A stretch of 64,000 bases of DNA from Chitinophagia bacterium (GTDB taxonomy: Bacteria > Bacteroidota > Bacteroidia > Chitinophagales > Chitinophagaceae). Location of the stretch: positions 17,778-81,777 of the forward strand of contig JBAXQE010000010.1 in the NCBI GenBank assembly GCA_037131895.1, given 5' to 3'. The translations under genes were made by a program, and so were the position numbers. The notes below the pieces were generated by a model. That model had not been told where the DNA came from. It searched no databases and was given only the letters and a program-made list of their open reading frames with translations. Below, piece after piece: positions 1-64,000 of this stretch; positions within the stretch are counted from its first letter, which is position 1; each line of letters begins with the position of its first letter.

Positions 1-1924
1 CAATAATTCTTTGCATAAATGAATCAGCCTTAGAAAATGAATGAAGGCATATGCTTCCATACATAATAAAGGTTAGCATAAATGCGCTGGTGGTTCCCCA
101 GTCGAGCCATGCATCTAGCATTGCAAATCCAAGTGTTAAAAAAATACTGTTAACTATAAAAGCAGATTCATCTTGTAAGCCTATTTTGCGATAGGCTGAT
201 TTAACAAAACCTGAAAATATATAAATAAAGCCAAGTAGTATGGTAATAATCTTTAGCCATAAGGGCGAATGGAGCGTCCAGTTAAGTCCTTGATTATATC
301 TATATTGATCATACCATTTTAATGGAGCAAAACAAAACGGCTCATGTAGGGTTTGAATGGGACATTTAACTAAGTTTGATTGAGTAGCATCAATTATTCC
401 ATTAACGGCTCTGCGTGCTGCCTCATTTGCTCCTTCCATGGTTGCCAAATCTGTGTGCGTTCTTACATAATCTGATGCAAAAAACAAATTGGGAATACCT
501 GTACTGGCATTCGGACGTAAATCCCATGAATTGATTCTGTTTACTAATAAGGGCTCAATATTTTTTAATACATGTTCACTTACTTGTGAAGAGGGAATCA
601 ATTGAATATCTCTATCAAGATAATAGTCCACTTTCATTTCATCAGAAATAACTATCCCCTCTGTATTTAAACTGTGTTTTAATTGCTCCCATACTTCTTT
701 TTCAACTTCATCTCTTGTGCAATCTTCTGCTGTTTTATTTGTAGTGAATTTTCCTGGTGACTGCCAATCACTGATGTCAACACTCAAAACTCCTTTTACT
801 TCTCCATTTCCCATTTGTGAAATGGAGTAATCTTCCCAAAACTGAGTTTGAGATATACAAGTAATAGCCCATTCAGAATCTGAACAAATTACATGACCTT
901 TATTTACAGGAACATCCTGATTCAAGAAGTATTGAATTCCATTCATCCAAGCAACACTGGTTGCCATTTCTTTCAGCGTTAGTAAACTGTTATCTACTTC
1001 AATAATTGAATCATTTATCAATTCTGCCGCTTTTTCCACGGGCACTGCTAAAAGATAATAGTCTCCTGTAACTTGCCTACTCGAATTATTTTCTTGAATG
1101 GTAATGCCCGATATAGATCCAGTTGCTTGATTATATTCCACGGATGTTGCACTTACTCCCTGATGTATTACAACTCCTTTATTGATAAGATGTTCTTTCC
1201 AAGGATTGAGCCATTTTTCATTAGTTGGGCCATTGAGCACACGATCCGTATCAATCGAGGGATCGGTATTACAATATAATAATTGAAGAAATATATCTCC
1301 TCCCGTTTTGGTGCTGGCTAATTCGGCTTTAGCTGCTACTAGCGTTCTGGTTAATCCTTCTACTAATAAATGCCGGTAACTTTCACTAAACTTTTCTGCC
1401 TCCGTAAACTTCCACCATGAAATTCTTTCGTAATCATTATTTCTTCTATCACTGCAAGAAGTAACCAATTGCCAAACCCTTTCAGCAAAAAATTTTAACT
1501 CCTCTTTTGATAATCCCGAATTTACTCCCCCAGTAATATCCTTGATTAATAATTCAATATCAGCTCTTGTTCTGGGAAATGAGGAAGGGGTAATAATGGG
1601 TGGTTTTCCATAGCGTGCAATCATTATTCTTTGCGTTGCCACTAGATTATCAAAAACTGAAACCGTACGATCATTTTTTTGAAAAGGGATTTCTCGCATT
1701 GTTGCAGTAATGTGCTGATAAAATCCAGGAAAAAAACGAAAGCCATGTTCACCTGGAAGAGGTCGTGTATATTTCCCTTCATTCGTATAGTCTATACTTC
1801 TTGCTTTTCCTCCAACATAATTGGGATTTTTTTCATAGACTTCCACTTCAAAATTTCGATAAATCAATTCGTGTGCCGCACTTAAACCTGCAACTCCACC
1901 ACCCAGAATAATTACTTTAGGCAT
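1..1924 (-). CDS. FAD-dependent oxidoreductase (HpnE / carotenoid-desaturase-like amine-oxidase fold) with a hydrophobic C-terminal extension; 3' end lies beyond the window edge
   Basis: Not in the ORF track because no stop falls in the window. Hand translation from ATG at 1924: MPKVIILGGGVAGLSAAHEL..EK (Rossmann GxGxxG), GEHGFRFFPGFY, and ASDYVRTHTDLATMEGANE near the end; the segments spot-checked down to position 2 are in the same frame. Confidence 0.85.
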   Translation of the reverse strand, partial: MPKVIILGGGVAGLSAAHELIYRNFEVEVYEKNPNYVGGKARSIDYTNEGKYTRPLPGEHGFRFFPGFYQHITATMREIPFQKNDRTVSVFDNLVATQRIMIARYGKPPIITPSSFPRTRADIELLIKDITGGVNSGLSKEELKFFAERVWQLVTSCSDRRNNDYERISWWKFTEAEKFSESYRHLLVEGLTRTLVAAKAELASTKTGGDIFLQLLYCNTDPSIDTDRVLNGPTNEKWLNPWKEHLINKGVVIHQGVSATSVEYNQATGSISGITIQENNSSRQVTGDYYLLAVPVEKAAELINDSIIEVDNSLLTLKEMATSVAWMNGIQYFLNQDVPVNKGHVICSDSEWAITCISQTQFWEDYSISQMGNGEVKGVLSVDISDWQSPGKFTTNKTAEDCTRDEVEKEVWEQLKHSLNTEGIVISDEMKVDYYLDRDIQLIPSSQVSEHVLKNIEPLLVNRINSWDLRPNASTGIPNLFFASDYVRTHTDLATMEGANEAARRAVNGIIDATQSNLVKCPIQTLHEPFCFAPLKWYDQYRYNQGLNWTLHSPLWLKIITILLGFIYIFSGFVKSAYRKIGLQDESAFIVNSIFLTLGFAMLDAWLDWGTTSAFMLTFIMYGSICLHSFSKADSFMQRII

Positions 1925-2584
1925 ATTAGTTTTGTTTTATTTCTGTAAGTTGAAGATTGTTAAAGTAATTTAAATTTTATTTACAGCATATCCAAATAAT
2001 TTTTTATGGAAGCGCATTTACCTTGAAAAACTATTAATTTATCTATTCATAAATTAAATTTATATAAATAGATGTACCTACTTTAAAGTAATTGCGAAAA
2101 TTAAAGAGATGAGCTGCATGTAATAAATTAAAATTTTTTTTGCAAAAAAGAGATGCTATTAAACGTTGATAGTTTCTGATATGTAAGAATTTCATAAATT
2201 AATGAAATACTACATCATGCACCGAATTGCATTTCTTATTTTGAGGGGTCCTTAAATTGCCCTCTATGTATGATTGGAATCAGAAATTACAGCCTAAAAA
2301 ATATCAACAAAAAAAATCCCTACCTTACCATTTTGTTCTATGATTACTTGTACGATTCTTAAAACTATTTGTTTAACCCTGCTGCTACTGAATTTGGAGT
2401 TTCTTTTTCACTGATGGCAGTAAATTCACCAATATTTTTAAAATTTGCAAATAGAAAGCTAAGCTTACAATTCCTGTTAAAAAATGTAGAAATGGATAAA
2501 TTGTATCTGAAAAATCAACCAATTTTATCTAACAGTTAAGTCTATTCTTTTCAAAAAAACACAAACAGTTAATCCCTTTAACTT

Positions 2585-4045
2585 TTAATGGTGTTTTATT
2601 CTTTTAACCACACCTCCGGATGTTTCTTTAATAGTATTAGCAAACACAAATGCTGCAGGATCTATTTCAGTAATAAGGTTTTTGAGTCTCCTAAGTTCTA
2701 AGCGGGTAATTACCGTGAAAATAATGTCACAATCGTTGCTGATACCATATTTTCCGGGTAAAAAGCCCCTTTCTCCTTTATAAATAGTAATACCTTTTCC
2801 CATTGTATTCACCAATTGGTACTTGATTACTTCACTTTTCGCAGAAATAATCGTTACTCCGGTATACGCTTGAATACCCTCTACCACATAGTCTATACAG
2901 CGTGTAGCTGCAAAATAAGTAAGAATTGAATAGAGGGCAGTTTCTAATCCAAATTTGGAGGCAGCAATCGAAAATATTATAATATTAATTCCTAAAATAA
3001 TTTCTGTAATGGTAAATGAACTTCTCCTTAAAGTATACAATGCTACCACCTCTATTCCATCTAACGCAGCACCCGCGCGCATAACTAACCCCACACCTGT
3101 ACCTAAAAATGCCCCTCCAAATAGGGAAATCAACAATTTGTCGTGGGTTAAAGGGAAGCTGGGAATAATTTGCAACAATATAGCTAATAGGAGAACTCCA
3201 AAGCACATTCGAATTGAAAATCGCAAACTTACCATAAAATAGCCGACAATCATCAGCGGCAAATTCAAGAAAATGAGCAATAGTCCCAAATTGAAATGTG
3301 TGCTTTCGTGAATCAATAGTGCCATTCCAGTAACCCCCCCATCAAAAAAATGGTTCGGTACCAAAAATCCATCTAAAGCTATGGCTGCTAGTCCGGCACC
3401 TGCCACCATTAACAAGGCATCGCGAACCTGTTTAATTAAGTTTTGTCTTTTGGTTGAAGGAGAAGAACTTTGAGCCAAAACCCTAAGTTGTTTCAGATGT
3501 TCCTGCTTAAGTGGTTCAAAAGTAGTGAGGGCGTAATCGGTAAAATATTTATGACTCGAAATAAAATTTAGCTGAACCTGATTCCAGTCTGCTTTTGCCG
3601 CTAATAATCCGAGTTTGCGTAATTCCTGTTCCAGATGCACAGCTGTTGAATAATAATCGTCAGTACCCAAATAACATAGATCGGCATCGCATACAATTTT
3701 TGCGAGCAGGTTCTGAGGACTCTGCGGCACTTTAGTAGCTAAAATGATGGCAGCAATCTGGTCGATTTGTTCCAGACTATACCCATAATCCGGGAGCCAT
3801 TTTTTGGCATATAGGCAGGAAGTTTCCTCATGATTAAGATGATTTTGTAAATAGCCAACATCATGAAGTAATGCCGCAGTTTTTACTATTAGCATTTCAT
3901 CTTCTGTTAATCTTTCATGGCTTCCAATTTTTTCTGCCATGGTAACAACTTGCTCCGTATGAGAGGTGTTATGATAAGTGAGCTGGTCCGACAGTCCTTC
4001 ATTAAGCTTCTGAATAACAAAAGGATATAATAAATCAAATTGCAT
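2585..4045 (-). CDS. HD-domain phosphohydrolase fused to a YitT-family membrane protein (C-terminal DUF2179-like domain)
   Basis: N-terminal YHN..HT, ALLHDVGY, NHEE, CDADL (HD motifs); then multi-TM YitT signature FLVPNHFFDGGVTG, GGAFLGTGVGL and the C-terminal GITIYKGERG..IDPAAFV. Confidence 0.85.
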   Translation of the reverse strand: MQFDLLYPFVIQKLNEGLSDQLTYHNTSHTEQVVTMAEKIGSHERLTEDEMLIVKTAALLHDVGYLQNHLNHEETSCLYAKKWLPDYGYSLEQIDQIAAIILATKVPQSPQNLLAKIVCDADLCYLGTDDYYSTAVHLEQELRKLGLLAAKADWNQVQLNFISSHKYFTDYALTTFEPLKQEHLKQLRVLAQSSSPSTKRQNLIKQVRDALLMVAGAGLAAIALDGFLVPNHFFDGGVTGMALLIHESTHFNLGLLLIFLNLPLMIVGYFMVSLRFSIRMCFGVLLLAILLQIIPSFPLTHDKLLISLFGGAFLGTGVGLVMRAGAALDGIEVVALYTLRRSSFTITEIILGINIIIFSIAASKFGLETALYSILTYFAATRCIDYVVEGIQAYTGVTIISAKSEVIKYQLVNTMGKGITIYKGERGFLPGKYGISNDCDIIFTVITRLELRRLKNLITEIDPAAFVFANTIKETSGGVVKRIKHH

Positions 4046-4369
4046 GGAGCATAATTAAATTAGCACTTTCAAATATACTTATTTTATAAATGACTTTTAA
4101 AGCTATTTTAGGCTTATTATGATTTATGTAATCCGTTGTATAATTTTCTAGAAAGGGATAAAATGCACTCTAGCATAGTTCCTGTTAGAATTGGAACGAA
4201 AGAGTAAATTTTGCATTTGTATGAATCGCCGCGCATAAATGTAAGCTTGAATAGGTAGGTTTTAATAAACTCTGTATTCGGTAAGCAATAAATGAAATCG
4301 GTTAATAGATGGATTTAATTCGACTTATTTAATAATCTCTGTTTACCTTTATTTTATAAATTATGTAAA

Positions 4370-5413
4370 ATGAAAAATTGTATCAGAACCTTTTTTGCCT
4401 TTGTGTGCATATTATTTTTTTCAGGTATGCTACCTGCTCAAAAAAATCAATCCATTGGTTTATTGAAAAAATTTTCCATCGCTAGTTCAGGTGGATGGGA
4501 TTATCTAGCAATTTCACCAGTGCACGATTGGCTATATGTAAGTCATGCTACCCAAGTGAATATCTTGAACAAAACTACTGGCGACTCTGTGGGTGTTATA
4601 CTCAATACTACCGGGGTTCATGGAATTGCTTTCGACCCAGCCAACAAAAAAGGGTTTACCAGCAATGGTAGACTGAATAATGTTACCGTTTTTGATATCA
4701 ATACCAATGAAATACTAGCGCAAATTCCTACTGGCATCAATCCCGATGCAATTTTCTTGGAGCCTTTTTCTAAAAAAATTATCACTTGTAATGGCCGCAG
4801 TAAAACACTCAGTATTATTGATCCAGCCACCAATCAATTAGTAGATAGCATTTTTGTTGGGGGTAAACCCGAAACCGCTGTTTCCGATGGAGCAGGCAAT
4901 CTTTGGGTGAATGTGGAAGACAAACATGAAATCGTTCGCATCAATCTCCGTACACTTCAAGTAACACATCATTATAGTTTGGCACCTGCCGAATCTCCAA
5001 CTGGACTTGCCTACGACCCCCAATCCAAGCGTTTATTTGCCGGTTGCGATAAAACATTGGTGGTGGTAGATGCCCTGGAGGGAAATATAATTGCTCAATT
5101 GCCTATTGGAGAAGGATGCGATGGGGTTGCTTTTGATCCAGCTTTGAGAATGATTTATACCAGCAACGGCGCTGCCGGCACATTGTCGATTATCCAACAA
5201 ATTGATGCCAATAAGTATCAGCTAGTTGACAATTTACCCAGTCAAAAATCTGCCAAAACCATTACACTTGATCCAGTAACCCATTGGGTATATCTCCCTG
5301 CTGCTGAATTAGAACCGCTTGCACCAGGAGAAACGGGTAGACCCAAAGTTAAACCCGGTACTTTTCAGATATTGGTGTTCGGATCAAACGAGCCGGTTAA
5401 AAAAACTAAGTAA
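4370..5413 (+). CDS. Secreted YncE/YVTN beta-propeller protein
   Basis: Signal peptide; GGWDYLA, GVHGIAFD, GKPETAVSDG, PTGLAYD, GCDGVAFD repeats. Confidence 0.85.
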   Translation: MKNCIRTFFAFVCILFFSGMLPAQKNQSIGLLKKFSIASSGGWDYLAISPVHDWLYVSHATQVNILNKTTGDSVGVILNTTGVHGIAFDPANKKGFTSNGRLNNVTVFDINTNEILAQIPTGINPDAIFLEPFSKKIITCNGRSKTLSIIDPATNQLVDSIFVGGKPETAVSDGAGNLWVNVEDKHEIVRINLRTLQVTHHYSLAPAESPTGLAYDPQSKRLFAGCDKTLVVVDALEGNIIAQLPIGEGCDGVAFDPALRMIYTSNGAAGTLSIIQQIDANKYQLVDNLPSQKSAKTITLDPVTHWVYLPAAELEPLAPGETGRPKVKPGTFQILVFGSNEPVKKTK

Positions 5414-7803
5414 TGCTATACAGAAATTTTTTGATGATAGTGGTTGGGTTATTGTTGAGTACCCAATTATTTGCTCAAACTGCCTCTGTATCCGGTACAC
5501 TGATGCAATCGGGTAAACCACTGGAACTGGTGAGTGTAATTCTATATAAGGATAGTACCAAACAAGTAGTAACTGCTTTTTCGGATAGCTTGGGAAAATT
5601 TCAGTTGAATAATATCCCAGTGGGAAATTATCAGTTGCGATTATTATTAATGGGCTTTGAAACCCAATATATACAACTGAACCTGGTTGCTGGTCCCAGC
5701 ACAATTGGCACTGTAACGATGGTGCCTAATGCCAATACTTTACAATCGGTGGAAGTTAACAGCATCCGCCGCATGATAAAAAAAACACCCAATGGATTTA
5801 TCATCAATGCTAAAGATAACCTTACCCAAATAGGCGGCTCTGCTACCGACCTGCTGAGCAATACCCCCACCGTGGTTACCGATCCCGAAAATGGCATTAC
5901 CATCCGTGGTAAAACTCCACTGATACTGATCAATGGCCGCAACTCGAATATCCGCTCCATCGACAATATTCCCGCTTCTTCCATAGAAACTATAGAAATT
6001 ATCAATAACCCTTCCGCACAATACGATGCGGAAGCTGAAGGGGGGATCATCAACATCACGCTTAAAAAAAATACCGGTAAGGGCACCAATGGTTCCTTTT
6101 TGTTAGGCACTGGAGTAGGTGCCAAAGGCAGATTGAATTCGGCTATTTTATTAGGGCATCAGGAAGGTAAATGGAATATTGGACTCACTTACGATAATCG
6201 CTTTGCCGGTAGAACCCGCCATGCGGATGCAGAAAGGATCAATTATAACCTTACCAACAATTATCAACAAACGCAGGTGCGGGATGACGATCGTTATGAA
6301 GAAACGCATAACGGAAAATTGAATCTGGATTTTACGCCCGATAAGCGACATTCAATCGGGCTCGAGGTGAATGGCAATATCGATAACCAGCATAATATCG
6401 AAACACTGCTAACCAAAATCAAATCGAATACCCAACAATTTGTAGGCGCCAATCAGCGGGTGTCGGATGAGCGAGAAACGGGTAAATCGCTTGAGTTCGC
6501 CCTTAACTACAACCAAACCTTTGCCAACCCAAAAAAGAAGCTCGCGATTTTATTAAGCAGTGGACAAAACCGCGACCGTCAGAATACCGATATACCCACC
6601 ACGCAGCTTGATAATGCCGGTAATCCTACCGGTTCGGTATACAAGCAGCGTACGCGTAATTTTGAGGATGCTGGCGTTAGCAATGCACGAATTGATTATA
6701 CGGTTCCGGTTACAGCGCATGCCACCTTGGCAATGGGCTATAAAGGAACGTTTAGAAATATTGATGCCGATTTCGTGAGTGAATACCAGCAAGGGGGTAA
6801 TTATTTCGTGAATACTGCGGCAAGCAATCGATTTATCTTTCAGGAGAACATTCAGGCCGGCTATTTGCAATACAAGGGTTCTGCCGAAGCGGCATCCGGG
6901 AAAAATATTAAATACGACCTAGGACTCCGTGCCGAACAAACCAATAATTCCGGTAAAGAGGGCAGTGGTAAAAATTTGTTCACCAATAGCTACCTCCAAT
7001 TTTTTCCTTCTGCAACGCTTTCGTATTATCTTTCCTCCAACGATTTTATCAAGTTGGGTTATTACCGACGCATTAATCGGCCTGGGTTGGGGCAGCTCAA
7101 TCCCTTTATTGATATAACGGATTCACTCAACCCGCATGGTGGTAATCCGTATTTGCAGCCCGAGTTGGTGAATGCGATTGAAACAGGTATCACCAAAGAG
7201 TGGAATAAAAATTCTATTACCGTTAATCTGTTTTACCGACACGCTATCAATAGTATACGCACTTTGATTACGCTTAACAATAATGGTGTTGCGCTGGTAT
7301 TGCCGCAGAATATCGGGTCGAATAATACCTATGGACTCGAAGCGATTGCTTCATTTGAGCCGCTGCCGGTTTGGTCGCTGAATGCAAGTGTTTCTGTTTT
7401 TCGCCAGCAGATGAATGCCGACAATATAGCCAAAGATTTGAGCAATGATGCTTGGAGTGGCTATGCTAAGTGTATCAATAATTTTTCATTGTCAAAAAAC
7501 AGTAAGCTGCAGATTGCCATCAACTATACAGCCCCCTCAGTTACGCCGCAAGGAACCCGGATTGCCGTGTACAATACCGATTGGGGCTTTCAGCAAAAAA
7601 TCAGCAAGGGTAGGGGAGCGATTGGGTTGGTGTTAACGGATGTGTTTAATACCCAGCAAAGTGGCATTACCGCATCTGGAAAAGATTTTAATTACTATCG
7701 CAATTTTAAAGTAGATAGCCGTGCCATTATGGTAAGCTTTGTATGGTCGTTTCGCACTAAGTTGAAGGAAGAGTTGTTGGAGAATAGGTATTCGAATGAT
7801 TAA
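5413..7803 (+). CDS. TonB-dependent-receptor-like outer-membrane beta-barrel protein with N-terminal carboxypeptidase-regulatory-like domain
   Basis: Signal peptide; plug motif LILINGR..IETIEIINNPSAQYDAEAEGGIINITLKK; RRINRP..QLNPF, GNPYLQPE. Start overlaps the upstream stop. Confidence 0.9.
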   Translation: MLYRNFLMIVVGLLLSTQLFAQTASVSGTLMQSGKPLELVSVILYKDSTKQVVTAFSDSLGKFQLNNIPVGNYQLRLLLMGFETQYIQLNLVAGPSTIGTVTMVPNANTLQSVEVNSIRRMIKKTPNGFIINAKDNLTQIGGSATDLLSNTPTVVTDPENGITIRGKTPLILINGRNSNIRSIDNIPASSIETIEIINNPSAQYDAEAEGGIINITLKKNTGKGTNGSFLLGTGVGAKGRLNSAILLGHQEGKWNIGLTYDNRFAGRTRHADAERINYNLTNNYQQTQVRDDDRYEETHNGKLNLDFTPDKRHSIGLEVNGNIDNQHNIETLLTKIKSNTQQFVGANQRVSDERETGKSLEFALNYNQTFANPKKKLAILLSSGQNRDRQNTDIPTTQLDNAGNPTGSVYKQRTRNFEDAGVSNARIDYTVPVTAHATLAMGYKGTFRNIDADFVSEYQQGGNYFVNTAASNRFIFQENIQAGYLQYKGSAEAASGKNIKYDLGLRAEQTNNSGKEGSGKNLFTNSYLQFFPSATLSYYLSSNDFIKLGYYRRINRPGLGQLNPFIDITDSLNPHGGNPYLQPELVNAIETGITKEWNKNSITVNLFYRHAINSIRTLITLNNNGVALVLPQNIGSNNTYGLEAIASFEPLPVWSLNASVSVFRQQMNADNIAKDLSNDAWSGYAKCINNFSLSKNSKLQIAINYTAPSVTPQGTRIAVYNTDWGFQQKISKGRGAIGLVLTDVFNTQQSGITASGKDFNYYRNFKVDSRAIMVSFVWSFRTKLKEELLENRYSND

Positions 7804-7879
7804 TACATAACAATTGTGAAGAAAACTACTTTTTAAAAGTTTGGTATTTTGGGGAAGTTGAATCGAATTGAGGGGGGGT

Positions 7880-8020
7880 ACTTTCCAAAAGTAGGGACTT
7901 TTGGAAAGCTATGTCGGAGTGAGCATCTTTTAAGTGAAGATTACCTTTTGCGAAGTGTATTTTAATTCCAAACAGCAAAGTTTCCTTCTCCGGCGGAAGA
8001 CTTTTGGGAGAATGAAATTG
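7880..8020. repeat. Copy A of the degenerate intergenic hairpin repeat (REP-like)
   Basis: Hairpin actttccaaaagt-aggg-acttttggaaag, then ggagtga..taagtgaa..ccttttgcgaag..attttaattccaaac..ggagaatgaaat; aligns by eye with copies at 9438, 11044 and 13494. Confidence 0.75.
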
Positions 8021-8032
8021 GTTTCACAATTG

Positions 8033-8368
8033 TTATAAATCCATCAAAACACGGATATTTCTTTTCAGTTGCTGAATTTGTTGGGAGTTAAGTTTCCCAA
8101 CTTTTTGAATCAATCGATTATTGTCAATTGCTCGTATCTGATCTACTAAAATATCCGAGGATAAGGGGAGCTGACCTTTCTTAATGTGCACGCGCAGCAA
8201 ATCAATTTCCGTATTTACATTTGATGTAATCGGACAAATAAGCGTAGATGGGTGAAAATCATTTAGTAAGTCGGTTTGAACAATAACTACGGGCCGGGTT
8301 TTTCCAGGTTCAGTACCCATGTGCGGATTTAAATTGGCCAGCCAAATATCATATTGTTTGCCTGCCAT
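8033..8368 (-). CDS. mazF: Type II TA toxin, PemK/MazF family endoribonuclease
   Basis: YDIWLANLNPHMGTEPGKTRPVVIVQ, CPITS, SDILVDQIRAIDNNRL are PemK/MazF hallmarks. Confidence 0.92.
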   Translation of the reverse strand: MAGKQYDIWLANLNPHMGTEPGKTRPVVIVQTDLLNDFHPSTLICPITSNVNTEIDLLRVHIKKGQLPLSSDILVDQIRAIDNNRLIQKVGKLNSQQIQQLKRNIRVLMDL

Positions 8369-8588
8369 CGATTAATTTTTCAAATTCCTGTAAAGCTTCC
8401 ATAGAATCAGGCGCCGTTAGGGACGATTCTTTGTAAAGTTGTTTTTTCAATAGTTTTCTTTTGTTAAACTGATTGTATAAATCCACTGCCTCATTAATAT
8501 AACGATTACGGGCTTTTTTTATCTGAGAAGTTATGCGTTCAGTTTCCAGGTAAATGTCATCATCCATTTTTAATGATAAGTTTTTCAT
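8349..8588 (-). CDS. Cognate antitoxin (ribbon-helix-helix-like N-terminus)
   Basis: 79 aa, overlaps the toxin start by 20 bp; N-terminal strand LSLKMDD followed by a helix with RNRYINEAV. Confidence 0.75.
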   Translation of the reverse strand: MKNLSLKMDDDIYLETERITSQIKKARNRYINEAVDLYNQFNKRKLLKKQLYKESSLTAPDSMEALQEFEKLIDGRQTI

Positions 8589-8601
8589 ACCAGTGGTTTT
8601 T

Positions 8602-8628
8602 ACAAAAGTATATATTTTTAGTATATAC
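8602..8628 (-). promoter_or_regulatory. Bacteroidota -7 promoter element (TActTTTG) overlapped by GTATATA/TATATAC repeats; likely TA autoregulatory operator
   Basis: Minus strand reads ggtatatactaaaaatatatacttttgtaaaaaccactggtATG. Confidence 0.55.
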
Positions 8629-8842
8629 CTTATCGTTGTTTGATATTTCTATTATAATGAAACTCCAATTTCAGTTAAAATCATAAGGAAATGTTAGGTG
8701 TTTATACGCTCAACTGTAAACTTGCATACAGTAACGCCATTCTGCACCAAGATCATAGTATGCGCTTGTGGGCCTTTGGAGCATGTGGGGTAGGTTTCCC
8801 GTGTAGTTTCCGAGCGAAAGGGAGGAATAGCATTGCATTTGC

Positions 8843-8875
8843 AAAATCAGTGTGCGTATGAGCGGGAGTGTGAGG
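8843..8875. repeat. Partial repeat unit (aaaatcagtgtg..tgag..gagtgtgag)
   Basis: Matches sub-units at about 11172, 55371 and 55564; lies just 3' of the 8889 gene. Confidence 0.5.
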
Positions 8876-8888
8876 AGGGACCCCCTTT

Positions 8889-9380
8889 CTATTTCTGTTC
8901 AGCAACTACCCTAGCAGGCAAGCTTTTCTGCATTTCCCGAAATTCTTGCTTGCTTAAAGACGAAGTAGCTACTTCCAATGTAAAATTATGTCTAGTTTTT
9001 ATTTCCATCATATGCTGCAATGGATAATGCCCATAATACAGGGAATCGTTTACTTGTACCTTTTTTAAAAATGAATTCCCCAATAAAGAATTTTTAAATT
9101 TTTGAAAACAAGAATCACAACTTAGGGTAGCTATTTCTCTATCGCAGCGACCGCCTTCTGAAAAATGAAAATAGTAGTCCAAATTTTGAACAGTTGTGTC
9201 TCTTAACAGAAACAGCAGCGTAGATTCGGTTTCTGTTAGCATAGCATTGAATTTATTCTTTTTGATTTTGGCATTCAAATCTTTTTTGATAGCATTCCGG
9301 GTATATCCATTAAAAAATATCTGTGCATTGCAATAGCTGCTAAGCAGGAGTGCCACTGTAAAAAGGGTAAGGACTTTCAT
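8889..9380 (-). CDS. Secreted hypothetical protein with CxxC motif (paralog of 10462..10935)
   Basis: Signal peptide from MKVLTLF (ATG 9380 preferred over track start 9398); shares ETxS..FLLRD.TV.N.D.Y.HFS..G.CD.E....SCDSCF..NDxLYYGxYP with the paralog. Confidence 0.8.
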   Translation of the reverse strand: MKVLTLFTVALLLSSYCNAQIFFNGYTRNAIKKDLNAKIKKNKFNAMLTETESTLLFLLRDTTVQNLDYYFHFSEGGRCDREIATLSCDSCFQKFKNSLLGNSFLKKVQVNDSLYYGHYPLQHMMEIKTRHNFTLEVATSSLSKQEFREMQKSLPARVVAEQK

Positions 9381-9437
9381 CGTAAAATAAATATACAAAA
9401 TTATATAAACTTTAACCTACTAAAAGGTAAGAGAATT

Positions 9438-9535
9438 ACTTTCCATTTGTTCGAGACTTTTGGAAAGTTTTATCGGAGTGAAAATCTGCTAAGTGAATGG
9501 TGTCCTTTTGCGAAGGAATTTTCGTTCCAAACCCG
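9438..9535. repeat. Copy B of the degenerate intergenic hairpin repeat
   Basis: actttcca..ttcgag-acttttggaaagt..ggagtga..taagtgaa..ccttttgcgaagg.attttcgttccaaac, co-linear with copy A. Confidence 0.75.
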
Positions 9536-9620
9536 GCAGTTCGCGAGGGAGCATTTTGTTGAACGAGTTAGTTTGGTGGAGCAAAATATCCTCATACGCA
9601 AACTCACTCTCACGCTGTTT

Positions 9621-10340
9621 TTAAAAGTCTTTTCCAGCAATATTCGACCCCTCATGCTTCATCCGCTTGCCAAAGATTTCTAAGTAGTAGCCCAATACAA
9701 GGTAATGATTGCGGGTAGCGTTGGGGGTGGCAACCAGTAATTGATTCAAATAACCCATTTGCAGCAGCACTTCCGGCGAAAGGCGGTAGTTGAGGGATAA
9801 TTGCAAGCGATTCTGCTCGAAAAAAGGACTTTGTTTGCCGAAGAATATCTCATCGCCCACACTAACTTGCCAGGGTTTAAAACCCTTGGTAGCAGCCCCA
9901 AAAGGGTAGGAGGCCGCCATCCGATATCGGTAGCGATTTCTAAAACCACTGCTTTGCCACCGAAACTCGGTGCGAAAGCGTTGCTCGATTGTGATACGTC
10001 CTAAATTGGTTAATACAATTAATTGCGGCCATAGGCGAAATTCGCTGTTGGTTTTTGGGGTAGTAAAATTGCCCGACGGCTGATAAGTTTGATAACTACC
10101 CGCCCCCAGGGTAAATAAAACGGATGGACGAATAGAATAATGCACCCCACCCTTTAACTCGTGGTAGTTAAACTGGTTATAAAACCCCAGCGACCGCAAT
10201 TGTCCCTCGGCAAAAAAACTCCATTTTTCAGTATAGGTAAATTTGGTGTTGAAGATATTCCAGGTTCCAAGGCCGGAGGTTTGGGCGGTACCCTTTACAG
10301 CCATTGATGCCAGAAAAAGAACCCATATTGTTTTACGCAT
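9621..10340 (-). CDS. DUF2490-family outer-membrane beta-barrel protein
   Basis: Signal peptide; EGQLRS, EFRLWPQL, IEQRFRTEFRW, RNRYRYR, GDEIFF, FEQNRLQ, LQMGYLNQ pattern. Confidence 0.85.
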   Translation of the reverse strand: MRKTIWVLFLASMAVKGTAQTSGLGTWNIFNTKFTYTEKWSFFAEGQLRSLGFYNQFNYHELKGGVHYSIRPSVLFTLGAGSYQTYQPSGNFTTPKTNSEFRLWPQLIVLTNLGRITIEQRFRTEFRWQSSGFRNRYRYRMAASYPFGAATKGFKPWQVSVGDEIFFGKQSPFFEQNRLQLSLNYRLSPEVLLQMGYLNQLLVATPNATRNHYLVLGYYLEIFGKRMKHEGSNIAGKDF

Positions 10341-10461
10341 GCTAACTACTACTTACAGAAAGCGAAAATAGATTTTTTTGGGGAATTGGATTGAAGTAGA
10401 TAGGGTGTGCGAAAATGAAAGCAGCCTCTGAAAGTGAAAATGTATTAGTTATAAAATCTCT

Positions 10462-10935
10462 TTATTTGTTCCCATTATTTTTCCGCATGGCTTTAAAAGT
10501 TTTTTTATCCATAGTTAAGCCCGATATCTCCACTGTTCGATTACTGCCAATTTTAATTTGCATCAACGGCCATGGGGGATAGTATCCATAATACAGGGTA
10601 TCATTAATTTTAGTTTTTTTCATCCACCAATCATTTTTTAATAAATTTACATATTCCAAAAAGCAGGAATCACAGCTATAACTGCTAAATTCAAGGTCAC
10701 ATATACCTGATTTAGAAAAATGGTAGTATTTATCATAATTAAATACTGTTGAATCTCTAAGTAGAAAAACAATACTTGAATCGGTTTCGGATATTATGGC
10801 ATTATACCGATTTTTGGCAGTGAATTTTTTTAAGGTTTTAATAACGCTAGTTCTGTCCATACTAAATTGGACCATTTGCCCAATTGCAAAATTAGTTTGA
10901 AGCATGATTGTTATGGTAAGTAGGAGTGATTTCAT
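10462..10935 (-). CDS. Secreted hypothetical protein with CxxC motif (paralog of 8889..9380)
   Basis: Signal peptide from MKSLLL (ATG 10935 preferred over track start 10965); motif identity with the 8889 protein. Confidence 0.8.
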   Translation of the reverse strand: MKSLLLTITIMLQTNFAIGQMVQFSMDRTSVIKTLKKFTAKNRYNAIISETDSSIVFLLRDSTVFNYDKYYHFSKSGICDLEFSSYSCDSCFLEYVNLLKNDWWMKKTKINDTLYYGYYPPWPLMQIKIGSNRTVEISGLTMDKKTFKAMRKNNGNK

Positions 10936-11043
10936 GATTTGTAAATAGGCATAATAATACTTCAATTACCTAAATTAATATTTTTAAATGATTTGCTGTC
11001 TCTTTATCTGAACAAAAAGTATAGCAACTCTTCATTCTTTATT

Positions 11044-11215
11044 ACTCCCCAAAGTTCGAGCCTTTTGGAAAGTTGTACCTTTCTAACCATTTGGTAATTG
11101 ATCTGCAAATGCAGAAAGGGACATTTTCATTTCAATCCGTGAAATGCCCCTAGGCTAAAAATTCGGAGAAAAAAATCAGTGTAAGTGTTGGTGCCCGTGC
11201 GCCTCTGGCGAAAAA
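11044..11215. repeat. Copy C of the degenerate intergenic hairpin repeat
   Basis: actccccaaagttcgagccttttggaaagtt..aagggacattttcatttcaatccgtgaaatgcccctaggc..cggagaaaaaaatcagtgtaag..gcgcctctggcg. Confidence 0.7.
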
Positions 11216-11247
11216 TATTTTCCTACATTTCCAGACTTTACTTTTCT

Positions 11248-11808
11248 TTACTCTGTAAGTAAAGTTATCTGTTCAGCCATGCTTACTAACTCATTTGTCG
11301 TTTTCCAATTTCTGGTGGTTGCACTTACTTGTAATTTTGTTTCCAAAAAGTTATTGGTCAATTTTGTTTTTCCATAACCATTCGGGCAATACAAATACAC
11401 AGCTGCATTAGTAAAAGCGATTGCTTCACCACTTAGTTTTTTTTCTTCTATTGATTTTACGTCAAATTTGGGTGGTTGGGCAGATAAAAAAGTAACATGT
11501 AAATAAGCAATATCTTTTTCTCTATCATTTATAAATGGGTTGCTAGCAATGATTTGTTTCAGCGTAAGCATACTAAACACAATTACTGGAACCTGAAAGC
11601 CAAAGTCTTTGGCAATTTGTTGAGTAATGGCTGCTGCCAGTTTTTCTGGGGCTGCCTTTTTACCTGTAAAAACAACATTTCCACTTTGCACATAGGTGGT
11701 AATGTTACCAAAACCTAACTTTTCATAGGTTTTGTGTAAGTCGGCCATTTTAATTAATTTTTGTCCGCTTACATTAATTCCTCTTAGTATTGAAATGTAG
11801 GTTAGCAT
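11248..11808 (-). CDS. DUF1697-domain protein
   Basis: YISILRGINVSGQKLIKMADL, TYVQSGNVVF, YLYCPNGYGKTKL, ATTRNWKT. Confidence 0.92.
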   Translation of the reverse strand: MLTYISILRGINVSGQKLIKMADLHKTYEKLGFGNITTYVQSGNVVFTGKKAAPEKLAAAITQQIAKDFGFQVPVIVFSMLTLKQIIASNPFINDREKDIAYLHVTFLSAQPPKFDVKSIEEKKLSGEAIAFTNAAVYLYCPNGYGKTKLTNNFLETKLQVSATTRNWKTTNELVSMAEQITLLTE

Positions 11809-12005
11809 TTGTGTTTGGTCATTTCAGGTTGTCGTTCTCGGGTTAAGTTACCTTTTGCTAACTCCGAAGGATTGTCGTGGAAAGAAAGTAAAAATACAAC
11901 AGTTCAAAGGGCTAGCCAGTATAAAGTACTATTGTGTTGTTCCTTCCTTGGTGTGGGAGAATAAGAGAGCTAGTGCCTATGCGCTACGGGAGCAAGATTT
12001 TTAGT

Positions 12006-12314
12006 TTATTGGTACACACTTAGAGTTAGCCTTCCCCCCAGCCCGTCTTGAATGATGCGCATGAGTGTAGACAAGCGAATATCACTAGCATTGTTCTCGA
12101 TTCGGGAAATATACGTTTTACTGGTTCCACATTTTTCCGCCAGTTCCTCTTGGGTAAGTCCCTTCTCTTTTCTTAGTTCCTGAATCATCACACCCAGTTT
12201 AAATGCCTCAAATTCTTGTTCATAGTTTTCCCTTTCCTTGGTTCCGCGTTTGACATATTGCCTATCCAGATGATCTGAAAAGGTAGTCAGGTTTTTATTA
12301 CTCTTTTTCATCAA
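12006..12314 (-). CDS. HigA-like XRE helix-turn-helix antitoxin
   Basis: IQELRKEKGLTQEELAEKCGTSKTYISRIENNASDIRLSTL; start overlaps the stop of an upstream toxin remnant. Confidence 0.9.
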   Translation of the reverse strand: MMKKSNKNLTTFSDHLDRQYVKRGTKERENYEQEFEAFKLGVMIQELRKEKGLTQEELAEKCGTSKTYISRIENNASDIRLSTLMRIIQDGLGGRLTLSVYQ

Positions 12315-12521
12315 AGTATAGTTTTTTTATTCTTTGCGCTAATATTATTTCTCGTCGGGGTGTTTTATGCGATTTTTTTTGAAATCCATTAATCACTATA
12401 ACTGGCTTATCAATTGTAAAGTCCAGTTGAATTATTTATGTACTTCGGAAGTAAGCAGCCCAAAAAAATTGAGGTAATACCGTTTGTAAAAAAAATCCCG
12501 CTTGTTCAAAGCATCCAACAT
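12298..12521 (-). pseudogene. RelE/HigB (Gp49-like) toxin remnant with internal deletion and frameshift
   Basis: Hand translation: ATG 12521 gives MLDALNKRDFFYKRYYLNFFGLLTSEVHK* (stop 12432-12434); another frame gives the C-terminus ..VIVINGFQKKSHKTPRREIILAQRIKKLYFDEKE* ending 12298 with the family motif NGFQKKxxKTP. A TAtaTTTG element sits just upstream. Confidence 0.75.
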
Positions 12522-12780
12522 CTATACGCAAATATAGAGTTATCTTATTAGTTAACGTTTTCCAATAAGTTTTTTTGATCAATTGCTTATTTTCTGCAGT
12601 TGGAAAGCAATGATTAGTCAACTTCTTTTTAATGGAGTAGATGCAAAATATACTGGTTGATCTTTTGCGGGAAGCGTATTTGTACCAAGGCATTTTTCGA
12701 CAAAAGAAGGGGGAATGTGAGCTTGTGAGCCTGTGGGGCATTTGAGAGAATGCGAAAGTAATGCTAAAGCTCTATGCCTT

Positions 12781-13062
12781 TTAACTATAATGAAACCTAC
12801 ACTGCACCACGCAGCATTGCTGATTCGCCCCCTTTTTTCCAGTAATGGAATATACCAGCCGATGCTCGTTGGTTATTCGGCGCGACCAATACCCGGTTAA
12901 ATCGTATCGGAGAGGTTCAGGCTTACCCATACCCTGAAAGGGAGTTTTGCGTATTTCATTCAGTAGGGTAATGATTTTATTGGCTATTTCCGGATCGGAG
13001 GCCATCCAATATTGAAAATCTTCCCAACCGATCTCTGTAAACAGGAAAGTCATACTCGCCAC
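12781..13062 (-). CDS. yoeB: Txe/YoeB family addiction-module toxin
   Basis: GWEDFQYW, PFQGMGKPEPLRYDLTGYWSRRITNEHRLVY, CRFHY; start may be ATG 13053. Confidence 0.93.
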   Translation of the reverse strand: MASMTFLFTEIGWEDFQYWMASDPEIANKIITLLNEIRKTPFQGMGKPEPLRYDLTGYWSRRITNEHRLVYSITGKKGANQQCCVVQCRFHYS

Positions 13063-13064
13063 AT

Positions 13065-13313
13065 TTATAACTTGTATTTCCGAGTTTTGCCCTCTTTCTG
13101 CTGACTGATCGACTCCCGCAGTCTTTTTCTATTGGCGGCAGCCGATAATAGGTGACCGGTTTCCTGCAATGAATTGTATTCTTTCAGCGATACCATCACC
13201 ACTGCCTCTTCATCTGTTCCGCGGGACACAATTATCACATCCGATGATTGGGAAACATCATCCAAATATCTTTTGAGGTTATTTCTCAGTTGGGTGGTAG
13301 TTACTGCCTGCAT
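13065..13313 (-). CDS. yefM: Phd/YefM family antitoxin
   Basis: From ATG 13313: [57 protein letters not shown]. The track start 13391 is probably too long. Confidence 0.92.
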
Positions 13314-13324
13314 TGCGTTAAGAT

Positions 13325-13353
13325 TGTACTTACAAATGTACGTATTTGTGTAC
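13325..13353 (-). promoter_or_regulatory. YefM-YoeB operator: three TGTAC cores at exact 12-bp spacing over a TAcaTTTG -7 element
   Basis: TGTAC at 13325, 13337 and 13349; minus strand contains tacatttg at 13333-13340. Confidence 0.75.
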
Positions 13354-13493
13354 GGTTTGGCTAGATTGCTCTGATTAATTTTTAGGCGCAATGTGAAATT
13401 AATTTGTGGACTAAAGTAAGTTCATAATACGAACAGAATAAGCATATGTATACCTAGTATTTATACTTAATAGCAAGGAAAAAAGTTTCAAAT

Positions 13494-13617
13494 AATTCGA
13501 TACTTTTAAAAAGTTGTATCTGAGTGAACGGCTTTTATGTGAAGTATGTTTTTTCGAAGGGCATTTTTATTCCAAATCGTAATGTGCCCCTGGGCGTAGA
13601 TGCGGAGAATGAAATGC
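13494..13617. repeat. Copy D of the degenerate intergenic hairpin repeat
   Basis: ttcgatacttttaaaaagtt..tgagtgaa..atgtgaag..ttttcgaagggcatttttattccaaatcgt..gcccctgggcg..gcggagaatgaaat. Confidence 0.72.
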
Positions 13618-13634
13618 ATACTTACTGAATTTCT

Positions 13635-14576
13635 CTACTTTCTTAGTATAGTACATTCCACGTCAATTCTTTTAAAATAGGTTGACCCATTTTCTATTCG
13701 GTTGTGCTCAAATATGCCTACGAACTTATACTCGTTGTATCCAAGTGGATCTTTGTACTTCATAAAAACGATCCGCTTTTTTAGGTCGGGGATATAAGAT
13801 TGATTTTTTTCGTTCCTTTCTATAATCACAGCGCCTCCTTCTGCTAACTGATTATGCCAGCCCGAATGTGTAGCAGCAATTAACTGCTGATTGCCCTGCT
13901 CATCTATAACCGGAATTGCCAGTTTTGGGAACCATAATTTATATCCCTCCAATTCTGTGCCTGTAAATGCAGGTAAGCTGAAATAGGCTCTGGAAGCACC
14001 TCCGGCAATTTCTTTTCTACCTGCAGCAAATAGCACATTGCAGGTTTTGTTGATAGAACTAAAACCCTTGCGGTCGCTAATAGAAATGGTGGATTTATTT
14101 TTATAATACCCTTCCGGTGTTTCTATTTGCCACAAGGGGGGATTCAATTCGCTTATCCGGCGTTGTATTCTTTCCACTGCTCTACTGATTGCTCCCTCCA
14201 GCTCTTGAAAATGGCCAGTTACCTTTATATGAATGGCCTCATAATTTTCAGCGGTAATTTTATACAAAATGTCGAATATAGTTACTTCCCGATGTTGGTC
14301 TCTTGCTGCTTGCCCAACTTCTGCATGATAGGCTTCATCACATTCAATACCTAGATTCAGTGCCGGAAAATAGAGGTCAATAAAAAAATGTGAGCGACCC
14401 GATTTTTTATTCGTATCCAATATATACTGTTGCGAAACTACTTCCAGGTTGGGATTTCCGAGTCGATGCCAAATGGCATTGATCACATAATTTTCGTAAT
14501 CTTTCCGATGGGTTCTCGATAAAGTTTTAATAAGGTACCTGGTTTTCGGATCGATAATGATGGCGTCGGATTGCAT
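13635..14576 (-). CDS. PvuRts1I/AbaSI-family modification-dependent (5hmC / glucosyl-5hmC) restriction endonuclease
   Basis: YLIKTLSRTHRKDYENYVINAIWHRL, VSQQYI, IDLYFPALNLGIECDEAYH (nuclease core); KLWFPKL, SGWHNQL and C-terminal RIVFMKYKDPLGYNEYKFVGIF (SRA-like domain) follow the PvuRts1I layout as recalled. Confidence 0.85.
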   Translation of the reverse strand: MQSDAIIIDPKTRYLIKTLSRTHRKDYENYVINAIWHRLGNPNLEVVSQQYILDTNKKSGRSHFFIDLYFPALNLGIECDEAYHAEVGQAARDQHREVTIFDILYKITAENYEAIHIKVTGHFQELEGAISRAVERIQRRISELNPPLWQIETPEGYYKNKSTISISDRKGFSSINKTCNVLFAAGRKEIAGGASRAYFSLPAFTGTELEGYKLWFPKLAIPVIDEQGNQQLIAATHSGWHNQLAEGGAVIIERNEKNQSYIPDLKKRIVFMKYKDPLGYNEYKFVGIFEHNRIENGSTYFKRIDVECTILRK

Positions 14577-14625
14577 GGATATTGGGTTGTGTCGGAAATA
14601 AAATAAGAATACTTTATTTGGATGC

Positions 14626-14904
14626 TCAACGCTTACTAATCTTATTCAACGAAATTGTTTTCTGCAAACTGCATTTGAAGCGACTGATTTCCTGATTTCG
14701 GGTTTTGGCATGTTTCTGACTCACCCCACTATTTACCCGCTTACGCCAAAGATTAAAACTACTGCGTTTCAGTTGCCTGCGCATCAGGGCAATTACCCTA
14801 GCCTCCGTAAGGCCAAATTGCAAATGGATGGCTTCAAAGGGGGTTCTGTCTTCCCAGGCCATTTCAATAATGCGATCGATATCCGTGGGAGTTAAATTTT
14901 CCAT
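14626..14904 (-). CDS. TIGR03643 (DUF2805) family protein
   Basis: IDRIIEMAWEDRTPFEAI..QFGL.E..VIALMR..LK.SSF.LWRKRV. Confidence 0.9.
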   Translation of the reverse strand: MENLTPTDIDRIIEMAWEDRTPFEAIHLQFGLTEARVIALMRRQLKRSSFNLWRKRVNSGVSQKHAKTRNQEISRFKCSLQKTISLNKISKR

Positions 14905-14938
14905 TGGAGTGCAAGGTACATGATGCTCGTAAATAATT

Positions 14939-15787
14939 TTATATCGCTTTTTCTAATTTGAAAAGGGTTATTTCTGGCCGTACATTAAATCGAACCTGCC
15001 AGAGATGCCCAAGCGCCCGGTTTATGTAAAGGGTTCTGCCATTGGAAAGAGAAATTTCACCAGCCGAATAGGTTTTATTTTTTACGGGTAACAGGGGAGG
15101 AGGTAAAAATGGTGGCCTGCATTGCCCGCCATGGGTATGGCCCGAAAGTATCCATCCATCATAACCTTGCCAAACATCCAAATCACATACATCGGGGTTA
15201 TGACAAAGTACCAAGCTTGCCTGAGAACTATCATATTCCTTCATAGCTGCCTCAGGATTAAAGCAGGTGCCCCAAAAATCATCCATCCCTATCAGGTGTA
15301 AACCTGCGCAGTCTTTTTGGCGGTTCCTCAATACTTCAATCCCTTTATCATTCAGCAGGGTAGTAATCGTATCTGCTACTTCGGATTGTTTCCAGTTAAT
15401 TCCATAATCATGATTTCCCAAAATACCAACGGTGGCTATTTTGCCCTTTACGCAGTGGTTGAGTACTTCGGTTAATGCTTCATATACAACCTCTCTCTTG
15501 TGTAAGCTTACATAATCGCCGGTATACACAACCAGGTCGGGATGATATTCCTGAGCTTTGCGGAAGGAGTCAATAATGTATTGATGGTCAAATCTTTTTC
15601 CAATATGGATATCGCTAATTTGCATCACTGTTTTTCCAACCCAATAATCAGGGAGATTTCGGATAGGCATTTTGCGTTGCACAAATTCAAGCCAAAAGGG
15701 TTCTACTTGCCAGGCATAGCCACCCCCTAGTATGCCTAACCCGGCAAATCCCGCTAGTGATTTTTTGATAAAAGCTTTTCTGTTCAT
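14939..15787 (-). CDS. Metallophosphoesterase (YkuE/YaeI-like)
   Basis: SDIHIG, YTGDYV, GNHDYG, LCHNPD, LSGHTHGGQ; N-terminal export/anchor segment. Confidence 0.92.
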   Translation of the reverse strand: MNRKAFIKKSLAGFAGLGILGGGYAWQVEPFWLEFVQRKMPIRNLPDYWVGKTVMQISDIHIGKRFDHQYIIDSFRKAQEYHPDLVVYTGDYVSLHKREVVYEALTEVLNHCVKGKIATVGILGNHDYGINWKQSEVADTITTLLNDKGIEVLRNRQKDCAGLHLIGMDDFWGTCFNPEAAMKEYDSSQASLVLCHNPDVCDLDVWQGYDGWILSGHTHGGQCRPPFLPPPLLPVKNKTYSAGEISLSNGRTLYINRALGHLWQVRFNVRPEITLFKLEKAI

Positions 15788-15922
15788 AGCCTAATTTCAT
15801 CCCATTCATCAAAAATACAATGTTAAAAAAGGGGGATTGGGAGGTTTTAATATTGGAATGGTAAATAACTATGAGGGAGCTAGAAGGGTTTTCACACGCA
15901 CCTATAGACTGATTGATCTCGC

Positions 15923-16348
15923 TTACGGTGTGGTTCTCCGCTCGCGTATTAATCCTATACCCAGGGTAACCAATCCCACAGCCAGCAATACCATGCCTGC
16001 ATATAGTATCACAATCATGCTATTAGGCCGGGTAAGTTGATGACCGATAGCGGCTGCAAAAAATCCGCCACTAACCGCAATGGCCGCCAGGGGAAAAGAT
16101 ATGCGAACCAGCCATTCCCAGCTCTTACTCAAATTTGCATGATCGGTAAGTACCTGCGCCACCAGCGATAAAATCACCAGCACCCCTGCATGGGCATGCC
16201 CTGCCCGAAACATGGATTGCTGAAAAGGGGTAAGTTCCAGTTCGGATGCTTGTCCGCTCAGTACCGTAAGTAAAAAATAGCCACCATAAATAATGGAAGG
16301 GATGGTGAGTAAGATAATACCACAGATTTTTTTGGTTAGAATTTGCAT
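15923..16348 (-). CDS. Hypothetical 4-TM membrane protein with FRAGHAHAGVL motif
   Basis: Four hydrophobic segments; ATG start with A-rich leader; co-oriented with neighbours. Confidence 0.75.
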   Translation of the reverse strand: MQILTKKICGIILLTIPSIIYGGYFLLTVLSGQASELELTPFQQSMFRAGHAHAGVLVILSLVAQVLTDHANLSKSWEWLVRISFPLAAIAVSGGFFAAAIGHQLTRPNSMIVILYAGMVLLAVGLVTLGIGLIRERRTTP

Positions 16349-16409
16349 AGTCGGATAATTGGGCGTACTTACTATTTTGATGAAGTTCGTTAATTGATTT
16401 TTTTATCAT

Positions 16410-18299
16410 TTATTCTATATACAACTGTTTTGACTTTGGTAATTTAACCGTATATTTTAATTCGAATTGCTGGGAAGCAGCATTTTTTAGCGGGAAATTC
16501 CAAAATAGTATGCCTGTTTCTGGTATTAGATTTCCATTGGAAATATTTAGAGGGGTTACTTCTATTTCTCCATTTGCTGAAACTGGAATTTGATCGTACA
16601 CCATGAGTTGGATAGGTTGACTTTTATTATTTTTTAGAGTTATTAACCAGGTTTTGGTTTCATCTTTTTTGTTTCCAAGGTATTGTTTAGAACTAAATTT
16701 TTTCTGACTCTCTCTCTTTACACTTACCCCTTTATCATTTCCAAGCGATATACTCAATGTGTCAGACATATAGCGCACATCCAGCAGGGTTTTGCCTGTA
16801 TAGGTGTCTTCAAAAAATAGATTTGCTTCTCCTTCCATAAAATTATATTTTTCCCAGTCAACAATTTTGGCAACTAGATAAGCCTTTTCATCTATTTTAG
16901 GAGTACAGTAGTAAAGATATTCTGCCGGCAGTTGATAATTTTCTATTTCTACTGTTTGCACCTTTCCATCCGATAATATCGTGTAAGGCGTTTTAATATT
17001 GAATTCAACACTGGTTTGATGATAGGTTTGCTGCGTTTCTACCAAGGCTTTATTTTTTTGAAATTTATTGTTTAAACTAAGTCCGGGTACTTTTCCTAAT
17101 AATTCATATTCAGGTTTGGAATATCCTGTAACAACAACCTCCTGTAATTCTTGTATACTGGCTTCTAAGCCAATATTAATTTGCTCTTGTAAAATTGGAA
17201 TTTCTTTTGTTTGATAGCCTACCAATGAAACAGAAAGCGTACCACCATTTTTGGGTATCGATAACTCATAATAACCATTTTTGTCGGAAATGTTTCCAAT
17301 AGAACTACCCTGAATAAATATAGAAGCTCCTTGAATAGGGCTGCCTGTTCTGCTATCATAAATTTTTCCACTTACTTTTCCAGATTTTAGGGTGTAAACG
17401 GGCGGTGGTAAATTGTAATCTAAATAATAGGGTTTTAGCTCCCTGAATGAACTGGAACCATTCGGGTCGGCGGAGGAAAGTTTGAGGCTTACATTTTTCC
17501 AGTTTTCAAGGGTATTTTGTTGAATATTTGCCTTATAGGCAATGTCCACCGGCTGCTCGATATTTTTTACTTTAATGTCATAGGAGGGCGTCCAGCCAGC
17601 ATTCGATACAATATATTTCAAATCAAATACGGCCCGGGTAGGATTTTTCGCTTCTATCTTCAACACAATTACTCCAGATGGATTGGTTGCCTTGGTTGTT
17701 TGTCCGGCAAGTTGTTTTTCTATTTTTGTAAGTTGCTTAGTCAAATCATCTAGTATCAACTGCCTTTCCACTCTTTTTAATTTGATAGCTGTAATTCTTT
17801 CTGTAAAATAGTTATTGGCTTCTTTTAGAGCGGCAATATTGATTCCCGTATTGGTACCACCAATGCTGCTGTTGTTTTTTAAGAATGTAAGTTCATCCTG
17901 TAGCACATCTTGGTATACAGATTCTATTTTCAGTTTTTTTTCAATTTCCAGTTTCGTTTTTTTGAGTTCTTCGTTTTCAGATGGTATCCCGTATTGAGTG
18001 ATATAGTCATCCTGCAGGTTTACTGACAATATTTGAAATTCTCCTTTTCCATTAATCTGTATACTCTTTGGGTCAATATAGGGCGACAAGCCCGTAAAAC
18101 TAATGGTACTTTTTCCAGCAGGTATTTCCGTGGTTTTGGATCTGCTAATCTGGGCACCTATCAGATATACGGTTACTTCTTTGATATCTGATTTTAACTC
18201 TATTTCCGAAATGGTTTGTGCGGATATAGCGTTATTGAAACAAATTAGACAGGGAATGAAAAGTAATTTTACGTAATCGGCAAGTTTAGATTTTTTCAT
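16410..18299 (-). CDS. DUF4140/DUF4139 (MuiA-like) protein with an internal carboxypeptidase-regulatory-like domain
   Basis: VTVYLIGAQISR, AGWTPSYDIKV, QQNTLENWKNVSLKLSS, GEANLFFEDTYTGKT, DQIPVS; inserted SGKIYDS..GASI..G...D.NGYY domain. Confidence 0.9.
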   Translation of the reverse strand: MKKSKLADYVKLLFIPCLICFNNAISAQTISEIELKSDIKEVTVYLIGAQISRSKTTEIPAGKSTISFTGLSPYIDPKSIQINGKGEFQILSVNLQDDYITQYGIPSENEELKKTKLEIEKKLKIESVYQDVLQDELTFLKNNSSIGGTNTGINIAALKEANNYFTERITAIKLKRVERQLILDDLTKQLTKIEKQLAGQTTKATNPSGVIVLKIEAKNPTRAVFDLKYIVSNAGWTPSYDIKVKNIEQPVDIAYKANIQQNTLENWKNVSLKLSSADPNGSSSFRELKPYYLDYNLPPPVYTLKSGKVSGKIYDSRTGSPIQGASIFIQGSSIGNISDKNGYYELSIPKNGGTLSVSLVGYQTKEIPILQEQINIGLEASIQELQEVVVTGYSKPEYELLGKVPGLSLNNKFQKNKALVETQQTYHQTSVEFNIKTPYTILSDGKVQTVEIENYQLPAEYLYYCTPKIDEKAYLVAKIVDWEKYNFMEGEANLFFEDTYTGKTLLDVRYMSDTLSISLGNDKGVSVKRESQKKFSSKQYLGNKKDETKTWLITLKNNKSQPIQLMVYDQIPVSANGEIEVTPLNISNGNLIPETGILFWNFPLKNAASQQFELKYTVKLPKSKQLYIE

Positions 18300-19017
18300 A
18301 ATGATATATTTATAAGGTTACATAAATTAAGTAGATTCCCTTTTTGCAATAATTTATTATTTTTTGGTTTACAATTTTTGCCCATATCGCTCACTTAATC
18401 TTACAAAAGTTCTTTTGCAAATATCAGAATGTTGGAAATATTTGGTATAGTGATTTCCATTGAAATTTGGCATGAACCTCCCCTATATAGATAATCATTA
18501 TAAAAATTGTTTCAATATCGTCTCATTCATTAAATGAATAAATTGCTTTTTCTTTTTAAGGGATTCGCAATTATGTTTATTGGTCATTAATTTAATCTAT
18601 TTTATTATACAAATTTCTTAAAGCGCTAAAATTTCTTGCTTAAAGTTATTTTTTTGATTTTTTTATCCAATTTGACCTAACTACCCTTTTGAATTAGCTA
18701 ACTTTTAAATCAATTAAAAATTTCCCCAGAATATTTAGTTGCAATTTTTGTGGGCTATTTATAATTTAACTATACTAATACTATTTTCGAAAAGGGGTTT
18801 TTCTCCACAGCATCTTGCATCTAGGGCTGGTTGTTTACTTTGAGGAACGAACTAACCACTTATTTTTATCACCAATTTTTGGTCAATTCTTTATTTCTGC
18901 CAGCCCCTTTTTCCCACCATTTTCTCTCTTCATTTAAACCCCACTGCCAACCCATAACCTCAAAAAATTGCAACCTCGCGCAGGCGGAATTTAATTAGAA
19001 TTATACATCCTAAATAT

Positions 19018-19031
19018 CGGTGTATTCACCG
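19018..19031. promoter_or_regulatory. Candidate response-regulator operator CGGTGTATTCACCG
   Basis: Pseudo-palindrome similar to motifs at 18793, 48351, 49361, 49384 and 49797. Confidence 0.4.
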
Positions 19032-19210
19032 TTTTATTACTCCGTATAATCACTGAATTTTGTTGGGCTGTTAAGTAATAAATAATTGATATTCAACTTT
19101 CTACATATTTTTATGCGTCTCAATAGTATAAAATTGACTGGTTTATATACACCTACTCTACTTATTTTGGTGATGTGTTTTTCATTTATAAACCCATCAA
19201 TCAACCACTC

Positions 19211-19684
19211 ATGAAAATGAATTTCTCCGCCGGTAAATGGTGTTGGCTGTTTATCGGAATTGCATTCACTGCTTGCAACAAGCAGAACGATTCTCCCACT
19301 ACCCCTACAGCGCCCCAAATGGTGCAAGCACTTAAGGGGGATAGTTCGGTAAACGGACTCATCACCGCCCTTACCGCAACTGCCCTCAAAAACAGCTTTA
19401 TTGAAAAGCGAGGCGACCAGGAAACCCGCCTGGTAAAAATTTCGGTGAAGGATTTAATCAATTACCTCCACCAGATGCAAACCAATGCCTATACCGATTC
19501 AATCGGCATTCACATGGGCATCTATACCGCAGCTACTGTTCCCGAGGCTCATCCCGATTATGTGGGCAAATCAACCCTCTATTTTTCGGTATTTCCAGCA
19601 GGTAATCCGGCTACTTCGGGTATCAAAATTTTCGGTAATTCAAACGGCAACACCTTCTTAAATCACGGAACCCTATATCCTTAA
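19211..19684 (+). CDS. Hypothetical lipoprotein, first gene of the signalling cassette
   Basis: Lipobox FTA-C after a hydrophobic stretch (start ATG 19211 or 19217); stop overlaps the next start. Confidence 0.75.
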   Translation: MKMNFSAGKWCWLFIGIAFTACNKQNDSPTTPTAPQMVQALKGDSSVNGLITALTATALKNSFIEKRGDQETRLVKISVKDLINYLHQMQTNAYTDSIGIHMGIYTAATVPEAHPDYVGKSTLYFSVFPAGNPATSGIKIFGNSNGNTFLNHGTLYP

Positions 19685-20346
19685 TGCTATCTATTTTATT
19701 TCTTTTATTGTGGCAGTTACTCACCCTAACCTTAACTGGGGTGGTATACTATAAACAACGCAATTCCGGATTTTTGTTAGTAGCGGGGTTACTGCTTTTA
19801 CAAATACTGGCGAATATTTTTCAGCTGGAGGTATTTAGCAGTAACCCCTTATTTTTTCGAATTCAGTATGCCATTAATTTTCTTTCAGTTGCCGGCTACG
19901 CCTTTTTATTGCTGCTGCAGTTGAATCATCCACACTATAAGCATTTTGCAAAGGCTATACTAGTCTGTTTTACTTGTGCAGCCATTTACTTGCTTTGGAT
20001 ACCATACGATTTACTAATAACCTATATCAACTACCTATTGGTAGCCGCCTCCATTTGTATGGTGCTGCTTAGTGTTCGATACTTATACGAAACAGCCATC
20101 AATCCTCCTATGCCGCTACCACATAGTTCCTTTCCACCCTTTGTTTGGATGGCGGCAGGACTCTGCTGTTATTTCTTATCCATGTCGCTACTGCATGCCT
20201 TTTACGGTTGGCTGCACCAAATAACGCTGCCGGTATCGGGAAGCTGGATTTTTAATCAGGTAAATCAAGTACTGTTGGTGGCTTTGTATATTTTTTTCAG
20301 CGTAGCCCTTTTGATAGGCATACCCAAATCGAAATCATGTATATAA
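19684..20346 (+). CDS. Hypothetical 7-TM membrane protein (putative sensor)
   Basis: Seven hydrophobic segments; PFVWMAAGLCCY in helix 6; coupled to the flanking genes. Confidence 0.8.
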   Translation: MLSILFLLLWQLLTLTLTGVVYYKQRNSGFLLVAGLLLLQILANIFQLEVFSSNPLFFRIQYAINFLSVAGYAFLLLLQLNHPHYKHFAKAILVCFTCAAIYLLWIPYDLLITYINYLLVAASICMVLLSVRYLYETAINPPMPLPHSSFPPFVWMAAGLCCYFLSMSLLHAFYGWLHQITLPVSGSWIFNQVNQVLLVALYIFFSVALLIGIPKSKSCI

Positions 20347-20558
20347 ATCTTTTTGTAAGGAATGTCACCTCTTTCATTATTGCCGCTTCTATTTTGGTGA
20401 GGCTGGATAAGCATTTTTTTCAACCGAATACTGAAAAATTGTTGGGATGGAAAAGCAGTTACTTTCGTATGCATTTTATACAGGGCCGGGTGAATATACA
20501 AACTTATGGCACTGGAACCTGTGTACCCCTATCCGTTCCTATAAGTAAAGCCGAATGA
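20337..20558 (+). pseudogene. Internally deleted NarX-type histidine kinase remnant (N-terminal hydrophobic stub + last HATPase strands)
   Basis: C-terminus GWKSSYFRMHFIQGRVNIQTYGTGTCVPLSVP resembles the GLxNIxSRVxFLxGxxxIxSxxxGTxIxIxIP tail of HisKA_3 kinases; ATGA overlap with the response regulator; H-box and N-box absent. Confidence 0.6.
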
Positions 20559-21217
20559 ACACGAAAGTTGCTGTTGTGGATGATCACCAGTTGGTCCGTA
20601 TCGGATTGGTGCAGATGGTTCAGGCACTTCCCGGGTGGGAGGTAACGATTGAAGCCGCTAATGGCAAAGATTTTATAGATCAAACCAATTTATTATCACC
20701 CCCCGATATTGTACTGTTAGATATTCGCATGCCCATCATGGATGGCTATGAAACTGCCTTGTGGATCCGATCCCATTTACCCGAAACCCGCGTATTAGTG
20801 GTATCTATGGTTAGTCGCGAACCTGCAATAATCCGCATGTTGCGACTGGGGGTTTACGGATTTATTACCAAAGAAAGTACCCAGGCCGAATTGCACCAAG
20901 CCCTGATTCGGATACAACAAAAACAATTTCATGTAAATGAATTAGTGGGTAATCGCATATTTCATTATTTCTCCGAAAACTCCACCGAACAATTACCCGA
21001 CGAAAAAAATGATATTACCGACCGAGAATTTATTTTTTTGCGCAAATGTTGCAGCGAATTAACCTATCGCCAAATTGCAAAGGAAATGCATGTGAGTCCG
21101 CGTACCATCGATACCTATCGAGATCATTTATTCGAAAAGTTGCAGGTACGTACCCGGGTAGGACTAGTAATTTATGCCCTCCGTACTGGCCTGATAGAGG
21201 TGGATGATTTGGTGTAG
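20555..21217 (+). CDS. NarL/LuxR-family response regulator
   Basis: VVDDH, LLDIRMPIMDG (phospho-Asp), GFITK; HTH TYRQIAKEMHVSPRTIDTYR. Confidence 0.95.
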   Translation: MNTKVAVVDDHQLVRIGLVQMVQALPGWEVTIEAANGKDFIDQTNLLSPPDIVLLDIRMPIMDGYETALWIRSHLPETRVLVVSMVSREPAIIRMLRLGVYGFITKESTQAELHQALIRIQQKQFHVNELVGNRIFHYFSENSTEQLPDEKNDITDREFIFLRKCCSELTYRQIAKEMHVSPRTIDTYRDHLFEKLQVRTRVGLVIYALRTGLIEVDDLV

Positions 21218-21244
21218 TATTTGATATAACTATTAGAGTTGATT

Positions 21245-21294
21245 GTTCCTAGCTTAGTTTGCCTAGTCGCAGTATACGGAGAAAAAAATGTAAG
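21245..21294. repeat. Partial copy of the intergenic repeat
   Basis: gttcctagcttagt and cctagtcgcagtatacggagaaaaaaatgtaag match sub-units at 11149, 21951, 22060 and 55466. Confidence 0.5.
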
Positions 21295-21357
21295 GTAGAT
21301 TTAGTTAATTGCTTAGCAGCAGCCCAATTTGTAAGGAATAAATAAGCAAGCTACTTT

Positions 21358-21687
21358 TTAGACTCCCGATATAATAATGGGACCGAAAGGTAGTGGTGGA
21401 TTTTTCAAATACACTTGAACTTGTGAAGATAATTTTGTTAGTTCTGCGTATGAATTGATAGAAGCATTTAGTACAAAAACTGTAATGTTATATTTAGAAA
21501 AACTTTGCTGATAACTTAGGTTTTTGTCAAAAGTAAACAATGCATCAAATTCATTTTGAAGTAACAAATTCAGTAGTTGTCCATTTTTTATTCCATTCCA
21601 ACCTTTATCCCTGACTGTAAAAATCTCATGATCTGGAAAATCTAACTTTAAACGTTTTGGAAGATTTTCATCAAGCAAGAGTCGCAT
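21358..21687 (-). CDS. DUF5615 PIN-like toxin (VapC45-type)
   Basis: MRLLLDENLP, GWNGIKNGQLL, FDALFTFDKNL. Confidence 0.88.
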   Translation of the reverse strand: MRLLLDENLPKRLKLDFPDHEIFTVRDKGWNGIKNGQLLNLLLQNEFDALFTFDKNLSYQQSFSKYNITVFVLNASINSYAELTKLSSQVQVYLKNPPLPFGPIIISGV

Positions 21688-21910
21688 ATATTTGATCCGC
21701 TTTATGTGAAGTAAGCATTTTATGTGCTATTTCAAGAAGAGCTATTGCCTGTTCGCGGGTAACTGAAGGAAAATCCTCAAGAAATTCGTCTAGTGAAATT
21801 CCGGCCTCTAGATGGTCAAAAAGGGTGTCTACAGGAACTCGAGTACCTACAAAAACGGCTTGTCCGTTTTGTATTTCCTTGTCAACATGAATGATATCCT
21901 GAATGCGCAT
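21671..21910 (-). CDS. DUF433 antitoxin
   Basis: IHVDKEIQNGQAVFVGTRVPVDTLFDHLEAG..EFLEDFPSVTREQ; overlaps the PIN gene. Confidence 0.92.
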   Translation of the reverse strand: MRIQDIIHVDKEIQNGQAVFVGTRVPVDTLFDHLEAGISLDEFLEDFPSVTREQAIALLEIAHKMLTSHKADQIYATLA

Positions 21911-21950
21911 ATTATGAAGTTACGAAAATTCTTACTTGAAGGAAATTTTT

Positions 21951-22170
21951 GTTCCTAGCAAAGTACGCCTCCTTTTCATTGCACACCTTCGGAAATTTTT
22001 ATTCCAGACGGAGCAGTCTTTCACAGTATTCATTGGCTACACTGGGAAATTTCTAAGATGTTCCTAGCGTAGTCACCGTAACGATAGTGTAGAGACTGCG
22101 CGCTTTCGGAAGTTTTTATTCCAATCCGTGCAGTATACCTAGGCGCACTACACTGCGGAAAATTGGGGAA
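21951..22170. repeat. Two tandem units of the intergenic repeat (copies E and F)
   Basis: gttcctagc.. and gcacaccttcggaaatttttattccagacggagcagt duplicated as gttcctagcgtagt.. and gcgcgctttcggaagtttttattccaatccgtgcagtatacctaggcgcactacactgcggaa. Confidence 0.7.
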
Positions 22171-22212
22171 CCACCCTCTACTACCATTTCACTCACACAA
22201 TAATGGTAATAA

Positions 22213-22240
22213 AAAAAGGACAGCAATCGCTGTCCTTTTT
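22213..22240 (-). terminator. Intrinsic terminator of katG
   Basis: aaaaaggacagc-aatc-gctgtccttttt, about 30 bp past the katG stop. Confidence 0.8.
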
Positions 22241-22271
22241 CTTAATTATCTGAAGCCTAAAATTCAATCTA

Positions 22272-24479
<2,208 letters not shown>

Positions 24480-24806
24480 TTACTTTTTTATTTGAGATGA
24501 TGTTAAGGCAGTTAATTTTTTTCTATTTAGGGTACAAAATTAAGCTATTATCGGTAAGGAATGCAATCAAATGAATGTAGCGAATCTTTGGTAAGGGAAG
24601 AAATTGTGTAAAACTTTTAATGAATTCTATAAACAAAAGGGAAGGGTGTATGAGAGTATTTCGGAAGGTTATTCATCCTAATAAGACGTTGCTTAGAAAT
24701 ATGAGCACACAAGAAGGGCATTTAGTATAATATAATAAAAATTACCTACTTGTTTTCAAGCCAAGGGCAGATTTTTTCTAAACCTATTTTGGTTAAGCTA
24801 TTCAAT

Positions 24807-26552
24807 TTAAATGCCATCATCGGGTTCTACATAAGCAGGGTTAAATCTTTCCCAATGCTTTTCGTAAAGAGAGGTATGTAAGAACCAAATGGCAGCGAAG
24901 CTTAGCAAACAGCAAATAATTACCAACGGAAGCATATTGAAAATAAAATAATGCAAAACGCCGATGATTAGTGGTAATATCATAACCAATAGGTGAATAA
25001 TGAATGATGTGCCTCTGCCAATTGTATTTTCCGGTACAGAAAAGGGTAATTCTTTGATAACAAAGTAGGCATTTATGTAGGTCATTGCCACTAAATTTCC
25101 AATTGCCAACAATAGATTGGGGATGGCTATCCAACCAAGTAGCCAAATTCCAAACAGAGAACAAATTAAAAAGAAGGGGGCACAAAATTTAAAAAAAAGC
25201 GATTTTACGGTTCCAGTTATAATGGCACCGGGAAATTTGAGGGGTGATATGTAGAAGATCCAAGCTGCTTTATATTTTTCTGAGGATTTACTATGGGTAA
25301 GTGCACCTGCAATAAAAATCATAGACATATATATAACCATCATTAACATTGCCTTTAAATCACTTTCTGAGGCCGCCAAATCTTTGGTAGAAGCATTTTT
25401 CTTTGAATAAATCATTAAAAGGGAAAACACCACAAAATAACCTATACCCGGATAGGTTTTCAACTTAAAATCCCGGCTTCTTGCAGTAAGCAGCCAGGTA
25501 AATTCAAATCCCATTTTTTCGGCCCCTCTTCGGGTAAATTTCTCCGACAGCCATTGGTAATATTTTTTTCCAGTAGTCTTGCTTGGGTTGCTTGTAGATA
25601 CAGCCTGTTGAACCGGCACCTGATTATCCGATTCTGAGCCTGATGTAGAAATGGCAGCTAGTTTACGGTTAAATGATGGGCCAAAATATACCACCATAGC
25701 CCAGAGGGAGAGTATGGGTACTATGAATGCCATAATTGTGGCAGAGATTCGAACCAGTCCTGCGGCAGATAACCCTTGATGAAAAATTTGCCAGGCGGCG
25801 GCAAACCAATACGAAGGGATTGCCAAACTAGAAATTTGCTCAGGGACATGATACGACTTGAAAGATTCACTTGACATCAATCGCGGGATGATTTGAAAAC
25901 CCCCATAAATTATGATTCCCAGTATTATCTGAAAATAGGTAATGATGGATTTAAATTTTTGAACCGATACATATTTTAACATGAGAAGATAAAATACATT
26001 CAACAGGAATACCGTAAAGAAAACCGCAAATGGCGTGATAACCATAAAACCCAGCATACCCATTATGCCATTGGTAAAATATAGGGTAATCATGGCTGGA
26101 ATCGATATGGGAATTGCCAAATCCAAAATAAAAATAATCAGATGTAATATCCGAGAAAGCAGAAAAGTTCGGTCATTTACGGGTTTTGGTAAAATGATTT
26201 GATTATCTCTCCCATCCAGCAATACTGTTGTAAATTCTGATATAAGCATCATGGAAAGAATGATGATAAGAAACGAATAGACTATTAATATTTTAACGAG
26301 TACATCAGCTTCTATTAGTAAGGGGAAAATCAATACCAAACCTACTACCCCATATAAAAAAAGGCGTCCGATTCCTCCATATTTTGATGGCTTTCCTCCT
26401 GCTTTTTTATTTTTTCTGTTCAGATGTATGGGCCTACGATCATCCATCAGCAATTTAGCCGTGAGAATCGCTCTTAGTTGGGCAATATTTACCCCCATTC
26501 TGGTGTAATACCCTTTGGGTAATAAAAGTAATTTGAGTAGTAACTTTTTCAA
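24807..26552 (-). CDS. Large multi-TM ABC transporter permease-like protein
   Basis: About 12 hydrophobic segments; ILPKPVNDRTF motif; directly downstream of an ABC ATPase. Confidence 0.75.
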   Translation of the reverse strand: MKKLLLKLLLLPKGYYTRMGVNIAQLRAILTAKLLMDDRRPIHLNRKNKKAGGKPSKYGGIGRLFLYGVVGLVLIFPLLIEADVLVKILIVYSFLIIILSMMLISEFTTVLLDGRDNQIILPKPVNDRTFLLSRILHLIIFILDLAIPISIPAMITLYFTNGIMGMLGFMVITPFAVFFTVFLLNVFYLLMLKYVSVQKFKSIITYFQIILGIIIYGGFQIIPRLMSSESFKSYHVPEQISSLAIPSYWFAAAWQIFHQGLSAAGLVRISATIMAFIVPILSLWAMVVYFGPSFNRKLAAISTSGSESDNQVPVQQAVSTSNPSKTTGKKYYQWLSEKFTRRGAEKMGFEFTWLLTARSRDFKLKTYPGIGYFVVFSLLMIYSKKNASTKDLAASESDLKAMLMMVIYMSMIFIAGALTHSKSSEKYKAAWIFYISPLKFPGAIITGTVKSLFFKFCAPFFLICSLFGIWLLGWIAIPNLLLAIGNLVAMTYINAYFVIKELPFSVPENTIGRGTSFIIHLLVMILPLIIGVLHYFIFNMLPLVIICCLLSFAAIWFLHTSLYEKHWERFNPAYVEPDDGI

Positions 26553-26563
26553 ATGGATTTTCT

Positions 26564-27340
26564 TTAAGGGTGTATGGCCTGAATTAAGTCGGAAGCAGCA
26601 TGCCCCATGGTATCATTGGAAGTGAGCTGGGCAAATATTTTTTCTAGACTGCTATTGTTACCCGATTGTGCCTGTAACTCTTGTATCGTGCCCTGCGCAA
26701 TTACGGTTCCCTGATGGATTAATACGATAAGGTCGGAAACTTTTTCTACTACATCCATCATATGACTGCAATAAAAAATCGTTTTTCCTTCCGAAGCTAA
26801 TTTAGAAATCAGGTCTTTAATAATCAGTACGCTGTTGGCATCTAATCCACTCAGGGGCTCGTCTAAAATGATAATATCCGGGTTATGCAGGATGCCGGAA
26901 ATGATTAATACTTTCTGTTTCATACCCTTACTAAAAGTGTCCATGCGCTGATCTATCTGCCCCTCCAAACCCAATGCCTGTAACATTTTCAGAATACGTT
27001 CCTGTGCAGTTGCTTCGGGTAATTCGTAGAGTTCCGACATTAAGGTGAGAAATTCACGGGGTGTGAGTACATCATAGAGTTCCGCCAATTCGGGCACATA
27101 CCCGATTTTTCTTTTTACAGCCAGCAAATCATCCCGCAAATTGATGCCCGCTACTTCAACAGTTCCCTCATAATCATCTATCAATCCACATAAAATTTTA
27201 ACCGTAGTACTTTTTCCTGCACCGTTCGGACCAATATACCCAATTACCTGGCCGGCTTGTATGGTTAGGTTAATGCCATTCAGCACTTGTTTGGTTCCGT
27301 AAGATTTATGTACCGATTGAAGAGAGATAATAGGCTGCAT
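26564..27340 (-). CDS. ABC transporter ATP-binding protein
   Basis: GPNGAGKST (Walker A), FSKGMKQK signature, ILDEP, CSH switch. Confidence 0.97.
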   Translation of the reverse strand: MQPIISLQSVHKSYGTKQVLNGINLTIQAGQVIGYIGPNGAGKSTTVKILCGLIDDYEGTVEVAGINLRDDLLAVKRKIGYVPELAELYDVLTPREFLTLMSELYELPEATAQERILKMLQALGLEGQIDQRMDTFSKGMKQKVLIISGILHNPDIIILDEPLSGLDANSVLIIKDLISKLASEGKTIFYCSHMMDVVEKVSDLIVLIHQGTVIAQGTIQELQAQSGNNSSLEKIFAQLTSNDTMGHAASDLIQAIHP

Positions 27341-27378
27341 GATAGATGGCTTAAAATTATAGGTAAAGTTAATAGTAA

Positions 27379-30300
27379 TTATATTTTTTGATAGCTAGAT
27401 TCTATTGCTTTCAGTTGTTCTTGTAATTGTTCCAATACTTTTTTCTGTTGTGCCGTAGGGGGGTAGTCGGCACTCATTAGAAGCGCTTCTTTGGATAATC
27501 CCAGTAAGTGTTCGAAAAGTTGACTTGGATTGCGGAAACTATCCCAGCGGGCGCCGGTTTGATGTACATCTATCAGTTTTGCTTCTAGTTGATAAATGGC
27601 ATCTTCTCTTTTCAGGGAAGCGGGTGTATTGGTTTTTAGCAAAGCGGCTCTTTCTGTTTCCATTTTTTCTATCAAGCCATGTGTGCGCCGAATCGCTGAA
27701 AAAAGGGTTTGTCCCCAAGTATATTGCGCTTGAATTTCTACTGCAGTAGCTTTTGATTCGGGATCTTTTAGCAATACAATGGGCTGTTGCAGCCGAAGAT
27801 TATCTGCTTGCAAAACCAACTGATATTTTCCGGGCGGTAGGCGAAGTCCTTCTAAACCCGGTGCCATATCTAAATCATTGATATAGGGTAGCCGGGTGCC
27901 TTTTTCATCCAGCTTTACAAAGGGATTATCTCGTGGAATGGTTTTAAATACCGGCGCTTTTACAGATTCATGGGATAACGAAAACCATACCCTATTAATG
28001 CCCTTTAGATTAGTTCCTGTTAGTGTTGCAATGGTATCTGCTTTTTCATTGGTTAGATAAAGCTTAGGTGCTTTAGTAAGCGTATCGGGTAAAAAATATT
28101 GCGCTACTGCCTGGTCTTCGGGATTCTGTCCACCCTTTACGGCATCTCCACCATCATGGTTTTTATTCTGCTGATTAAAACGATAAGCAGTTCTGAGAGG
28201 GTATAATTGAGCAGCCGATGTTTTTTTTGATTTACTCCATTCCCGAATCGCGGTTATATCATCCAAAATATAAATGCCTCTGCCATAGGTTGCCACAATC
28301 AAATCTCTGAACTGCGGTTGAATATCGATATGGTAAACGGGTGCAGGCGGCAGATTACGTTTCAATTGAATCCATTCTTTTCCATCATTGCCACTTACAT
28401 ACAATCCATTGTCGGTACCTGCAAATAGCAGTCCCGGTTGCGCAGGATCTTCTTTTATAAAGTGTACAAACCCGCTATTCGTTCGAGGTAAGTTACCGGT
28501 AACGGATTGCCAGTTTTTACCATAGTTGGTGGTTTTAAAAATAAATGGATCATTATTTCCTTCCATTTGATAATGGATACTTACATAGGCAGTACCCTCC
28601 CCAAATTCGGAAGCACAAATATTGCTAACAGTTCCCCAGGGTGCCAGAGCAGGAATGTTTTTACTTACCAGCGTCCAGGTTTGTCCTTCATTTTGGGTAA
28701 CATAAATCTGTCCGTCATTACTGCCCGTCCATAATACCCCTTTCTTTACCGGCGACTCCGCAATGGCATATAATGTGGAGCCATCAAACGTCATCAGATT
28801 ATCATTTGCAATACCACCTGAGTTTTGTTGTCGGCTTTTGCTATTGGTGGTAAGGTCGCCACTGATCGTATTCCACTGCATACCGGCATTGCTGGTTTTA
28901 TGCACAAACTGACTGCCAACATAAACAACACCCGGCTGATGGCGGGAGAGGGTCATGGGAAAATTCCAGTGCCAGCGATAAGGAACATCCGCAGGCGCCC
29001 ATCCGTAACCGGTAACGGGCCAAACACGCACATCGTGGGATAAGCCCGTAGTTAAATCAGTAACGTCTAATCCGCCATCATAACATCCCGACCAGATAAT
29101 GTTGGGATTAAAAGGATCGGCCTGGGCAAAGCCACTCTCACAACCGCCCACAGATTTCCAACTGCCAATGGGTATACTGCCTTGGCGACTGATGGCAGCG
29201 GTGTGATAGGAATAGCCATCTTGTCGGTTACCCATGATATGATAGGGGATAGCATTGTCGGCCGACACATGGTACATCTGCGCAATGGGCAGGTTAATAT
29301 TTTTCCAGGTTTTACCTCCATTCAAACTCATGTTCATACATCCATCATGGGCCACCATAATTCGCTGCGCATTAGAAGGGTCGAACCAGATATCGTGGTT
29401 ATCGCCTCCGGGTTCAAAGGATCCGTTTCCATTAAAAGTTTTGCCACCATCTTTCGATTCCATTATGGTAACACTAATGGTGTATAATTTATTTTCATCC
29501 TGAGACGAAACCCGCACCCGGGTATAATAAGGTCCTCGTTGTGCAAGGGAATTTTTTTGCAATAATGTTTTCCAGCTTTCCCCCCCATCGATTGATTTGT
29601 ATAATGCAGGAATGGTATCTTCTGCCAATGCATATAAGGTACTAGGATTGGATGCCGCATAATCGATGGAAGTTTTTCCAATGGGGTGTTCTTTTCCACC
29701 CGGTAAGCCATTACGCATCGGTAGCCAGGTTTTACCACCATCCTGGGTTTTGTAAAATCCACTGCCTGGTCCACCACTATTTAGTAAACCGGTAGTCATG
29801 GATACCTGCCACATAGCCGCCACCAGTTGATCAGGTTGTTTTGGGTTGATGGATAAATCACTGCATCCCGTTAAATCATTTATGAATAAAATTTTATTCC
29901 AGGTTTTACCACCATCGGTAGTTTTATATACGCCTTTCTCAGATTGGGGCGCATGGGTACTTCCGAGAGCGGCAACATATACGGTGTTGGTGTCTGTGGG
30001 ATGAATGATTACTCTACTTATGCGGATGGTTTCTTTCAATCCCATATTCTGCCATGTAGTGCCACCGTCGGTTGATTTATAAACACCATTGCCATTGGGA
30101 TGTGCGGGCCGAATGATAAAGGTTTCACCAGTGCCGGCCCAAACATGACGGGGATTTGAAAGGGATACCGCTAAAGCACCAATGGCGGAATTATCCATTT
30201 CATCAAATATGGGTTTCCAGTGAAAGCCGCCATCGGTAGTTTTAAATATTCCTCCGGATGCAGCACCCACATACGATACCATCGGGTTTCCGGCTTCTCC

Positions 30301-30438
30301 GGCCACTGCAATGGCTCGGTTTCCATCGGGCCCAACAAAACGGAATTTCATCTCCTGAAAGGGATAGGGAGAACTTTTTTGTGCGCCAATTCCAGAAAAA
30401 AAGAGCAGGCAAAAAATAAAAAGTGTTATTCGCATCAC
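27379..30438 (-). CDS. Secreted sortilin/VPS10 (BNR/Asp-box) beta-propeller protein
   Basis: Repeated KTTDGG.TW / S.DGG.SW Asp-boxes; GGDNHDIWFDP; RWHWNFP; VATYGRGIYILDD. Confidence 0.9.
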   Translation of the reverse strand: MMRITLFIFCLLFFSGIGAQKSSPYPFQEMKFRFVGPDGNRAIAVAGEAGNPMVSYVGAASGGIFKTTDGGFHWKPIFDEMDNSAIGALAVSLSNPRHVWAGTGETFIIRPAHPNGNGVYKSTDGGTTWQNMGLKETIRISRVIIHPTDTNTVYVAALGSTHAPQSEKGVYKTTDGGKTWNKILFINDLTGCSDLSINPKQPDQLVAAMWQVSMTTGLLNSGGPGSGFYKTQDGGKTWLPMRNGLPGGKEHPIGKTSIDYAASNPSTLYALAEDTIPALYKSIDGGESWKTLLQKNSLAQRGPYYTRVRVSSQDENKLYTISVTIMESKDGGKTFNGNGSFEPGGDNHDIWFDPSNAQRIMVAHDGCMNMSLNGGKTWKNINLPIAQMYHVSADNAIPYHIMGNRQDGYSYHTAAISRQGSIPIGSWKSVGGCESGFAQADPFNPNIIWSGCYDGGLDVTDLTTGLSHDVRVWPVTGYGWAPADVPYRWHWNFPMTLSRHQPGVVYVGSQFVHKTSNAGMQWNTISGDLTTNSKSRQQNSGGIANDNLMTFDGSTLYAIAESPVKKGVLWTGSNDGQIYVTQNEGQTWTLVSKNIPALAPWGTVSNICASEFGEGTAYVSIHYQMEGNNDPFIFKTTNYGKNWQSVTGNLPRTNSGFVHFIKEDPAQPGLLFAGTDNGLYVSGNDGKEWIQLKRNLPPAPVYHIDIQPQFRDLIVATYGRGIYILDDITAIREWSKSKKTSAAQLYPLRTAYRFNQQNKNHDGGDAVKGGQNPEDQAVAQYFLPDTLTKAPKLYLTNEKADTIATLTGTNLKGINRVWFSLSHESVKAPVFKTIPRDNPFVKLDEKGTRLPYINDLDMAPGLEGLRLPPGKYQLVLQADNLRLQQPIVLLKDPESKATAVEIQAQYTWGQTLFSAIRRTHGLIEKMETERAALLKTNTPASLKREDAIYQLEAKLIDVHQTGARWDSFRNPSQLFEHLLGLSKEALLMSADYPPTAQQKKVLEQLQEQLKAIESSYQKI

Positions 30439-30615
30439 ATTTGATTATTTAAATATTAATAATTATGATGCAATAATATATATCTATCTATTATATTAAA
30501 TGTAAGATATATATCCATCATAAATGCTATCTAAACTAACAAATAATGCACAATAAAAAAATTTGGAATAGATTCCGCAAAAACTTAATATTGGAATGGA
30601 ATACAATCCGCTAAA

Positions 30616-30906
30616 TTGCCCAAAATTAGTTTTATGAACTCTTCTGTGGTGATCTCCGAAGACTCGCTTATACATCAGTTGCGAAGTGCGCATTCTGAGA
30701 AAGAACTTGCAAATATTTTAGAAGCAACTTACCAGAATGTTAGTACAGTTTCAGATGAAAGTGGATGGGAAAAATTATCCAAATCACTAGTTAATCAGCT
30801 TAATTCAATCAATCCACTTTACATTGATGATCCCAAAGAGTGGACCATGATTAAATTAGCAAGGGTATTCATTTACCGTATTTCTACCCATCAAATGGTG
30901 CATTGA
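30616..30906 (+). CDS. Small hypothetical helical protein
   Basis: 96-aa ORF filling an otherwise empty gap, stop 3 bp from the convergent gene; no family recognised. Confidence 0.55.
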   Translation: MPKISFMNSSVVISEDSLIHQLRSAHSEKELANILEATYQNVSTVSDESGWEKLSKSLVNQLNSINPLYIDDPKEWTMIKLARVFIYRISTHQMVH

Positions 30907-30909
30907 TTC

Positions 30910-33360
30910 TTACCTTTTATCCTCTTTTTCTTCCTTTTCAAAGGGGGTAAAGAAGGCGGCTCTTCTAGGAGCGGGTACAGAAGCAGATGCTCCCTTCACA
31001 GCTTTCCAAATTACCTCGGTAAATAGGCGGTCGGGTATTCGATCTTCTTTAGAAAAATCGAATCGCTCACTCATTTGTTGCCAAACATTTTCTACCGAAT
31101 TTTTTTCGTTGATATTTACTTGCAAGGGTTTTTGCGCAAAGGGAGTTGAGTTGGCTGTTGAAGTAAAACATCGCCACATTGGTTCTGCTGCAGCATCGTA
31201 TTGGCTCATCGGTTCTAATCCAAGTATCAGTTCAATGGTTCTTAACATTGAAGAAGTGGTGTACATAGTATGATCAATAAAATGTCTTTTTACCAATCCA
31301 CCGGCAACATACGCAGTACTTCTGTGCGCATCCACATGGTCGGGCCCATCTTGGGCATCATCCTCTAAAATAAAAATGGCGCATTGATTCCATATTTTAC
31401 TTTTACTCAGGTATTCTACAAACATGCCAATTGCTAAATCATTATCGGCCACATGCGCAAATGGGGTTGGGCGACCTTTGCTCAGTCCTTCTGTATGATC
31501 ATTTATAATTCGTAGGGTACTTAGTCTAGGCACAGCATTTATCGCCAATAGTGAATCGAAATCTCTTTTCCATTGTCCTACACGGGTTGTATCCCGAACG
31601 CTTTGATCCCAACTGGTAAAATAAGGGCAAAAATGATCTTTTAGAACTGGAATATTGGGTTTGTAATCATCGGCAAATTCGCCATAAGTGCGATAACTTA
31701 TCCCTGCCCGTTTACAATAATCCCAGATAAATCCTTTTTTATTGTTGGCAATCGCCCGGTTCCCTTCGGCATCATAATCGCCCCCTCTTCCACCATAACT
31801 GGTTACCCAGGTTTTTTCAAGATAGTCATTCGAATAAGCACCCAAGCTCCAGTTATGCCCGTCTGCACTCACTTCTCCATCTACATAAAAATTATCCAAT
31901 AGTACAAATTCACGGGAAAGAGCGTGCTGATTCGGGGTAACTTTTTCGCCAAAAAGGCAAAGGCTGGTATCACCATTTCCTTCGGGCATATCTCCTAAAA
32001 CTTGATCGTAGGTTCGGTTTTCTTTTACAATATAAAATACATATTGAATAGGAGATGGGTTGCCCAGTTTCATGGGAATCGGATTGCCTGCTTCTCCAGA
32101 TGCCTGGGTTTCCTTGGTTTTATTATAGGGGGTATTTCGGTAAACCGCCTGAGTAAATATCTTTAACTGACTGGGTTGTGGAATAGGAATGATACTCAAT
32201 GTTCCTTTAAATAACCCGCCAATATATTGTACTTCCTTGGGTTGGGTGGTATCGCCTTTTTGAAATGAGAGTTGAATATTTGTGTTAACAGGATTAGGAC
32301 CATAAGGATTCGCACGCGAGGTAAATCCTTTTCCGTTTGCTACAAACAATTCTTTTCCCACTACCCGAACACAGGTAGGATACCATCCGGTAGGGATAAA
32401 GCCTTTAGAAATACTGCTGCCCAGCACACTAACATCATACACCGATAAACAATTGTTATCAGCATTCGCGATAAACAGGGTTTTGGCATCAGAACTCAGG
32501 GCAACACTATTGGTAGTTGAACCTCCGGGAGCATCCGGATATAGTGCCGTATTCAATGTTTCAATTACGGAATATTTTTTCAAATCGATTACCGATACAC
32601 TGTTGTCATTAGCATTTGCCACGTATAATATATTGCCATTGGGCGACAAGGTAATGTCGTTAGGATTACTGCCTACTGCTATCTGATGGGTTATACTTTT
32701 CGATTGTGTGTTGAATACAACAATGGATGCACTCCCCCAAGAACTAATGTATACTTCGTTTTTGATAGGTGAAACTACAATCGTGTAAGCTTCTGCAGGC
32801 AGAGATACTTTTTTTAAAATTTGTTGGGTAGATAAATCTATCAAATACAACGAATTGTTTTCTTTGGTTACGGCATATAAAATATTAGTACGATGGTCGA
32901 TGTTCATACCAGCAATTGATATTCTTTCGGGCCAAGACTTGCCAATTACGATGCTATCCGAAAAAACCAACTTGTTGTCTTTAACGGCATACCGAATAAT
33001 CCGATTATCATTGCCTCCAGAAACATATAAGTAGTCGTCGTTTTTGCTGAAACACAAGCCCAGCCAGGCTTTGGCAATTTCTATCGAATGTAGAACCTTT
33101 TTATTTTTTATATCAATTAACTGCAAGGTTTGGGTGCTTTGTCCATTATTCGTTACCGCCATATATTTTTTTGAGTGGGCAACTGCGAGGTTCAGTGGTA
33201 AGTCTCCTAATGGCAGGCTGCTTCCTACCGGAGTAAGGTTCCAACCATTGGGTAATCCAATCCTTTTTTCATTCAGTTCCTGAAGAGTTTGGGCATATAT
33301 CTGCACTGCTGATAGTAGCAAAATGATGAACGCGAATACTATTTTTTTCATAACTATCAT
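30910..33360 (-). CDS. Bifunctional YncE beta-propeller / alkaline-phosphatase-superfamily phosphoesterase
   Basis: YVTN repeats, GWYPT, then YIVKENRTYDQVLGD, EVSADGHNW, NDHT, EDDAQDGPDHVDAHRS. Confidence 0.92.
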   Translation of the reverse strand: MIVMKKIVFAFIILLLSAVQIYAQTLQELNEKRIGLPNGWNLTPVGSSLPLGDLPLNLAVAHSKKYMAVTNNGQSTQTLQLIDIKNKKVLHSIEIAKAWLGLCFSKNDDYLYVSGGNDNRIIRYAVKDNKLVFSDSIVIGKSWPERISIAGMNIDHRTNILYAVTKENNSLYLIDLSTQQILKKVSLPAEAYTIVVSPIKNEVYISSWGSASIVVFNTQSKSITHQIAVGSNPNDITLSPNGNILYVANANDNSVSVIDLKKYSVIETLNTALYPDAPGGSTTNSVALSSDAKTLFIANADNNCLSVYDVSVLGSSISKGFIPTGWYPTCVRVVGKELFVANGKGFTSRANPYGPNPVNTNIQLSFQKGDTTQPKEVQYIGGLFKGTLSIIPIPQPSQLKIFTQAVYRNTPYNKTKETQASGEAGNPIPMKLGNPSPIQYVFYIVKENRTYDQVLGDMPEGNGDTSLCLFGEKVTPNQHALSREFVLLDNFYVDGEVSADGHNWSLGAYSNDYLEKTWVTSYGGRGGDYDAEGNRAIANNKKGFIWDYCKRAGISYRTYGEFADDYKPNIPVLKDHFCPYFTSWDQSVRDTTRVGQWKRDFDSLLAINAVPRLSTLRIINDHTEGLSKGRPTPFAHVADNDLAIGMFVEYLSKSKIWNQCAIFILEDDAQDGPDHVDAHRSTAYVAGGLVKRHFIDHTMYTTSSMLRTIELILGLEPMSQYDAAAEPMWRCFTSTANSTPFAQKPLQVNINEKNSVENVWQQMSERFDFSKEDRIPDRLFTEVIWKAVKGASASVPAPRRAAFFTPFEKEEKEDKR

Positions 33361-33364
33361 ATAA

Positions 33365-34492
33365 TTATAAAGTAGATACTACTTCTTCTGCAAAACCGAA
33401 CGAAAGGGTCATACCTGCACCACCCAATCCATTGATTATATAAACTCCCGGCTCGGGTTGTAAAAACAAATCCGTTTCTCCGTTGGTCATTTTAGGATAC
33501 ACTCCATTCCAGGTCTGAATCAATTGCCATTGCTTCGAGTGCATAAAAGTTTGCAAATAATCTAGAATCAGTTGGTTGATGTGCGCACTGTCGAATGGTT
33601 CAAACGTTTTTGCATACTCATGCGAATCGCCCACCGTAAGCTCACCACGATTGTTTTGAGAAACCATCACATGAATGCCAGCGTTTAGGTATTCGGCCAT
33701 TTCCATTTCATAACGTTGTTTTAGTTTTGGAAGGGAAGCGGCTGCTGTAAAACTTTTATAATGAATGAGTGAAAGGCCACCACATACCGAAGTGCCAATG
33801 GTATAACCAGGTTGTTCCGAAACAAACCGAAGCATTTGTAGTTTACATTTCGTTATGGGTAGTTCATTGAAGATTTCAGGAAAAAGGGTTTCAAAATCGG
33901 CTCCATTACATATACAAACAATATCTGCTTTAAATATTTCCTTTCCTGTGCGAACAGAATGGCTGGTTACTTCATTCACTTGCTTACCCCAAATAAATTG
34001 AACGCCTAAAAATTCTTCCAAATAGGCAGCTGCAGTTGCAATGGCTTCCCTAGGATCTACAATCATTTCTGTGGAACTGTACAGTCCTCCCAATAAGCCT
34101 TCCGTTTGTAATCCAGAAAATTTTTGTTGCATTTCGCTTATATTTAATAAAGAAACTGGCCTGTTTTCTTTACCAAATTCGGCTGCTAATTCCTGTAATA
34201 CTTGCCATTCATCGGCATGATACGCGGTATGTAAACTGCCATTTTCTAGATAGGGAAGTCCGGTACTATCTGCTACTTCTTTCCAAATTTGTTTCGATCG
34301 AATTGCACGCTGATACATCTTTCCTGCGGTTTGTCCAATAGGCCAGAGCATCCCAAAATTTCGGATAGAAGCACCTACGGCTTTATCGGTTCTTTCGATA
34401 ACCGTAACTGCATATCCTTTTAAAGACAAGGCACGGGCAGTTGCCAAGCCAACAATTCCGGCTCCAATTACAATTGCTTTAGTTGACTGCAT
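33365..34492 (-). CDS. TIGR03364-family FAD-dependent oxidoreductase (phosphonate-catabolism associated)
   Basis: VIGAGIVGLATA, GASIRNFG, VDPREA, CKLQML, VGDSHEY, GLGGAGMTLSFG. Confidence 0.9.
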   Translation of the reverse strand: MQSTKAIVIGAGIVGLATARALSLKGYAVTVIERTDKAVGASIRNFGMLWPIGQTAGKMYQRAIRSKQIWKEVADSTGLPYLENGSLHTAYHADEWQVLQELAAEFGKENRPVSLLNISEMQQKFSGLQTEGLLGGLYSSTEMIVDPREAIATAAAYLEEFLGVQFIWGKQVNEVTSHSVRTGKEIFKADIVCICNGADFETLFPEIFNELPITKCKLQMLRFVSEQPGYTIGTSVCGGLSLIHYKSFTAAASLPKLKQRYEMEMAEYLNAGIHVMVSQNNRGELTVGDSHEYAKTFEPFDSAHINQLILDYLQTFMHSKQWQLIQTWNGVYPKMTNGETDLFLQPEPGVYIINGLGGAGMTLSFGFAEEVVSTL

Positions 34493-35777
34493 ACTGTTGA
34501 TTTTTAGGAATTAGGTTCAATTTTTTTTTAAAATAAATTAGGGCAGCTATAGTAGCGCATATTCCAATAACTGAAAAAATAATCACTCCATTACTATACA
34601 GGTAAGTCCAGCTATTCGTATTTTTCATAAAGGTTTTTGCAATAATAATAACAACACTGCCCAAATAGCCAAATGAATCTGCTAGGTACATCAGAAATCC
34701 GATATTACCGGGCTGACGAAAAGCTGCAATCAGTCGTTCGAATAAGAGGCAATTGAAGGGGATGTATCCCATATACAAACCCAAACCTACCAAAGTCATC
34801 CACGGGATGGGATTCAGCAAATGCATCACAAAAAGCATTGAACTGATACCGGCAATCAGAAAGCCAACGATAATTAAATAGTGCGTAAGTATAAAAGCGC
34901 GGGTATTGTTTTTGATCAACATCATGCTGCCCATTAATACCAACACCATGAGGGTAATGGGTATTTCTGTTTTTGAAAAAACGGATGGCAGAGAACCATA
35001 TCCCAGTGTTTTCCAAATATCAGCGGCAAAGTTGTCGCGAATATCTCGGAAAATGGTGAGTACGATGTACACAAAAATAAGCAGTACTAGGCCGGCAGCA
35101 TATTTCCCAAAAAAAACTTTTCTTTCCTGCTTATTCATGGGGGATCTTTCAACCCTTAATAGCCTATCTTCTTCGGAGGGGGGAGGGATTTTTTCGAGTA
35201 GCTTAACGAAACAAATCAGGGGGATAATAAACAGCGCTCCTGTGGCAAAAGGTATCCATTTTTCTGAAATTGGAAAAGTTATCCAAAGCCATTTAGCTAC
35301 TGTTTTTACAAAACCAGAAGAAAATATAAAGCTAACAGCCAGGGCAGCTCCAATAAAATCGGTAGCTTTTCTGCCTTCAATATAAGAAAATAAAATACCC
35401 CAGATAATACCTAGCGGAAAGCCATTCAAAAAAAGGAATACAATATTCCAGGGTGCTGGAGTAATGCCAAATAGTAAGAGGGCTATCCAGGAAATTGTAA
35501 CCAATAAAATAATTAAATTGCCCCTGCCGAATTTTCCCAACTCAGCGATAAAGCGGATACCATAGAATTTGCTGATCATGTATCCAAGGGCTTGTGCAAT
35601 AACCAAAGCATCTTTATAAGGTATTCCAAATACATGGCCTTCCTGTTCAAAAGTACCTACTGTAAATGGTTTTCTGAAGGCATACACAGAGGCATAGGTA
35701 AGAAAAGATAATAGGGCGGCATACAATGCAACTCGAGTGGTTGGTTTAGGTAAGTAAGCATTGAGCGTTTCCTTCAT
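34479..35777 (-). CDS. DUF5690-family MFS-like transporter
   Basis: YASVYAFRKPF, GYMISKFYGI, NGFPLG..WG, RDIRDNF, LGLYMGYIPFN..FERL, GFLMYLADSFGYLG; about 12 TM. Confidence 0.85.
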   Translation of the reverse strand: MKETLNAYLPKPTTRVALYAALLSFLTYASVYAFRKPFTVGTFEQEGHVFGIPYKDALVIAQALGYMISKFYGIRFIAELGKFGRGNLIILLVTISWIALLLFGITPAPWNIVFLFLNGFPLGIIWGILFSYIEGRKATDFIGAALAVSFIFSSGFVKTVAKWLWITFPISEKWIPFATGALFIIPLICFVKLLEKIPPPSEEDRLLRVERSPMNKQERKVFFGKYAAGLVLLIFVYIVLTIFRDIRDNFAADIWKTLGYGSLPSVFSKTEIPITLMVLVLMGSMMLIKNNTRAFILTHYLIIVGFLIAGISSMLFVMHLLNPIPWMTLVGLGLYMGYIPFNCLLFERLIAAFRQPGNIGFLMYLADSFGYLGSVVIIIAKTFMKNTNSWTYLYSNGVIIFSVIGICATIAALIYFKKKLNLIPKNQQYAVN

Positions 35778-36352
35778 TAATCTTGGTTTTCCAAGTGTTG
35801 AATGATGCGATTTTCGAAGGGAAGAAGTGCAGGAACCGGAATATCATTTACTTTGGCTTGCTCGTCCCATTTTCTTAATGCTATGTATATCTCCCAATTG
35901 GGATCTGATTCAAATTCTTTGGCTTCCATTTCCGACATAACGCCTCCTTGTAGAATAAGTGTTTGTTTACTCGCATCTGAAAGTTGCTGAAAGTAGTCAG
36001 GAAATCTATAGGTAAGGTATCTTTTGGCAGCCACATGTGAAGCAACCATCTTAACCAGTCTTTCTGAAAATCCCAAGTCTTTTAAATAAGCTGCCCCAAT
36101 TTTTTCATGCGCGTGTACACCATATCCCTCCATCGATTTTGTAGGGAGTATGTGTTCACATAAATGACCTATATCATGTAAAAAAGCAGCCAAAATTACT
36201 TCTTCATCGTATCCTTGATCAATGGCCAATTGGGCAGATTGGCACATGTGTTCAATTTGAGAAACATTTTCACCAATATAATCTTCTTTGCCAAATTGTT
36301 CAAATAATGAAATGATCGTTCTTGCGTGCTCTTTAGCTAAATCTGTATTCAT
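35777..36352 (-). CDS. phnZ: PhnZ-type HD-domain phosphonate dioxygenase
   Basis: VSQIEHMCQSA, AAFLHDIGHL, HEKIGA, SHVAAKRYL, LSDASKQTLILQGG.M, LRKWDEQAK. Confidence 0.88.
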   Translation of the reverse strand: MNTDLAKEHARTIISLFEQFGKEDYIGENVSQIEHMCQSAQLAIDQGYDEEVILAAFLHDIGHLCEHILPTKSMEGYGVHAHEKIGAAYLKDLGFSERLVKMVASHVAAKRYLTYRFPDYFQQLSDASKQTLILQGGVMSEMEAKEFESDPNWEIYIALRKWDEQAKVNDIPVPALLPFENRIIQHLENQD

Positions 36353-37450
36353 TTATTTGTTTTTTATTATAGATTCGATTGGATCGGCAACTGGATGATT
36401 GGCTGTAAAATTCAGGCCCAGTAATTTTGCGAAAGTAGCAGCCAGTTGTTTTTGATAAAGCTGGATAGCATCTTTTCTTTCTCCGGCAGGTGCAGTATCT
36501 GGCCCCATAATGGCAACCCAAATTTCGCCCGCTTCTGGAATATTTGCACCATGGTTTCTCCAGTTTTCTTTTATCAAATCTCCTCTTCCATGATCGCAAG
36601 TTACAATTAACGTTGTTTTTCCTTTATAGCCAGGTTCTGATTGTACCCAATTCCATAAATCGGCTATCATCTGATCTTGTGCGCCAGCACTCAGTAAATA
36701 TTGATTGTATTGACCTCCATGCGCAAAATCATCGGTTTCGTCAAATGCTATATAAAGTACGCTGGGTCTCTTGGTTTTTAAATATTCTTTTGCAGCAAGA
36801 TACGTAATAACGTCTGGACGAACCCCTATTGGGCGCGGACTTAATCGCTGAAAATCGTTCAGTAATTGAAAATTGTTTACCGAAGAACTAAGTGTGTCGT
36901 GGTCGGAATTTACATATAGTCCACTTCTCTCTTTGTTTAAAATATACGGAAAAACATCCCAGGTAGTAAATGCAGCAACTTTATTATTAAATGCTGGTTG
37001 TTGATGGATAAATTCCAGCACATTGGTATTTTTATTCAGTATTTTATTGTTGGAGTTAACCAATGTATCAGGGTATCCGGTAAAAATTTCATTGTAACCC
37101 GGATAGGAAAACTTGTAAGGATTCGCATTATTAACTTTATTTCCAAAGTTTCTGTTTCCTAGTAACTGACCATTATTGGCCATGGTTGACCATAAGAATG
37201 GAAAAATCTTTTTTCTTCTGATGGTTGGGTCCTCATTCCAATATTTTGCAAATGCCGATAAACTATCTTGTGTAAATCTTTTGTTGGATAAAAGAGCCTT
37301 ATCCGCCCCAGTGAACACTTCCTGCCAACGCATTCCATCTAAAGTTACGATAATCAAGTTTTCAGTTTGTTGCTGGGCAGTTGCATGAATGCTAAAAAAG
37401 CTTGTATGTAACCCGAAAAATAGTAATAAAACTTTTACAGATTTTTTCAT
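36353..37450 (-). CDS. Secreted alkaline-phosphatase-superfamily protein
   Basis: Signal peptide; IIVTLDGMRWQE, FSYPGYNE (putative Ser nucleophile), DETDDFAH, VTCDHGRG, WRNHG. Confidence 0.88.
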   Translation of the reverse strand: MKKSVKVLLLFFGLHTSFFSIHATAQQQTENLIIVTLDGMRWQEVFTGADKALLSNKRFTQDSLSAFAKYWNEDPTIRRKKIFPFLWSTMANNGQLLGNRNFGNKVNNANPYKFSYPGYNEIFTGYPDTLVNSNNKILNKNTNVLEFIHQQPAFNNKVAAFTTWDVFPYILNKERSGLYVNSDHDTLSSSVNNFQLLNDFQRLSPRPIGVRPDVITYLAAKEYLKTKRPSVLYIAFDETDDFAHGGQYNQYLLSAGAQDQMIADLWNWVQSEPGYKGKTTLIVTCDHGRGDLIKENWRNHGANIPEAGEIWVAIMGPDTAPAGERKDAIQLYQKQLAATFAKLLGLNFTANHPVADPIESIIKNK

Positions 37451-37464
37451 GTAATTTCTTATAA

Positions 37465-37500
37465 GAAAGAAACGAGGTAATTAATTACCTCGTTTCTTTC
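37465..37500. terminator. Perfect 36-bp palindrome between susD and the downstream enzyme genes (stabiliser or partial terminator)
   Basis: gaaagaaacgaggtaattaattacctcgtttctttc is its own reverse complement. Confidence 0.75.
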
Positions 37501-37535
37501 CTGATTTTATTTAATGTAATTTATATGCTATTCCA

Positions 37536-39110
37536 TTATTGAAGAATCCACATAATCTGAAATATACCATCAGTTCCTGTGTATTGACTTTGTACAGCTG
37601 CTTTTACATTAGCAGAATTGGTAGAATATTCTGAAGATGGATATTGAAAGCGAAGAGGAATCGCATTTCCGTTTCCTACCCCAGCACCTGTTGAGAAAGT
37701 TGGAATCCCCGTTCTTCTCCATTGGTAATAGCCTTCATAACCTGAATTACGTGCTAGAGATAAATACCTTTGGGTAAGAATTTTTGTCAAATCATTCGCA
37801 TCGCCCAACAACTTTACGGAGTTTTGGTTAAAATAATCCGCATAATTAAAAGTGATATTATAATTAACATAGTCGCCTGGGGCTGTTCCTTTTAAGAAAG
37901 AAACTGTGTTTGCACCATCATTTACACCATAAAAAGCAAACATGGCTTTTATTCCATTTTGATACCATGTATTGGCAGTTCCCGTAACCCAACCACGATT
38001 TATTGCTTCGGCTATATTCAAACACATTTCAGGGTATCCAACAATGAATGTGTTTTCTCCAGTAAAACCATCGTAATATCTTTTACGACCAATTGGGGAA
38101 ATGGTAAAAGCATTGATTTGCCCTCCTAAAGTACTCATGTCAGCTCCATTTGCTCCACCAACAAAAGACTTATAAGAAGTATCAGGAAATCCTAAACCAC
38201 GTGCCGGATCGGCTACTTTCATAGCTCTTAAATCATTTAAACTAGAAAGGGTATTTAACCATGTAGCTGCTACACATAAACGAGTTGCATCATTTCCATA
38301 ATTACCTTTATTGTTTGGGTAGTAATTATAAGTTGAGTTATAAACATATTCCCAATTGTCCGATAATGAAGTCATTATTGGATATTTTGAAGGGTTGTTC
38401 ACAACATCTGCAAACTTTTGTTTGATATTTAAATCAGCATCAGCAGATTTTTTACTTAAGTTAATCAAAATACGTAATTTAAAAGTATTCACTACTTTTT
38501 GCCATTGCTTCAAAGATGTTAAAGCATCTTTTGGATCTGAAATTCTTTCTTTATAATAAAAGTCTCCTAACAGTGCATTATTTGAACTGCTGATAAGTGA
38601 AGCCAACTGAGTATTTGCATCTTCTAATAACTGTAAACACTGAACAAAAATTTGTTTTTGGTTATCGTATTTAGGAGTAGGATTGCTAGTACCCTGTAAA
38701 GCTTCAGACATTGGCAAATCTCCCACTTTCATCGTCATATTGTAGAAAATATATGCTTTAAACAACTTGGCTAAAGCTGAATAAGGATTAGAAGCTCCTG
38801 ATGCCTTTACTGCTTCTTTTTCCATTGCATTTATGTCGTTCAATACGTTGTATTGAAGTGATGCACTTCCCGACCAATATTGGTTGTCTCCATAGTAGGT
38901 ATAGGTAGATAAAGTGTATTGCGATCTTTTGTCTTCATCACCCCCAGGGAATACTACTAAATTGTTCTCAATGTTACGTAACAATAAATAGGCCGGAACG
39001 GTAGTCGGCTGGTTATTGTTTACAGCGTAATTGTCAAATGTTTTTGAGCAACTACTTGCAATCATTACTATTACTAATAATAAAGCTGTAATTATATTTG
39101 TCTTTTTCAT
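37536..39110 (-). CDS. susD: SusD/RagB-family nutrient-binding lipoprotein
   Basis: Lipobox ASS-C; GDLPMSEALQG..PKYDNQ; W.K..N..KLR; RRTGIP, IPLRFQYP. Confidence 0.93.
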   Translation of the reverse strand: MKKTNIITALLLVIVMIASSCSKTFDNYAVNNNQPTTVPAYLLLRNIENNLVVFPGGDEDKRSQYTLSTYTYYGDNQYWSGSASLQYNVLNDINAMEKEAVKASGASNPYSALAKLFKAYIFYNMTMKVGDLPMSEALQGTSNPTPKYDNQKQIFVQCLQLLEDANTQLASLISSSNNALLGDFYYKERISDPKDALTSLKQWQKVVNTFKLRILINLSKKSADADLNIKQKFADVVNNPSKYPIMTSLSDNWEYVYNSTYNYYPNNKGNYGNDATRLCVAATWLNTLSSLNDLRAMKVADPARGLGFPDTSYKSFVGGANGADMSTLGGQINAFTISPIGRKRYYDGFTGENTFIVGYPEMCLNIAEAINRGWVTGTANTWYQNGIKAMFAFYGVNDGANTVSFLKGTAPGDYVNYNITFNYADYFNQNSVKLLGDANDLTKILTQRYLSLARNSGYEGYYQWRRTGIPTFSTGAGVGNGNAIPLRFQYPSSEYSTNSANVKAAVQSQYTGTDGIFQIMWILQ

Positions 39111-39147
39111 AAATTGTTTTTTTGTGTTTTCAGTAAGAATGATTCAA

Positions 39148-42100
39148 TTAGAAAACAAAATTTACATTAAACCCATAACTGCGTGTTGTAGGCGTTTGAA
39201 GATCGTATTCTCTGCTATTTCCGCTGTTGTAATTCCGACCTGAATATTGGTCAACATCCATATCTTTAAAACGACTAGGGAAGAAATATAATAGGTTACG
39301 ACCAACAAGGGAAACATCAATTTTGGATATAAATGTCTTCTTGCCTAAAAACTTAGTAGGTACTGAATATGTAATTACTACCTCTCTCAGTTTTGCATAT
39401 GTTTTTTTAACAGAAGTATGTTCAAAATCATTAAAGAAACTACTTACATAGTCTTGAATATAATTAACTACACCTGTATTATTTACATATTTTAAGGCAC
39501 CAGCATTGGTAATTACACCAGTAATTGGATCATAGGTAATTGCAGGGCTGCCCGCAGCCAATTGAACTCCTTCTCCAACATAGGTACCCTTAAAGCCCGG
39601 TACAGCAGAGAAACTGTTTGTAGCAGCATTATATACTACATTTTTTGCTTCAATTGCTCTTGCTGCTCCTACAGCGCCTTCAACAGTAGATATATTCGAT
39701 CCACCCTCTATACCTTTACGCATAACTCTATCCTGAACCATTCCACCAACTTTGCCATCAAATTGGAAAGAGAAGCTAAATTGTTTATAATAAAACTTGT
39801 TATAAATCGACCAAGACCAATCTACATCTGCATTACCAACGTACTGGGCTTTGGGTAAATAGATTGGATAACCAGCACTATTGTTTATTACTTGGCCATC
39901 AGTTGTTTTTGCAGTAACACCAGCATATAATTTATCTACTCGATCACCCTGTTGGAATTGGTAATTGGCGAAGTTTGCAGGCAAATCTTTATAAGTCTCT
40001 TTATAAGTAGACCAGTTTAGAATCACATCCCAGTTTAAACCTTGGGCATTTTTCAAAGGAGATCCGTTTACTGTTATTTCAGCACCCTTCACCTGGGTTT
40101 TAATAGCATTAGTTGTAAAACCACTTAAACCGGTTGTTTGAGATAAGGGATAATTTCTAATACCAGGACCAATTATATTGTTAAATAATGTTACGGAAGC
40201 ACCTAAACGATTTTTTATAAACCGAACGTCAAATCCATATTCTAAACTGCTGGTTTCAGATGATTTTATATTAGGATCTAGAACGGTTGAAGGGGCACTT
40301 GCTCCAGATTGTCCATTATATACAGTTCCAATAGAATAAGCTGGATTTGCTAAAGAATAAGAAGGACCTCCATAGGCAGAAACATAAGGTGATCCATAAC
40401 CTATAGGATAACCAGCTGGTCCGATGTAAGGAGAAGTACTAGGTGCTTTTGCTTGTGCATAAGAAGCTCTAACCTTCAAAAAGCTGATTGATGAAGGTAA
40501 TTTTAAATAATCTGATAATACACTAGCTCCTGAAAATGATGGATAGAAATAGGTATTATTATTTAACAACAAAGTAGAATTTTTGTCTGCACGTCCGGTG
40601 GCAGTTAAAGAAAAATATTTATTAAAATCTACATTAATTGAATAATAAGCACTCAATACCAACATTTTTGAATTGAAATTGTAGGCTCTAACAGGATTTA
40701 ATGAATTAGAAAATGAATATAAGCCCGGTACGTTCAGATAATCGGTAGTTACAAAGCTTGATCTATATTCAAAATTTCTTGCATTAACACCTCCTAAAAC
40801 ATCATAGGTAATCCCACCTTTCAACTTGTTATTATATTTTACAAATGCCTCAACGTTATTATCGAATAAAGAACGTTGATCTTCTCTGTAATCACCTCTA
40901 TTCAACTCCCTTCCATAAGGATGCGCTGAGTATGGCATTTTTTCAGTTCTTAAAACGTCATTTGTTGACAAATTGGTTCTTAAAGTGGCTTCTAAATGCT
41001 TATTGGGAGTATAAGTTAATGAAACGTTACCAGTGATATCATTTTTGGTATGTCCTCTTAACCATTCATAACTTACAAAATAAGGATTGTGGTACCGCTG
41101 ATATTCGGCGAAAATTGATTGAACACCTTCTTTACCTGGCTGCCAATAATTTTTCATATCATCAATATTCCAATCCGCACCTGTCCAAACAGTAACAGTA
41201 TAGATAACGCTGTTTGGTCCATAAACTACATCAGGAATGTTAGGAGAGAATTGGCGATTGTAATTTAAGGTACCTTCAATTTTCAACTTGCTGCTTAAAT
41301 TATAGCTAGCATTAATATTGAAATTAATGGTATTTAATTTGGTATTCGGAATGATACCTTTTTGGTTCGTGTGGGTTAACGACATACGGATACTTGAACG
41401 ATCCGTTGCAGATGAAAAACTAAGATTATTTGTGGTTAATAAACCTGGACGAATAAAGCGCTTTAAATTGTCAACGCCTCTAGCGACATAAGGAGTTGCT
41501 TTTCTAACTCCAGTTACAGGGTCAATTGGACTATCATACTGAGGAATTAATTGCCCATTTAAGGCAGGTCCCCAAACATCATAATCTCCATCATTTAATC
41601 CACCTCCCTTTCCATCTCCAAAAATATAAGTAGAGTAATCACCCCCTCCATATAAAGCTTGTGTTTTTGGAAGAGCAATAAATCCTTTGTTTACTTGCGT
41701 GCTAGAATTAAACTCAATGGTATAGCCCTTGTCATTTTTTTTACCTCTTTTGGTAGTAATTAGAATGGCTCCATTCTGAGCACGGCTTCCATAAATAGCA
41801 GTTGCTGCAAGACCTTTCAATATGGTATAGGATTCAATATCATCTGGACTAAGATTCCAAGTATCCGATGTAATGGGTATACCATCTACTACATATAAAC
41901 TAATGTTATATCCACGAAATGACACATTTGGAGAAGCTAGCATCTCTTGGTTGATAGCAACATCAAGACCAGCAACTTTACCTACTAAGCTGTTTACTGG
42001 ATTTACTTCTCTTGCTTTTACTAAATCAGATCCTTTCACCTCTTGAACTGAATACCCCAATTTCTTGGTTTCTTTTTTTACTCCTAATGAAGTTACTACA

Positions 42101-42426
42101 ACTTCATTTAAATTTTCAGCTACTCTTTCTAATTTAACTGAAATAAATGAACCATTGGCAACAACTTTCTGACTGTTGTAACCAACAATAGAAACTGTGA
42201 TAGTGCTGCTACTTTTAACACCATCCAATTGAAATTCACCTGCGTTATTAGTTTTTGCATTCAAATTTTGGCCAGCAACAACTACACTAGCCATTTCAAT
42301 TGGTTTGCCGGTTTCGGCATCTACTACTTTTCCCTTTACCTGAACATTCTGTGAAAAGGCGGTTAGGCCAATACACATAAATAGGAGGGTAGAGAATACC
42401 CATGTTAGTTTTGATTGCTTGCCCAT
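39148..42426 (-). CDS. susC: SusC/RagA-family TonB-dependent transporter
   Basis: N-terminal extension, EVVVTSLG, YVVDGIP, DDIESYTILKG..ATAIYGSRAQNGAILITTK; C-terminal PTTRSYGFNVNFVF. Confidence 0.97.
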   Translation of the reverse strand: MGKQSKLTWVFSTLLFMCIGLTAFSQNVQVKGKVVDAETGKPIEMASVVVAGQNLNAKTNNAGEFQLDGVKSSSTITVSIVGYNSQKVVANGSFISVKLERVAENLNEVVVTSLGVKKETKKLGYSVQEVKGSDLVKAREVNPVNSLVGKVAGLDVAINQEMLASPNVSFRGYNISLYVVDGIPITSDTWNLSPDDIESYTILKGLAATAIYGSRAQNGAILITTKRGKKNDKGYTIEFNSSTQVNKGFIALPKTQALYGGGDYSTYIFGDGKGGGLNDGDYDVWGPALNGQLIPQYDSPIDPVTGVRKATPYVARGVDNLKRFIRPGLLTTNNLSFSSATDRSSIRMSLTHTNQKGIIPNTKLNTINFNINASYNLSSKLKIEGTLNYNRQFSPNIPDVVYGPNSVIYTVTVWTGADWNIDDMKNYWQPGKEGVQSIFAEYQRYHNPYFVSYEWLRGHTKNDITGNVSLTYTPNKHLEATLRTNLSTNDVLRTEKMPYSAHPYGRELNRGDYREDQRSLFDNNVEAFVKYNNKLKGGITYDVLGGVNARNFEYRSSFVTTDYLNVPGLYSFSNSLNPVRAYNFNSKMLVLSAYYSINVDFNKYFSLTATGRADKNSTLLLNNNTYFYPSFSGASVLSDYLKLPSSISFLKVRASYAQAKAPSTSPYIGPAGYPIGYGSPYVSAYGGPSYSLANPAYSIGTVYNGQSGASAPSTVLDPNIKSSETSSLEYGFDVRFIKNRLGASVTLFNNIIGPGIRNYPLSQTTGLSGFTTNAIKTQVKGAEITVNGSPLKNAQGLNWDVILNWSTYKETYKDLPANFANYQFQQGDRVDKLYAGVTAKTTDGQVINNSAGYPIYLPKAQYVGNADVDWSWSIYNKFYYKQFSFSFQFDGKVGGMVQDRVMRKGIEGGSNISTVEGAVGAARAIEAKNVVYNAATNSFSAVPGFKGTYVGEGVQLAAGSPAITYDPITGVITNAGALKYVNNTGVVNYIQDYVSSFFNDFEHTSVKKTYAKLREVVITYSVPTKFLGKKTFISKIDVSLVGRNLLYFFPSRFKDMDVDQYSGRNYNSGNSREYDLQTPTTRSYGFNVNFVF

Positions 42427-42440
42427 AATTTTTTAATTAA

Positions 42441-42530
42441 TTAGGTGACAAAACTATTGACAACCCTTTAACATATTGTTTAACAAATATGATGATAGCG
42501 TTATGCAATTGTTACCGCAATGTAAACATG
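42441..42530 (-). promoter_or_regulatory. 11-12-bp periodic direct repeats upstream of susC (Pho-box-like)
   Basis: Minus strand: tttac-gtaac-ataac at 11-bp period, then TGTTAAA/TGTTAAA/TGTCAAT/TGTCACC at 12/11/12-bp period. Confidence 0.4.
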
Positions 42531-42594
42531 CGAAATGGAGGGTATTATTACAAATTAAATTTTGAAAAAACTAACTTCTGTAAGCTTAGTTTAA

Positions 42595-43638
42595 TTATAT
42601 GCCAGTTGCAAGCTGAGAGAAGTTTTCCTGATAATTTGCAGATTTACTTAAGGCATAACCCTTTTCTACTACCAATCGAATCAACTGTTCAGTTGAATGA
42701 GTAAGGGTCAGGGATTGCGGATGGGGTGCAGATAGCCAATTGGATACATGTTCGTGGAAAGTATGATCCATTTTAAGTAATACAGGTATATTTCTTTTAA
42801 TTAATGCAGCTGCATTGCAAAGCTGCTCATACTGGCCTCTAATTGGAAGCGCCAATAATTTTTTTCCCAGGTAAAGTGTTTCAGCAGGTGTTTCAAATCC
42901 CGCTCCAGTGATAACACCCGTACTTTCTATCATGCTTGTAGTAAATGCTGCATTATTCACTGGAAAGTAAGAACAGTTTCCTTCGGTATAGGAAGATTTT
43001 ACAAGGGGTGAAAATATTTCGAAACGAATGCCATCCATTTTTTTAAGTTCTTTCTGTATTTCCTGCAAGCCGTAATGCGGCAAGTAAACAGTTATATGGC
43101 CTTTGTCAACTGGGTTGGCTTGTAAAATCTGTTCTTTAATAATAGGATTATAGATATTATTATCATACGAATCGAAGTGCAATCCAACATATTCCTGTGC
43201 CCAACCATAATACCGCAATATCATTTCGCCAAACCTGTCTTTTTTTTCTGGACGTGGGGTAAGCGTACTCTGAAAGCTTGCCTGATGTCCAAAACCAATA
43301 CTCGCTTTACCACTTAATTTACAAGCTAATGAAGTAATGCTTTCAAAGTCATTAATTACTAAGTCATAGTTGTTTACTGGTAAATTCCTTGCTTCTTTTA
43401 TTGCTTTACCTATTTGTAGTTCTTTGGCAATTTTCCAATAATCTAATTTCCCCATGGGTGCATAAAACAAGCTCAAACCCTTGCTACGAAAACGGATTGG
43501 TAAGTCAACTGGAAGATGGCAGTTACTGCCACTTAAGAAAACATCTACTTCGCCATATTTTTTCAAGTAAGGAAGTATTTCTTTCGCCCTTGCGATGTGT
43601 CCATTTCCAGTAGCCTGAACAGCGTATAAAATTTTCAT
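42595..43638 (-). CDS. Glycosyltransferase, MJ1255/VC2487 (TIGR00661-like) family
   Basis: MKILYAVQATGNGHIARA, VINDFE, GHQA, ITGAGFETPAETLYLGK, GQYEQLCNA. Confidence 0.9.
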   Translation of the reverse strand: MKILYAVQATGNGHIARAKEILPYLKKYGEVDVFLSGSNCHLPVDLPIRFRSKGLSLFYAPMGKLDYWKIAKELQIGKAIKEARNLPVNNYDLVINDFESITSLACKLSGKASIGFGHQASFQSTLTPRPEKKDRFGEMILRYYGWAQEYVGLHFDSYDNNIYNPIIKEQILQANPVDKGHITVYLPHYGLQEIQKELKKMDGIRFEIFSPLVKSSYTEGNCSYFPVNNAAFTTSMIESTGVITGAGFETPAETLYLGKKLLALPIRGQYEQLCNAAALIKRNIPVLLKMDHTFHEHVSNWLSAPHPQSLTLTHSTEQLIRLVVEKGYALSKSANYQENFSQLATGI

Positions 43639-43643
43639 AAGAA

Positions 43644-44528
43644 CTATTTTACAGAAGTAGCATTCAATATTAATTGTTCAGCTAACAGATCTTCGATGGA
43701 TAATGCTTTTCGTATAGGTACCACAGGAGTTTTTTGAGTGCTGGCTTTTTGATTTTGTTCATCGTATTGATAAATAGTCCATGCACAATTGTCGTATTCC
43801 AAAGCCGTTAGGTTTTCTATCCAGTCGCCACTATTTAGATACACTACAGATCCTTTGTCTGTTTTAACAATACGATGTTGAGGCTGATGGATGTGTCCAC
43901 AAATCACATACTCATATCCATTCTCTATGGCTAATTCCGCAGCGGTTTGTTCAAAATTTCCGATCCAAGAAACCGCTTTTTTTACTCCATTTTTCACCTT
44001 TTTACTCAAACTCATCTTTTCCCTTCCTACTAATTGGAGTAAATAATTGATGGAGCGATTGAGTAAAATCAATAAATCGTAGCCATATCCACCGAGTTTC
44101 GCTATAATTTTTGCTGAGCCCTTAGTCGTTCTGTCAAAAACATCTCCATGGAAAATCCAAGTTTTTTTACCATCTAGTTCTAATACCCATTTATCGGTTA
44201 ATTGCAATTGGCCAATCGTTAAGTCGCTATACCTGCGCATAATTTCATCATGATTGCCGGTAATGTAAACTACTTTTGTACCCAAACTAAGCAGACTGAA
44301 AATTTCTTTTATCACCTGCATGTGAGATTGTGGGAAATAGCGCTTATTAAATTGCCAGATATCTATTATATCACCATTTAATACTAAAGTTTCTGGTTGA
44401 ATGCTCCGGAGATATTGAATAAGTTCGGTGGCGTGGCAGCCAAATGTGCCTAGATGTACGTCGCTGATAACAACCAATTCAACGCTTCTTCTACTCATAA
44501 TAAGGGTTTGCCAAAATTGAAACTGCAT
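43644..44528 (-). CDS. Metallophosphoesterase of the UDP-2,3-diacylglucosamine hydrolase / PlcP-like family
   Basis: ISDVHLGT, NGDIIDIW, GNHDE, HGDVFD, ICGHIHQP, YLNSGDWIENLTALEY. Confidence 0.9.
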   Translation of the reverse strand: MQFQFWQTLIMSRRSVELVVISDVHLGTFGCHATELIQYLRSIQPETLVLNGDIIDIWQFNKRYFPQSHMQVIKEIFSLLSLGTKVVYITGNHDEIMRRYSDLTIGQLQLTDKWVLELDGKKTWIFHGDVFDRTTKGSAKIIAKLGGYGYDLLILLNRSINYLLQLVGREKMSLSKKVKNGVKKAVSWIGNFEQTAAELAIENGYEYVICGHIHQPQHRIVKTDKGSVVYLNSGDWIENLTALEYDNCAWTIYQYDEQNQKASTQKTPVVPIRKALSIEDLLAEQLILNATSVK

Positions 44529-44646
44529 TGTTATCTTAGCTTTACGAGAATATTAACCTATCGTAAATTTTACTTTAACAAATTGTAAACAAATAGGTTA
44601 TTTATACGATTTAAGGCTATTCTAAGTTAATTATCAATTAAATTAT

Positions 44647-45999
44647 ATGATAACAGCTGAAGAATTTGGAGGAGATTTTTTGTGGGGCGCTGGCATCTCT
44701 GCACCTCAAAATGAAGGAGCTGCTTTGGAGGATGGGAGAGGACTATCCGTGTGGGATGTATTTTCTCGCAGGGTAGCCGTTATTCGGGGAGGTACCAAGC
44801 CAACGGTTACCAGTGATTTTTATCATCGATATAAAGAGGATCTGTTACTAGCGAAGGCGCTGGGCTTCTCTGCCTTTCGGTTTTCAATTTCATGGAGTAG
44901 GATTTTACCTGCCGGAACTGGTAAAATAAACCAAGCTGGACTAAAATTTTACCATGCTGTTATAGATGAGTGCTTATTGTTAGGACTTACGCCCGTGGTA
45001 ACATTGTATCATTGGGATTTGCCACAGGCTTTGCAAAAGGAAGGTGGGTGGGCGAATCATCATATAATAAAATGGTTTACACGGTATGTAAAAATATGTG
45101 TGCAGGAATTTACACCTAAAGTGCAACATTGGATCATCATTAATGAGCCATTGGCCTTTACTTCTTTGGGTTATATGACTGGTTTACATGCTCCTGGTAA
45201 AATTAGTGTGCAATCATTCTATTTGGCTGCCCACCATACAGCCCTTTGCACTGCAGAAGCCTCACGCCTTATTCGCCAGATTAATTCCAATGCAATTATA
45301 GGCAGCAGTTTCTCATTTAGTGAAACACATGCACACCGAAATCAGCCTGCCGATTTGCGTGCAGCCGAAAAGTCTGATTTAATACTTAACAGGTTTTTTT
45401 TAGAGCCAGCCTTGGGTATGGGATTTCCTATGATGGATGGATTTCCGGTAATAGAGAAATTTCATTTATTTAACCGTAGTTGGCGTTTTAAGGAAGCTAT
45501 GAAATGTGATTTGGATTTTGTTGGATTTCAAAACTATTTTCCGGTAACAGTAAGGCATAATCCACTAGTGCCCTATGTTGGTACTTCAGAAGTGAGTGCG
45601 AAAAGTCGTAAGGTTCCGCATACTGCGTTGGGGTGGGAAATTAATGCCGCCAGTTGTTACCGGATGTTGAGGAGAGTGGCAGATTATCCAGGCGTGAAAA
45701 AAATTATCGTAACCGAAGGCGGCTGTGCCGAAAAGGAAACGCTGCATCCCGGTAAAGTGGTCGACCCCCTGCGGATAAAGTATTTTCAGCAATACCTTCA
45801 AGCCGTTTTACAAGCTAAAAAAGAAGGGGTGCCCATTGATGGGTATTTTGTATGGACGCTCACCGACAATTTTGAATGGGCTTTCGGTTTCACTGCCCGT
45901 TTTGGTTTGGTTCGTGTGGATTTTGAAACTCAGTTACGAACCATCAAAGATTCTGGGTATTGGTTTAGAAATTTTTTAAGTGGCACCGGGGATCGTTAA
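44647..45999 (+). CDS. Glycoside hydrolase family 1 beta-glucosidase
   Basis: QNEGA, DFYHRY, RFSISWSR, TLYHWDLP, INEP (acid/base), VTEGG (nucleophile), WTLTDNFEWAFG..RFGL. Confidence 0.95.
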   Translation: MITAEEFGGDFLWGAGISAPQNEGAALEDGRGLSVWDVFSRRVAVIRGGTKPTVTSDFYHRYKEDLLLAKALGFSAFRFSISWSRILPAGTGKINQAGLKFYHAVIDECLLLGLTPVVTLYHWDLPQALQKEGGWANHHIIKWFTRYVKICVQEFTPKVQHWIIINEPLAFTSLGYMTGLHAPGKISVQSFYLAAHHTALCTAEASRLIRQINSNAIIGSSFSFSETHAHRNQPADLRAAEKSDLILNRFFLEPALGMGFPMMDGFPVIEKFHLFNRSWRFKEAMKCDLDFVGFQNYFPVTVRHNPLVPYVGTSEVSAKSRKVPHTALGWEINAASCYRMLRRVADYPGVKKIIVTEGGCAEKETLHPGKVVDPLRIKYFQQYLQAVLQAKKEGVPIDGYFVWTLTDNFEWAFGFTARFGLVRVDFETQLRTIKDSGYWFRNFLSGTGDR

Positions 46000-46787
46000 A
46001 ATTGTTCTGCAACTGTAACCAATTGTTTTTGAGTTTTTTTAACTGCCAACTTCTCTTTTTTATGTATGCTCGCTAAAGCAATTGCCATTGCTTGCCTACT
46101 GTTTAGTGGGGACTTATCCATATGCTCTACCTCTTCGAGCCGGTTAATGATAGTGCAGCATTCATGCCAGTCGCCGATATTTTTCTCCAGTTTACTAATT
46201 GCATGGATTTTTTTCTGATTAGGAAGCCGGTCTTTATCAAGCCAATTGGTTGCATATATCCATTTCTTGCAAAGTTTCCTTATCTCATGCCAGTCTTTCT
46301 GTTTTGCTTTTTTGAGTCCTTTTTTAAGGGAGGCAGATAATTGCATAAAATACTGTTCCGCTAAAATATTATGGGTTTTGTTGGCCAAACTCTCAGCCTT
46401 TTTCATTTGTTTGGTATAGGCATTGAAATGCTTTTGCAGAAAAGCTTGTGTTTGGTTTGCTTGTTGGAGTATATCTGCCTCTGTACAACCGAGGGTTGCA
46501 TCCAATTGTACATTTATTTTTTGTAGCCATTGATTGATCAACTGCATTTCTCTCCATTCTCCGGCTTGTTGAAATAGTTCTCTGGTAACATTGGGTAATT
46601 TTCCTATAGACCCTTTTCCATAAATCGATTGAAGAAAGGAGAATATAGCTTTGATTCTTTTCATCTGTACCCGCAAATCATGCAAATTAGATACAGAGCC
46701 CACCTGAGCCGTGTCCATCCAAGAGTTAAAAAGGGATAGGGTGGTTTGGCGGAAATAAGTATGAAAATTTCCTTTCATACCAAACAA
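45996..46787 (-). CDS. CHAD-domain (polyphosphate-binding) protein
   Basis: LHDLRVQMKRIK, WHEIRKLCKKWIY, IGDWHE; very Lys/Arg-rich. Confidence 0.82.
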   Translation of the reverse strand: MFGMKGNFHTYFRQTTLSLFNSWMDTAQVGSVSNLHDLRVQMKRIKAIFSFLQSIYGKGSIGKLPNVTRELFQQAGEWREMQLINQWLQKINVQLDATLGCTEADILQQANQTQAFLQKHFNAYTKQMKKAESLANKTHNILAEQYFMQLSASLKKGLKKAKQKDWHEIRKLCKKWIYATNWLDKDRLPNQKKIHAISKLEKNIGDWHECCTIINRLEEVEHMDKSPLNSRQAMAIALASIHKKEKLAVKKTQKQLVTVAEQF

Positions 46788-46885
46788 TATACGAAATATT
46801 TTAAATGTTCAACCGAACGCTGTATCAATTAATTGTTAATTCTGATTAATTTTTATGGGTAGTTTTGAATAATTACTAATATGAA

Positions 46886-46920
46886 CAAAAAAGGCTGACT
46901 ATAAAAGTCAGCCTTTTTTG
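46886..46920 (-). terminator. Intrinsic terminator
   Basis: caaaaaaggctgact-ataaa-agtcagccttttttg downstream of the 46935 gene. Confidence 0.85.
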
Positions 46921-46934
46921 TTGATACTGTTGGT

Positions 46935-47393
46935 TTAAAAAAACAGGTTACTCAGTACATTCCCTGCTCCGTTTCCGCCCGGTTTCAAATTCATAAATTT
47001 GCTAAAATTAGCTGCACCCATAATACCTTTCATTTTTCCAAAAAGGCCTTGTTGCATAGGGGCAAATTTACTCAGGTAGGCGGAAGGGTCGCTGCCTGCT
47101 AATCCCATAATGCCTTGCTTTTGCTTTAAAAAACCGCCAACTGCCTCTGTTAAAGCGCCTTTTTGAGAAGCGGGTAGGGAGAGCTGACTGGTTAGTTTAT
47201 CTACTACACTATTGGTAGTACCCGTAATATCACCCAATTTAGGGGGAGCAATAAAACTACCCAGTGCTGAGGTAGCCGCTTTGGTTACGTCGGCAGTTTT
47301 TGGGAGACTAATTTGGGCATTGATTTGATTCAACAACAGGCTGGTAATGATCAGCAGTAAAACTTTTTTCATAATTAGTAATGTTTTTGGCAA
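46935..47393 (-). CDS. Secreted hypothetical protein
   Basis: Signal peptide (MKKVLLL..INA-Q); followed by a terminator. Confidence 0.75.
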   Translation of the reverse strand: MPKTLLIMKKVLLLIITSLLLNQINAQISLPKTADVTKAATSALGSFIAPPKLGDITGTTNSVVDKLTSQLSLPASQKGALTEAVGGFLKQKQGIMGLAGSDPSAYLSKFAPMQQGLFGKMKGIMGAANFSKFMNLKPGGNGAGNVLSNLFF

Positions 47394-47442
47394 TTTAGTA
47401 AATCTTATTCATTAACTAAACTATCTACATAGAAACTATAAT

Positions 47443-47472
47443 AACAAAGGTGCTCAGTTGAGCACCTTTGTT
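47443..47472 (-). terminator. Hairpin terminator downstream of the 47504 gene
   Basis: aacaaaggtgctca-gt-tgagcacctttgtt. Confidence 0.75.
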
Positions 47473-47503
47473 GATAAAGGATATTGGATATAAATGTACT
47501 AAA

Positions 47504-48019
47504 CTAGATGGCTTTAGATCGCTGCGTCATATAAATTTCGCGGGCAACTCGAATGGGTTGGGTATTTGTTTTTTCAGTTCTTTTTTCTACAATTTTTTCT
47601 GCTTGAACAGTTTCAGCAGGTTTATGGCCTACAATGCTAAGGCAGATTAAAGAAAGAGCCGGAAAAATCGCCGCAAATGTAATCCAGAAGGATTCGCTTC
47701 TGTTTTTTTCTGCAGCCATGCCTTTTATTACGATGCTCATGGTAAGTCTGGCTGCGATGGCTCCGCCACCTATATATAAACCATAGGTAGTGAGGTCTTC
47801 AACTAACAAATAATGCAGTCCGAATGCTACCGCACTAAAAAGGGTGGGTACCAGAAAACAAAAGATGCCCACCATCAGTTGTCCCTCATCAATTCTGTCT
47901 ATGAATGAGGTTTTAACAGACTGGCGGTTGTTTTGCTGATAATAGTTGGCTGTTGGGCGAGCATTTGCATATGCATATCTGCTGCCTGCTGATTGGTTGG
48001 GTAAATACGTGGTTGACAT
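47504..48019 (-). CDS. Hypothetical membrane protein (3 TM, polar termini)
   Basis: Three hydrophobic segments; own terminator; A-rich leader. Confidence 0.7.
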   Translation of the reverse strand: MSTTYLPNQSAGSRYAYANARPTANYYQQNNRQSVKTSFIDRIDEGQLMVGIFCFLVPTLFSAVAFGLHYLLVEDLTTYGLYIGGGAIAARLTMSIVIKGMAAEKNRSESFWITFAAIFPALSLICLSIVGHKPAETVQAEKIVEKRTEKTNTQPIRVAREIYMTQRSKAI

Positions 48020-48117
48020 TGTTGGGTTTTTATAGGATTAAGAGTTGGTGGCGTGTATTTGTTTAATTGCGATAGGCAAAGTTTCAGCGGTTTTTACTTT
48101 TGCCGGATAGGGTGTTT

Positions 48118-48249
48118 TTACTTTTTATTGTAATTGTTTTTTGATAAAAAAGTAACCGGGTCATTTTTGCAAGTAGTAAAAGCCCCACGTAAGAGGTGGA
48201 TTTGGCTCTTTTGGAGGCTTTTACTTTTTAGGTTGGTTTGGTTTTTCAT
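48118..48249 (-). CDS. 43-aa peptide with a possible double-glycine-type (GA) leader
   Basis: ATG 48249 with A-rich leader: MKNQTNLKSKSLQKSQIHLLRGA-FTTCKNDPVTFLSKNNYNKK. Confidence 0.35.
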   Translation of the reverse strand: MKNQTNLKSKSLQKSQIHLLRGAFTTCKNDPVTFLSKNNYNKK

Positions 48250-48504
48250 TTTAGTATGTTTAATCGTACTGGTTTTTGTTTGTTTGATTGATGATGTAAA
48301 ATTACTTGCAGGATATAGGGTAAACAACGGGTAAAACACTTAAAGATTGGAGGGGAAAACCCTGTATTTATTTGTAGTGGTATATTTACAGTTGTAGCAA
48401 TTGCTTAGGAAAGAATTTATAAAGCCCATGCTAGTATTGATTTTTAGGAGATGTAATGCGGCTGATTTAGAATTATTTTTCATGGGAGATACTAAGTATT
48501 TGAT

Positions 48505-49284
48505 TTAAAATTCTCTTACCAGACGTATATAATAATGTGCTGGATTTGCATCCTGTACTTTTTGGGTATCTTGTATATGCAGCCAGTATATGGCATCTTG
48601 ATCTTTAAATCCCCAGGCTCCACCTGCTTTAAAGGATGCACTTAGGATGCTCTCTTGCAGCATAGCTAATAATTCGGCAAGGGTAGGAATTCTCCATCCC
48701 CGAATCATTTCTCCATGAATGCTTACGCAATAATGCGCAGCCATTCTTTCTCCATACGACATATTTTTGCCCTGTAGGATGGATAACGGATATTGATTGA
48801 TCGGTAGGTTGTGTTGATTGGGCAGTTTAGAAACGGGAATTCTTTTTACAACATCATTCCACTGAACGGTGGTAATATGATGAGAAATATTGGTTAACAA
48901 GCCATGCGTTCCGGCTTCGTTAATTTGAAAAACGATGCCACCCAGTAAACGTTCGCCAGGATAATGACTGATAGATTGCCAAGTAACCCCATCGAATCTC
49001 TGATAGGATTGCTCACTGGTATTGTATAATATAGTACCGTTTGTAACATTGTTAATATAGGCAATCTGCTGACTGCTCATTCTGGCAGGTTTATAAAATT
49101 GTTTGGGGGTACTTGGATTTACAGGAACAGATATGCGCCCGATACTTTCTTTTTTAGCAAACTTGCCTAGGATTCCTTTTGGGCTCTTTTTGGTAGAAAG
49201 AAATCGCTCTTGAATTTTATTCAATAAACCAGTAGTGGAAACGTTTAAAGCAATATTTGCGTTAGAATATAATGCTGTTTTCAT
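48505..49284 (-). CDS. Hypothetical protein with degenerate DUF1566 (Lcl C-terminal)-like domain
   Basis: PARMSSQQIAYINNVTNGTILYNTSEQSYQRFDGVTW repeat-like motif, then GERLLGGIVFQINEAGTHGL and GWRIPTLAEL, ending YIRLVREF. Confidence 0.6.
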   Translation of the reverse strand: MKTALYSNANIALNVSTTGLLNKIQERFLSTKKSPKGILGKFAKKESIGRISVPVNPSTPKQFYKPARMSSQQIAYINNVTNGTILYNTSEQSYQRFDGVTWQSISHYPGERLLGGIVFQINEAGTHGLLTNISHHITTVQWNDVVKRIPVSKLPNQHNLPINQYPLSILQGKNMSYGERMAAHYCVSIHGEMIRGWRIPTLAELLAMLQESILSASFKAGGAWGFKDQDAIYWLHIQDTQKVQDANPAHYYIRLVREF

Positions 49285-49360
49285 AATCTGTTAGTGGGTA
49301 TCTGGATGATGATATATTTTTATTACTCCAAAACTATGGGCATCATTAGGGGTATGCAAT

Positions 49361-49397
49361 AGGGAAAACCCCCTAATTGACATAGGGAAACTCACCG
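49361..49397. promoter_or_regulatory. Tandem candidate operator sites AGGGAAAACCCCCT and AGGGAAACTCACCG
   Basis: About 25 bp upstream of a TAgtTTTG -7 element (49329-49336, minus strand) for the 49284 gene. Confidence 0.45.
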
Positions 49398-49796
49398 AAA
49401 TGCCATAGGGAGAAATCCTTTTAGAAGGGTAGTGCTGGGTTACCTGAACTGCGTTCTTCTCTGATTTAAACAGCTGGTTGCTCCTTCGAATAGTTGAAGT
49501 TTTGTTACAAATATAGCTGTAGGTACATCTATTAAACATAAAAATTTTATAAGATACTAACGATTGTTAATTATTTTTTGATTAAACGAATCTTTCCAGT
49601 TGATAGTCTAAATATATGTACATACAGCAATTATTATATGTACGTACATTTATGATACAAGATAAAAGGGATATTTAAAACGCTGCCCGTTGGCAATTAT
49701 TTTTTAATGAGCATTGGAAAAAAATCCTCCCCCTTTTTTTAAGTGATTGTAAATCAATAATTTACATTTTTATTTTCTTAAAAATGTTCAAAAAAT

Positions 49797-49809
49797 AGGG
49801 GTTTTCCCT
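49797..49809. promoter_or_regulatory. Candidate operator AGGGGTTTTCCCT upstream of the kinase-regulator pair
   Basis: Reverse complement nearly identical to the 49361 site; about 27 bp upstream of a tgattttg -7-like element. Confidence 0.45.
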
Positions 49810-49923
49810 GTTTTTTTATTGAACGAAAAGTGTTGATTTTGTACTATCCAGTGTTAGTATTTAGCGAGGGGACTTAACAAATGAGGCAAGCACTGGAATT
49901 TCTCAAAGAAAAATTAACTGTTA

Positions 49924-50709
49924 GTGCTCTACCTATTTGCCTTTACTTTTTTATTTCCGGTACTCTACTGGATGCTACAATCTTGGTTTATCCTAGTATT
50001 GTTTTTATTGGTATTGACTATAATTTCTATTGTTTACCTACTTTATTTATCCCAAAAATCTCGAAAAAGGTTAAAGATTGCCAAAGACATGCTTCGGGTA
50101 CAATTAGAGATACAGGACCTAACATTCTCTGCTATCAGTCACGAAATTCATGATAATGTTGGGCAAATTCTTAGTTTGGCTAAGGTTCAATTGAATTTAC
50201 TTTCAGAGGAGGAAATAAAAGAAGGAACATTATTAAACGATGCAAAAGAGAATATCAGCAATGCGTTGATTGATTTGCGCGAAATCGCTAAAAGCCTCTC
50301 TAACAAGAAATTAATTTCATTAGGTCTTTTATCTTCCATTCAACATGAAGCTCACCGATTAGAGGAAACGAATGGATGGGATGTGCAAGTGGCAGTGGAA
50401 GGAAATCCCCTTCCGGTAACCGAAACCCAGCATTTGGTAATATTTAGAGCAATTCAATATTTTCTTAACCGAATTACACAAATGGAAGCGGGCTCAAATA
50501 AAATATCCGTTACCATGGGCTTTTATCCACAAAACTGGCATATCAAAATAGTACACCACAGAAAAGATTCCGATATCAACCAGCAACAAGAACAACAATA
50601 TAACCAAGAACAATCCCTTGTTTTACGAAGATTAGCAATTATTGGGGGTACATTTACAGTAACAGAGAATGGTGAAACGCAGATATTAATACAGATACCT
50701 TATGCTTGA
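49924..50709 (+). CDS. HisKA_3 sensor histidine kinase with degenerate ATP-binding domain (pseudokinase)
   Basis: N-terminal TM; H-box ISHEIHDNVGQILS intact; N-box reads QYFLNRITQM; DxGxG and GxGL boxes replaced by HHRKDS and NQEQS. Confidence 0.85.
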   Translation: MLYLFAFTFLFPVLYWMLQSWFILVLFLLVLTIISIVYLLYLSQKSRKRLKIAKDMLRVQLEIQDLTFSAISHEIHDNVGQILSLAKVQLNLLSEEEIKEGTLLNDAKENISNALIDLREIAKSLSNKKLISLGLLSSIQHEAHRLEETNGWDVQVAVEGNPLPVTETQHLVIFRAIQYFLNRITQMEAGSNKISVTMGFYPQNWHIKIVHHRKDSDINQQQEQQYNQEQSLVLRRLAIIGGTFTVTENGETQILIQIPYA

Positions 50710-51361
50710 TAAACATAACATTGCAGTAGTGGATGATCACACTCTTTTTCGGAAGGGACTGATTTCTCTTATAAATGTTTTTCCAAATTTTGAAGTGATT
50801 TTGGAGGCTTCTAATGGGAAGGATTTTATTGAGCGACTGAATCCTGAGCAGTTACCCGAAATTGTGCTGATGGACATCTCCATGCCAGAAATGGATGGAT
50901 ATGCAACCTGCGAATGGCTGAAAAGTCATTACCCCGCCATTAAAGTGCTGGCCCTGAGTACTATGGATGCAGAAACCGCCATTATTAAAATGATTCGAAG
51001 TGGTGCTAAAGGCTATATTGTAAAAGATGCCGACCTCTCTGAACTTAAACTCGCGTTTTCCGAACTGCTTTCTATCGGCTTCTTTTATAATGAACTGGTT
51101 TCCAGAAAAGTTATTCACTCTATTAGTAGAATTGTTGAAGACAACGATGCAGTTACCGCCCTCCAAAAACTTTCAGACAATGAGTTAACATTTCTTCGAC
51201 TATCCTGCAGTGAAAAAACCTACCAGGAAATCGCCAACGAAATGTTTAAAAGCGAAAAAACCATTGATGGATACCGGGCCGAGTTGTTTAAAAAACTCAA
51301 TGTATCTAGCCGCGTTGGCATGGTAATGTATGCTATCAAAAACGGGATTGTTCAACTATAA
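50702..51361 (+). CDS. NarL/LuxR-family response regulator (paralog of 20555..21217)
   Basis: VVDDH, LMDISMPEMDG, GYIVK, TYQEIANEMFKSEKTIDGYR; overlaps the kinase stop. Confidence 0.95.
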   Translation: MLDKHNIAVVDDHTLFRKGLISLINVFPNFEVILEASNGKDFIERLNPEQLPEIVLMDISMPEMDGYATCEWLKSHYPAIKVLALSTMDAETAIIKMIRSGAKGYIVKDADLSELKLAFSELLSIGFFYNELVSRKVIHSISRIVEDNDAVTALQKLSDNELTFLRLSCSEKTYQEIANEMFKSEKTIDGYRAELFKKLNVSSRVGMVMYAIKNGIVQL

Positions 51362-51536
51362 TCCAAAAAACAGGATACTGCTTCTACAAAATATCTAATG
51401 TTTTGAAGCAACCGCGCATCTCCACTCATACGGCTTACCTGCCGTTGGTACTATTTTCAATTTTTCACAAATTTCTTTTTCTAAAATTTGTAATAAATAT
51501 TCATTCTATTCTACAAATGAAAGTAAAATAAACATC

Positions 51537-52238
51537 ATGAAAAAACTCTTTATTTCAGCAGCCCTGCTGCTTACTACCTTTGCTTCCGTATCTGCCCAAA
51601 CGGCTGATGAGGTAATTAACAAATACATCGATGCCATTGGCGGAAAAGCTAAGTGGCTCAACTTGAATAGTCTTAAAGTTGAAGGGCAAATAGAAGTACA
51701 GGGAGTATCTATTCCTTTTACTATGCAGGCTATTCAAAATAAGGGTAACAGAACAGATGCTGAATTTCAGGGTATGAAGATTATAGAGATAGTTACACCT
51801 TTAGCTGGTTGGTCTATGAATGGCCTTCAAGGCCAAACTTCCCTCCAACCCATGTCGCAGGAGGATTTAAAAACGAAAGTGGATAATCTTGATATTCAAG
51901 ATCAAATGATTGATTATGCCCAAAAAGGACATAAAGTTGAAATGTTAGGCAAGGATGAAGCAGACGGAAATGAATATTTTAAAGTGAAGCTAACCACCAA
52001 ACAAGGGAACGATAAAGTTTATTTTATTGATACCAAAACTTATTTGCCCTATAAAGTGGAAAATACCATGAATGTAAATGGTCAGGAAGTAAAAGCAGAA
52101 GTGAAATACCTAGATTACCAAACCTTAGAAAATGGAATTAAAATGGCTTTTAAACAAGAAGTAGGCCCTATGATGATGGTATCTAAAAAAATTACGGTTA
52201 ATCCGGTAATTGATGAAAGTCTTTTTAAAGGAAACTAG
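51537..52238 (+). CDS. Secreted LolA-like / outer-membrane lipoprotein-sorting-type protein
   Basis: Signal peptide, AQTADEVINKYIDAIGG, beta-rich body, NPVIDESLFK C-terminus. Confidence 0.75.
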   Translation: MKKLFISAALLLTTFASVSAQTADEVINKYIDAIGGKAKWLNLNSLKVEGQIEVQGVSIPFTMQAIQNKGNRTDAEFQGMKIIEIVTPLAGWSMNGLQGQTSLQPMSQEDLKTKVDNLDIQDQMIDYAQKGHKVEMLGKDEADGNEYFKVKLTTKQGNDKVYFIDTKTYLPYKVENTMNVNGQEVKAEVKYLDYQTLENGIKMAFKQEVGPMMMVSKKITVNPVIDESLFKGN

Positions 52239-52253
52239 TGCATGATTGTTTTT

Positions 52254-52285
52254 TTAAATCGGCTACTAATCAGTAGCCGATTTAA
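52254..52285 (+). terminator. Intergenic hairpin
   Basis: ttaaatcggctact-aatc-agtagccgatttaa between co-oriented genes. Confidence 0.7.
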
Positions 52286-52311
52286 TATATACTATATCTA
52301 AAGCTATTGTT

Positions 52312-55300
52312 ATGAAAAAATTTGGATTCCTTTCTTTCAGTTTCTGTTTGTTTGTGGGTATCGCTACCGCTCAAACTTCTATTAATTCTTCTTTTTTTCA
52401 GGTGATGAGTGCCCGTTCCCTTGGCCCCTCTACCATGAGTGGTCGCATTACCGCTATTGAGGGTATCATTTCCGAAAAGCAGGTGAACTTATATGTGGGT
52501 ACTGCCGGTGGTGGTATTTGGAAAAGTCAAAATGGGGGTATTTCCTTCTCACCCATATTCGATAAATACGCTCAATCCATTGGAGCCTTAGCCATTGAGC
52601 CTGGAAATGCCAAAGTAGTATATGCTGGCACCGGAGAAAGTAATATGCGCAATTCGGTTTCCATTGGGGTTGGTATGTATAAAACCACCGATGGAGGCAG
52701 TAATTGGCAGAAATTAGGCTTAGATAGTACTGAGCACATCAGCAAAATCATCATCGACCCTGCCGATAAAAAAACTTTATACGTAGCTGCACCCGGGCCA
52801 CTCTGGCACGATTCACCGCATCGGGGTTTGTATAAATCAACCGATGCTGGTAAAACCTGGCAAAAGATATGGTTTGTAGATAATCAAACCGGCTGCGCAG
52901 ATATAGCGGTTCATCCTCAACAGTCCAATATAATTCTGGCTTCTAGCTGGCAGTTCAGAAGAAAAGCTTACGCATTTAGTTCGGGTGGCCTCGGTAGTGG
53001 ATTATTTAAATCGGAAGATGCCGGTAAAACTTGGCGAAAATTAACCAATGGATTACCGGAAGGTTTATTGGGAAGAATTGTTATTTCCATGAATCCTTCT
53101 CAACCCTCTCAAATTTTAGCCATCGTAGAAGCTAAAAATCCGGGTTTATATATTTCAAACGATTTGGGTGAAACCTGGAAAAAATTAAGTGTTACCGAAA
53201 ATATCACAGCTCGCCCTTTTTACTTCAGCACCCTGGTGCACGATCCAAAAGATCCTAAGCGGGTATATCGACCTTCCTTTGCATTTGAATACTCAGATGA
53301 TGGGGGATATTCATGGAGTAGCAATATATCTGGAGGGGTTGTACCTCATTCCGATCACCACGCTTTATGGGTGAATCCACAACAAACCGATCAATTATTT
53401 TTAGGTACTGATGGTGGAGTTTATGTAAGTTATAACCGCGGTAACAGCTGGCAATTTTTAAATAACCTGCCAGTAGGTCAATTTTATCATGTAAGTGTTG
53501 ACCAACAAAAAGATTACCGAGTATTTGGTGGCTTGCAAGACAATAACAGCTGGGTAGCCCCCAATTCTCAACCCGGTGGCGTTTCCGCGGCTGACTGGAA
53601 GGTAATCGGAGGTGGCGATGGTTTTTGGGTGCAGGCAAGTCCCTTTAATCCCAATATCATGTTTTCTGAAAGTCAGGGGGGTGAAATGAATCGCGTTGAC
53701 CTAGCAACTGGTTTAACTACTGGTATCCGTCCTAAAAAACAGGCGGGAGAAGAAGAACATCGTTGGAACTGGAATACACCTATTGTAATTGCTCCATCAG
53801 CCAGTAAAACGCCTCAAGGTAAATCTAGTTATAATTTATATACCGGAGCTCAATACCTCTTCCGGTCGCGGGATGAAGGCAGAAGTTGGGAGAGAATTTC
53901 TCCAGATCTTACTACTAATGATACGCTAAAAAAACAGCAAACCGAAAATAGCGGCGGAATAACTGGTGATAATACCAGTGCTGAAAACCATTGTACCATT
54001 TTTACCCTGGCACAGCGCCCCGACAATGAACAAATTATTTGGGTGGGTACGGATGATGGGCATTTACAGCTAACCACGAATGGCGGAAAAACCTGGGAGC
54101 GCAAAGAAAAAGGTATTTATCAAACCGGCGTTCCGGAGCATGCTTGGATCAGCAGTATCACCCTTTCTGCTCATCAGAAGCAACGGGTTTTTGTAACGCT
54201 CGATCACCACATGTACGGCGATCATAAAACCTATGCAGTAGTAAGTGAAGATGGCGGAAATACTTGGAAAAAATTCAATTCAGATGAATTCACAGGCTTT
54301 GCGCATATTTTGTTAGAAGATCCTATAAATCCTAACCTGGTATTTCTGGGTACAGAAATGGGCTTTTTTATATCGTTGGATGCCGGTAAAAACTGGATGC
54401 GTAGTAAATACCAAAATATGCCTTGGTACACGCCAGTAAGAGATTTGCAAGTCAATCGGGTAACCAATGATTTAGTAATCGCAACACATGGCAGAGGTAT
54501 TTATATTATCGACAACTTGCAGCCTCTGCGAGATATGGCAAAAGCAGATCTGAATAAAGAGATACATTTTTTCACGCCAGATCCTTTTGTGTATAGTTTA
54601 TCGGGACAATTTCCACAATCACCCCCTAATATTAGTGGATGGGTGGGAGAAAGTAAGCCTGTATTTCCTACCTTCTATTATTACTTAAAAGATAGAAGTT
54701 CGGATGCGGTAAAAATTGCCATCTTCGATGAAGCAGGAAAGAAATTGAAAGATTTAAATGGAACGGGCGTGAAGGGTTTGAATAAAGTTTTCTGGGGGCT
54801 TTCCATTAATCCGCCAAAAGTGGCTAAAGGAGGCTTTATTGCGCAAACCAGTGTTTTGTCTGCTTCGGTAATTTCTCCCAATGTGCCGGCAGGTAAATAC
54901 AAGATAGTGGTAACCCACAATAAAATTAATTACGAGCAGTGGTTACTCATTAAGCCCAATGATGCAGCAGGATTTACAGCAGAAAAGCTGAAAAAATTAA
55001 ATGCGCAGGGTATGCGTTTGTATCAGATGGAGGAAGAATTGCACAAATGGGTGGATACCTTAGATAAAAAAATAGTGCAGGTTCAATCCGCCGATACAAC
55101 TCAGCCTGCCACAGCCCAAAAATTGAAGACACTTAACGATTTACGGAAAGAAATTATAGAAACGAACCGGAAATCTATTTTCTTCGACGAATTTAAATTC
55201 CGTAGAAGATTGAGTGATTTATATGTAAGTGTTTGTTCTCAAACAGAGCCTCTGAGTGCCAATCAGGAAAAAGGAATTGATGTAATGAAGCAAGAACTCG

Positions 55301-55335
55301 ACGACTTTATCCGGCGTATTCAGGCAGTTTTGTAA
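52312..55335 (+). CDS. Secreted sortilin/VPS10 (BNR/Asp-box) beta-propeller protein (paralog of 27379..30438)
   Basis: GPSTMSGRITAI, GGIWKSQNGG, HSDHHALWVNP, RWNWNTPI, IATHGRGIYIIDN. Confidence 0.9.
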   Translation: MKKFGFLSFSFCLFVGIATAQTSINSSFFQVMSARSLGPSTMSGRITAIEGIISEKQVNLYVGTAGGGIWKSQNGGISFSPIFDKYAQSIGALAIEPGNAKVVYAGTGESNMRNSVSIGVGMYKTTDGGSNWQKLGLDSTEHISKIIIDPADKKTLYVAAPGPLWHDSPHRGLYKSTDAGKTWQKIWFVDNQTGCADIAVHPQQSNIILASSWQFRRKAYAFSSGGLGSGLFKSEDAGKTWRKLTNGLPEGLLGRIVISMNPSQPSQILAIVEAKNPGLYISNDLGETWKKLSVTENITARPFYFSTLVHDPKDPKRVYRPSFAFEYSDDGGYSWSSNISGGVVPHSDHHALWVNPQQTDQLFLGTDGGVYVSYNRGNSWQFLNNLPVGQFYHVSVDQQKDYRVFGGLQDNNSWVAPNSQPGGVSAADWKVIGGGDGFWVQASPFNPNIMFSESQGGEMNRVDLATGLTTGIRPKKQAGEEEHRWNWNTPIVIAPSASKTPQGKSSYNLYTGAQYLFRSRDEGRSWERISPDLTTNDTLKKQQTENSGGITGDNTSAENHCTIFTLAQRPDNEQIIWVGTDDGHLQLTTNGGKTWERKEKGIYQTGVPEHAWISSITLSAHQKQRVFVTLDHHMYGDHKTYAVVSEDGGNTWKKFNSDEFTGFAHILLEDPINPNLVFLGTEMGFFISLDAGKNWMRSKYQNMPWYTPVRDLQVNRVTNDLVIATHGRGIYIIDNLQPLRDMAKADLNKEIHFFTPDPFVYSLSGQFPQSPPNISGWVGESKPVFPTFYYYLKDRSSDAVKIAIFDEAGKKLKDLNGTGVKGLNKVFWGLSINPPKVAKGGFIAQTSVLSASVISPNVPAGKYKIVVTHNKINYEQWLLIKPNDAAGFTAEKLKKLNAQGMRLYQMEEELHKWVDTLDKKIVQVQSADTTQPATAQKLKTLNDLRKEIIETNRKSIFFDEFKFRRRLSDLYVSVCSQTEPLSANQEKGIDVMKQELDDFIRRIQAVL

Positions 55336-55370
55336 ACTGTATGGTTGGTAAATAGGAAAGGGTAGGGGAC

Positions 55371-55658
55371 AAAATCAGCGTGAGTGTGAGTTTGAGTGTG
55401 ATAGAGGAAATGAAAAGTCGTTAGCGTAAAAAGCCAAAGGCGCAATACGCGCATTCGCGAAAAGTTCTTAGCGTAGTACGCCAGAGGCGCACTGCGCTCC
55501 TTCACAAAGGACATTCTCATTCCAAAACGTGCAGTACGCCTGGGCGCACTACACGGGGAACGGAAATCAGTGTGAGCGTGAGTGTGATAGAGGAAATGAA
55601 AAATAATAAGTTAATCACACTCAAACTCATGCTCTAGAGGCGCATAGGCTCTCACGCT
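55371..55658. repeat. Composite MITE/REP-like element: 16-bp inverted repeat, internal direct repeat and the family core unit
   Basis: tgagtttgagtgtgat (55387-55402) vs atcacactcaaactca (55614-55629); aaatcag..gagtgtgatagaggaaatgaaaa twice; core aaggacattctcattccaaaacgtgcagtacgcctgggcgcactacac. Confidence 0.75.
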
Positions 55659-55663
55659 GTAAT

Positions 55664-56032
55664 TTACTGTCCTTTTTGGCGCAATAAAAAGTGCCCGGCT
55701 AACCGCATACCTTTTTCATCATCCCGCACTTTGTGTAACAGTATTTTACAACCCTCCGGTATTTCCTGAATAATTTCAGGGGTTAACTCTTCAAAAGTCT
55801 CTACAAAATCATCCTCTTCATCATAATCACCCGCTACCGCAAGCCATCGATCGTTTCCTAAAAAGCGAATGGATAATTGCGAATCATCTTTCTCGTCAAA
55901 CTCAGTTATTACCGCCCAAGTGTCTTCCCCTTCAAAATCGAAGCGAATGTCTACCTGGGGTAATTGCGATAGTCTTTCCAATAAATCATGAATAACCTGT
56001 ACCGTGTTTTTGTCTTTTCCTTTGATCAACAT
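55664..56032 (-). CDS. Acidic hypothetical protein
   Basis: 122-aa ORF rich in Asp/Glu; no family recognised. Confidence 0.65.
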   Translation of the reverse strand: MLIKGKDKNTVQVIHDLLERLSQLPQVDIRFDFEGEDTWAVITEFDEKDDSQLSIRFLGNDRWLAVAGDYDEEDDFVETFEELTPEIIQEIPEGCKILLHKVRDDEKGMRLAGHFLLRQKGQ

Positions 56033-56234
56033 TATAAATATTATTTATTTTATATATTTAAATCACTATTTATCAAATAATTAGTGAATATAATTTCTTG
56101 TAGTAGAATCTTTACATTTGGATTTGTAAAATTACTACAAAAAACCACCAATTTCAAGCGTAATTATACGTTATGAAGTTACACTTCTTTTGCTGTGGCG
56201 AAATTAATCAATGAATGTTAAGTAGTAAATTACT

Positions 56235-56861
56235 ATGAGAATTTTAATAGCCGACGACCATACCCTGATACGAGAAGGATTGCGTAAGATTCTGTCTGAA
56301 GCTTTTCCTTTTGCCGAAATTACCGATGTGGCAGACTCAGCTGATTTACTGAAAAATGCCCTAATGCATACGTGGGATATCATTATATCTGATATAAGCA
56401 TGCCTGGATATTCGGGAATAGAAATTCTCAAACAAATTAAAGAGCATGCACCCCTTACTCCGGTATTAATTCTATCAATGCATGCTCCGGAGCAATATGC
56501 TGTTCGCTCTTTGCGCTCTGGTGCCTCCGGATACTTAACTAAAGAAAGCGCCCCATTTGAACTGGTTAAGGCGGTTAAACAGATTTTATCTGGCAGAAAA
56601 TATATTACCAGCGAAGTGGCAGAAGTACTCGCCGGTTCCATTGAAGATAATAATTCACAGCAACCCCACACATCTCTTTCTGATCGCGAGTTTGAGGTTT
56701 TTAAGATGATAGTGATGGGGCAAAGCATATCTGCTATTGGTGAACAACTGAGCTTGAATGTAAATACTATTAGCACCTATCGGAGCCGAATCATGGAAAA
56801 AATGAACATGAAAACCAATGCAGATTTGGTTAAATATGCTATCCTCAATAGTATTATATAA
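56235..56861 (+). CDS. NarL/UvrY-type response regulator
   Basis: IADDH, ISDISMPG, SGASGYLTK, LSDREFEVFKMIVMG..TISTYRSRIMEK. Confidence 0.95.
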   Translation: MRILIADDHTLIREGLRKILSEAFPFAEITDVADSADLLKNALMHTWDIIISDISMPGYSGIEILKQIKEHAPLTPVLILSMHAPEQYAVRSLRSGASGYLTKESAPFELVKAVKQILSGRKYITSEVAEVLAGSIEDNNSQQPHTSLSDREFEVFKMIVMGQSISAIGEQLSLNVNTISTYRSRIMEKMNMKTNADLVKYAILNSII

Positions 56862-56862
56862 C

Positions 56863-56885
56863 GGAAGCACTCAGCTTCCTTTTTT
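56863..56885 (+). terminator. Intrinsic terminator
   Basis: ggaagc-actca-gcttcc followed by a T run immediately after the stop. Confidence 0.7.
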
Positions 56886-57126
56886 GTAGTATATCATTTA
56901 CAGTTGGGTTTTTTCTAGTTACACAATAACCTTCTAAAGTTCTATTCCCAAAGGGCCTCAGTGTTCGTTACTTTGTATTACAATATCCGATAAGCGTAGC
57001 AAGTCCCGTTTTAAAATCCAATAAATTACCGTTCTTATCCTAGCGGTAAATAACAACCTTAATAAAAGGTAATTATCCAATTACAGGGATGGTTGACTTT
57101 TCTTCCATCCCAGTAATTCAAATCCT

Positions 57127-57513
57127 ATGAAATATCCTTCTTTTCATGTATTACTGGTAGACGATATGAAAATCATTTTACAAAAAATGAAAATGTTTAT
57201 CTCTAACATACCTTATGTTACCAGAGTTGATACCGCCAGTAGTGCGCAGGAAGCTTTTACCTTTTTACAGACATCTAATCCCGAACTTGTAGTATTAGAT
57301 GTAAATATGCCCGGTACCAATGGCATTGAAATATTACAGCGTATCCGTAAAAGTACGGGGCACCAGCCAATAGTAATCATGCTTACCAATGAAACAGGCA
57401 GCCAATTTAAAGAGACCTGCCTCCAATCCGGGGCTGATTATTATTTGGATAAATCGAAAGACTTTTTGAAAATTCCCATCATCATCGGGGAATTAATTGC
57501 TAAGCATGCCTGA
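57127..57513 (+). CDS. Single-domain response regulator receiver
   Basis: LLVDD, VLDVNMPG, IMLT, YLDK; no output domain. Confidence 0.92.
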   Translation: MKYPSFHVLLVDDMKIILQKMKMFISNIPYVTRVDTASSAQEAFTFLQTSNPELVVLDVNMPGTNGIEILQRIRKSTGHQPIVIMLTNETGSQFKETCLQSGADYYLDKSKDFLKIPIIIGELIAKHA

Positions 57514-57517
57514 TTGG

Positions 57518-58459
57518 TTAAGTAGCTTGTAGCGGGGTTTCTGAGTGCTTTTTGGTATCACTAATCAGTAATACCCCCACAATTACCAAAATCGTTCCAA
57601 ATATTTGCCAGCCGGTAATCGGCTCACCCAAAAACCAATGTGCCTGTAAAATAGTAGATACAGGTCCAATACTGGTTATGATGGAAACCTGGTTACTTCC
57701 AATCCTTTTCATACCACTACTCATTAGCAAGGAGGGAATTACGGTAGCCAACAATGCAAGTGCAATTGAATACCCCACCAAACCTTGTTTCATAGGGATT
57801 GGTTTCCACCCCTTTAATACTAAATAGTGTACTACAATTCCCGCAGTAGCTGCTAACATTGCGGTACTCGTATATCGAATCACCCCTGCCTGTTTTACCA
57901 GTCTGCCAGTGCCAACCAGATAAATAGCAAAAGTAATGGCACAAAGCAAAATCATCCCACAACCAAAATAAAAACCATCCTTTACCTGTAGCATTTTTAT
58001 TTCACTATAGCAGGCAATTACAATACCCATATAAGTAATTAGCAAAGCCCAACGTTGCTTTTTGTTGAATGGGGTTTTGAAAAACCACTTATTAATCAAA
58101 ACGGCTAATGTAGGATAAACAAATAAAATCAGCCTTTCTAGTCCGGCCGATACATATTGCAATCCTATAAAATCAAACAAACTGCTGGCATAATATCCTA
58201 CTAAACCCATAGCTAGCATACCCAACCATAGTCGATAATCTTTAAAAAATTGTTGGTCTTTATAACCAACCCATACAAAAAGTATCAGGTAAAAGGGAAA
58301 CGAAAAAAGCATACGCAACAGCAACAGTGATACTGCATCAATTTCAGTATCCCGATAAGCCAATTTAACCCAAATAGCTTTGGTAGAAAAAAGTAACGCA
58401 CCCGATAAAGCCAGCCAGAAACCAATTCGGCTAATGCTGGATGGCATTAATTTACCCAT
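57518..58459 (-). CDS. DMT/EamA family transporter
   Basis: Ten TM in two repeats; FSTKAIWVKL, GLERLILFVYPT, GPVSTI. Confidence 0.92.
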   Translation of the reverse strand: MGKLMPSSISRIGFWLALSGALLFSTKAIWVKLAYRDTEIDAVSLLLLRMLFSFPFYLILFVWVGYKDQQFFKDYRLWLGMLAMGLVGYYASSLFDFIGLQYVSAGLERLILFVYPTLAVLINKWFFKTPFNKKQRWALLITYMGIVIACYSEIKMLQVKDGFYFGCGMILLCAITFAIYLVGTGRLVKQAGVIRYTSTAMLAATAGIVVHYLVLKGWKPIPMKQGLVGYSIALALLATVIPSLLMSSGMKRIGSNQVSIITSIGPVSTILQAHWFLGEPITGWQIFGTILVIVGVLLISDTKKHSETPLQAT

Positions 58460-58480
58460 AAGTGCAGCTATTATTCAAAT

Positions 58481-59293
58481 TTACACACTCACATTAAAAT
58501 CGCGGAGTGCATCGTTCAGGCTCGTTTTTAAATCGGTACTGGCTTTTCTTTGTCCGATTATCAGGGCACAGCTAACAGCATAATCACCCGCAGGAAAACT
58601 TTTGGTATAGCTGCCAGGAATTACAACACTGCGTGCCGGAACACGGCCTCGGTATTCTACTGGTTCAGTTCCAGATACATCTATGATTTTTGTTGACTGG
58701 GTTAAAACCACATTTGCTCCCAATACCGCTTCGGCTTCTACTTTTACCCCTTCTACCACTATGCAGCGGCTACCGATAAAGCAACCATCTTCAATAATAA
58801 CTGGACTTGCCTGAAGCGGCTCTAACACCCCCCCAATACCTACGCCGCCACTCAGGTGCACATTTTTGCCAATCTGCGCACAACTACCCACAGTTGCCCA
58901 GGTATCTACCATCGTTCCCTCATCTACATAGGCACCAATATTTACATAGCTGGGCATCAACACCACATTTCTCGCGATATAGCTCCCAAACCTTGCAGTA
59001 GCAGGGGGTACAGCTCTTACGCCTAATTCCTGATAATTCTTCTTCAGCAACATTTTATCATAAAACTCAAAGGGCGGTAATTCCCAGGTTTGCATGTTTT
59101 GGATGCCGAAATATAACAAAATCGCTTGCTTCACCCACTCATTTACTACCCATCCGTTTTCAGTGGAACTCGCTACTCTCAGTCTTCCCTTGTCTACTTC
59201 TTCTATTACTGCCTTTACCCCCAATTGGTAGGGTTCTTCTTTTAAAAGTCCACGATCGGCCCAGGCAACTTCAATCATTATTTTCAATTCCAT
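58481..59293 (-). CDS. dapD: 2,3,4,5-tetrahydropyridine-2,6-dicarboxylate N-succinyltransferase
   Basis: NEWVKQAILLYF, RAVPPATAR, MPSYVNIGAYVDEGTMVDTWATVGSCAQIG, GGVLEPLQA; ATG 59293 preferred. Confidence 0.97.
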   Translation of the reverse strand: MELKIMIEVAWADRGLLKEEPYQLGVKAVIEEVDKGRLRVASSTENGWVVNEWVKQAILLYFGIQNMQTWELPPFEFYDKMLLKKNYQELGVRAVPPATARFGSYIARNVVLMPSYVNIGAYVDEGTMVDTWATVGSCAQIGKNVHLSGGVGIGGVLEPLQASPVIIEDGCFIGSRCIVVEGVKVEAEAVLGANVVLTQSTKIIDVSGTEPVEYRGRVPARSVVIPGSYTKSFPAGDYAVSCALIIGQRKASTDLKTSLNDALRDFNVSV

Positions 59294-59376
59294 GCTACTG
59301 ATTTTTTTGCAAACATACAATTTCAAAATTTTATGCTCCCTTATTTACCTGCATTGCGTAATTTAACGCCCACAAT

Positions 59377-59952
59377 ATGAGTTTTTCTTTTCAATACGAA
59401 GTTGATCAATGCATAGAACTGCTGGCTGCCGGGGGGATCATTTTGTATCCAACCGATACGGTTTGGGGTATAGGATGCGATGCCACCTGTTCGGAAGCAG
59501 TAGATCGGATTTACCAACTGAAACAACGAGCCGACCATAAAGCAATGATTGTTCTGGTGGCAGATGAAAGAGATATTTTGCAATATGTTGCCCAGCCAGA
59601 TTTACAGGTGTTCGACTATATAAAAGGGGTTCAACGGCCCACTACCATTATTTACGAAAATGCGGTAGGGCTTGCCGATAATCTGATTGCGCCAGACGGA
59701 TCGGTGGGTATCAGAATTTGCAATGATCTTTTTTGCCGGCATTTACTCAAGCGGTTGCGCAAACCTCTGGTAAGCACATCTGCCAATATTAGTGGTTACC
59801 CAGCACCCGGATGTTTTAGAGATATCGATGAGTGGATTGTTTCGGGGGTAGATTATGCTGTGCAATATCGCAGGGAAGAAACAGATACATTTCGTCCTTC
59901 CTCTGTTGTGAAATGGGAAAAAGACGGCTCCATTACCATTTTGCGTGCCTGA
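59377..59952 (+). CDS. tsaC: L-threonylcarbamoyladenylate synthase (Sua5/YrdC family)
   Basis: LYPTDTVWGIGCDA, IYQLKQR, GIRI, PLVSTSANISG. Confidence 0.93.
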   Translation: MSFSFQYEVDQCIELLAAGGIILYPTDTVWGIGCDATCSEAVDRIYQLKQRADHKAMIVLVADERDILQYVAQPDLQVFDYIKGVQRPTTIIYENAVGLADNLIAPDGSVGIRICNDLFCRHLLKRLRKPLVSTSANISGYPAPGCFRDIDEWIVSGVDYAVQYRREETDTFRPSSVVKWEKDGSITILRA

Positions 59953-60021
59953 TTTACCGAATTCATCGTTTTTTTACAGCTCTTTTTGCAGAAACCTGCA
60001 GTAGTGCTATACTTTTGCAGC

Positions 60022-61029
60022 ATGGCAAAAATCCTGCTCATTCAAACGGCTTTTATTGGCGATGCAGTATTAGCAACTGCTTTGCAGGAAAAAATTCATA
60101 CCTGGGATCCTACCATAGAAATACACTGGCTGGTTCGTGAGGGAAATGAATCGCTCTGGCAAGATCATCCCTATGTAAAAAAAGTATGGGTATGGCATAA
60201 ACAAAAACAGAAGTACCTCGAATTATTTCGTTTAATAAAAGCCATCAGAAAAGAGAGATATCAAAAAGTAATCAATGTTCAACGATTTGCTGCCACTGGT
60301 TTACTAACGATTTTTTCTGCTGCCAAAGAAACTATCGGGTTTGATAAAAATCCATTCTCCCGTTTCTTTACTACCGTTATTAAGCATCAGATTTCAACGG
60401 GAGATCAGCCCTTACACGAAACTGAACGGAACCAACTTTTAATAGCCGGATTTACGGATGCTATTCCTGCCAAACCCAAATTATATCCCACTGCAGCCCA
60501 TTACCAGAAAATCGCTGGGTACCAGTCAAAACCCTATATCTGCCTGGCACCAGCTTCTGTATGGTTTACCAAGCAGTTTCCCGCAGATCAGTGGGTTTCG
60601 TTAATAGATTCTATCCCACCAGTGTATACTATTTATTTGTTGGGTGCACCGAGCGATCGAAAATGGTGCGATCAGATTGTGCGTTCGGCGGCAAAAGGGA
60701 ATACCACAAATTTATGCGGGTTACTCAGTTTGTTAGAGTCTGCCGCCCTGCAATCAGGTGCTGTGATGAATTATGTAAATGATTCTGCTCCCATGCATTT
60801 TGCTTCGGCCATGAATGCGCCCGTTACCGCCATTTATTGCTCAACGCTGCCTGCATTTGGGTTTGGTCCACTCTCCGATAATCGGCACTTGGTTCAAACC
60901 ACCCATTCCCTAAGCTGCCGTCCCTGTGGCTTGCATGGCAAAATGGCCTGCCCCGAAAAACATTTCCAGTGTGCAAGTACTATTACAACCCAGCAGTTGC
61001 TGAACACATTGCCGAATTTCACCAACTGA
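60022..61029 (+). CDS. Glycosyltransferase family 9 (heptosyltransferase-like)
   Basis: [40 protein letters not shown]; ATG 60022 preferred over 59986. Confidence 0.92.
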
Positions 61030-61051
61030 AACATTTGTACCTTTGCGGCCC

Positions 61052-62470
61052 ATGCATATTCATTGTTCGGAGGCTGAAGCCAATATATTGTTTATAATCG
61101 CCCAACAGGCCGAGGAACTGGGATACCCCTGTTACTTGATCGGTGGTTTTGTGCGAGATAAGCTATTGGGTAGACCCGTTAGCGATGCGGATATTGTTTG
61201 TTTGGGAGATGGTATCCTATTAGCTCGAAGGGTAGCTGCGTGTTTTCATCCTGCCCCTCCCGTATCCATTTTTAAGAACTTTGGAACGGCACAAATTAAA
61301 CTTCCCTCATTTGAACTGGAATTTGTAGGTGCCCGTAAAGAAAGTTACCGCAGTGATAGCCGTAAACCAGCCGTTGAAGCCGGCACCATTGAAGACGATC
61401 AGAACCGGCGCGACTTTACGATTAATGCACTGGCCATTTCTTTAAATAAAGGAGATTATGGTCAACTAATAGATCCCTTTAATGGAATAGAAGATTTACA
61501 TAATAGGTTACTAAAAACTCCCTTGCAGCCCGAACAAACTTTTAGTGATGATCCCTTGCGAATGTTGCGCGCGATTCGGTTCGCGGCCCAGTTGCAGTTT
61601 ACCATCGTACCGGATACATTTTTGGCGATAGCTACCCATGCTCATCGAATAAGCATAGTTTCTCAGGAGCGGATTACCGATGAGTTAAATAAAATTATGA
61701 TGTGCCCAAAGCCCTCTGTAGGCTGGCATTTATTGCTAACCAGCGGATTACTGAATCGCATATTTCCCCAGGTGGCCGACCTGCAGGGGGCGGAAAATAT
61801 TGACGGAATGGGGCATAAGGATAATTTCTATCATACCCTGCAGGTATTGGATAATGTTGCTGCTGTATCCGATGATCTGTGGCTAAGATGGGCAGCATTA
61901 TTGCACGATATCGGTAAGCCGGCTACCAAGCAATTTGAGCCTGGTCATGGATTTACGTTTCATGGGCATGAAGTAGTGGGTGCCCGAATGGTGCCCAAAA
62001 TATTCAATAAACTAAAATTGCCGCTGAACGAAAAAATGAAGTGGGTACAAAAATTGGTATTACTTCACCTTCGGCCCATCAGCTTAACTAAAGAAAATAT
62101 TACCGATAGTGCAGTACGCCGTTTATTGTTTGATGCAGGAGAAGATATTGATAGTTTGATGACTTTATGCGAAGCCGATATCACCAGTAAAAATAAGGTG
62201 AAAGTAAAACGATATTTACAAAATTTTGAGTTGGTTCGGCATCGCATGCACGAAGTGGAAGCTACCGATCAGTTGCGGAATTGGCAGCCCCCTGTAACTG
62301 GTGAAATGATTATGCAATACTTTTCTATTTCGCCGGGCAAACAGGTTGGTATAATTAAAGATGCGATTCGGGAAGCAATTTTAGACGGGATTATCCCCAA
62401 TGACTTTGAAGCTGCATTTTTATTCATGCAGGAAAAAGGGAAAGAACTAGGGCTTACCAGCAGAAATTGA
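61052..62470 (+). CDS. cca: CCA tRNA nucleotidyltransferase with HD domain
   Basis: [48 protein letters not shown]; TAccTTTG element just upstream of ATG 61052. Confidence 0.95.
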
Positions 62471-62532
62471 GTATTTTTGTTTCAAACAGTCATTATTTTC
62501 AATTGGCTGATTATCTCGCAAAACAATCCCGC

Positions 62533-63117
62533 ATGGCCGTACTAAAATTTAGGGTATATCTGGAGGAAGATGAAACCATTTACCGCGACGTAGTAATTTT
62601 GCATAAGCAATATTTTAATGATTTACACAATATCATTCTAAAATCATTCGAGTTTGATCAGCAACATGCCGCAACTTTTTTTCGAAGCAACGACCAATGG
62701 GCCCGAGGTAGGGAAATCAGTTTGGCTGTGTACGATAAGTCCTATAAAGTAGAGCCACTGCTGATGCATGAAGTAACCATTGGTTCGGAAATAAAAGATA
62801 CCAATCAGAAATTTATTTACGAGTATGATTTTCAAAAACACTGGATTTTTTTGATTGAGTTGATTCATGTTAGCAAAGAAGAAAACCCTAAAATTACTTA
62901 CCCGTCTATATCCCGCATCGAAGGAATTGGTCCCCAACAATATGGCACCAAAAGTTTACTCGGTAGCAAGTTTGCCGACATTGAAGAAAAATACGATCTA
63001 ACCGAAGCTGCGGTAGGTTTTGGGGAAGAAGGGGAGGAAGATGGAGAGTCGGATGAGGCTGATAGTACCAACGATGCTTCAGAAGCAGATGCTTTTGATT
63101 CGGGCGAAGATTTTTAG
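62533..63117 (+). CDS. pRiA4b ORF-3-like (IS1096 TnpR-related) protein with acidic tail
   Basis: MAVLKFRVYLEED..YRDVVI, LHNIILKSFEFD, FIYEYDFQKHWIF, YP; ATG 62533 preferred. Confidence 0.8.
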   Translation: MAVLKFRVYLEEDETIYRDVVILHKQYFNDLHNIILKSFEFDQQHAATFFRSNDQWARGREISLAVYDKSYKVEPLLMHEVTIGSEIKDTNQKFIYEYDFQKHWIFLIELIHVSKEENPKITYPSISRIEGIGPQQYGTKSLLGSKFADIEEKYDLTEAAVGFGEEGEEDGESDEADSTNDASEADAFDSGEDF

Positions 63118-63153
63118 TTTCCGGTTCTATTTTTCAACTGAATGCGCCCACTT

Positions 63154-64000
63154 ATGCAGCACACCCCCAACGTTATTATTATAGCAGGCGCAACCGCAAC
63201 TGGAAAAACGGCAATTGCTGTGCAACTGGCTATTGAGCTTGCTACCGAAATTATTTCAGCTGATTCCCGTCAATGTTTTCAGGAATTATCTATTGGGGTT
63301 GCTCGCCCAACAAAAGAAGAGCTTGCAATTATACCGCATCATTTTATTGCTAGTCAATCGATTACTGAGCCCTCTAATGCAGGTTTATTTGAGCAAATGG
63401 CATTACAAAAAGTATCGGAATTGTTCGTAAATCATTCCACAGTTATTATGTGTGGTGGAACCGGATTATATATAAAGGCATTTATGGAAGGCATCGACCC
63501 CATGCCCGAAGTACCCGATTCGGTGCGCCAAGCGATTGAGCAGGAATATCAGTCAAAAGGACTTATCTGGTTGCAACGAGAATTGCAGCATCGTGATCCG
63601 GCTTTCTGGCAACAGGCAGAACAACAAAATCCACGCAGACTGCAACGGGCGTTAGAAGTATTACAGGCTACGGGTAAATCAATCTTGGCTTTTAGAAATG
63701 CCACACCCGCTAAACGTTCTTTTGCGATCACTCCGCTGTTAATTACCGTTCCTCCAGAGGTACTTCGCCAACGAATCAATGAGCGGGTAGATGCTATGAT
63801 GAAGGAGGGATTATTAGAGGAAGTAAAATCCGTTTTTGATTTTCGGCACCTGCCTGCTTTACAAACAGTAGGTTATCGCGAATTGATCAATCATTTGGAA
63901 GGAAAAAGTTCTTTGGACGAAACTGTTCAGCAAATAAAAATCAACACCTGGCAGTATGCCCGCCGGCAAATCACCTGGTTTAAAAAGCAGCCCGGTTTTT
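63154..64000 (+). CDS. miaA: tRNA dimethylallyltransferase (partial, runs off the right edge)
   Basis: Not in the ORF track because no stop falls in the window. Hand translation: IIIAGATATGKT, IISADSRQ, CGGTGLYIKA, NPRRLQRALEV, LQTVGYREL, QYARRQITWFKKQ. Confidence 0.96.
   Translation, partial: MQHTPNVIIIAGATATGKTAIAVQLAIELATEIISADSRQCFQELSIGVARPTKEELAIIPHHFIASQSITEPSNAGLFEQMALQKVSELFVNHSTVIMCGGTGLYIKAFMEGIDPMPEVPDSVRQAIEQEYQSKGLIWLQRELQHRDPAFWQQAEQQNPRRLQRALEVLQATGKSILAFRNATPAKRSFAITPLLITVPPEVLRQRINERVDAMMKEGLLEEVKSVFDFRHLPALQTVGYRELINHLEGKSSLDETVQQIKINTWQYARRQITWFKKQPGF

Follow-up and report, generated by a model that had tools for sequence, protein, structure and literature searches.

A gene for a 313-aa modification-dependent restriction endonuclease of the PvuRts1I/AbaSI family lies on the minus strand of the window, a stretch of 64,000 nucleotides from the Chitinophagia bacterium contig JBAXQE010000010.1. 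The open reading frame was found to run from ATG to stop exactly over 13635-14576, the coordinates given in the initial annotation, whose core motif and strand relation to the neighbours were also correct, and it is followed on the same strand by a YefM-YoeB toxin-antitoxin pair (Table 1). In the antitoxin gene, the Pfam match begins at residue 27 of the longest open reading frame, and translation therefore probably starts at M27. The upstream neighbour of the nuclease is a DUF2805 gene. A copy of a local repeat family separates the nuclease from yefM, and the nuclease itself contains a predicted hairpin that is specific to its clade.

Table 1. Coordinates, strand and supporting evidence of the features around the nuclease gene (positions in the window)
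Feature	Position	Strand	Evidence
Nuclease gene, 313-aa PvuRts1I/AbaSI-family modification-dependent restriction endonuclease	13635..14576	-	ATG-to-stop ORF, Pfam, PADLOC, PDB profile, Foldseek, dN/dS
N-terminal Vsr-like (variant PD-(D/E)XK) nuclease domain, residues 13-137	14166..14540	-	PF21598, 99.3 bits
Catalytic core D67-LYFPALNLGI-E78-C-D80-E81-AY-H84	14325..14378	-	Read off the sequence; 119-member alignment
C-terminal SRA-like modified-cytosine reader domain, residues 157-309	13650..14108	-	PF18491, 74.2 bits; Foldseek
Clade-specific predicted beta-hairpin, about residues 220-236, between the base-stacking tryptophans	13869..13919	-	Spacing counts, AlphaFold2 model, profile-alignment gap
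yefM antitoxin	13065..13313 (longest ORF 13065-13391; likely start M27, ATG at 13313)	-	PF02604, 65 bits
yoeB toxin	12781..13062	-	PF06769, 111.5 bits; TIGR02116, 98.2 bits
DUF2805/TIGR03643 gene, 49 bp upstream of the nuclease	14626..14904	-	PF10985, 116.7 bits
Local repeat copy of about 100 nt, 39 bp past the nuclease stop codon, between nuclease and yefM	13495..13596		Repeat families D1-D3

The family of the nuclease was established by domain, profile and structure comparisons that agree with each other. The Pfam model PvuRts1I-like_N (PF21598) matched the N-terminal domain far above its cut-off of 27 bits, and the Pfam SRA model (PF18491) matched the C-terminal domain against a cut-off of 30.2 bits, which gives the domain order nuclease followed by SRA. 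The PADLOC model mREase_II matched the nuclease over its full length with 156.5 bits. When the single sequence was searched against the PDB, only AbaSI and PvuRts1I were retrieved, at about 3e-14. A profile made from 63 homologues of the nuclease retrieved AbaSI at E = 5e-44 and PvuRts1I at E = 7e-42 over nearly the whole length, and nothing else; the value for AbaSI places the family assignment far beyond chance. The same alignment was used to build an AlphaFold2 model, which reached a mean pLDDT of 82.5 and a pTM of 0.77. The significant Foldseek matches of this model in the PDB were five AbaSI/PvuRts1I chains only (4par, 4oq2, 4oky), with E values from 1e-18 to 3e-17, TM scores of 0.59-0.69 and alignments of 318-350 columns spanning both domains. 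Other SRA proteins (SUVH9, LpnPI, KRYPTONITE) were retrieved as non-significant matches only. The initial annotation had read a nuclease core and an SRA-like C-terminus from the letters, had named this family, and had proposed HMM and structure comparison with AbaSI and PvuRts1I as a check. Both comparisons turned out to be full-length and significant, and the C-terminus was found to have an SRA-like fold in the Pfam match as well as in the two-domain structural alignment. The gene is an intact, ordinary member of an already catalogued family. No NCBIfam model (release 20) matches the nuclease, and its relatives appear at JGI as 'hypothetical protein' or 'very-short-patch-repair endonuclease'. 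NCBIfam and JGI therefore leave an annotation gap over this clade, although Pfam and PADLOC recognise its members.

The residues on which activity depends in the solved enzymes were located in a 119-sequence alignment, in which the letters of AbaSI and PvuRts1I agree with the numbering of the papers. Residue roles were taken from the structure papers of AbaSI (PMC4081097) and PvuRts1I (PMC4157451). The catalytic core, DLYFPALNLGIECDEAYH, occupies residues 67-84 of the 313-aa open reading frame, and its D, E and H are invariant in the 119 aligned family members. The AbaSI residues K23, E26, Q47, Q48, D61, E72, D74, E75 and H78 correspond to K25, E28, Q49, Q50, D67, E78, D80, E81 and H84, and in the reader domain W224, W234, N236, E247 and R269 correspond to W215, W240, N242, E253 and R268. 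The PvuRts1I residues K17, D57, E71, W205, W215, N217 and E228 are all kept as well. In AbaSI, activity is abolished by mutation of K23, D61, E75, H78, W234, R269 or W304 (PMC4081097), and in PvuRts1I by mutation of K17, D57, E71, W215 or E228 (PMC4157451). All of these essential positions are kept in the nuclease except AbaSI W304, which is F301 and still aromatic; Tyr is the family majority at this position. The remaining two aromatic walls of the pocket, W262 and W304 in AbaSI, are Y261 and F301, so that two of the four tryptophans of the AbaSI '4W' pocket are replaced. Further substitutions relative to AbaSI are H77 to Y83, R227 to K218 and R282 to Y280. The PvuRts1I selectivity residues Y210 and A212 are A220 and H237 in the nuclease, where they flank the inserted hairpin.

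Among known systems, AbaSI of Acinetobacter baumannii (PDB 4PAR, 4PBA, 4PBB) has the same order of Vsr-like nuclease and SRA-like reader and a similar length (321 aa against 313 aa here). Its identity to the nuclease is about 23%, within the 21-23% found for the solved enzymes by Foldseek, and its catalytic K, D, E, D, E and H are all matched, as are its five reader residues listed above. The 18-residue insertion in the nuclease domain of AbaSI is missing here. The best structural match was PvuRts1I from plasmid Rts1 of Proteus vulgaris (PDB 4OKY, 4OQ2), with TM scores of 0.66-0.69 and 21-22% identity. PvuRts1I is likewise solitary, without a methyltransferase, but it is plasmid-borne whereas the nuclease gene here is chromosomal. 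MspJI and the SRA-HNH enzymes (TagI, ScoA3IV) also fuse an SRA-like base-flipping reader to a nuclease. However, the domains of MspJI come in the opposite order and the SRA-HNH enzymes carry an HNH nuclease, and neither type of nuclease domain had a Pfam match in the protein. The pocket residue differs too. It is Asn in enzymes specific for hmC and Asp in UHRF1 and MspJI, which read 5mC (PMC4081097). MspJI and the SRA-HNH enzymes have this Asp and cut 5mC (PMC4081097); in the nuclease here the residue is Asn (N242).

The gene was found to be under purifying selection. Against the 96%-identical copy dN/dS was 0.136 and against the 86%-identical copy 0.095, values similar to those of flanking genes, and the gene is 942 nt long in the window and in two relatives. 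Its GC content is 0.401 and that of the genome 0.411; recent transfer was considered on the basis of composition and was set aside, as there is no anomaly. In a maximum-likelihood tree, the nuclease belongs to a clade of 22 members (SH-aLRT 99). A MAG of Kordia and a "Bacteroidetes bacterium" MAG from Lac Pavin are among them, and the other members are metagenome proteins without a label. This clade is uncharacterised, mostly environmental and linked to Bacteroidota, and it is placed far from AbaSI and PvuRts1I, on a different major branch. The half of the tree that holds the nuclease has 80 rows and also includes relatives from Bifidobacterium and Microbacterium genomes (L021 and L066), which, to judge by their organism names, may be close to BbiDI and Mte37I. 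A second copy from the host's class (L097, G257:C1:3407389-3407730) is 39% identical to AbaSI, has a spacing of 10 residues between the two base-stacking tryptophans and belongs to the AbaSI/PvuRts1I branch, so that two distant subfamilies occur within one class.

The distribution of the gene is sporadic. It is missing from the 24 same-genus and 16 same-order species genomes that were sampled. Besides the host, PF21598 was matched above its cut-off in one of 400 evenly sampled Bacteroidota species genomes, and also in one of 400 in each of two other phyla (a Dysosmobacter and a Tractidigestivibacter genome). A gene that is sporadic and about equally rare in the sampled phyla is as expected for a mobile defence gene, and the family is neither special to Bacteroidota nor specially missing from them. 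Relatives were found on 49 plasmid records. Most of these are conjugative plasmids of Providencia and Proteus, and the NCBI name of the relatives there is "AbaSI family restriction endonuclease". Carriage by phages was considered and rejected, as only two distant full-length relatives occurred among 2.9 million viral contigs. The twenty characterised homologues come from Proteobacteria, Bifidobacterium, Microbacterium, Propionibacterium, Bacillus megaterium and marine metagenomes, and none of the twenty is from Bacteroidota (PMC3627594). The view that known members are mainly proteobacterial was therefore imprecise: the characterised set also includes enzymes from Bifidobacterium, Microbacterium, Propionibacterium and Bacillus, and the rate of 1/400 was the same in three phyla. 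All twenty characterised homologues, which span Proteobacteria, Actinobacteria and Firmicutes, favour hmC or glucosyl-hmC substrates (PMC3627594).

The nuclease is also solitary, as the initial annotation had stated. No methyltransferase was detected among the open reading frames scanned in about 8-22 kb of the window, and no C5-cytosine methyltransferase (PF00145) was matched in the whole genome, which is 99.5% complete. The same PF00145 search was positive in 9 of 14 control genomes. A C5-methyltransferase gene was found about 530 bp away from a clade member that is 63% identical (L110:5001-10927), which suggests that the clade tolerates 5mC or cuts it inefficiently. That member is located between RmuC and a cluster of the C5-methyltransferase, HATPase_c_3 and Z1/ResIII genes, with the look of a defence island. 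On these circumstantial grounds, an hmC-type rather than a 5mC-type specificity would fit both a host without PF00145 and a clade member that adjoins a methyltransferase. A literature search returned no report of an hmC-containing phage of Bacteroidota. Judged by the family of its enzyme, the host may reasonably be supposed to encounter phages with modified cytosine.

Taken together, the open reading frame probably encodes a functional, solitary type IV (that is, type IIM) modification-dependent endonuclease of the PvuRts1I/AbaSI family. Its dimerisation, base flipping, cut geometry and actual substrate are inferred by analogy with the solved members. As in those members, the protein would form a homodimer through its N-terminal helices, and the corresponding helices (H10-19 and H26-39) are present in the AlphaFold2 model. 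Each SRA-like domain would flip a 5-substituted cytosine into an aromatic pocket, whose walls would be W215, W240, Y261 and F301 and in which N242, E253 and R268 would read the base. The paired Vsr-like domains, with K25, D67, E81, H84 and Mg2+, may then cleave the two strands roughly one helical turn 3' of the base. By the same analogy, the cuts would fall about 11-13/9-10 nt 3', optimally where the site lies between two cytosines spaced by about 21-22 nt. This geometry follows the AbaSI/PvuRts1I type, and in the characterised set cleavage takes place at N11-13/N9-10 from hmC or glucosyl-hmC (PMC4081097, PMC3627594). No methyltransferase would be needed, since unmodified host DNA would be spared. 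In the cell, the gene may guard against phages or incoming DNA in which hmC-type bases replace cytosine. It would do so from a small variable stretch of a Bacteroidota chromosome into which YefM-YoeB was probably inserted independently.

Members of the PvuRts1I/AbaSI family are used as Aba-seq reagents for the mapping of 5hmC. The analysis extends this well-studied family by a Bacteroidota-linked clade from the environment that is uncharacterised and in which the pocket rim is visibly different. Its importance is modest, and the clade is a reasonable choice for the screening of new glucosyl- or hmC selectivities. The difference in the rim lies between the two base-stacking tryptophans, which are 25 residues apart in the nuclease (W215-W240) and 10 apart in AbaSI and PvuRts1I, giving 15 extra residues. 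In the AlphaFold2 model, these residues are predicted as a hairpin with strands at 219-224 and 230-233 and a moderate pLDDT of about 64-70, and in the profile alignment the AbaSI and PvuRts1I rows are gapped at this place. The predicted hairpin offers the sole structural hint of an altered specificity.

With these residues, a reading of the locus can be formulated in which family and mechanism are the same but the enlarged pocket rim of the clade confers a substrate range other than the T4-type substrates of AbaSI and PvuRts1I. Candidate substrates would be arabinosyl-hmC, the products of phage TET-type pathways or other bulky 5-substituted cytosines. We regard this as unlikely, although several observations point towards it. 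Through the family, the spacing of the tryptophans increases stepwise, with values of 10, 15, 19, 21 and 25 residues: 15 was found in Bifidobacterium-type sequences (L021) and in many Firmicutes sequences, 19-21 in others, and 24-25 in the nuclease's own clade, which has the longest common form. The 15 extra residues stand where PvuRts1I has its Y210/A212 rim segment, in which single mutations were shown to shift the selectivity between hmC and 5mC (PMC4157451). The Y210 site itself is A220, and Tyr and Phe stand at two of the four pocket tryptophans of AbaSI. Given these differences at the pocket rim (the 15 extra residues, A220, Y261 and F301), the substrate preference could differ. The characterised homologues were also reported to vary strongly in their preference for alpha- or beta-glucosyl-hmC (PMC3627594). 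Against a changed range, the two Trp and the Asn, Glu and Arg that contact the base are unchanged, and the hairpin is modelled with moderate confidence only. The spacing of 15 in L021 bears on the question as well: if BbiDI is alike, as its organism name may suggest, a moderately longer loop is compatible with hmC specificity. If the enlarged rim did change the substrate range, this would hint that freshwater phages carry DNA modifications not yet known, and the clade could provide a new reagent for the mapping of modified bases.

The preferred reading of a solitary endonuclease also has to be weighed against one in which the nuclease works as a unit with YefM-YoeB, the pair stabilising or backing up restriction through abortive infection or addiction. 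The initial annotation had suggested such a backing from the position of the pair. Adjacency on the same strand speaks for it, as do the several toxin-antitoxin loci in the 14-kb neighbourhood, which are typical of defence or plasticity hotspots. The comparison with three syntenic relatives (L083 and L084, 96% identical; L004, 86% identical) speaks against it. These share just two blocks with the window around the gene, 13633-14927 with the nuclease and DUF2805 and 11242-11810 with DUF1697, and the DNA homology breaks off 2 nt after the stop codon of the nuclease gene. The slot 11947-13632 in the window holds an HTH gene, a remnant open reading frame, yoeB and yefM; in the relatives it holds no YefM-YoeB but an unrelated gene of 142-144 aa. 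A tblastn search with YefM and YoeB covered 80 other homologous loci, including flanks of up to 6 kb, and returned nothing. They were likewise not found in four further clade neighbourhoods, whose neighbours are variable and defence-like (AAA and WYL; TerY, kinase and PP2C; PIN). Within the window, a 321-bp spacer (13314-13634) that contains a repeat unit separates the nuclease from yefM, and a TACATTTG box before yefM suggests that the pair has its own autoregulated promoter. A shared unit is therefore highly improbable, and the idea of a restriction enzyme backed by a toxin-antitoxin pair is not supported. YefM-YoeB was concluded from these comparisons to be, in all likelihood, an independent, strain-specific cassette that is a neighbour and not a partner of the nuclease.

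The putative control region of the toxin-antitoxin pair has features of its own. The -7 consensus of Bacteroidota is TAnnTTTG. The TACATTTG sequence is a -7-like box located 20 nt upstream of the yefM ATG, where it overlaps GTACA repeats; the motif is not enriched in the window. The box is overlapped, at 13333-13360 on the minus strand, by a pair of direct CGTACA repeats and by a TGTAagTACA palindrome. The GTACA repeats may be an operator like that of E. coli yefM-yoeB, and together with TACATTTG they suggest a plausible YefM-YoeB operator and promoter. The 142-144-aa protein that occupies the slot in the relatives (L083:8945-10088, L004:3790-4957) contains 'IIPDVSV...IIEVTRNRS'. By eye it looks like a small PD-(D/E)xK (Uma2-like) nuclease, and its sole match in the tools used was a weak one to PADLOC PDC-S03 (E = 0.0095).

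Vsr endonucleases are single-domain proteins of about 150 aa that work with the Dcm methyltransferase. The reading of the gene as such a very-short-patch repair endonuclease, acting on T/G mismatches and not in defence, can be dismissed: no Vsr family is among the Pfam and NCBIfam matches at E <= 1, the protein has an extra SRA domain of 150 aa that Vsr is without, the genome has no C5-methyltransferase with which a Vsr could work, and the presence of the gene (0 of 24 same-genus species, 1/400 per phylum) follows the pattern of a defence gene and not of a repair gene. The resemblance is confined to the Vsr-like fold of the nuclease domain (PMC4081097) and to the JGI name of several homologues. 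The locus is thus best described by a PvuRts1I/AbaSI-family endonuclease.

The DUF2805 gene was considered as a partner of this endonuclease and was rejected. It belongs to the core of the genus and was detected in 13 of 15 same-genus genomes without the nuclease, and near nuclease homologues it was found only in the three syntenic relatives. An empty-site comparison was made with four same-genus genomes; DUF2805 alone was common there, without synteny, and the boundaries of the insertion were not definable by this comparison. A 4-kb segment that adjoins DUF2805 (14928-18960) encodes a metallophosphoesterase, a 141-aa membrane protein and a DUF4139/DUF4140 protein. In L083 and L004 a junction of 85-120 bp replaces it, which indicates a second strain-specific insertion. 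A toxin-antitoxin region with a DUF5615 (PIN-like) gene at 21259-22094 is missing from the otherwise collinear L083 and likewise indicates a strain-specific insertion. The window-specific segments 11947-13632, 14928-18960 and 21259-22094, together with the local repeat family, mark this part of the chromosome as a variable stretch. No integrase was identified for it.

The local repeat family has four strong copies in the window, at 7890-7992, 9449-9532, 11054-11156 and 13495-13596, and weaker copies near 22099 and 55501. All copies have one orientation, and each of the four strong ones is located just after a minus-strand gene. The repeat was examined for the role of a terminator, of an attC-like site and of a known RNA, and these were rejected on the grounds of a fold no better than that of shuffled sequence (z = 0.10), no terminator-like site and no Rfam match. 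An nhmmer search of the whole genome returned eight matches, seven of them on the contig of the nuclease. A copy of the repeat also follows the nuclease gene in the relatives L083 and L004.

Follow-up and report, generated by a model that had tools for sequence, protein, structure and literature searches.

Architecture of the cassette

The window, a stretch of 64,000 nucleotides from the 2.88-Mb genome of a freshwater Sediminibacterium, carries on its + strand, at positions 19211–21217, four overlapping genes: those for a lipoprotein and a seven-helix membrane (7TM) protein, a 73-codon open reading frame (ORF), and the gene for a NarL/LuxR-type response regulator. The first gene (19211–19684) encodes a small lipoprotein of 157 aa that begins MKMNFSAGKWCWLFIGIAFTAC and has the lipobox FTAC and the tail LNHGTLYP. 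Its stop codon overlaps the start of the 7TM gene (19684–20346; 220 aa) as TAATG; the 7TM gene overlaps the 73-codon ORF (20337–20558) by 10 nt, and the latter shares ATGA with the regulator gene (20555–21217; 220 aa). These coordinates bear out an initial annotation of this DNA, which had described overlapping starts and stops, and the FTAC lipobox and C-terminal NHGTLYP of the first product. The locus represents an uncharacterised four-gene module that is widespread in the Bacteroidota; what is new here is a kinase-less variant of that module, fixed in a clade.

The regulator is intact, as annotated initially, with matches to Pfam Response_reg (E = 2e-23) and, over residues 154–208, to GerE (E = 2e-11). 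Both the receiver pocket and the C-terminal GerE/LuxR helix-turn-helix of the NarL/FixJ family are present, and no residue of the phospho-acceptor pocket (D9, D10, D56, S84 and K106) is missing; all five are invariant in 11/11 lineages. The best NCBIfam models, NarL and UvrY/GacA (E about 1e-29), score about 102 bits against equivalog cut-offs of 250–280, so the protein is not an orthologue of either. Eight positions of the regulator separate the kinase-less clade from intact lineages; three of them lie at residues 23–25, at the end of helix α1, and a fourth adjoins K106, sites which, from work on two-component specificity, we take to be part of the kinase-docking surface.

A single, old deletion of the kinase

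Orthologous loci L022 and L063 retain, in the same position and with identical overlaps (10 nt and ATGA), a 254-aa HisKA_3 kinase with one transmembrane (TM) helix. Alignment of the DNA shows that the 222-nt ORF of the window differs from the 765-nt intact gene by an in-frame deletion of 543 nt; the kinase has thus been lost and its overlaps kept, as initially proposed. Scans of the 73-codon stub against Pfam and NCBIfam gave no match. Its kinase homology, also proposed initially, is established by whole-genome tblastn with the L022 kinase (48% identity over 52 aa, E = 1.3e-10) and by a kinase HMM, which matches the stubs of four other genomes (E about 1e-7).

The intact kinases consist of one N-terminal TM helix, HisKA_3 and HATPase_c, without a sensor domain; HATPase_c is matched at E = 1e-8 to 1e-9 with complete N, G1 and G2 boxes, and HisKA_3 at E = 7e-4, just under the Pfam cut-off. 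The deletion has removed all or most of the TM helix, the DHp domain with its H box and phospho-accepting histidine, the N box and the G1 box (DNGVGFD in the intact kinases, ILVRLD in the stub), leaving of HATPase_c only the segment from G2 to the end. The claim that only the kinase termini were kept stands for the C-terminal part, since the stub's last 52–63 codons correspond by homology to the final portion of HATPase_c; the N-terminus contributes merely the first 7–18 codons. The junction can be located only approximately, as positions nt 28 to 58 score nearly alike, and the microhomology at its ends, a CGGT pair, is present in L022 and absent in L063.

The 222-nt stub occurs in nine independent assemblies (the window and eight others), none of which has a functional one-TM kinase between the 7TM and regulator genes, and this excludes an assembly artefact as the source of the junction. 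The kinase-less lineages are monophyletic with 100% bootstrap: the deletion occurred once, in the ancestor of a freshwater Sediminibacterium clade. It is old, because synonymous divergence within the clade reaches about 0.45–0.5.

The seven-helix protein, the lipoprotein and their module

The AF2 model of the 7TM protein (pLDDT 84, pTM 0.79) contains seven long helices and no soluble domain, in agreement with the initial description of a 7TM protein without a cytoplasmic domain; by the positive-inside rule its N-terminus is likely outside and its C-terminus inside. The protein has no Pfam match at E<1 and no NCBIfam match, and ten diverse homologues gave only stray sub-threshold matches in Pfam (DUF6962 0.045, DUF3522 0.005, Zip 0.001). 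Foldseek of the model against the PDB returned generic likeness to 7TM bundles (best E = 0.024, TM about 0.46), and a profile search found no relative among PDB sequences; the catalogued 7TM families considered (7TMR-DISM, GPCR-like, rhodopsin and CREST/PAQR) gave no significant match in sequence or structure. A profile search at E<=1e-3 collected 2,854 clusters at 50% identity, and among the 150 family matches listed nearly all are about 215 aa long and unfused. The invariant residues of the family alignment are Y, W, G and P, with no catalytic set of His or Asp. Judged by these searches, the protein belongs to an uncatalogued family.

The lipoprotein likewise has no match in Pfam or NCBIfam; its AF2 model is weak (pLDDT 67), and neither Foldseek of this low-confidence model against the PDB nor a profile search of PDB sequences revealed a relative. 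In other genomes its homologues are encoded upstream of the 7TM gene and share the tail pattern N-H/Y-G-x-x-x-P (NHGSIWP, NHGGIYP and NYGNIGRPP), which from sequence comparison marks them as small partner proteins of an uncatalogued family. Within the module this upstream component is the less constant part, being found by HMM at about 8/29 loci, and some of these proteins have no signal peptide.

The window protein aligns with a 7TM family sited directly upstream of short HisKA_3 kinases. In a phylum sample of 301 genomes, which gave 29 7TM loci, such a kinase lies directly downstream of the 7TM gene at 25, usually with a NarL regulator next, and loci of the same genus show the order lipoprotein (..NHGxIWP), 7TM protein, kinase, regulator. 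The expectations of the initial annotation, that genes for 7TM homologues are found together with those for a kinase and a regulator, that they do so in the order lipoprotein-7TM-HisKA_3-LuxR, and that an uncharacterised split-sensor gene module exists (about 2,850 7TM clusters), were therefore confirmed. Its further proposal, that the lipoprotein and the 7TM protein feed the kinase, is suggested by gene order only. A literature search on this module found nothing specific to it.

A conserved region upstream of the operon

The conserved upstream control region (18978–19062, + strand), delineated by alignment across lineages and of candidate function, contains the block CCTCGCGCAGGCGGAATTTA and a direct repeat, CGGTGTATTCAC / CCGTATAATCAC, whose copies are 24 nt apart. 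It is nearly invariant in deletion lineages, in intact lineages and at a locus with a 7TM protein of no more than 57% identity, and a genome-wide motif search found the repeat pair at this promoter only in the 2.88 Mb. No wider regulon emerged from this motif, which was defined from a single promoter and has no other genomic occurrence. Downstream of the repeat lies a weak Bacteroidota-type promoter with one mismatch (TTG at 19086, TATTTTTA at 19106); all candidates in the scan for such promoters have one mismatch, and a scan for sigma-70 promoters and terminators gave no more than chance would. The direct-repeat region is a candidate binding site for the regulator.

Selection without a kinase

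In the kinase-less clade, tree-based estimates of omega are 0.19 for the lipoprotein, 0.26 for the 7TM protein and 0.10 for the regulator, against 0.72 for the stub, and each of the three genes differs from the stub in Fisher tests (P from 3e-7 to 1e-15). The corresponding values in intact lineages are 0.08, 0.29 and 0.19; the kinase tail there has 0.15. Purifying selection on the lipoprotein, the 7TM protein and the regulator was thus kept up after loss of the kinase. The cassette is in this sense a natural kinase knockout, long kinase-free, in which presumed sensors and a regulator remain under selection. Their retention rules out the most straightforward idea, that accessory proteins exist solely for the neighbouring kinase: since selection persists without it, the lipoprotein and 7TM protein may have roles beyond feeding that kinase. 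Intact L063 and L022 provide matched orthologues for comparison with the deleted window locus.

A second copy of the cognate kinase is absent from this genome and from four sister genomes, where the best other kinases are at most 26% identical; the kinase has not been relocated elsewhere in the genome. Because no other copy exists, the regulator is expected either to be served in trans or to act unphosphorylated, and the initial annotation, which had offered these two possibilities, fits the findings in the five genomes.

The explanation that we prefer, with a probability of roughly 0.6, combines three elements: the kinase was deleted once, the stub relays ribosomes, and the regulator is phosphorylated in trans. 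Phosphorylation in trans is plausible from the gene complement, and the regulator would most likely still receive its phosphate from a paralogous sensor-less kinase. The best candidates would be the '7TM + one-TM kinase' modules that have no regulator of their own. One lies on contig C1 of the same genome and comprises a small protein, a 7TM protein and a 267-aa kinase, with no regulator downstream; its orthologues in four sister genomes (G339, G340, G341 and G343; 84–92% identity) also have none where the locus extends far enough, G343 ending just past the kinase. The clade-specific residues on the presumed docking surface of the regulator also speak for a kinase acting in trans. The cassette so predicts specific, testable cross-talk partners; the HisKA_3 kinases of this genome that come into question are encoded at C1 59705–60508, C20 29026–29826, C1 41367–43073 and C1 43103–44806, together with a hybrid kinase on C5. 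The lipoprotein and 7TM protein would then either modulate the foreign kinase or be a regulated output of the operon. Two comparisons bear on the choice of partner. In a distant genome of the same genus, a module homologous to the C1 kinase has a regulator 59% like that at window 50702–51361 and 45% like the cassette regulator, so that the C1 kinase may serve the former instead. Furthermore, the DHp helix of the lost kinase reads ELHDDAGQQMIVL, compared with EIHDNVGQxLSL in all remaining kinases, and easy cross-talk is not predicted from this difference.

This last observation also speaks for a different account, in which the regulator has no dedicated kinase and, unphosphorylated or fed by acetyl phosphate, activates its own operon constitutively or under metabolic tuning, with the lipoprotein and 7TM protein as an envelope-function output. 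Such an account, which we regard as possible if rather unlikely, is in keeping with the purifying selection on both proteins in the absence of the kinase and with an operator-like repeat found at this operon's promoter only. However, the adjacency of 7TM gene and kinase at 25/29 loci argues for a kinase-directed role. Neither the invariance of the five pocket residues nor a regulator omega equal to or below that of the relatives with a kinase would be expected if phosphorylation had become irrelevant, though the sites are few; many phosphorylation-independent response regulators have degenerate pockets.

A bolder version of phosphorylation in trans, which we hold only tentatively and consider unlikely, takes the lipoprotein and 7TM protein to be a true portable sensor that can be re-plugged onto paralogous sensor-less kinases within a cross-wired network, the stub being selected purely for openness. 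The parts for such wiring can be pointed to: the cassette has sensor and regulator without a kinase, in the C1 modules a sensor and a kinase stand without a regulator, and a third pair, at window 49924–51361, has a kinase without its ATP-binding glycine motifs. If it were true, several 7TM proteins would each pass their signal into a common set of kinases and regulators.

Dispensability of the kinase could also mean that the regulator is under direct control of the 7TM protein together with the lipoprotein, which might bind it or keep it sequestered at the membrane. In favour are the joint retention of the three surviving genes, with their overlaps and shared orientation, in 9/9 deletion lineages, and the clustering of between-clade differences in the 7TM protein on cytoplasmic loop 5 and the C-terminal tail. 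Several of the tail differences, however, fall in the region where the 7TM gene overlaps the start codon of the kinase and may have come about through the deletion itself, and the 7TM family offers no precedent for such control, which we judge improbable.

The open reading frame of the stub

Under the preferred explanation, that of a relayed and trans-phosphorylated regulator, the stub would make no functional protein and would be kept open so that ribosomes leaving the 7TM gene can reach the regulator's start codon in the ATGA overlap; an open stub would also spare transcription of the regulator from polarity. The relay would operate in a phylum whose ribosomes do not use Shine-Dalgarno sites, Bacteroidota mRNAs being described as without such sequences (PMC6847099, PMC7797042).

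The stub peptide drifts almost neutrally, and its reading frame stays open. Its omega is not significantly below 1 (P = 0.08), and its substitutions are spread evenly over the codon positions (34/41/46). Nevertheless the 121 substitutions in nine lineages include zero stops and zero indels, and the frame is exactly 73 codons in 9/9 lineages. By simulation, such an outcome has P = 0.001–0.007 under random placement of substitutions and P = 0.05 under the strictest null, in which the same codons are hit at random position and base. The open frame fits selection for a ribosome relay to the regulator gene, and the stub, both open and drifting, is a clean candidate for translational coupling without Shine-Dalgarno sites.

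The constant length of 73 codons, together with a 3′ third that is better conserved than the remainder, might also be read as the mark of a functional small protein that is no remnant at all. This we consider very improbable, and on the value of omega and the even spread over codon positions we reject it: in lineage L025, residues 5–35 are almost wholly different, a third of an ATPase domain would presumably be unable to fold alone, and in the conserved stretches synonymous sites are conserved as well, which points to a nucleic-acid signal. That the entire cassette was recently inactivated and is decaying is scarcely credible: the kinase is destroyed and sister loci of the same genus also lose parts (G010, for example, has no regulator), but the deletion is old, and the reading is contradicted by selection on the three intact genes (omega 0.10–0.26), which have no disruptions in nine lineages.

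Comparison with characterised systems

The three-component envelope-stress systems LiaFSR and VraTSR pair a minimally anchored HisKA_3 kinase and a NarL-type regulator with a controlling membrane protein from the same operon. LiaF and VraT differ from the cassette protein in not being 7TM proteins and in belonging to catalogued families, no domain of which was found in the cassette; Lia has no lipoprotein partner, and the Lia and Vra hosts are Firmicutes, whereas the Bacteroidota are diderm. To our knowledge, sensor-less kinases that depend on membrane partners encoded by other genes have been studied well in the Firmicutes alone (Lia, Vra, Bce and Sae). The present module appears to be their widespread counterpart in the Bacteroidota, made up of two protein families that are catalogued in no database.

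In Bce-type modules, whose intramembrane-sensing kinases are coupled to an ABC transporter, the kinase too senses through another membrane protein, and in same-genus 'group A' loci the cassette is immediately preceded by genes for an ABC ATPase and an FtsX-like permease. However, no ABC transporter lies near the window cassette, the partner is a 7TM protein and not a transporter, and BceS/BceR are of the HisKA/OmpR type.

A four-gene set of lipoprotein, small membrane protein, sensor-less kinase and regulator is also found in SaePQRS of Staphylococcus aureus, which comprises the lipoprotein SaeP, the polytopic SaeQ, the sensor-less, intramembrane-sensing kinase SaeS and the regulator SaeR; SaeP and SaeQ form a ternary complex with SaeS and turn on its phosphatase activity, and within the operon, which is auto-induced, an internal promoter serves the genes of the regulator and the kinase (PMC5083920, PMC3748130). 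SaeQ has four TM helices in 157 aa, whereas the cassette protein has seven in 220 aa; SaeS is of the HisKA/OmpR type, in contrast to the HisKA_3/NarL type of the Bacteroidota module; and saePQRS, which belongs to another phylum, has the regulator before the kinase, the latter being deleted in the window cassette. We would regard SaePQRS as an analogue and not as family, the likeness being drawn from descriptions and the accessory proteins of the cassette being set apart by having no relative in Pfam, NCBIfam or the PDB.

Orphan NarL-family regulators resemble the present one in having no cognate kinase gene beside them, but here the loss has left an in-frame stub as its trace, the genes for the accessory sensors have been kept, and the phospho-acceptor pocket is fully conserved.

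Architecture of the cassette

The cassette comprises four plus-strand reading frames (window positions 19211–21217), with each stop codon overlapping the next start. The first (19211–19684) encodes a 157-residue lipoprotein with the n-region MKMNFSAGK, a hydrophobic core, the lipobox FTAC and the C-terminus LNHGTLYP. It is joined by a TAATG junction to the gene for a 220-residue seven-transmembrane (7TM) protein (19684–20346), which overlaps by 10 nt a 73-codon frame (20337–20558; the stub), itself linked through an ATGA junction to the gene for a 220-residue regulator (20555–21217). These coordinates and junctions bear out the initial annotation of four overlapping genes headed by a lipoprotein with lipobox FTAC and NHGTLYP terminus. 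The 36 nt 5′ of the lipoprotein ATG (19175–19210) are almost identical even in a locus with a 57%-identical 7TM protein, and are in frame with the lipoprotein from a GTG (MFFIYKPINQPL-MKMNF...); these nucleotides are either a conserved leader or a sign that the true lipoprotein start lies further upstream.

Pfam and NCBIfam scans gave no family match for the lipoprotein, the membrane protein or the short frame. The regulator is intact, as had been claimed, with a receiver domain (Pfam; E 2e-23), a GerE/LuxR helix-turn-helix (E 2e-11), and D9, D10, D56, S84 and K106 present; its nearest NCBIfam models, NarL and UvrY/GacA, score far under their orthologue cut-offs. AlphaFold2 models the membrane protein (input alignment of 10 sequences; pLDDT 84, pTM 0.79) as seven long helices with no other element, in agreement with the proposed lack of a cytoplasmic domain. 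The positioning of Lys/Arg after helices 1, 3 and 7 suggests that the N-terminus is outside and the C-terminus inside.

The stub as a kinase remnant

Metagenomes and MAGs contain proteins closely related to the 7TM protein (82–96% identical). At two orthologous loci, L022 (a JGI contig) and L063 (Sediminibacterium sp. EUL_015), a gene lying between those for the 7TM protein and the regulator encodes a 254-residue protein with a single N-terminal TM helix plus HisKA_3 and HATPase_c domains; its 10-nt and ATGA overlaps are those seen in the window. This intact kinase gene is 765 nt long, compared to 222 nt for the stub, an in-frame difference of 543 nt. Aligned back from their 3′ ends, the two genes show no gap; 16 of the first 21 nt of the stub match the kinase 5′ end, and a whole-genome protein-level search with the L022 kinase recovered the stub (48% over 52 residues, E 1.3e-10). 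On sequence grounds the 73-codon frame is thus the remnant of a kinase gene deleted in frame, as its kinase-like termini had led the initial annotation to propose. The DHp helix bearing the phospho-accepting His is gone, as are the N box, a functional G1 box and all or most of the TM helix, and the segment from G2 to the end is kept; the deletion junction lies between nt 21 and about 55, with no finer placement possible.

The 222-nt stub recurs in eight further independent assemblies (L020, an NCBI MAG; L025 and L030, from ENA; L060, L061, L062 and L064, species-representative MAGs; and L029), from Lake Mendota, Lac Pavin, Umea and further freshwater sets. Phylogenetic analysis of the 7TM and regulator genes groups the nine carriers in one clade (100% bootstrap), apart from the two intact lineages, with synonymous divergence inside the clade of up to about 0.45–0.5. 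No second copy of the cognate kinase was found in the window's genome or four sister genomes, where no other kinase exceeds 26% identity. The deletion is a single old event and no artefact. Between the window and L020, dS is 0.07 for the regulator genes but 0.26 for the 7TM genes, which suggests recombination within the cassette.

Selection after kinase loss

Substitutions counted on the tree within the kinase-less clade gave ω values of 0.19 for the lipoprotein, 0.26 for the 7TM protein and 0.10 for the regulator (P ≤1e-19 against neutrality for each), and 0.72 for the stub (P 0.08; P 3e-7 to 1e-15 against each of the other three). In the two intact lineages ω is 0.08 for the lipoprotein, 0.29 for the 7TM protein and 0.19 for the regulator; the kinase gives 0.25 overall and 0.15 over its last 63 codons. 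This comparison reveals no relaxation of the 7TM protein and regulator after kinase loss, and at most a small relaxation of the lipoprotein. Plain decay of the locus is ruled out by the ω values of these three genes.

The stub has accumulated 121 parsimony changes, spread almost evenly over codon positions (34, 41 and 46), and none of the nine lineages carries a stop or indel in it. We placed changes of equal number and type on the same branches in simulation and scored whether all nine frames stayed open; this occurred in 0.1–0.2% of runs with uniform sites, in 0.2–0.7% with regional rates kept, and in 5% when the same codons were hit with position and base randomised. The outcome was unchanged when the stub's own tree was used. 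The simplest reading is selection on openness of the frame rather than on the peptide. Ribosomes from the 7TM gene would need to get to the ATGA junction for the regulator start, and early termination in the stub would lead to translational uncoupling or polarity. Since Bacteroidota mRNAs have no Shine-Dalgarno sites, and their ribosomes ignore such sites (PMC6847099, PMC7797042), dependence of the regulator on translational coupling is plausible.

Within the stub, positions 20439–20466 (TTGGGATGGAAAAGCAGTTACTTTCG) hardly vary in any lineage, the intact kinase genes included: 18 nt here carry 1 change, against 9–17 in the bins up to nt 180. A weak match to a Bacteroidota-type promoter (TTTG/ATTG, 18 nt, TACTTTCG) overlaps this segment, which, by analogy with saeP3 inside saeQ, may serve the regulator gene as an internal promoter or RNA signal.

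Candidate partner kinases

Conservation of D9, D10, D56, S84 and K106 in all lineages suggests that the regulator is still phosphorylated, and the window's genome encodes five further HisKA_3 kinases whose catalytic motifs are intact. On another contig of this genome (C1), a module at about 58680–60508 (locus L065, 2182–4009) encodes a 95-residue small protein (Cys tail GCPTPPGCKTK), a 227-residue 7TM protein and a 267-residue one-TM HisKA_3 kinase, with no regulator downstream of the kinase, where an M1 peptidase gene comes next; no NarL-type regulator gene was found on C1. Orthologous 7TM–kinase pairs are present in all four sister genomes carrying the stub, in tandem in two, likewise with no regulator downstream as far as each locus extends (in G343, to just past the kinase), so the clade holds complementary fragments: sensor plus regulator in the cassette, sensor plus kinase in the C1-type modules.

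These modules, together with the retained phospho-pocket, suggest that a C1-type kinase may serve the regulator in trans. Eight regulator positions distinguish the stub clade from the intact lineages. Residues 23–25, at the end of helix α1, account for three of these and a neighbour of K106 for a fourth; both are kinase-docking regions. With two outgroup sequences behind the comparison, this is a hint of re-pairing with another kinase. Against service by a C1-type kinase, the regulator of a distant relative's homologous module is closest to the window's other NarL regulator (50702–51361), not the cassette's, and the DHp helix of the lost kinase is unlike that of every remaining kinase. Alternatively, the regulator may act on its own operon without a dedicated kinase, the lipoprotein and 7TM protein being the output, in line with a strongly conserved direct repeat in the cassette promoter that occurs once in the genome.

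A second short HisKA_3 kinase gene in the window (49924–50709, plus strand; 261 residues) overlaps the intact NarL regulator gene at 50702–51361 and has no 7TM gene upstream. Its H box is intact (SHEIHDNVGQ); no HATPase_c match was found, G1 (DxGxG) reads HHRKDSD, G2 QEQS and G3 NGET, and the product is probably an ATP-blind pseudokinase. At C1 41367–44806 lie two tandem, closely similar kinases of ~568 residues, with a multi-helix membrane domain, HAMP and HisKA_3.

Distribution of the module and known analogues

Same-genus genomes have the order lipoprotein (ending NHGSIWP, NHGGIYP or NHGTIWP), 7TM protein, one-TM kinase of ~260 residues and NarL regulator, often with an ABC ATPase and FtsX-like permease upstream. 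Searched against 1.8 billion representatives, a profile of ten 7TM proteins matched 2,854 clusters, of which 685 reached E ≤1e-10. Among the 150 matches listed, nearly all are about 215 residues long, and hence not fused to kinases. Of 301 evenly sampled Bacteroidota genomes, 30 contain a 7TM match. The expected proximity to kinase and regulator genes was found, a short HisKA_3 kinase lying directly downstream in 25/29 retrieved loci, then mostly a regulator; the three weakest 7TM matches are among the four loci that do not follow this pattern. An upstream small protein was found by HMM in about 8/29 loci, and since some members have no signal peptide, 'lipoprotein' is no family constant. The proposed lipoprotein–7TM–HisKA_3–LuxR order therefore holds in the genus, and its 7TM–kinase part across the phylum, the lipoprotein being a less constant member. 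The module is real and widespread in Bacteroidota; we found no description of it in the literature, and no relatives of known structure for either accessory protein.

The closest working analogue is SaePQRS, in which a sensor-less kinase forms a ternary complex with a lipoprotein and a small polytopic membrane protein, tuning phosphatase activity, with one auto-induced and one internal promoter (PMC5083920, PMC3748130). Sae differs from the module in helix number, kinase class and phylum. LiaFSR and VraTSR share with it HisKA_3/NarL chemistry and a membrane-protein partner, but differ in helix number and phylum. Pfam and NCBIfam scans detected no homology between the module's accessory proteins and those of Sae or Lia/Vra; by this comparison the module would be an analogue of these systems and not a member. 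The observation in the initial annotation is confirmed and its interpretation supported. The value of the locus lies in an old, clade-wide in-frame kinase deletion with accessory proteins and regulator still under selection, a frame that stays open even as its peptide drifts, and the presence, in these genomes, of complementary kinase modules that lack a regulator.

At a sister-genus-level locus (L016, genome G010), a group-A cassette has lipoprotein, 7TM protein and kinase but no regulator; just 192 nt lie between the kinase stop and the following gene, at the place that the regulator occupies in relatives. Partial module loss has occurred in both directions within the genus. At L014 (genome G016), L045, L076 and L077, the 7TM gene or the 7TM–kinase pair is tandemly duplicated within one locus.

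Follow-up and report, generated by a model that had tools for sequence, protein, structure and literature searches.

Positions 30910-44589 on the minus strand of the window (the whole stretch of DNA analyzed here, 64,000 nucleotides from a Chitinophagia bacterium) are probably two adjacent operons of one regulon, which would answer to phosphate starvation, most likely through a PhoB-type response regulator, and would join lipid remodeling to the use of aminophosphonates. Operon 1 consists of a PlcP-like phosphoesterase gene followed by a glycosyltransferase gene, and operon 2 runs in the order SusC-SusD-AP-like-PhnZ-DUF5690-PbfD-like oxidase-propeller/phosphoesterase (Table 1). This reading builds on the identities of the genes, on their synteny, on a rare cis-element shared by the two promoters and on the presence of that element before the pstS operons of relatives. 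Both modules are of kinds already published, namely the Flavobacterium PusCD loci, the pbfD/phnZ clusters and the plcP-glycosyltransferase operons.

A first-pass annotation had described the region as a contiguous 16-kb phosphorus island. Every gene on its list was found in its place, but the run is broken by a GH1 beta-glucosidase gene missing from that list, which parts the CHAD-domain gene from the rest; the actual unit measures 13.6 kb and comprises two transcription units. Nor is it an island in the sense of a mobile element, since its base composition is like that of the flanks (G+C 0.35-0.40 over the stretch) and the Pfam or NCBIfam scans of ORFs from 26564 to 48019 yielded no integrase. 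Part of the stretch is clustered beyond chance. Synteny across Chitinophagaceae, proposed as a check on the island, divides it: the SusCD-phosphonate core is present in 20/20 sampled genera and, of the 41 genomes with PhnZ, 8 have PlcP within 10 kb of that gene, but CHAD and GH1 never recur with the core.

Table 1. Features of the two operons and their neighbors, in positions of the window
Feature	Position	Strand	Evidence or remark
Exported protein, 816 aa: N-terminal 7-bladed beta-propeller, C-terminal phosphoesterase (phospholipase C/AcpA family)	30910..33360	-	PF04185
PbfD-type FAD amine oxidase, 375 aa	33365..34492	-	TIGR03364, 425.7 bits (cut-off 285.1)
DUF5690 polytopic membrane protein, 432 aa	34479..35777	-	PF18943, 541 bits
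PhnZ-type HD di-iron oxygenase, 191 aa	35777..36352	-	TIGR03276, 208.1 bits
Exported alkaline-phosphatase (AP)-superfamily enzyme, 365 aa, signal peptide	36353..37450	-	PF01663, 33 bits
Hairpin, 16-bp stem, in 85-nt SusD/AP-like gap	37465..37500	-	terminator scan and sequence reading
SusD-like surface lipoprotein, 524 aa	37536..39110	-	PF12771, 183 bits
SusC/RagA-type TonB-dependent outer-membrane transporter, 1092 aa	39148..42426	-	TIGR04056, 414 bits (cut-off 368)
Bacteroidota -7 box of SusC promoter, TAGTTTTG	42456-42449	-	end of seven-unit array
SusC promoter array, seven 11-bp units, cores TTTAC, GTAAC, ATAAC, ATCAT, TTAAA, TTAAA, TCAAT	42449..42526	-	runs into -7 box
Weak AT-rich hairpin and T-run after glycosyltransferase stop	42565..42591	-	read from sequence
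Glycosyltransferase, 347 aa, Glyco_trans_1_3, MJ1255/VC2487 family	42595..43638	-	PF13528
PlcP-type (LpxH2-like) metallophosphoesterase, 294 aa	43644..44528	-	PF00149, PF12850
Pho-box-like array before PlcP, four 11-bp units: TTTACAATTTG TTAAAGTAAAA TTTACGATAGG TTAATATTCTC	44546..44589	-	ends 17 nt upstream of ATG
GH1 beta-glucosidase	44647..45999	+	PF00232, 435 bits
CHAD-domain protein, 263 aa	45996..46787	-	PF05235, 44 bits
Terminator upstream of CHAD	46887-46919		

An 11-bp unit (C-TTAAC-ATTT) is repeated four times in the PlcP promoter and seven times in the SusC promoter, so that direct repeats with the 11-bp period of a Pho box lie at or overlap both promoters. Besides the PlcP array, the genome has no exact four-unit TTWAH array with 11-bp spacing, and three shuffled genomes contain none at all. 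A model learnt solely from the PlcP promoters of 20 other genera was used to scan the 2.88-Mb genome (5.76 million positions) and found five sites that reach 15 bits: a TonB-dependent receptor (32.0 bits), the SusC promoter of the window (29.9 bits), C5:48218 (19.3 bits), the PlcP promoter of the window (17.7 bits) and an AP-like paralog adjoining a PhnX-like gene (16.6 bits). A relatives-trained model gave a similar result, with the SusC array again second (25.3 bits) and the PlcP array third (21.5 bits).

The array is found in 26 other genera at PlcP promoters, in 18 at the orthologous SusC promoters and in two relatives before pstS operons, and the succession of array and TAnnTTTG box is conserved in the orthologous SusC promoters of the sampled genera. 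Separate motif discovery in 18 SusC and 20 independent PlcP upstream regions yielded the same 11-nt unit, TT(A/C)C-TTAAC-AT. Scored with the PlcP-trained model, 18/18 SusC promoters exceed the 99th percentile for random 200-mers (median 19 versus -20 bits), and so do 20/20 PlcP promoters when scored with a SusC-trained model (median 25.5 versus -7.9 bits); one of 16 operon-internal control regions passes the array model. That the capture of phosphorus, by the SusCD-aminophosphonate operon, is coupled with its sparing, by PlcP and the glycosyltransferase, had been proposed and is supported by the rare periodic array common to both promoters; co-regulation is supported for these two operons and not for CHAD, which has no array.

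As for the link to phosphate, pstSCAB is absent from this genome. In relative G057 a 29.5-bit array stands about 50 nt before a porin-pstS-pstC operon, and in G074 a three-unit array lies 20 nt before pstSCA, with a score of 17.2 bits that only 7 positions reach in the whole genome to which the window belongs; the pstS-type operon of the third such relative, G081, is not preceded by an array. Because two of the three relatives with a pstS-type operon carry it there, the array is probably a PhoB operator. The first-pass annotation was right that the 64-kb window contains no phoBR. The candidate regulator is a PhoB-like/PhoR-like pair on another contig (C3:2079-5710), accompanied by a PhoU-like DUF47 gene and a Pit gene; its PhoB-like protein scores below both curated PhoB cut-offs (228 versus 296 and 216 versus 270), and the candidate phoB promoter has no significant array, hence no sign of autoregulation. 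Co-regulation of both operons under phosphate limitation is well supported computationally by the rare array shared by PlcP and SusC together with the pstS arrays of the relatives. Induction by phosphorus limitation is suggested by these cis-elements and by published Flavobacterium data, and PhoB would be the protein that binds the array.

In operon 1, the PlcP-like protein is distinct from the housekeeping LpxH: it scores 53 bits against LpxH models (cut-off 134) and 33 bits against PDB LpxH, compared with 73 bits for a paralog at C7:79553-80362, which is the likelier housekeeping enzyme. Its homologs occur in 102 of the 151 genera of the family. PlcP is Pho-regulated in F. johnsoniae (log2 fold change 8.6; PMC8115612) and also in other bacteria (PMC4796936). 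The glycosyltransferase gene starts 5 nt past PlcP and encodes a GT-B enzyme of the MJ1255/PF13528 family rather than Agt; a match to it stands beside PlcP in five of the six relatives' loci that have an adjacent PlcP. Predicted to be a phospholipase C, the PlcP-like enzyme would strip the phosphate head groups off the cell's own phospholipids, and the glycosyltransferase, predicted to glycosylate diacylglycerol, would rebuild the latter as a phosphorus-free glycolipid, so that phosphorus would be spared. The weak hairpin after the glycosyltransferase, which the terminator scan did not pick up, is a possible terminator separating the two operons. PlcP and SusC are divergent in relatives and in tandem here, so this arrangement has changed at least once.

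Operon 2 would be a SusCD-led phosphate utilization locus for aminophosphonates. Its transporter and lipoprotein genes are adjacent, as in relatives, where SusC orthologs lead the cluster in 18/20 loci and the SusC-SusD pair is likewise kept in 18/20. All genes after SusD are on the same strand with gaps of at most 85 nt, and phosphoesterases, phosphonate enzymes and a candidate inner-membrane transporter share the unit with no glycoside hydrolase or other CAZyme within it. The gap between SusD and the AP-like gene has a hairpin and no 11-bp array, and as only 13 nt separate this hairpin from the ATG of the AP-like gene, the genes downstream must be transcribed through from the SusC promoter; the hairpin is probably a partial terminator or an RNA-stabilizing element. 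By eye, G+C-rich inverted repeats occupy the equivalent position in several relatives.

The AP-like protein, whose ortholog is found in 17/20 relatives' loci, has no NCBIfam or PDB sequence match. Its AlphaFold model (pLDDT 80.5) has NPP, ENPP6 and PafA as best Foldseek matches, with TM about 0.5, and residues D38, D240/D241, H244, D286/H287 and H352 are invariant. Its predicted role is to release the aminophosphonate head group as a phosph(on)oesterase of the periplasm. The final gene of the operon, encoding the propeller/PF04185 protein, is a variable accessory of the cluster: homologs lie within it in 4/20 loci (L006, L012, L013 and L020), and four paralogs are encoded elsewhere in the genome. 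SusD and SusC would bind and import phosphonate-bearing molecules, for example lipid or glycan head-group fragments, from which the AP-like enzyme and the propeller/PLC-like phosphoesterase would free the aminophosphonate in the periplasm or at the surface. All substrates in this scheme are inferred, and those of SusCD, of the AP-like enzyme, of the propeller/PLC enzyme and of DUF5690 come from gene context, as does the transport role of DUF5690.

That membrane protein, for which a PDB sequence search up to E=10 gave no match, stands beside PhnZ and the FAD oxidase in 20/20 loci, one from each of 20 genera, and the gene context makes it a candidate inner-membrane permease that would carry the aminophosphonate into the cell. 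PhnZ, present in 41 of the 151 genera of the family, falls narrowly under its curated TIGR03276 cut-off of 214.6; with 153 bits to the PhnZ of PDB 4MLM and 113 bits to TmpB, it is closer to the former. Aligned with 4MLM, it retains the ligands of the HD di-iron site and the Tyr24/Glu27 pair (Y24, E27, H34, H58/D59, H62); this pair reportedly recognizes the 2-amino group of the substrate. The enzyme is predicted to cleave (R)-1-hydroxy-2-aminoethylphosphonate oxidatively into glycine and phosphate. No PhnY*-type 2-oxoglutarate dioxygenase partner is encoded in the cluster, and four PhyH-family proteins elsewhere in the genome reach at most 60 bits against the 500-bit cut-off of the PhnY model; PhnZ would therefore act on pre-formed, naturally occurring hydroxy-AEP. 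The PbfD-type oxidase, of a family characterized by Zangelmi et al. (2023, PMC10590968), is predicted to yield phosphonoacetaldehyde by oxidation of 2-aminoethylphosphonate (AEP) and N-methyl-AEP. A PhnX or PhnX-like gene is missing from the cluster here, and phosphonoacetaldehyde would thus have to be hydrolyzed in trans by the PhnX-like HAD enzyme of contig C9 (C9:99115-99864; TIGR03351, 224.9 bits versus a cut-off of 218.9). Most relatives appear to carry a PhnX-like enzyme within the cluster: about 14/20 loci have a slot of roughly 700 bp between PhnZ and DUF5690, which holds a PhnX-like HAD gene in both of the two loci that were read.

A phosphate-responsive regulon is not the only way to read the shared array. 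It could instead serve as operator for a regulator of the OmpR family that is not PhoB, and the operons would then be co-regulated by another signal, for instance metal limitation or envelope stress, and not by phosphate. The genome encodes three OmpR-family regulators, and the bare promoters of the candidate phoB and of the G081 operon would agree with such a regulator; moreover, the top-scoring site of the genome lies before a TonB-dependent receptor gene whose neighbors are a VIT-like ORF and a di-heme cytochrome c peroxidase gene. The leading array sites outside the two operons belong to TonB-dependent receptors with such neighbors, which could fit a different stimulus. However, a MauG-like di-heme peroxidase and orphan TonB-dependent transporters are induced by low phosphate in F. 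johnsoniae (PMC8115612), and the array precedes PlcP, a known Pho-regulated gene, in 20/20 independently fetched genera. With the arrays before the pstS operons of G057 and G074 also against it, we consider a different OmpR-family regulator unlikely. It is quite improbable, too, that the SusCD-phosphonate operon is substrate-induced and phosphate-insensitive, drawing on aminophosphonates as a nitrogen or carbon source as a mere neighbor of the PlcP operon. Pseudomonas and marine Alphaproteobacteria are known to catabolize AEP regardless of phosphate, using dedicated transporters (PMC8316502), and the small share of PhnZ genomes in which PlcP adjoins the cluster is in line with it. Against this, the cluster has no LysR-type or other substrate regulator, the SusC promoter bears, here and in 18/18 relatives, the array known from PlcP and pstS promoters, and related Flavobacterium SusCD clusters with phosphonatases are induced by low phosphate (PMC8115612; bioRxiv 10.1101/719427).

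It is very improbable that, as first proposed, the whole 16-kb stretch including GH1 and CHAD forms one phosphorus island that extends to polyphosphate storage. CHAD domains bind polyphosphate granules, which favors this extent, and GH1, divergent from PlcP and convergent with CHAD, shares with PlcP the 118-nt intergenic region that bears the array. Read on the plus strand, towards GH1, the PlcP array scores 19.4 bits, and GH1 may therefore be co-regulated with PlcP; there is no GH1 match in the 20 relatives' loci. The claim of phosphorus storage through CHAD is not supported: the gene has its own promoter region past a terminator, with no array (best four-unit score -0.5 bits), GH1 lies in between, ppk is located on a separate contig (C6), and none of the 29 other genera with a CHAD homolog has it within 100 kb of PlcP or PhnZ. 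CHAD and GH1 are neighbors outside the conserved unit.

The regulon that we favor can be compared with four known systems. The phosphate utilization systems (PUS) of Flavobacterium, with PusCD (Lidbury et al., ISME J 2021, PMC8115612; bioRxiv 10.1101/719427), likewise place SusC/SusD beside exported phosphoesterases, a phosphonate-cleaving enzyme and an inner-membrane transporter, with no glycoside hydrolases. Their hosts mostly lack PstSCAB, as does this genome, and their stimulon includes a glycosyltransferase and PlcP, both also present in the Chitinophagaceae unit. The Flavobacterium clusters are induced on phosphate depletion, as the Chitinophagaceae cluster is predicted to be; the latter belongs to a different family and differs in its content of PhnZ, PbfD, DUF5690 and an unclassified AP-superfamily enzyme, and in having PlcP and the glycosyltransferase directly upstream in tandem, where F. 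johnsoniae has PlcP as an orphan gene. The PUS publications describe no Pho box at such loci; the array presented here is a candidate.

In the pbfD-phnX(-phnZ) clusters (Zangelmi et al., iScience 2023, PMC10590968) a TIGR03364/PbfD-type FAD oxidase also replaces the PhnW transaminase, and phnZ homologs in clusters that lack PhnY* have already been interpreted as an (R)-1-hydroxy-AEP route (PMC10590968 supplement). Here, by contrast, the PhnX-like hydrolase is encoded outside the cluster, and the genes share an operon with SusCD, exported phosphoesterases and DUF5690 in place of any ABC or AepP-type transporter. With the PhnY*/PhnZ oxidative 2-AEP pathway (McSorley 2012; van Staalduinen 2014, PDB 4MLM) the cluster shares the di-iron ligands and Tyr24/Glu27 of PhnZ but not the PhnY* hydroxylase. 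Finally, the PlcP-glycosyltransferase lipid-remodeling operons (Zavaleta-Pastor 2010; Sebastian et al., ISME J 2016, PMC4796936) have the same succession of an LpxH-like metallophosphoesterase and, directly after it, a glycosyltransferase, with a direct-repeat operator of Pho-box architecture in front; the activity and the lipid product are predictions here. Their glycosyltransferase is of the Agt (GT4) type and ours of the MJ1255/Glyco_trans_1_3 type, and the operator units found here read TTAACAT, unlike the CTGTCAT of the proteobacterial Pho box.

The ORF map and profile searches of the window, on which the gene identities rest, recovered every gene family named in the first-pass annotation, which had read positions 30910-46787 as a candidate phosphorus-starvation island joining phosphorus capture, sparing and, through CHAD, storage. 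The contiguity claimed for these genes breaks down, because a GH1 beta-glucosidase gene missing from that annotation sits divergent to the gene for PlcP, the LpxH-like predicted phospholipase C, and convergent on CHAD. The base composition of the stretch is that of its flanks and no integrase was found among the ORFs scanned (26564-48019): this is a gene cluster and no mobile island. The genome is 2.88 Mb in size and 99.5% complete, with the window on contig C10. Upstream of CHAD are two small ORFs of 152 aa (46935-47393, with a signal peptide) and 171 aa (47504-48019), neither of which has a Pfam match. A 1019-aa BNR/sortilin-repeat protein is encoded immediately downstream of the cluster (27379-30438) and has seven paralogues in the genome (28-36% identity), one of them in the window at ~52312-55335.

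Genes of the stretch, and genome sites recognized by the array model learned from PlcP promoters only
Feature	Position	Strand	Profile match or score
LpxH-like metallophosphoesterase, PlcP type	43644-44528	-	PF00149, PF12850
GT-B glycosyltransferase (GT)	42595-43638	-	PF13528, MJ1255 family
SusC	39148-42426	-	TIGR04056, 414 bits
SusD	37536-39110	-	PF12771
Exported alkaline-phosphatase-superfamily (AP-like) protein	36353-37450	-	PF01663, 33 bits
PhnZ-like HD oxygenase	35777-36352	-	TIGR03276, 208 bits (cut-off 214.6)
DUF5690	34479-35777	-	541 bits
TIGR03364 FAD oxidoreductase	33365-34492	-	426 bits
Exported 816-aa beta-propeller fused to phosphoesterase	30910-33360	-	PF04185
CHAD	45996-46787	-	
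GH1 beta-glucosidase	44647-45999	+	
Model site 1, TonB-dependent receptor	C45		32.0 bits
Model site 2, SusC promoter			29.9 bits
Model site 3	C5:48218		19.3 bits
Model site 4, PlcP promoter			17.7 bits
Model site 5, AP-like paralogue	C9		16.6 bits

The cluster consists of two operons, PlcP-GT and SusC through the propeller/PF04185 gene. From the AP-like gene to the propeller gene, neighbours overlap or are at most 4 nt apart. The SusD/AP-like gap is 85 nt long and contains a hairpin with a 16-bp stem (37465-37500), which leaves only 13 nt to the AP-like ATG; the five downstream genes therefore need readthrough from the SusC promoter. Between GT and SusC, a gap of 168 nt holds a weak hairpin, then a T-run and then the Bacteroidota -7 box of the SusC promoter, TAGTTTTG (42449-42456). 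A strong terminator (46887-46919) lies ahead of CHAD.

Both the PlcP (44546-44589, minus strand) and SusC (42449-42526, minus strand) promoters carry an array of direct repeats with an 11-bp period. The PlcP units are TTTAC, TTAAA, TTTAC and TTAAT, in steps of exactly 11 bp, and the SusC units are TTTAC, GTAAC, ATAAC, ATCAT, TTAAA, TTAAA and TCAAT. An exact four-unit TTWAH array occurs in the whole genome at the PlcP promoter only, and in three shuffled genomes not at all; this strict scan misses the SusC array because SusC units start with G or A. A 24-nt motif model made from orthologous SusC promoters alone proved overfitted to the SusC promoter, and its genome scan was uninformative. The replacement was a periodic model of four tied 11-nt units. 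When it was trained only on the SusC and PlcP upstream regions of relatives, 12 of 5.76 million positions reached at least 17 bits, with SusC ranked second and PlcP third. In a non-circular test, the model was learned from random seeds on the PlcP upstream regions of 20 further genera in which PlcP lies away from the phosphonate cluster, and just five sites in the genome scored at least 15 bits (see table). Separate motif discovery in the SusC and the PlcP promoters gave the common unit TT(A/C)C-TTAAC-AT, and cross-recognition rose above the 99th percentile of random 200-mers for 18/18 SusC promoters and 20/20 PlcP promoters, against 1/16 operon-internal control regions.

No significant array was found upstream of CHAD, in the SusD/AP-like gap or upstream of the BNR protein, nor upstream of a second SusCD pair on contig C2 and a second DUF5690 locus on contig C11. 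The proposed co-regulation is thus partly supported: capture and sparing are coupled by a common putative operator, and storage is left unlinked, with CHAD lacking the array. The highest-scoring array of the genome (32-34 bits) is at locus C45:96-4883, where it precedes a TonB-dependent receptor gene that runs off its 4.9-kb contig. A VIT-like ORF and a gene for a CCP_MauG-type di-haem cytochrome c peroxidase lipoprotein lie upstream of the receptor; in F. johnsoniae, low phosphate induces a MauG-like gene. The 19.3-bit array on contig C5 (locus C5:48054-48934) is oriented opposite to a SusC/SusD pair whose large upstream intergenic region contains it; 670 nt separate it from the next gene in its own direction, which looks RadA-like by eye.

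Direct repeats with an 11-bp period that abut a -7 box have an architecture that, judged from sequence, fits a regulator of the OmpR/PhoB type. The array unit TAACAT is only loosely like the enterobacterial half-site TGTCAT. No homologue of PstS, PstC, PstA or PhoU was detected in the genome, and TIGR02136 matched a weak PBP-like protein only (53.5 bits, cut-off 206.6); most sampled Chitinophagaceae likewise have a weak PBP-like match in place of PstS (~36-72 bits, same cut-off). The pstS promoters were therefore examined in relatives. One genome (G074) carries a three-unit array 20 nt before pstS-pstC-pstA, with a score of 17.2 bits that is reached at only 7 positions of the whole genome studied here, and another (G057) has a 29.5-bit array ~50 nt before a porin-pstS-pstC operon; in a third (G081), a pstS-type operon behind an Rrf2-type gene has no array. 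Low phosphate strongly induces PlcP in F. johnsoniae (PMC8115612) and also induces Flavobacterium SusCD clusters with phosphonatases (PMC8115612; bioRxiv 10.1101/719427). The array is likely a Pho operator; no published Pho box for Bacteroidota was found in the literature searched.

The candidate regulator of the array is a PhoB-like/PhoR-like pair on contig C3, encoded in an apparent operon with a DUF47 (PhoU-like) protein and a Pit-type transporter (C3:2079-5710), the latter being the sole phosphate uptake gene found in the genome. Both members of the pair, of which the PhoB-like one is at C3:5027-5710, score under the curated cut-offs for PhoB and PhoR, and the promoter of the pair has no array. 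A LuxR/HisKA_3 pair encoded in the window (49924-51361) was set aside as a local regulator because 11-bp direct repeats would better suit the OmpR/PhoB type. We tentatively advance, with slightly less than even confidence, a joint reading in which the TTAACAT-type 11-bp array would be the Chitinophagaceae PhoB operator and would define a compact, PstS-free Pho regulon of TonB-dependent and SusCD importers, exported phosphoesterases and lipid remodelling, with the SusCD-aminophosphonate operon as a principal phosphorus-acquisition route and DUF5690 as the inner-membrane aminophosphonate permease.

Conservation was surveyed in 151 genomes, one per genus, with gene calls in relatives made by tblastn and simple ORF finding. 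PhnZ was found in 41 of these genomes, a PlcP-like protein in 102 and CHAD in 30; the closest AP-like homologues were named in Ferruginibacter, Sediminibacterium and Ginsengibacter, which gives Chitinophagaceae as the family. Synteny was sampled in 20 genera through 20-kb loci surrounding PhnZ, searched by tblastn with the window proteins. PhnZ-DUF5690-FAD oxidase is kept in all 20, SusC-SusD in 18 and the AP-like gene in 17; a propeller/phosphoesterase homologue is present in 4 and PlcP, with or without GT, in 6, while GH1 and CHAD are found in none. Among the 41 PhnZ-positive genomes, 8 have PlcP no more than 10 kb from PhnZ and one more has it 20 kb away; the chance expectation is well below 1% for genomes of 3-8 Mb. 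PlcP-GT is divergent from SusC in relatives and in tandem with it here, and in the one same-genus genome the PlcP and phosphonate modules are separated by 886 kb. From this recurrent proximity, changed orientation and separation, the juxtaposition is recurrent yet evolutionarily labile. No CHAD homologue in the 29 other genera lies within 100 kb of PlcP or PhnZ. Conserved clustering hence extends to the SusCD-phosphonate core and, in its labile form, to PlcP, and not to CHAD or GH1.

We infer the substrates of the cluster proteins as follows. PhnZ matches crystal structure 4MLM with 153 bits, and in the alignment its metal ligands are conserved together with the Tyr24/Glu27 pair. No convincing PhnY* hydroxylase was found in the cluster or the rest of the genome, and PhnZ therefore probably cleaves pre-formed (R)-1-hydroxy-AEP (AEP, 2-aminoethylphosphonate), as Zangelmi et al. 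read the phnZ homologues of pbfD clusters (PMC10590968). The TIGR03364 enzyme belongs to the PbfD type of oxidase, known to convert AEP and N-methyl-AEP into phosphonoacetaldehyde (PMC10590968); this product would be hydrolysed by an enzyme encoded in trans on contig C9. About 14 of the 20 PhnZ loci have a ~700-bp slot between PhnZ and DUF5690, which in the two loci read encodes a PhnX-like HAD hydrolase of 226-229 aa. The PhnX-like gene is missing from the present cluster and found at C9:99115-99864 (TIGR03351, above cut-off), followed by a 378-aa AP-like paralogue with 43% identity (both within C9:99115-101130, or 7116-9131 of fetched locus L029), with an array of 16.6-20.1 bits between the two. 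This pair is probably a displaced portion of the phosphonate cluster.

The AP-like protein carries a signal peptide. Its predicted fold is confidently that of the alkaline-phosphatase superfamily (pLDDT 80.5), nearest NPP, ENPP6 and PafA (TM ~0.5), with invariant Asp and His residues as potential metal ligands. Its identification as the phosphonoacetate hydrolase PhnA was rejected, given no TIGR02335 match and a fold nearest NPP/ENPP6; the protein would act as a periplasmic phosph(on)oesterase releasing the head group. The exported propeller/PF04185 protein is a variable accessory of the cluster, and the genome encodes four paralogues of it at other places. DUF5690 is the cluster's invariant membrane partner and, from gene context only, a candidate permease; it has no PDB sequence match, and no functional assignment was found in the literature searched. 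AepP, which is GlpT-like, was considered as a possible identity of DUF5690.

The PlcP-like gene and its adjoining glycosyltransferase gene fit the PlcP lipid-remodelling scheme (PMC4796936), although the glycosyltransferase family differs from that of Agt in the scheme. The PlcP-like gene is a second LpxH-like gene in the genome, with a better LpxH candidate on contig C7.

Published counterparts exist for each module: PusCD/PUS loci, the SusCD-led phosphate utilisation loci of Flavobacterium, some with phosphonatases, for the SusCD-phosphonate module (PMC8115612; 10.1101/719427), pbfD(-phnX)(-phnZ) clusters for the oxidase/PhnZ module (PMC10590968) and plcP-glycosyltransferase operons with Pho boxes for PlcP-GT (PMC4796936). 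New here are the tandem PlcP-GT/PUS arrangement, a cluster that has lost its PhnX-like gene, and a cross-validated putative operator motif tying both operons to each other and to pstS. The advance is incremental, since the concept, the enzyme families and the lipid-remodelling module were already published. Many soil and freshwater Bacteroidota lack the high-affinity phosphate transporter PstSCAB, and their competition for phosphorus is only partly understood. The locus provides a Chitinophagaceae case of the PusCD idea, a SusCD importer wired to C-P-cleaving enzymes; the candidate operator would place phosphonate capture and phospholipid sparing under a single switch and permits regulon prediction within the family, and DUF5690 and the unclassified AP-superfamily enzyme are singled out as targets for functional study.

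A second DUF5690 gene (45% identity) has as its context, at C11:71092-76915 (9093-14916 of locus L003), a TonB-dependent receptor, a Zn-dependent alcohol dehydrogenase, DUF5690 and a Fib_succ_major lipoprotein, and the family may carry cargo beyond aminophosphonates. At locus L030 (C2:103479-119257), genes for a 613-aa amidohydrolase and a 278-aa protein come after the second SusC/SusD pair, whose proteins are 41% and 37% identical to those of the cluster. Next to them are encoded a PhnA-like protein (168 bits, cut-off 407), a further AP-superfamily protein and a PhyH-family dioxygenase, and the locus may be a second, array-free one for organophosphorus compounds. Some clusters of relatives contain additional ORFs, named here from N-terminal sequence only: one resembling glycerophosphodiester phosphodiesterase (L009 7720-8550), a ~680-aa TonB-dependent-receptor-like ORF between the esterases and PhnZ (L012 10974-13022 and L019 10940-12973) and, in the same-genus genome, an AraC-like ORF adjoining the FAD oxidase (L006 1611-2495).

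Follow-up and report, generated by a model that had tools for sequence, protein, structure and literature searches.

Organization of the operon

The window analyzed here, a stretch of 64,000 nucleotides from the genome of a freshwater Chitinophagaceae bacterium, carries an operon of seven genes on the minus strand (30910-42426). Read from the 5' end, these genes encode SusC, SusD, a diesterase of the alkaline phosphatase (AP) superfamily, PhnZ, a DUF5690 protein, a TIGR03364 flavoprotein (PbfD) and a beta-propeller/phosphoesterase fusion, with intergenic gaps of 37, 85, 0, -1, -14 and 4 bp. The gene for the fusion lies just beyond the start coordinate originally noted for the locus (33365) and, as it is found 4 bp past pbfD, it was counted in the operon. 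No glycoside hydrolase is encoded within the seven genes; the only one in the vicinity is a divergent GH1 gene (44647-45999) two genes upstream of the operon. An earlier note on this DNA had described a packed minus-strand operon of SusCD, phosphatase, PhnZ, DUF5690 and TIGR03364 genes without a glycoside hydrolase, and all of the genes that it named were found in place. While SusC and SusD are present, the CAZyme that should accompany them in a glycan PUL is absent from the operon, and the co-localization of a SusCD-like pair, phosphoesterases and an organophosphorus transporter that marks a Pus locus was found. The proposal that this SusCD-led locus serves organophosphorus or phosphonate acquisition, and is not a glycan PUL, was borne out. 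Next to the operon there are genes for a CHAD protein and for a paired PlcP-like metallophosphoesterase and glycosyltransferase.

Outer membrane transport genes and DNA elements

The first gene (39148-42426, minus strand) encodes a SusC/RagA-type TonB-dependent outer membrane transporter of 1092 aa, which has Plug and CarboxypepD_reg domains and matches TIGR04056 with 414 bits (cut-off 368); in the majority of related loci, the phosphonate genes are headed by a SusC gene. The SusD-like surface lipoprotein of 524 aa (37536-39110, minus strand; PF12771, 1e-53) carries a lipoprotein signal, MKKTNIITALLLVIVMIASSC, and is presumed to be the ligand-capturing lid. Among the 58 loci with enough upstream sequence, approximately 50 have SusCD upstream of DUF5690/PbfD, irrespective of the type of SusCD. 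The SusCD cassette was also found to be exchangeable between near-identical operons.

Upstream of susC, approximately 88 nt 5' of its start, there is a direct repeat, TAAC-N7-TAAC, with an 11-bp period (TAACAATTGCATAAC; 42500-42514, minus strand). This repeat, a candidate operator, precedes susC in 21 of 55 related loci, where approximately 0.009 occurrences would be expected per 360-nt stretch. A role of the repeat as a Pho-box-like motif across the genome was not borne out. Two other motifs were considered and rejected, namely TGTCA-N6/7-TGTCA near the susC start as a Pho box, which occurs just 2-3 times in the genome, and TAACA-N6-TAAC as a phosphate-starvation operator, of which the other sites precede unrelated genes (encoding an M16 peptidase, an acyltransferase and TetR). 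No Pho-box-like element or phosphate-starvation operator could be defined from motif searches of the genome. Between susD and the diesterase gene, a perfect 16-bp palindromic hairpin (37465-37500) could possibly act as an intra-operon attenuator or an RNA-stabilizing element.

Exported esterases and the DUF5690 permease

A sequence search of the PDB gave nothing useful for the diesterase or DUF5690, and structure prediction followed by a fold search was used instead. The diesterase (36353-37450, minus strand; PF01663, 33 bits), which has a signal peptide, belongs to a divergent NPP-like subfamily of the AP superfamily. Its metal and nucleophile positions (D38, S115, D240, H244, D286, H287 and H300) are invariant or almost invariant in 37 homologues, and its model (pLDDT 91) resembles NPP, sulfatase and LtaS structures with TM scores of approximately 0.5. 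The enzyme may release phosphonate from phosphonate monoesters or phosphodiesters. A function as a PhnA-like phosphonoacetate hydrolase was rejected because these fold matches are generic for the AP superfamily and the protein is exported. The last gene of the operon (30910-33360, minus strand) encodes an exported YncE-like beta-propeller fused to a phosphoesterase of the phospholipase C/acid phosphatase family (PF04185), orthologues of which, with 71-75% identity, are found at the equivalent position in the related loci L013-L021 and L038. As both esterases are exported, the periplasmic trimming by phosphatases suggested earlier is plausible for esterified phosphonates.

DUF5690 (34479-35777, minus strand; PF18943, 1.6e-162) is an inner membrane permease modeled with a 12-helix MFS fold (pLDDT 85). 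Its top fold matches in the PDB are G6PT/SLC37A4 structures, which represent organophosphate:Pi antiporters (TM 0.60-0.67), and other MFS transporters rank next; no sequence match to solved MFS structures was detectable. Phosphonate genes adjoin DUF5690 in 16 of 20 loci sampled over the Bacteroidota, and in nearly every locus examined the neighbor encodes PbfD, PhnX, PhnZ, PbfA or a phosphonate alcohol dehydrogenase (ADH). Taken together, the model and the genomic context suggest that DUF5690 may be a phosphonate importer, so that the inner membrane import previously assigned to it is plausible.

Phosphonate catabolic enzymes

PhnZ, an HD-domain di-iron oxygenase (35777-36352, minus strand), scores 208.1 bits with TIGR03276, marginally under the cut-off of 214.6, and far lower with the TmpB and PhnZ1 models (149 and 125 bits, respectively). 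It has no signal peptide and is 45% identical to the crystallized PhnZ (PDB 4MLM; E 7.6e-44), of which all six iron ligands are kept (His34, His58, Asp59, His80, His104 and Asp161 in 4MLM numbering). Also kept are Tyr24 and Glu27, which bind the amino group of (R)-1-hydroxy-2-aminoethylphosphonate ((R)-HAEP) and are found in a DYIGE motif as Y25 and E28 of the window protein. The window PhnZ is thus predicted to cleave (R)-HAEP to glycine and phosphate, and the idea that it uses a natively hydroxylated substrate is probably correct. In four loci, PhnZ is replaced by PbfA (NF049939, 689 bits), the other known R-HAEP enzyme, and none of 54 loci has both; PhnZ and PbfA hence appear to be interchangeable routes for 1-hydroxy-AEP.

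PbfD, a TIGR03364 FAD amine oxidase (33365-34492, minus strand), scores 425.7 bits against a cut-off of 285.1 and is 40% identical over its full length (368 residues) to the characterized PbfD2 of Mariniblastus fucicola, the sequence of which was taken from the supplement of PMC10590968. PbfD has been experimentally demonstrated to oxidize N-methyl-AEP and AEP to phosphonoacetaldehyde (PMC10590968), and the window PbfD is predicted to do the same. Phosphonoacetaldehyde has no 1-hydroxyl; it would therefore not be a substrate of PhnZ and requires PhnX. A partner consuming this product, either PhnX or PhnY-PhnA, is encoded beside pbfD in 52 of 64 related loci; in the window it is absent in cis, and the probable partner in trans is a PhnX-like gene on another contig.

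This stand-alone gene (C9:99184-99864) encodes a hydrolase that scores 225 bits with TIGR03351 (cut-off 219) and retains DxAGT, the Schiff-base Lys of the cap domain, Arg148 and Asp174/178; across 60 sequences, no variation was seen at D8, A10, G11, T12, K49, R148, D174 and D178. Phosphonoacetaldehyde hydrolases are the only proteins in the PDB to which it is related, and it groups, with a support of 0.99, in a clade that comprises 16 copies found in clusters. TIGR03351-type enzymes form a clade distinct from the biochemically studied PhnX and are assumed to hydrolyze phosphonoacetaldehyde. The downstream neighbor of the gene is a paralogue of the operon diesterase (43% identity, E 1e-94). No clear regulatory motif common to this gene and the operon was found, as its upstream region holds just a one-mismatch TAAC-N7-TAAG.

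Searches of the 99.5%-complete genome with profile models found no phnW, phnA, phnJ or TauD-type gene that reached its own cut-off. A PhnA-like match (C2:112456-113520) was rejected as phnA, as the gene belongs to a second Pus-like SusCD locus, where it encodes one of the two NPP diesterases. The absence of partner genes stated in the earlier note therefore holds genome-wide for phnW, phnA and phnJ but not for phnX. No PEP mutase was found in the genome either, which points to an external origin of the phosphonates.

The genome carries a second DUF5690 module (C11:71092-76192), in which genes for a TonB receptor, a phosphonate-associated ADH (TIGR03366, 315 bits) and DUF5690 are found and phnX is missing. 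Homologous modules show both ADH-HAD-DUF5690 and ADH-DUF5690 arrangements. The product of this module should likewise be phosphonoacetaldehyde, and the stand-alone PhnX-like enzyme probably serves it as well.

Gene content of related loci

Gene content was compared among 64 related Chitinophagaceae loci with enough flank. PhnZ, PhnX and PbfD occur together in 44 of these, PhnX and PbfD in 8, PbfD alone in 7 and PhnZ and PbfD in 3. In 44 of the 64 the PhnX-like gene sits between phnZ and DUF5690, and in genomes of the same genus it is invariably found within SusCD-DUF5690-PbfD-PhnZ clusters. The copy at this position has been lost in the lineage of the window; phnX is also missing from loci L011, L012, L032, L071, L046, L040 and L078. 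A lack of the usual partners is therefore true of the window operon but is lineage-specific and not a general trait. PbfD is independent of PhnZ, as in seven relatives it is found with no PhnZ or PhnX in cis. A conserved hidden partner gene was sought and rejected: 170 unassigned neighbor ORFs from 80 related loci fell into 108 clusters, the largest of which (9 members) represents an XRE-HTH/cupin regulator absent from the window genome.

Proposed function and alternative explanations

The operon is probably a Pus-type SusCD system for scavenging phosphorus from natural aminophosphonates, with two parallel cytoplasmic branches and PhnX supplied in trans, rather than one new pathway. The SusD-like lipoprotein would bind a phosphonate or an ester of one, for example the head group of a phosphonolipid or phosphonoglycan, and the TonB-dependent SusC-like barrel would bring the bound ligand into the periplasm, where the NPP-like diesterase and the propeller-phosphoesterase fusion may free the aminophosphonate. 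After crossing of the inner membrane through DUF5690, N-methyl-AEP or AEP would be oxidatively deaminated by PbfD to phosphonoacetaldehyde, which a PhnX-type hydrolase, here the C9 gene product, would convert to acetaldehyde and phosphate. In the other branch, PhnZ alone would yield glycine and phosphate from native (R)-1-hydroxy-AEP; since PhnZ would take this native substrate, the PhnY* hydroxylase would be dispensable. The PbfD, PhnX and PhnZ steps have been demonstrated for homologues; what SusCD binds, what the two esterases act on and what DUF5690 carries are suggested by the genomic context.

More tentatively, and with somewhat less than even confidence, SusCD, the divergent diesterase family and DUF5690 might make up an import line across both membranes that is dedicated to esterified aminophosphonates, for instance the head groups of phosphonolipids or phosphonoglycans. 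The diesterase family could then represent a new class of phosphonate-monoester hydrolases and DUF5690 a new family of phosphonate permeases, within a distributed regulon in which one stand-alone phnX-diesterase pair serves the PbfD and ADH modules, both of which would produce phosphonoacetaldehyde and are equipped with a separate TonB-dependent receptor and DUF5690.

That the system is instead mainly a phosphoester Pus system, with an ordinary organophosphate (a phospholipid head group or nucleic acid) as the SusCD ligand and the phosphonate genes as passengers, is unlikely. Two of the seven operon genes do encode generic phosphoesterases, the PlcP-like pair and the CHAD protein are adjacent, the characterized PusCD1/2 import inositol-phosphate head groups, and the SusCD cassette can be swapped between near-identical operons. 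However, of the five genes other than susC and susD, three have a link to phosphonates, SusCD precedes DUF5690/PbfD in approximately 50 of 58 loci whatever its type, and the diesterase family also accompanies the stand-alone phnX. We consider it very unlikely that a canonical oxidative pathway operates, in which one of four unlinked PhyH-family (PF05721) dioxygenases (C1:46951, C11:56420, C2:118445 and C7:116129) would be a PhnY* that hydroxylates AEP for PhnZ. The best of these proteins weakly matches a methylphosphonate hydroxylase model with 60 bits, but all four are far under any phosphonate-hydroxylase cut-off (500), the PDB entries closest to them are leucine and ectoine hydroxylases, and none of their genes is close to phosphonate genes. 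Moreover, no PhyH-like ORF was found among the 3581 ORFs of 109 related loci, and a TauD family gene is absent from the genome; no convincing phnY-type gene was recovered elsewhere in the genome.

Also very unlikely is the two-enzyme route suggested earlier, in which PbfD followed by PhnZ would replace PhnY*/PhnZ and make PhnX unneeded, for example by oxidation of (N-methyl-)1-hydroxy-AEP to 1-hydroxy-2-oxoethylphosphonate and its cleavage by PhnZ. The two genes are co-operonic, phnX is missing here and in the seven loci named above, and the old TIGR03364 family description guessed 1-hydroxy-AEP as the substrate. By comparison, the flavoprotein is a PbfD, and the product of characterized PbfD lacks the 1-hydroxyl that PhnZ requires; the window PhnZ retains the binding residues for a free 2-amino group, PhnX is found beside PhnZ in most related loci, the genome keeps an intact PhnX-like gene of the cluster type, and PbfD occurs in the seven relatives without PhnZ or PhnX in cis.

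Relation to known systems and significance

The suggestion of an undescribed pathway found no support in the comparison with the literature. Clusters of pbfD, phnX and phnZ without phnW and phnY* have been tabulated for many phyla, including the PbfD2 pathway of Mariniblastus fucicola, and the phnZ in them has been interpreted as a separate way to use R-HAEP (Zangelmi et al. 2023, PMC10590968, Table S1). The window shares with them the TIGR03364 flavoprotein, PhnZ as a separate (R)-HAEP route and the lack of phnW and phnY*, but its phnX is on another contig and it has a SusC/SusD head, exported esterases and the DUF5690 permease. Pus loci carrying phosphonate-degrading genes have also been mentioned (Lidbury et al. 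2021, PMC8115612; Connolly et al. 2026, bioRxiv 10.64898/2026.09.03.749221). Like Flavobacterium PusCD in these studies, the window locus combines a SusCD-like pair, phosphoesterases and an inner membrane organophosphorus transporter without CAZymes, whereas the characterized PusCD1/2 cargo consists of inositol-phosphate lipid head groups and the host here is a member of the Chitinophagaceae. The window locus is therefore one version of a kind of locus that the literature already mentions, and not a new pathway.

With the PhnY*/PhnZ oxidative AEP pathway (McSorley et al. 2012; structures 4MLM and 4MLN) the locus has PhnZ in common, at 45% identity and with the iron ligands and Tyr/Glu kept, but a PhnY*-type 2-oxoglutarate dioxygenase is absent from the locus and from the 109 related loci, and no convincing one was found in the genome. 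The zinc-dependent ADH of the C11 module (TIGR03366, 315 bits) resembles that of PbfG/TIGR03366 2-hydroxyethylphosphonate dehydrogenase clusters (Piazza et al. 2026, PMC13576164), and relatives of the module show an ADH-HAD(PhnX)-DUF5690 arrangement; the module itself lies outside the window, with phnX missing and with a plain TonB-dependent receptor, not accompanied by SusD, at its head. AepP, a GlpT-like MFS permease for 2-AEP (Murphy et al. 2021, PMC8316502), likewise belongs to the MFS, is akin to organophosphate:Pi antiporters and is encoded amid AEP catabolic genes, but DUF5690 is a separate Pfam family and its transport role is predicted.

The window reveals no new C-P bond chemistry. 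What it adds is that the downstream hydrolase can probably be common to modules in trans, and that PhnZ and PbfA apparently can be interchanged for 1-hydroxy-AEP. Aminophosphonates represent a sizeable part of the dissolved organic phosphorus in waters and soils, and this family of loci suggests that Bacteroidota take them up by TonB-powered import through SusCD-like pairs, followed by an MFS permease. If this is true, the cargo of SusCD systems would extend past glycans and inositol phosphates.

Gene content of the operon

ORF mapping together with Pfam and NCBIfam scans bore out the description of a tightly packed minus-strand operon, with intergenic distances of -14 to 85 bp and no glycoside hydrolase within it; the nearest GH1 gene (44647-45999) is divergent and lies two genes away. 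In order of transcription, all on the minus strand, the operon encodes SusC (39148-42426; TIGR04056, 414 bits), SusD (37536-39110; PF12771, with a lipoprotein signal), a diesterase of the alkaline phosphatase superfamily (36353-37450; weak PF01663 match), a PhnZ-like HD oxygenase (35777-36352; TIGR03276, 208 bits against a cut-off of 214.6), a DUF5690 protein (34479-35777; PF18943, 1.6e-162), a TIGR03364 flavoprotein (33365-34492; 426 bits against a cut-off of 285) and a YncE-like propeller fused to a PF04185 phosphoesterase (30910-33360). The diesterase and the propeller protein carry ordinary signal peptides, and the oxygenase and the flavoprotein carry none. Since the propeller gene lies 4 bp past the flavoprotein gene, the operon reaches 30910, beyond the 33365 at which it was previously taken to start. 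The 85 bp that separate susD from the diesterase gene include a perfect 16-bp palindromic hairpin (37465-37500), which may act in attenuation within the operon or stabilise the RNA.

Related loci

A DUF5690 scan of species-representative genomes yielded 335 relatives. The best 80 of these loci (L011-L090), every one from Chitinophagaceae, were annotated by BLASTP using the window proteins, and their modal order was SusC-SusD-(diesterase)-PhnZ-PhnX-like-DUF5690-PbfD-(propeller-phosphoesterase), where PbfD is the TIGR03364 family. Among the 64 loci having enough flank for gene-content counts, PhnZ, PhnX-like and PbfD occurred together in 44, PhnX-like and PbfD in 8, PbfD only in 7, and PhnZ and PbfD, the window's type, in 3. 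The HAD genes inside the clusters are relatives of TIGR03351 or TIGR01422. In the window and in the near-identical relatives L011 and L012, phnZ and the DUF5690 gene overlap by one base, which points to a clean deletion of the PhnX-like gene; this gene is also missing in several further lineages. Thus, the claim that the locus lacks its usual partners is true for the window operon but, as most related loci carry a PhnX-like gene, this gene content is a derived form, found in a minority of a common type of locus. Two cultured relatives, Sediminibacterium soli WSJ-3 (L085) and Ginsengibacter hankyongi BR5-29 (L080), have the complete locus.

The L011 operon is near-identical to that of the window (DUF5690 99%, PbfD 97%, flanks 80-91% nucleotide identity), except for 38041-40862, which covers the 3' portion of susC and the 5' portion of susD and does not align; protein identities are 57% for SusC and 48% for SusD. 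Recombination has thus exchanged a SusCD cassette between these close relatives.

Chemistry of PbfD and PhnZ

PbfD1 and PbfD2 oxidise N-methyl-2-aminoethylphosphonate, and PbfD2 acts on 2-aminoethylphosphonate (AEP) too, with O2 as acceptor and phosphonoacetaldehyde plus methylamine or ammonia as products (PMC10590968). Compared with the reference sequences from the supplement of that study, the window PbfD shares 40% identity with PbfD2 over the full length and 28% with PbfD1. With the crystallised PhnZ 4MLM, the HD protein shares 45% identity (E 7.6e-44); the alignment shows that six of six iron ligands are kept, as are Tyr24 and Glu27, which hold the 2-amino group of the substrate. On the basis of these residues, the window PhnZ looks like an (R)-1-hydroxy-2-AEP (HAEP) oxygenase rather than an enzyme of the TmpB or PhnZ1 type. 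Because phosphonoacetaldehyde has no 1-hydroxyl, it is not a PhnZ substrate and the two enzymes are not simply chainable, which leaves the earlier note's proposal of a new sequential PbfD-PhnZ route bypassing PhnY unsupported. A KatG-type catalase-peroxidase is encoded at 22272-24476, approximately 9 kb from the locus; PbfD yields H2O2.

A canonical route completed by a phnY gene elsewhere also found no support, as the genome (2.88 Mb, 99.5% complete) contains no TauD family gene, and none of its four PhyH proteins, all of generic type, is linked to phosphonate genes; no PhyH-like ORF was found in 3581 ORFs from 109 related loci. Clusters with pbfD, phnX and phnZ but neither phnW nor phnY* (PhnY* being the hydroxylase that precedes PhnZ) have been listed in large number, that of PbfD2 itself among them, and phnZ was read there as another way of using naturally occurring (R)-HAEP (PMC10590968 supplement). 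In four of the examined loci without PhnZ, its place is taken by PbfA, the (R)-HAEP ammonia-lyase (NF049939 matches of 689 and 668 bits), and the two were found together in 0 of 54 loci (hypergeometric P about 0.003, uncorrected for relatedness).

A PhnX-like gene in trans and a second DUF5690 module

The genome, from a freshwater Chitinophagaceae whose closest records are lake MAGs, also lacks PhnJ, PhnW and PEP mutase, and has nothing above cut-off for PhnA. The reported absence of partners therefore extends genome-wide for PhnW, PhnJ and PhnA, but not for PhnX, as one TIGR03351 PhnX-like protein scores above cut-off (225 bits against 219) on another contig (C9:99184-99864) than the window, which is on contig C10. 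In the PDB it is related to phosphonoacetaldehyde hydrolases alone. The DxAGT motif, the cap-domain Lys, Arg148 and Asp174/178 are all present, and none of them varies among 60 PhnX-like sequences of these loci. An 80-sequence tree places the protein in a clade of 16 (support 0.99) in which every other copy is cluster-borne, and makes it sister to those of L053 and L069 (support 0.86), two loci with SusC/SusD 74-79% identical to those of the window. In same-genus genomes such a gene is invariably within SusCD-DUF5690-PbfD-PhnZ clusters. At 130 bp downstream of the C9 gene lies a 378-aa paralogue of the operon diesterase (43% identity, E 1e-94), and this neighbour places the stand-alone phnX, as judged from gene content, in a small satellite (C9:99184-101130; L010:6185-8131) of the same functional system. 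The relative G005 (C62) has the same pair, with its phnX-like gene broken by a TGA.

A second DUF5690 gene, on contig C11, is clustered with genes for a TonB-dependent receptor and a Zn alcohol dehydrogenase (C11:71092-76192; L151:7092-12192). The dehydrogenase scores 315 bits, against a cut-off of 328, on TIGR03366, titled 'phosphonate catabolism associated alcohol dehydrogenase', and PF00107-type PbfG enzymes convert 2-hydroxyethylphosphonate to phosphonoacetaldehyde (PMC13576164). One homologue of this module is ADH-HAD-DUF5690 next to pstSCAB and another is ADH-DUF5690 without a HAD gene. The C11 module, which has no phnX, may serve to take up and oxidise 2-hydroxyethylphosphonate. As phnX is missing from both the PbfD and the ADH module, which would yield the same aldehyde, one stand-alone hydrolase serving both would be the economical reading.

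Uptake and regulation

DUF5690 was modelled (pLDDT 85) as an MFS protein with top PDB fold matches to G6PT/SLC37A4, which are organophosphate:phosphate antiporters; JGI labels its relatives as MFS permeases. It is present in 35/401 sampled Bacteroidota species and adjoins PbfD, PhnX-like, PhnZ or PbfA in 16/20 loci sampled across families. The diesterase model (pLDDT 91) shows a divergent AP-superfamily fold that matches NPP, sulfatases and LtaS at a TM of about 0.5. Its metal and nucleophile positions, of the NPP type, show little or no variation. That it hydrolyses phosphonate monoesters is no more than a reasonable guess. SusCD-like 'Pus' loci (phosphate utilisation systems) carrying phosphonate-degrading genes have been named in print without experimental test (PMC8115612, section 19; bioRxiv 10.64898/2026.09.03.749221, discussion).

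Directly upstream of the operon on the same strand are a PlcP/LpxH-like metallophosphoesterase and a glycosyltransferase, followed by the divergent GH1 (42595-45999). Since these three genes also adjoin the phosphonate locus in L065, L081, L089 and L104, they may form a linked module that remodels lipids under phosphorus stress. A CHAD-domain protein, of a family associated with polyphosphate granules, is encoded nearby (45996-46787). The genome has a second Pus-like locus on a further contig (C2:106147-114887; L119:147-8887), where another SusC/SusD pair is preceded by two phosphodiesterases of the NPP type, 408 and 406 aa long.

A TAAC-N7-TAAC direct repeat approximately 88 nt upstream of susC was found in the window and in 21/55 relatives, far above chance, and is not a general motif of the genome. 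In 13 of the best 80 relatives (L013-L015, L018-L022, L024, L025, L036, L085 and L088), an XRE-HTH + cupin regulator is encoded immediately upstream of susC; no homologue of this regulator was found in the window's genome.

Overall, the locus represents a genuine SusCD-linked system for scavenging aminophosphonates, and it is conserved. In the favoured model, SusCD, the periplasmic esterases and DUF5690 would feed two parallel branches, one in which PbfD is followed by PhnX supplied in trans and one consisting of PhnZ alone. What is specific to the window is the split regulon and the phnX-diesterase satellite.
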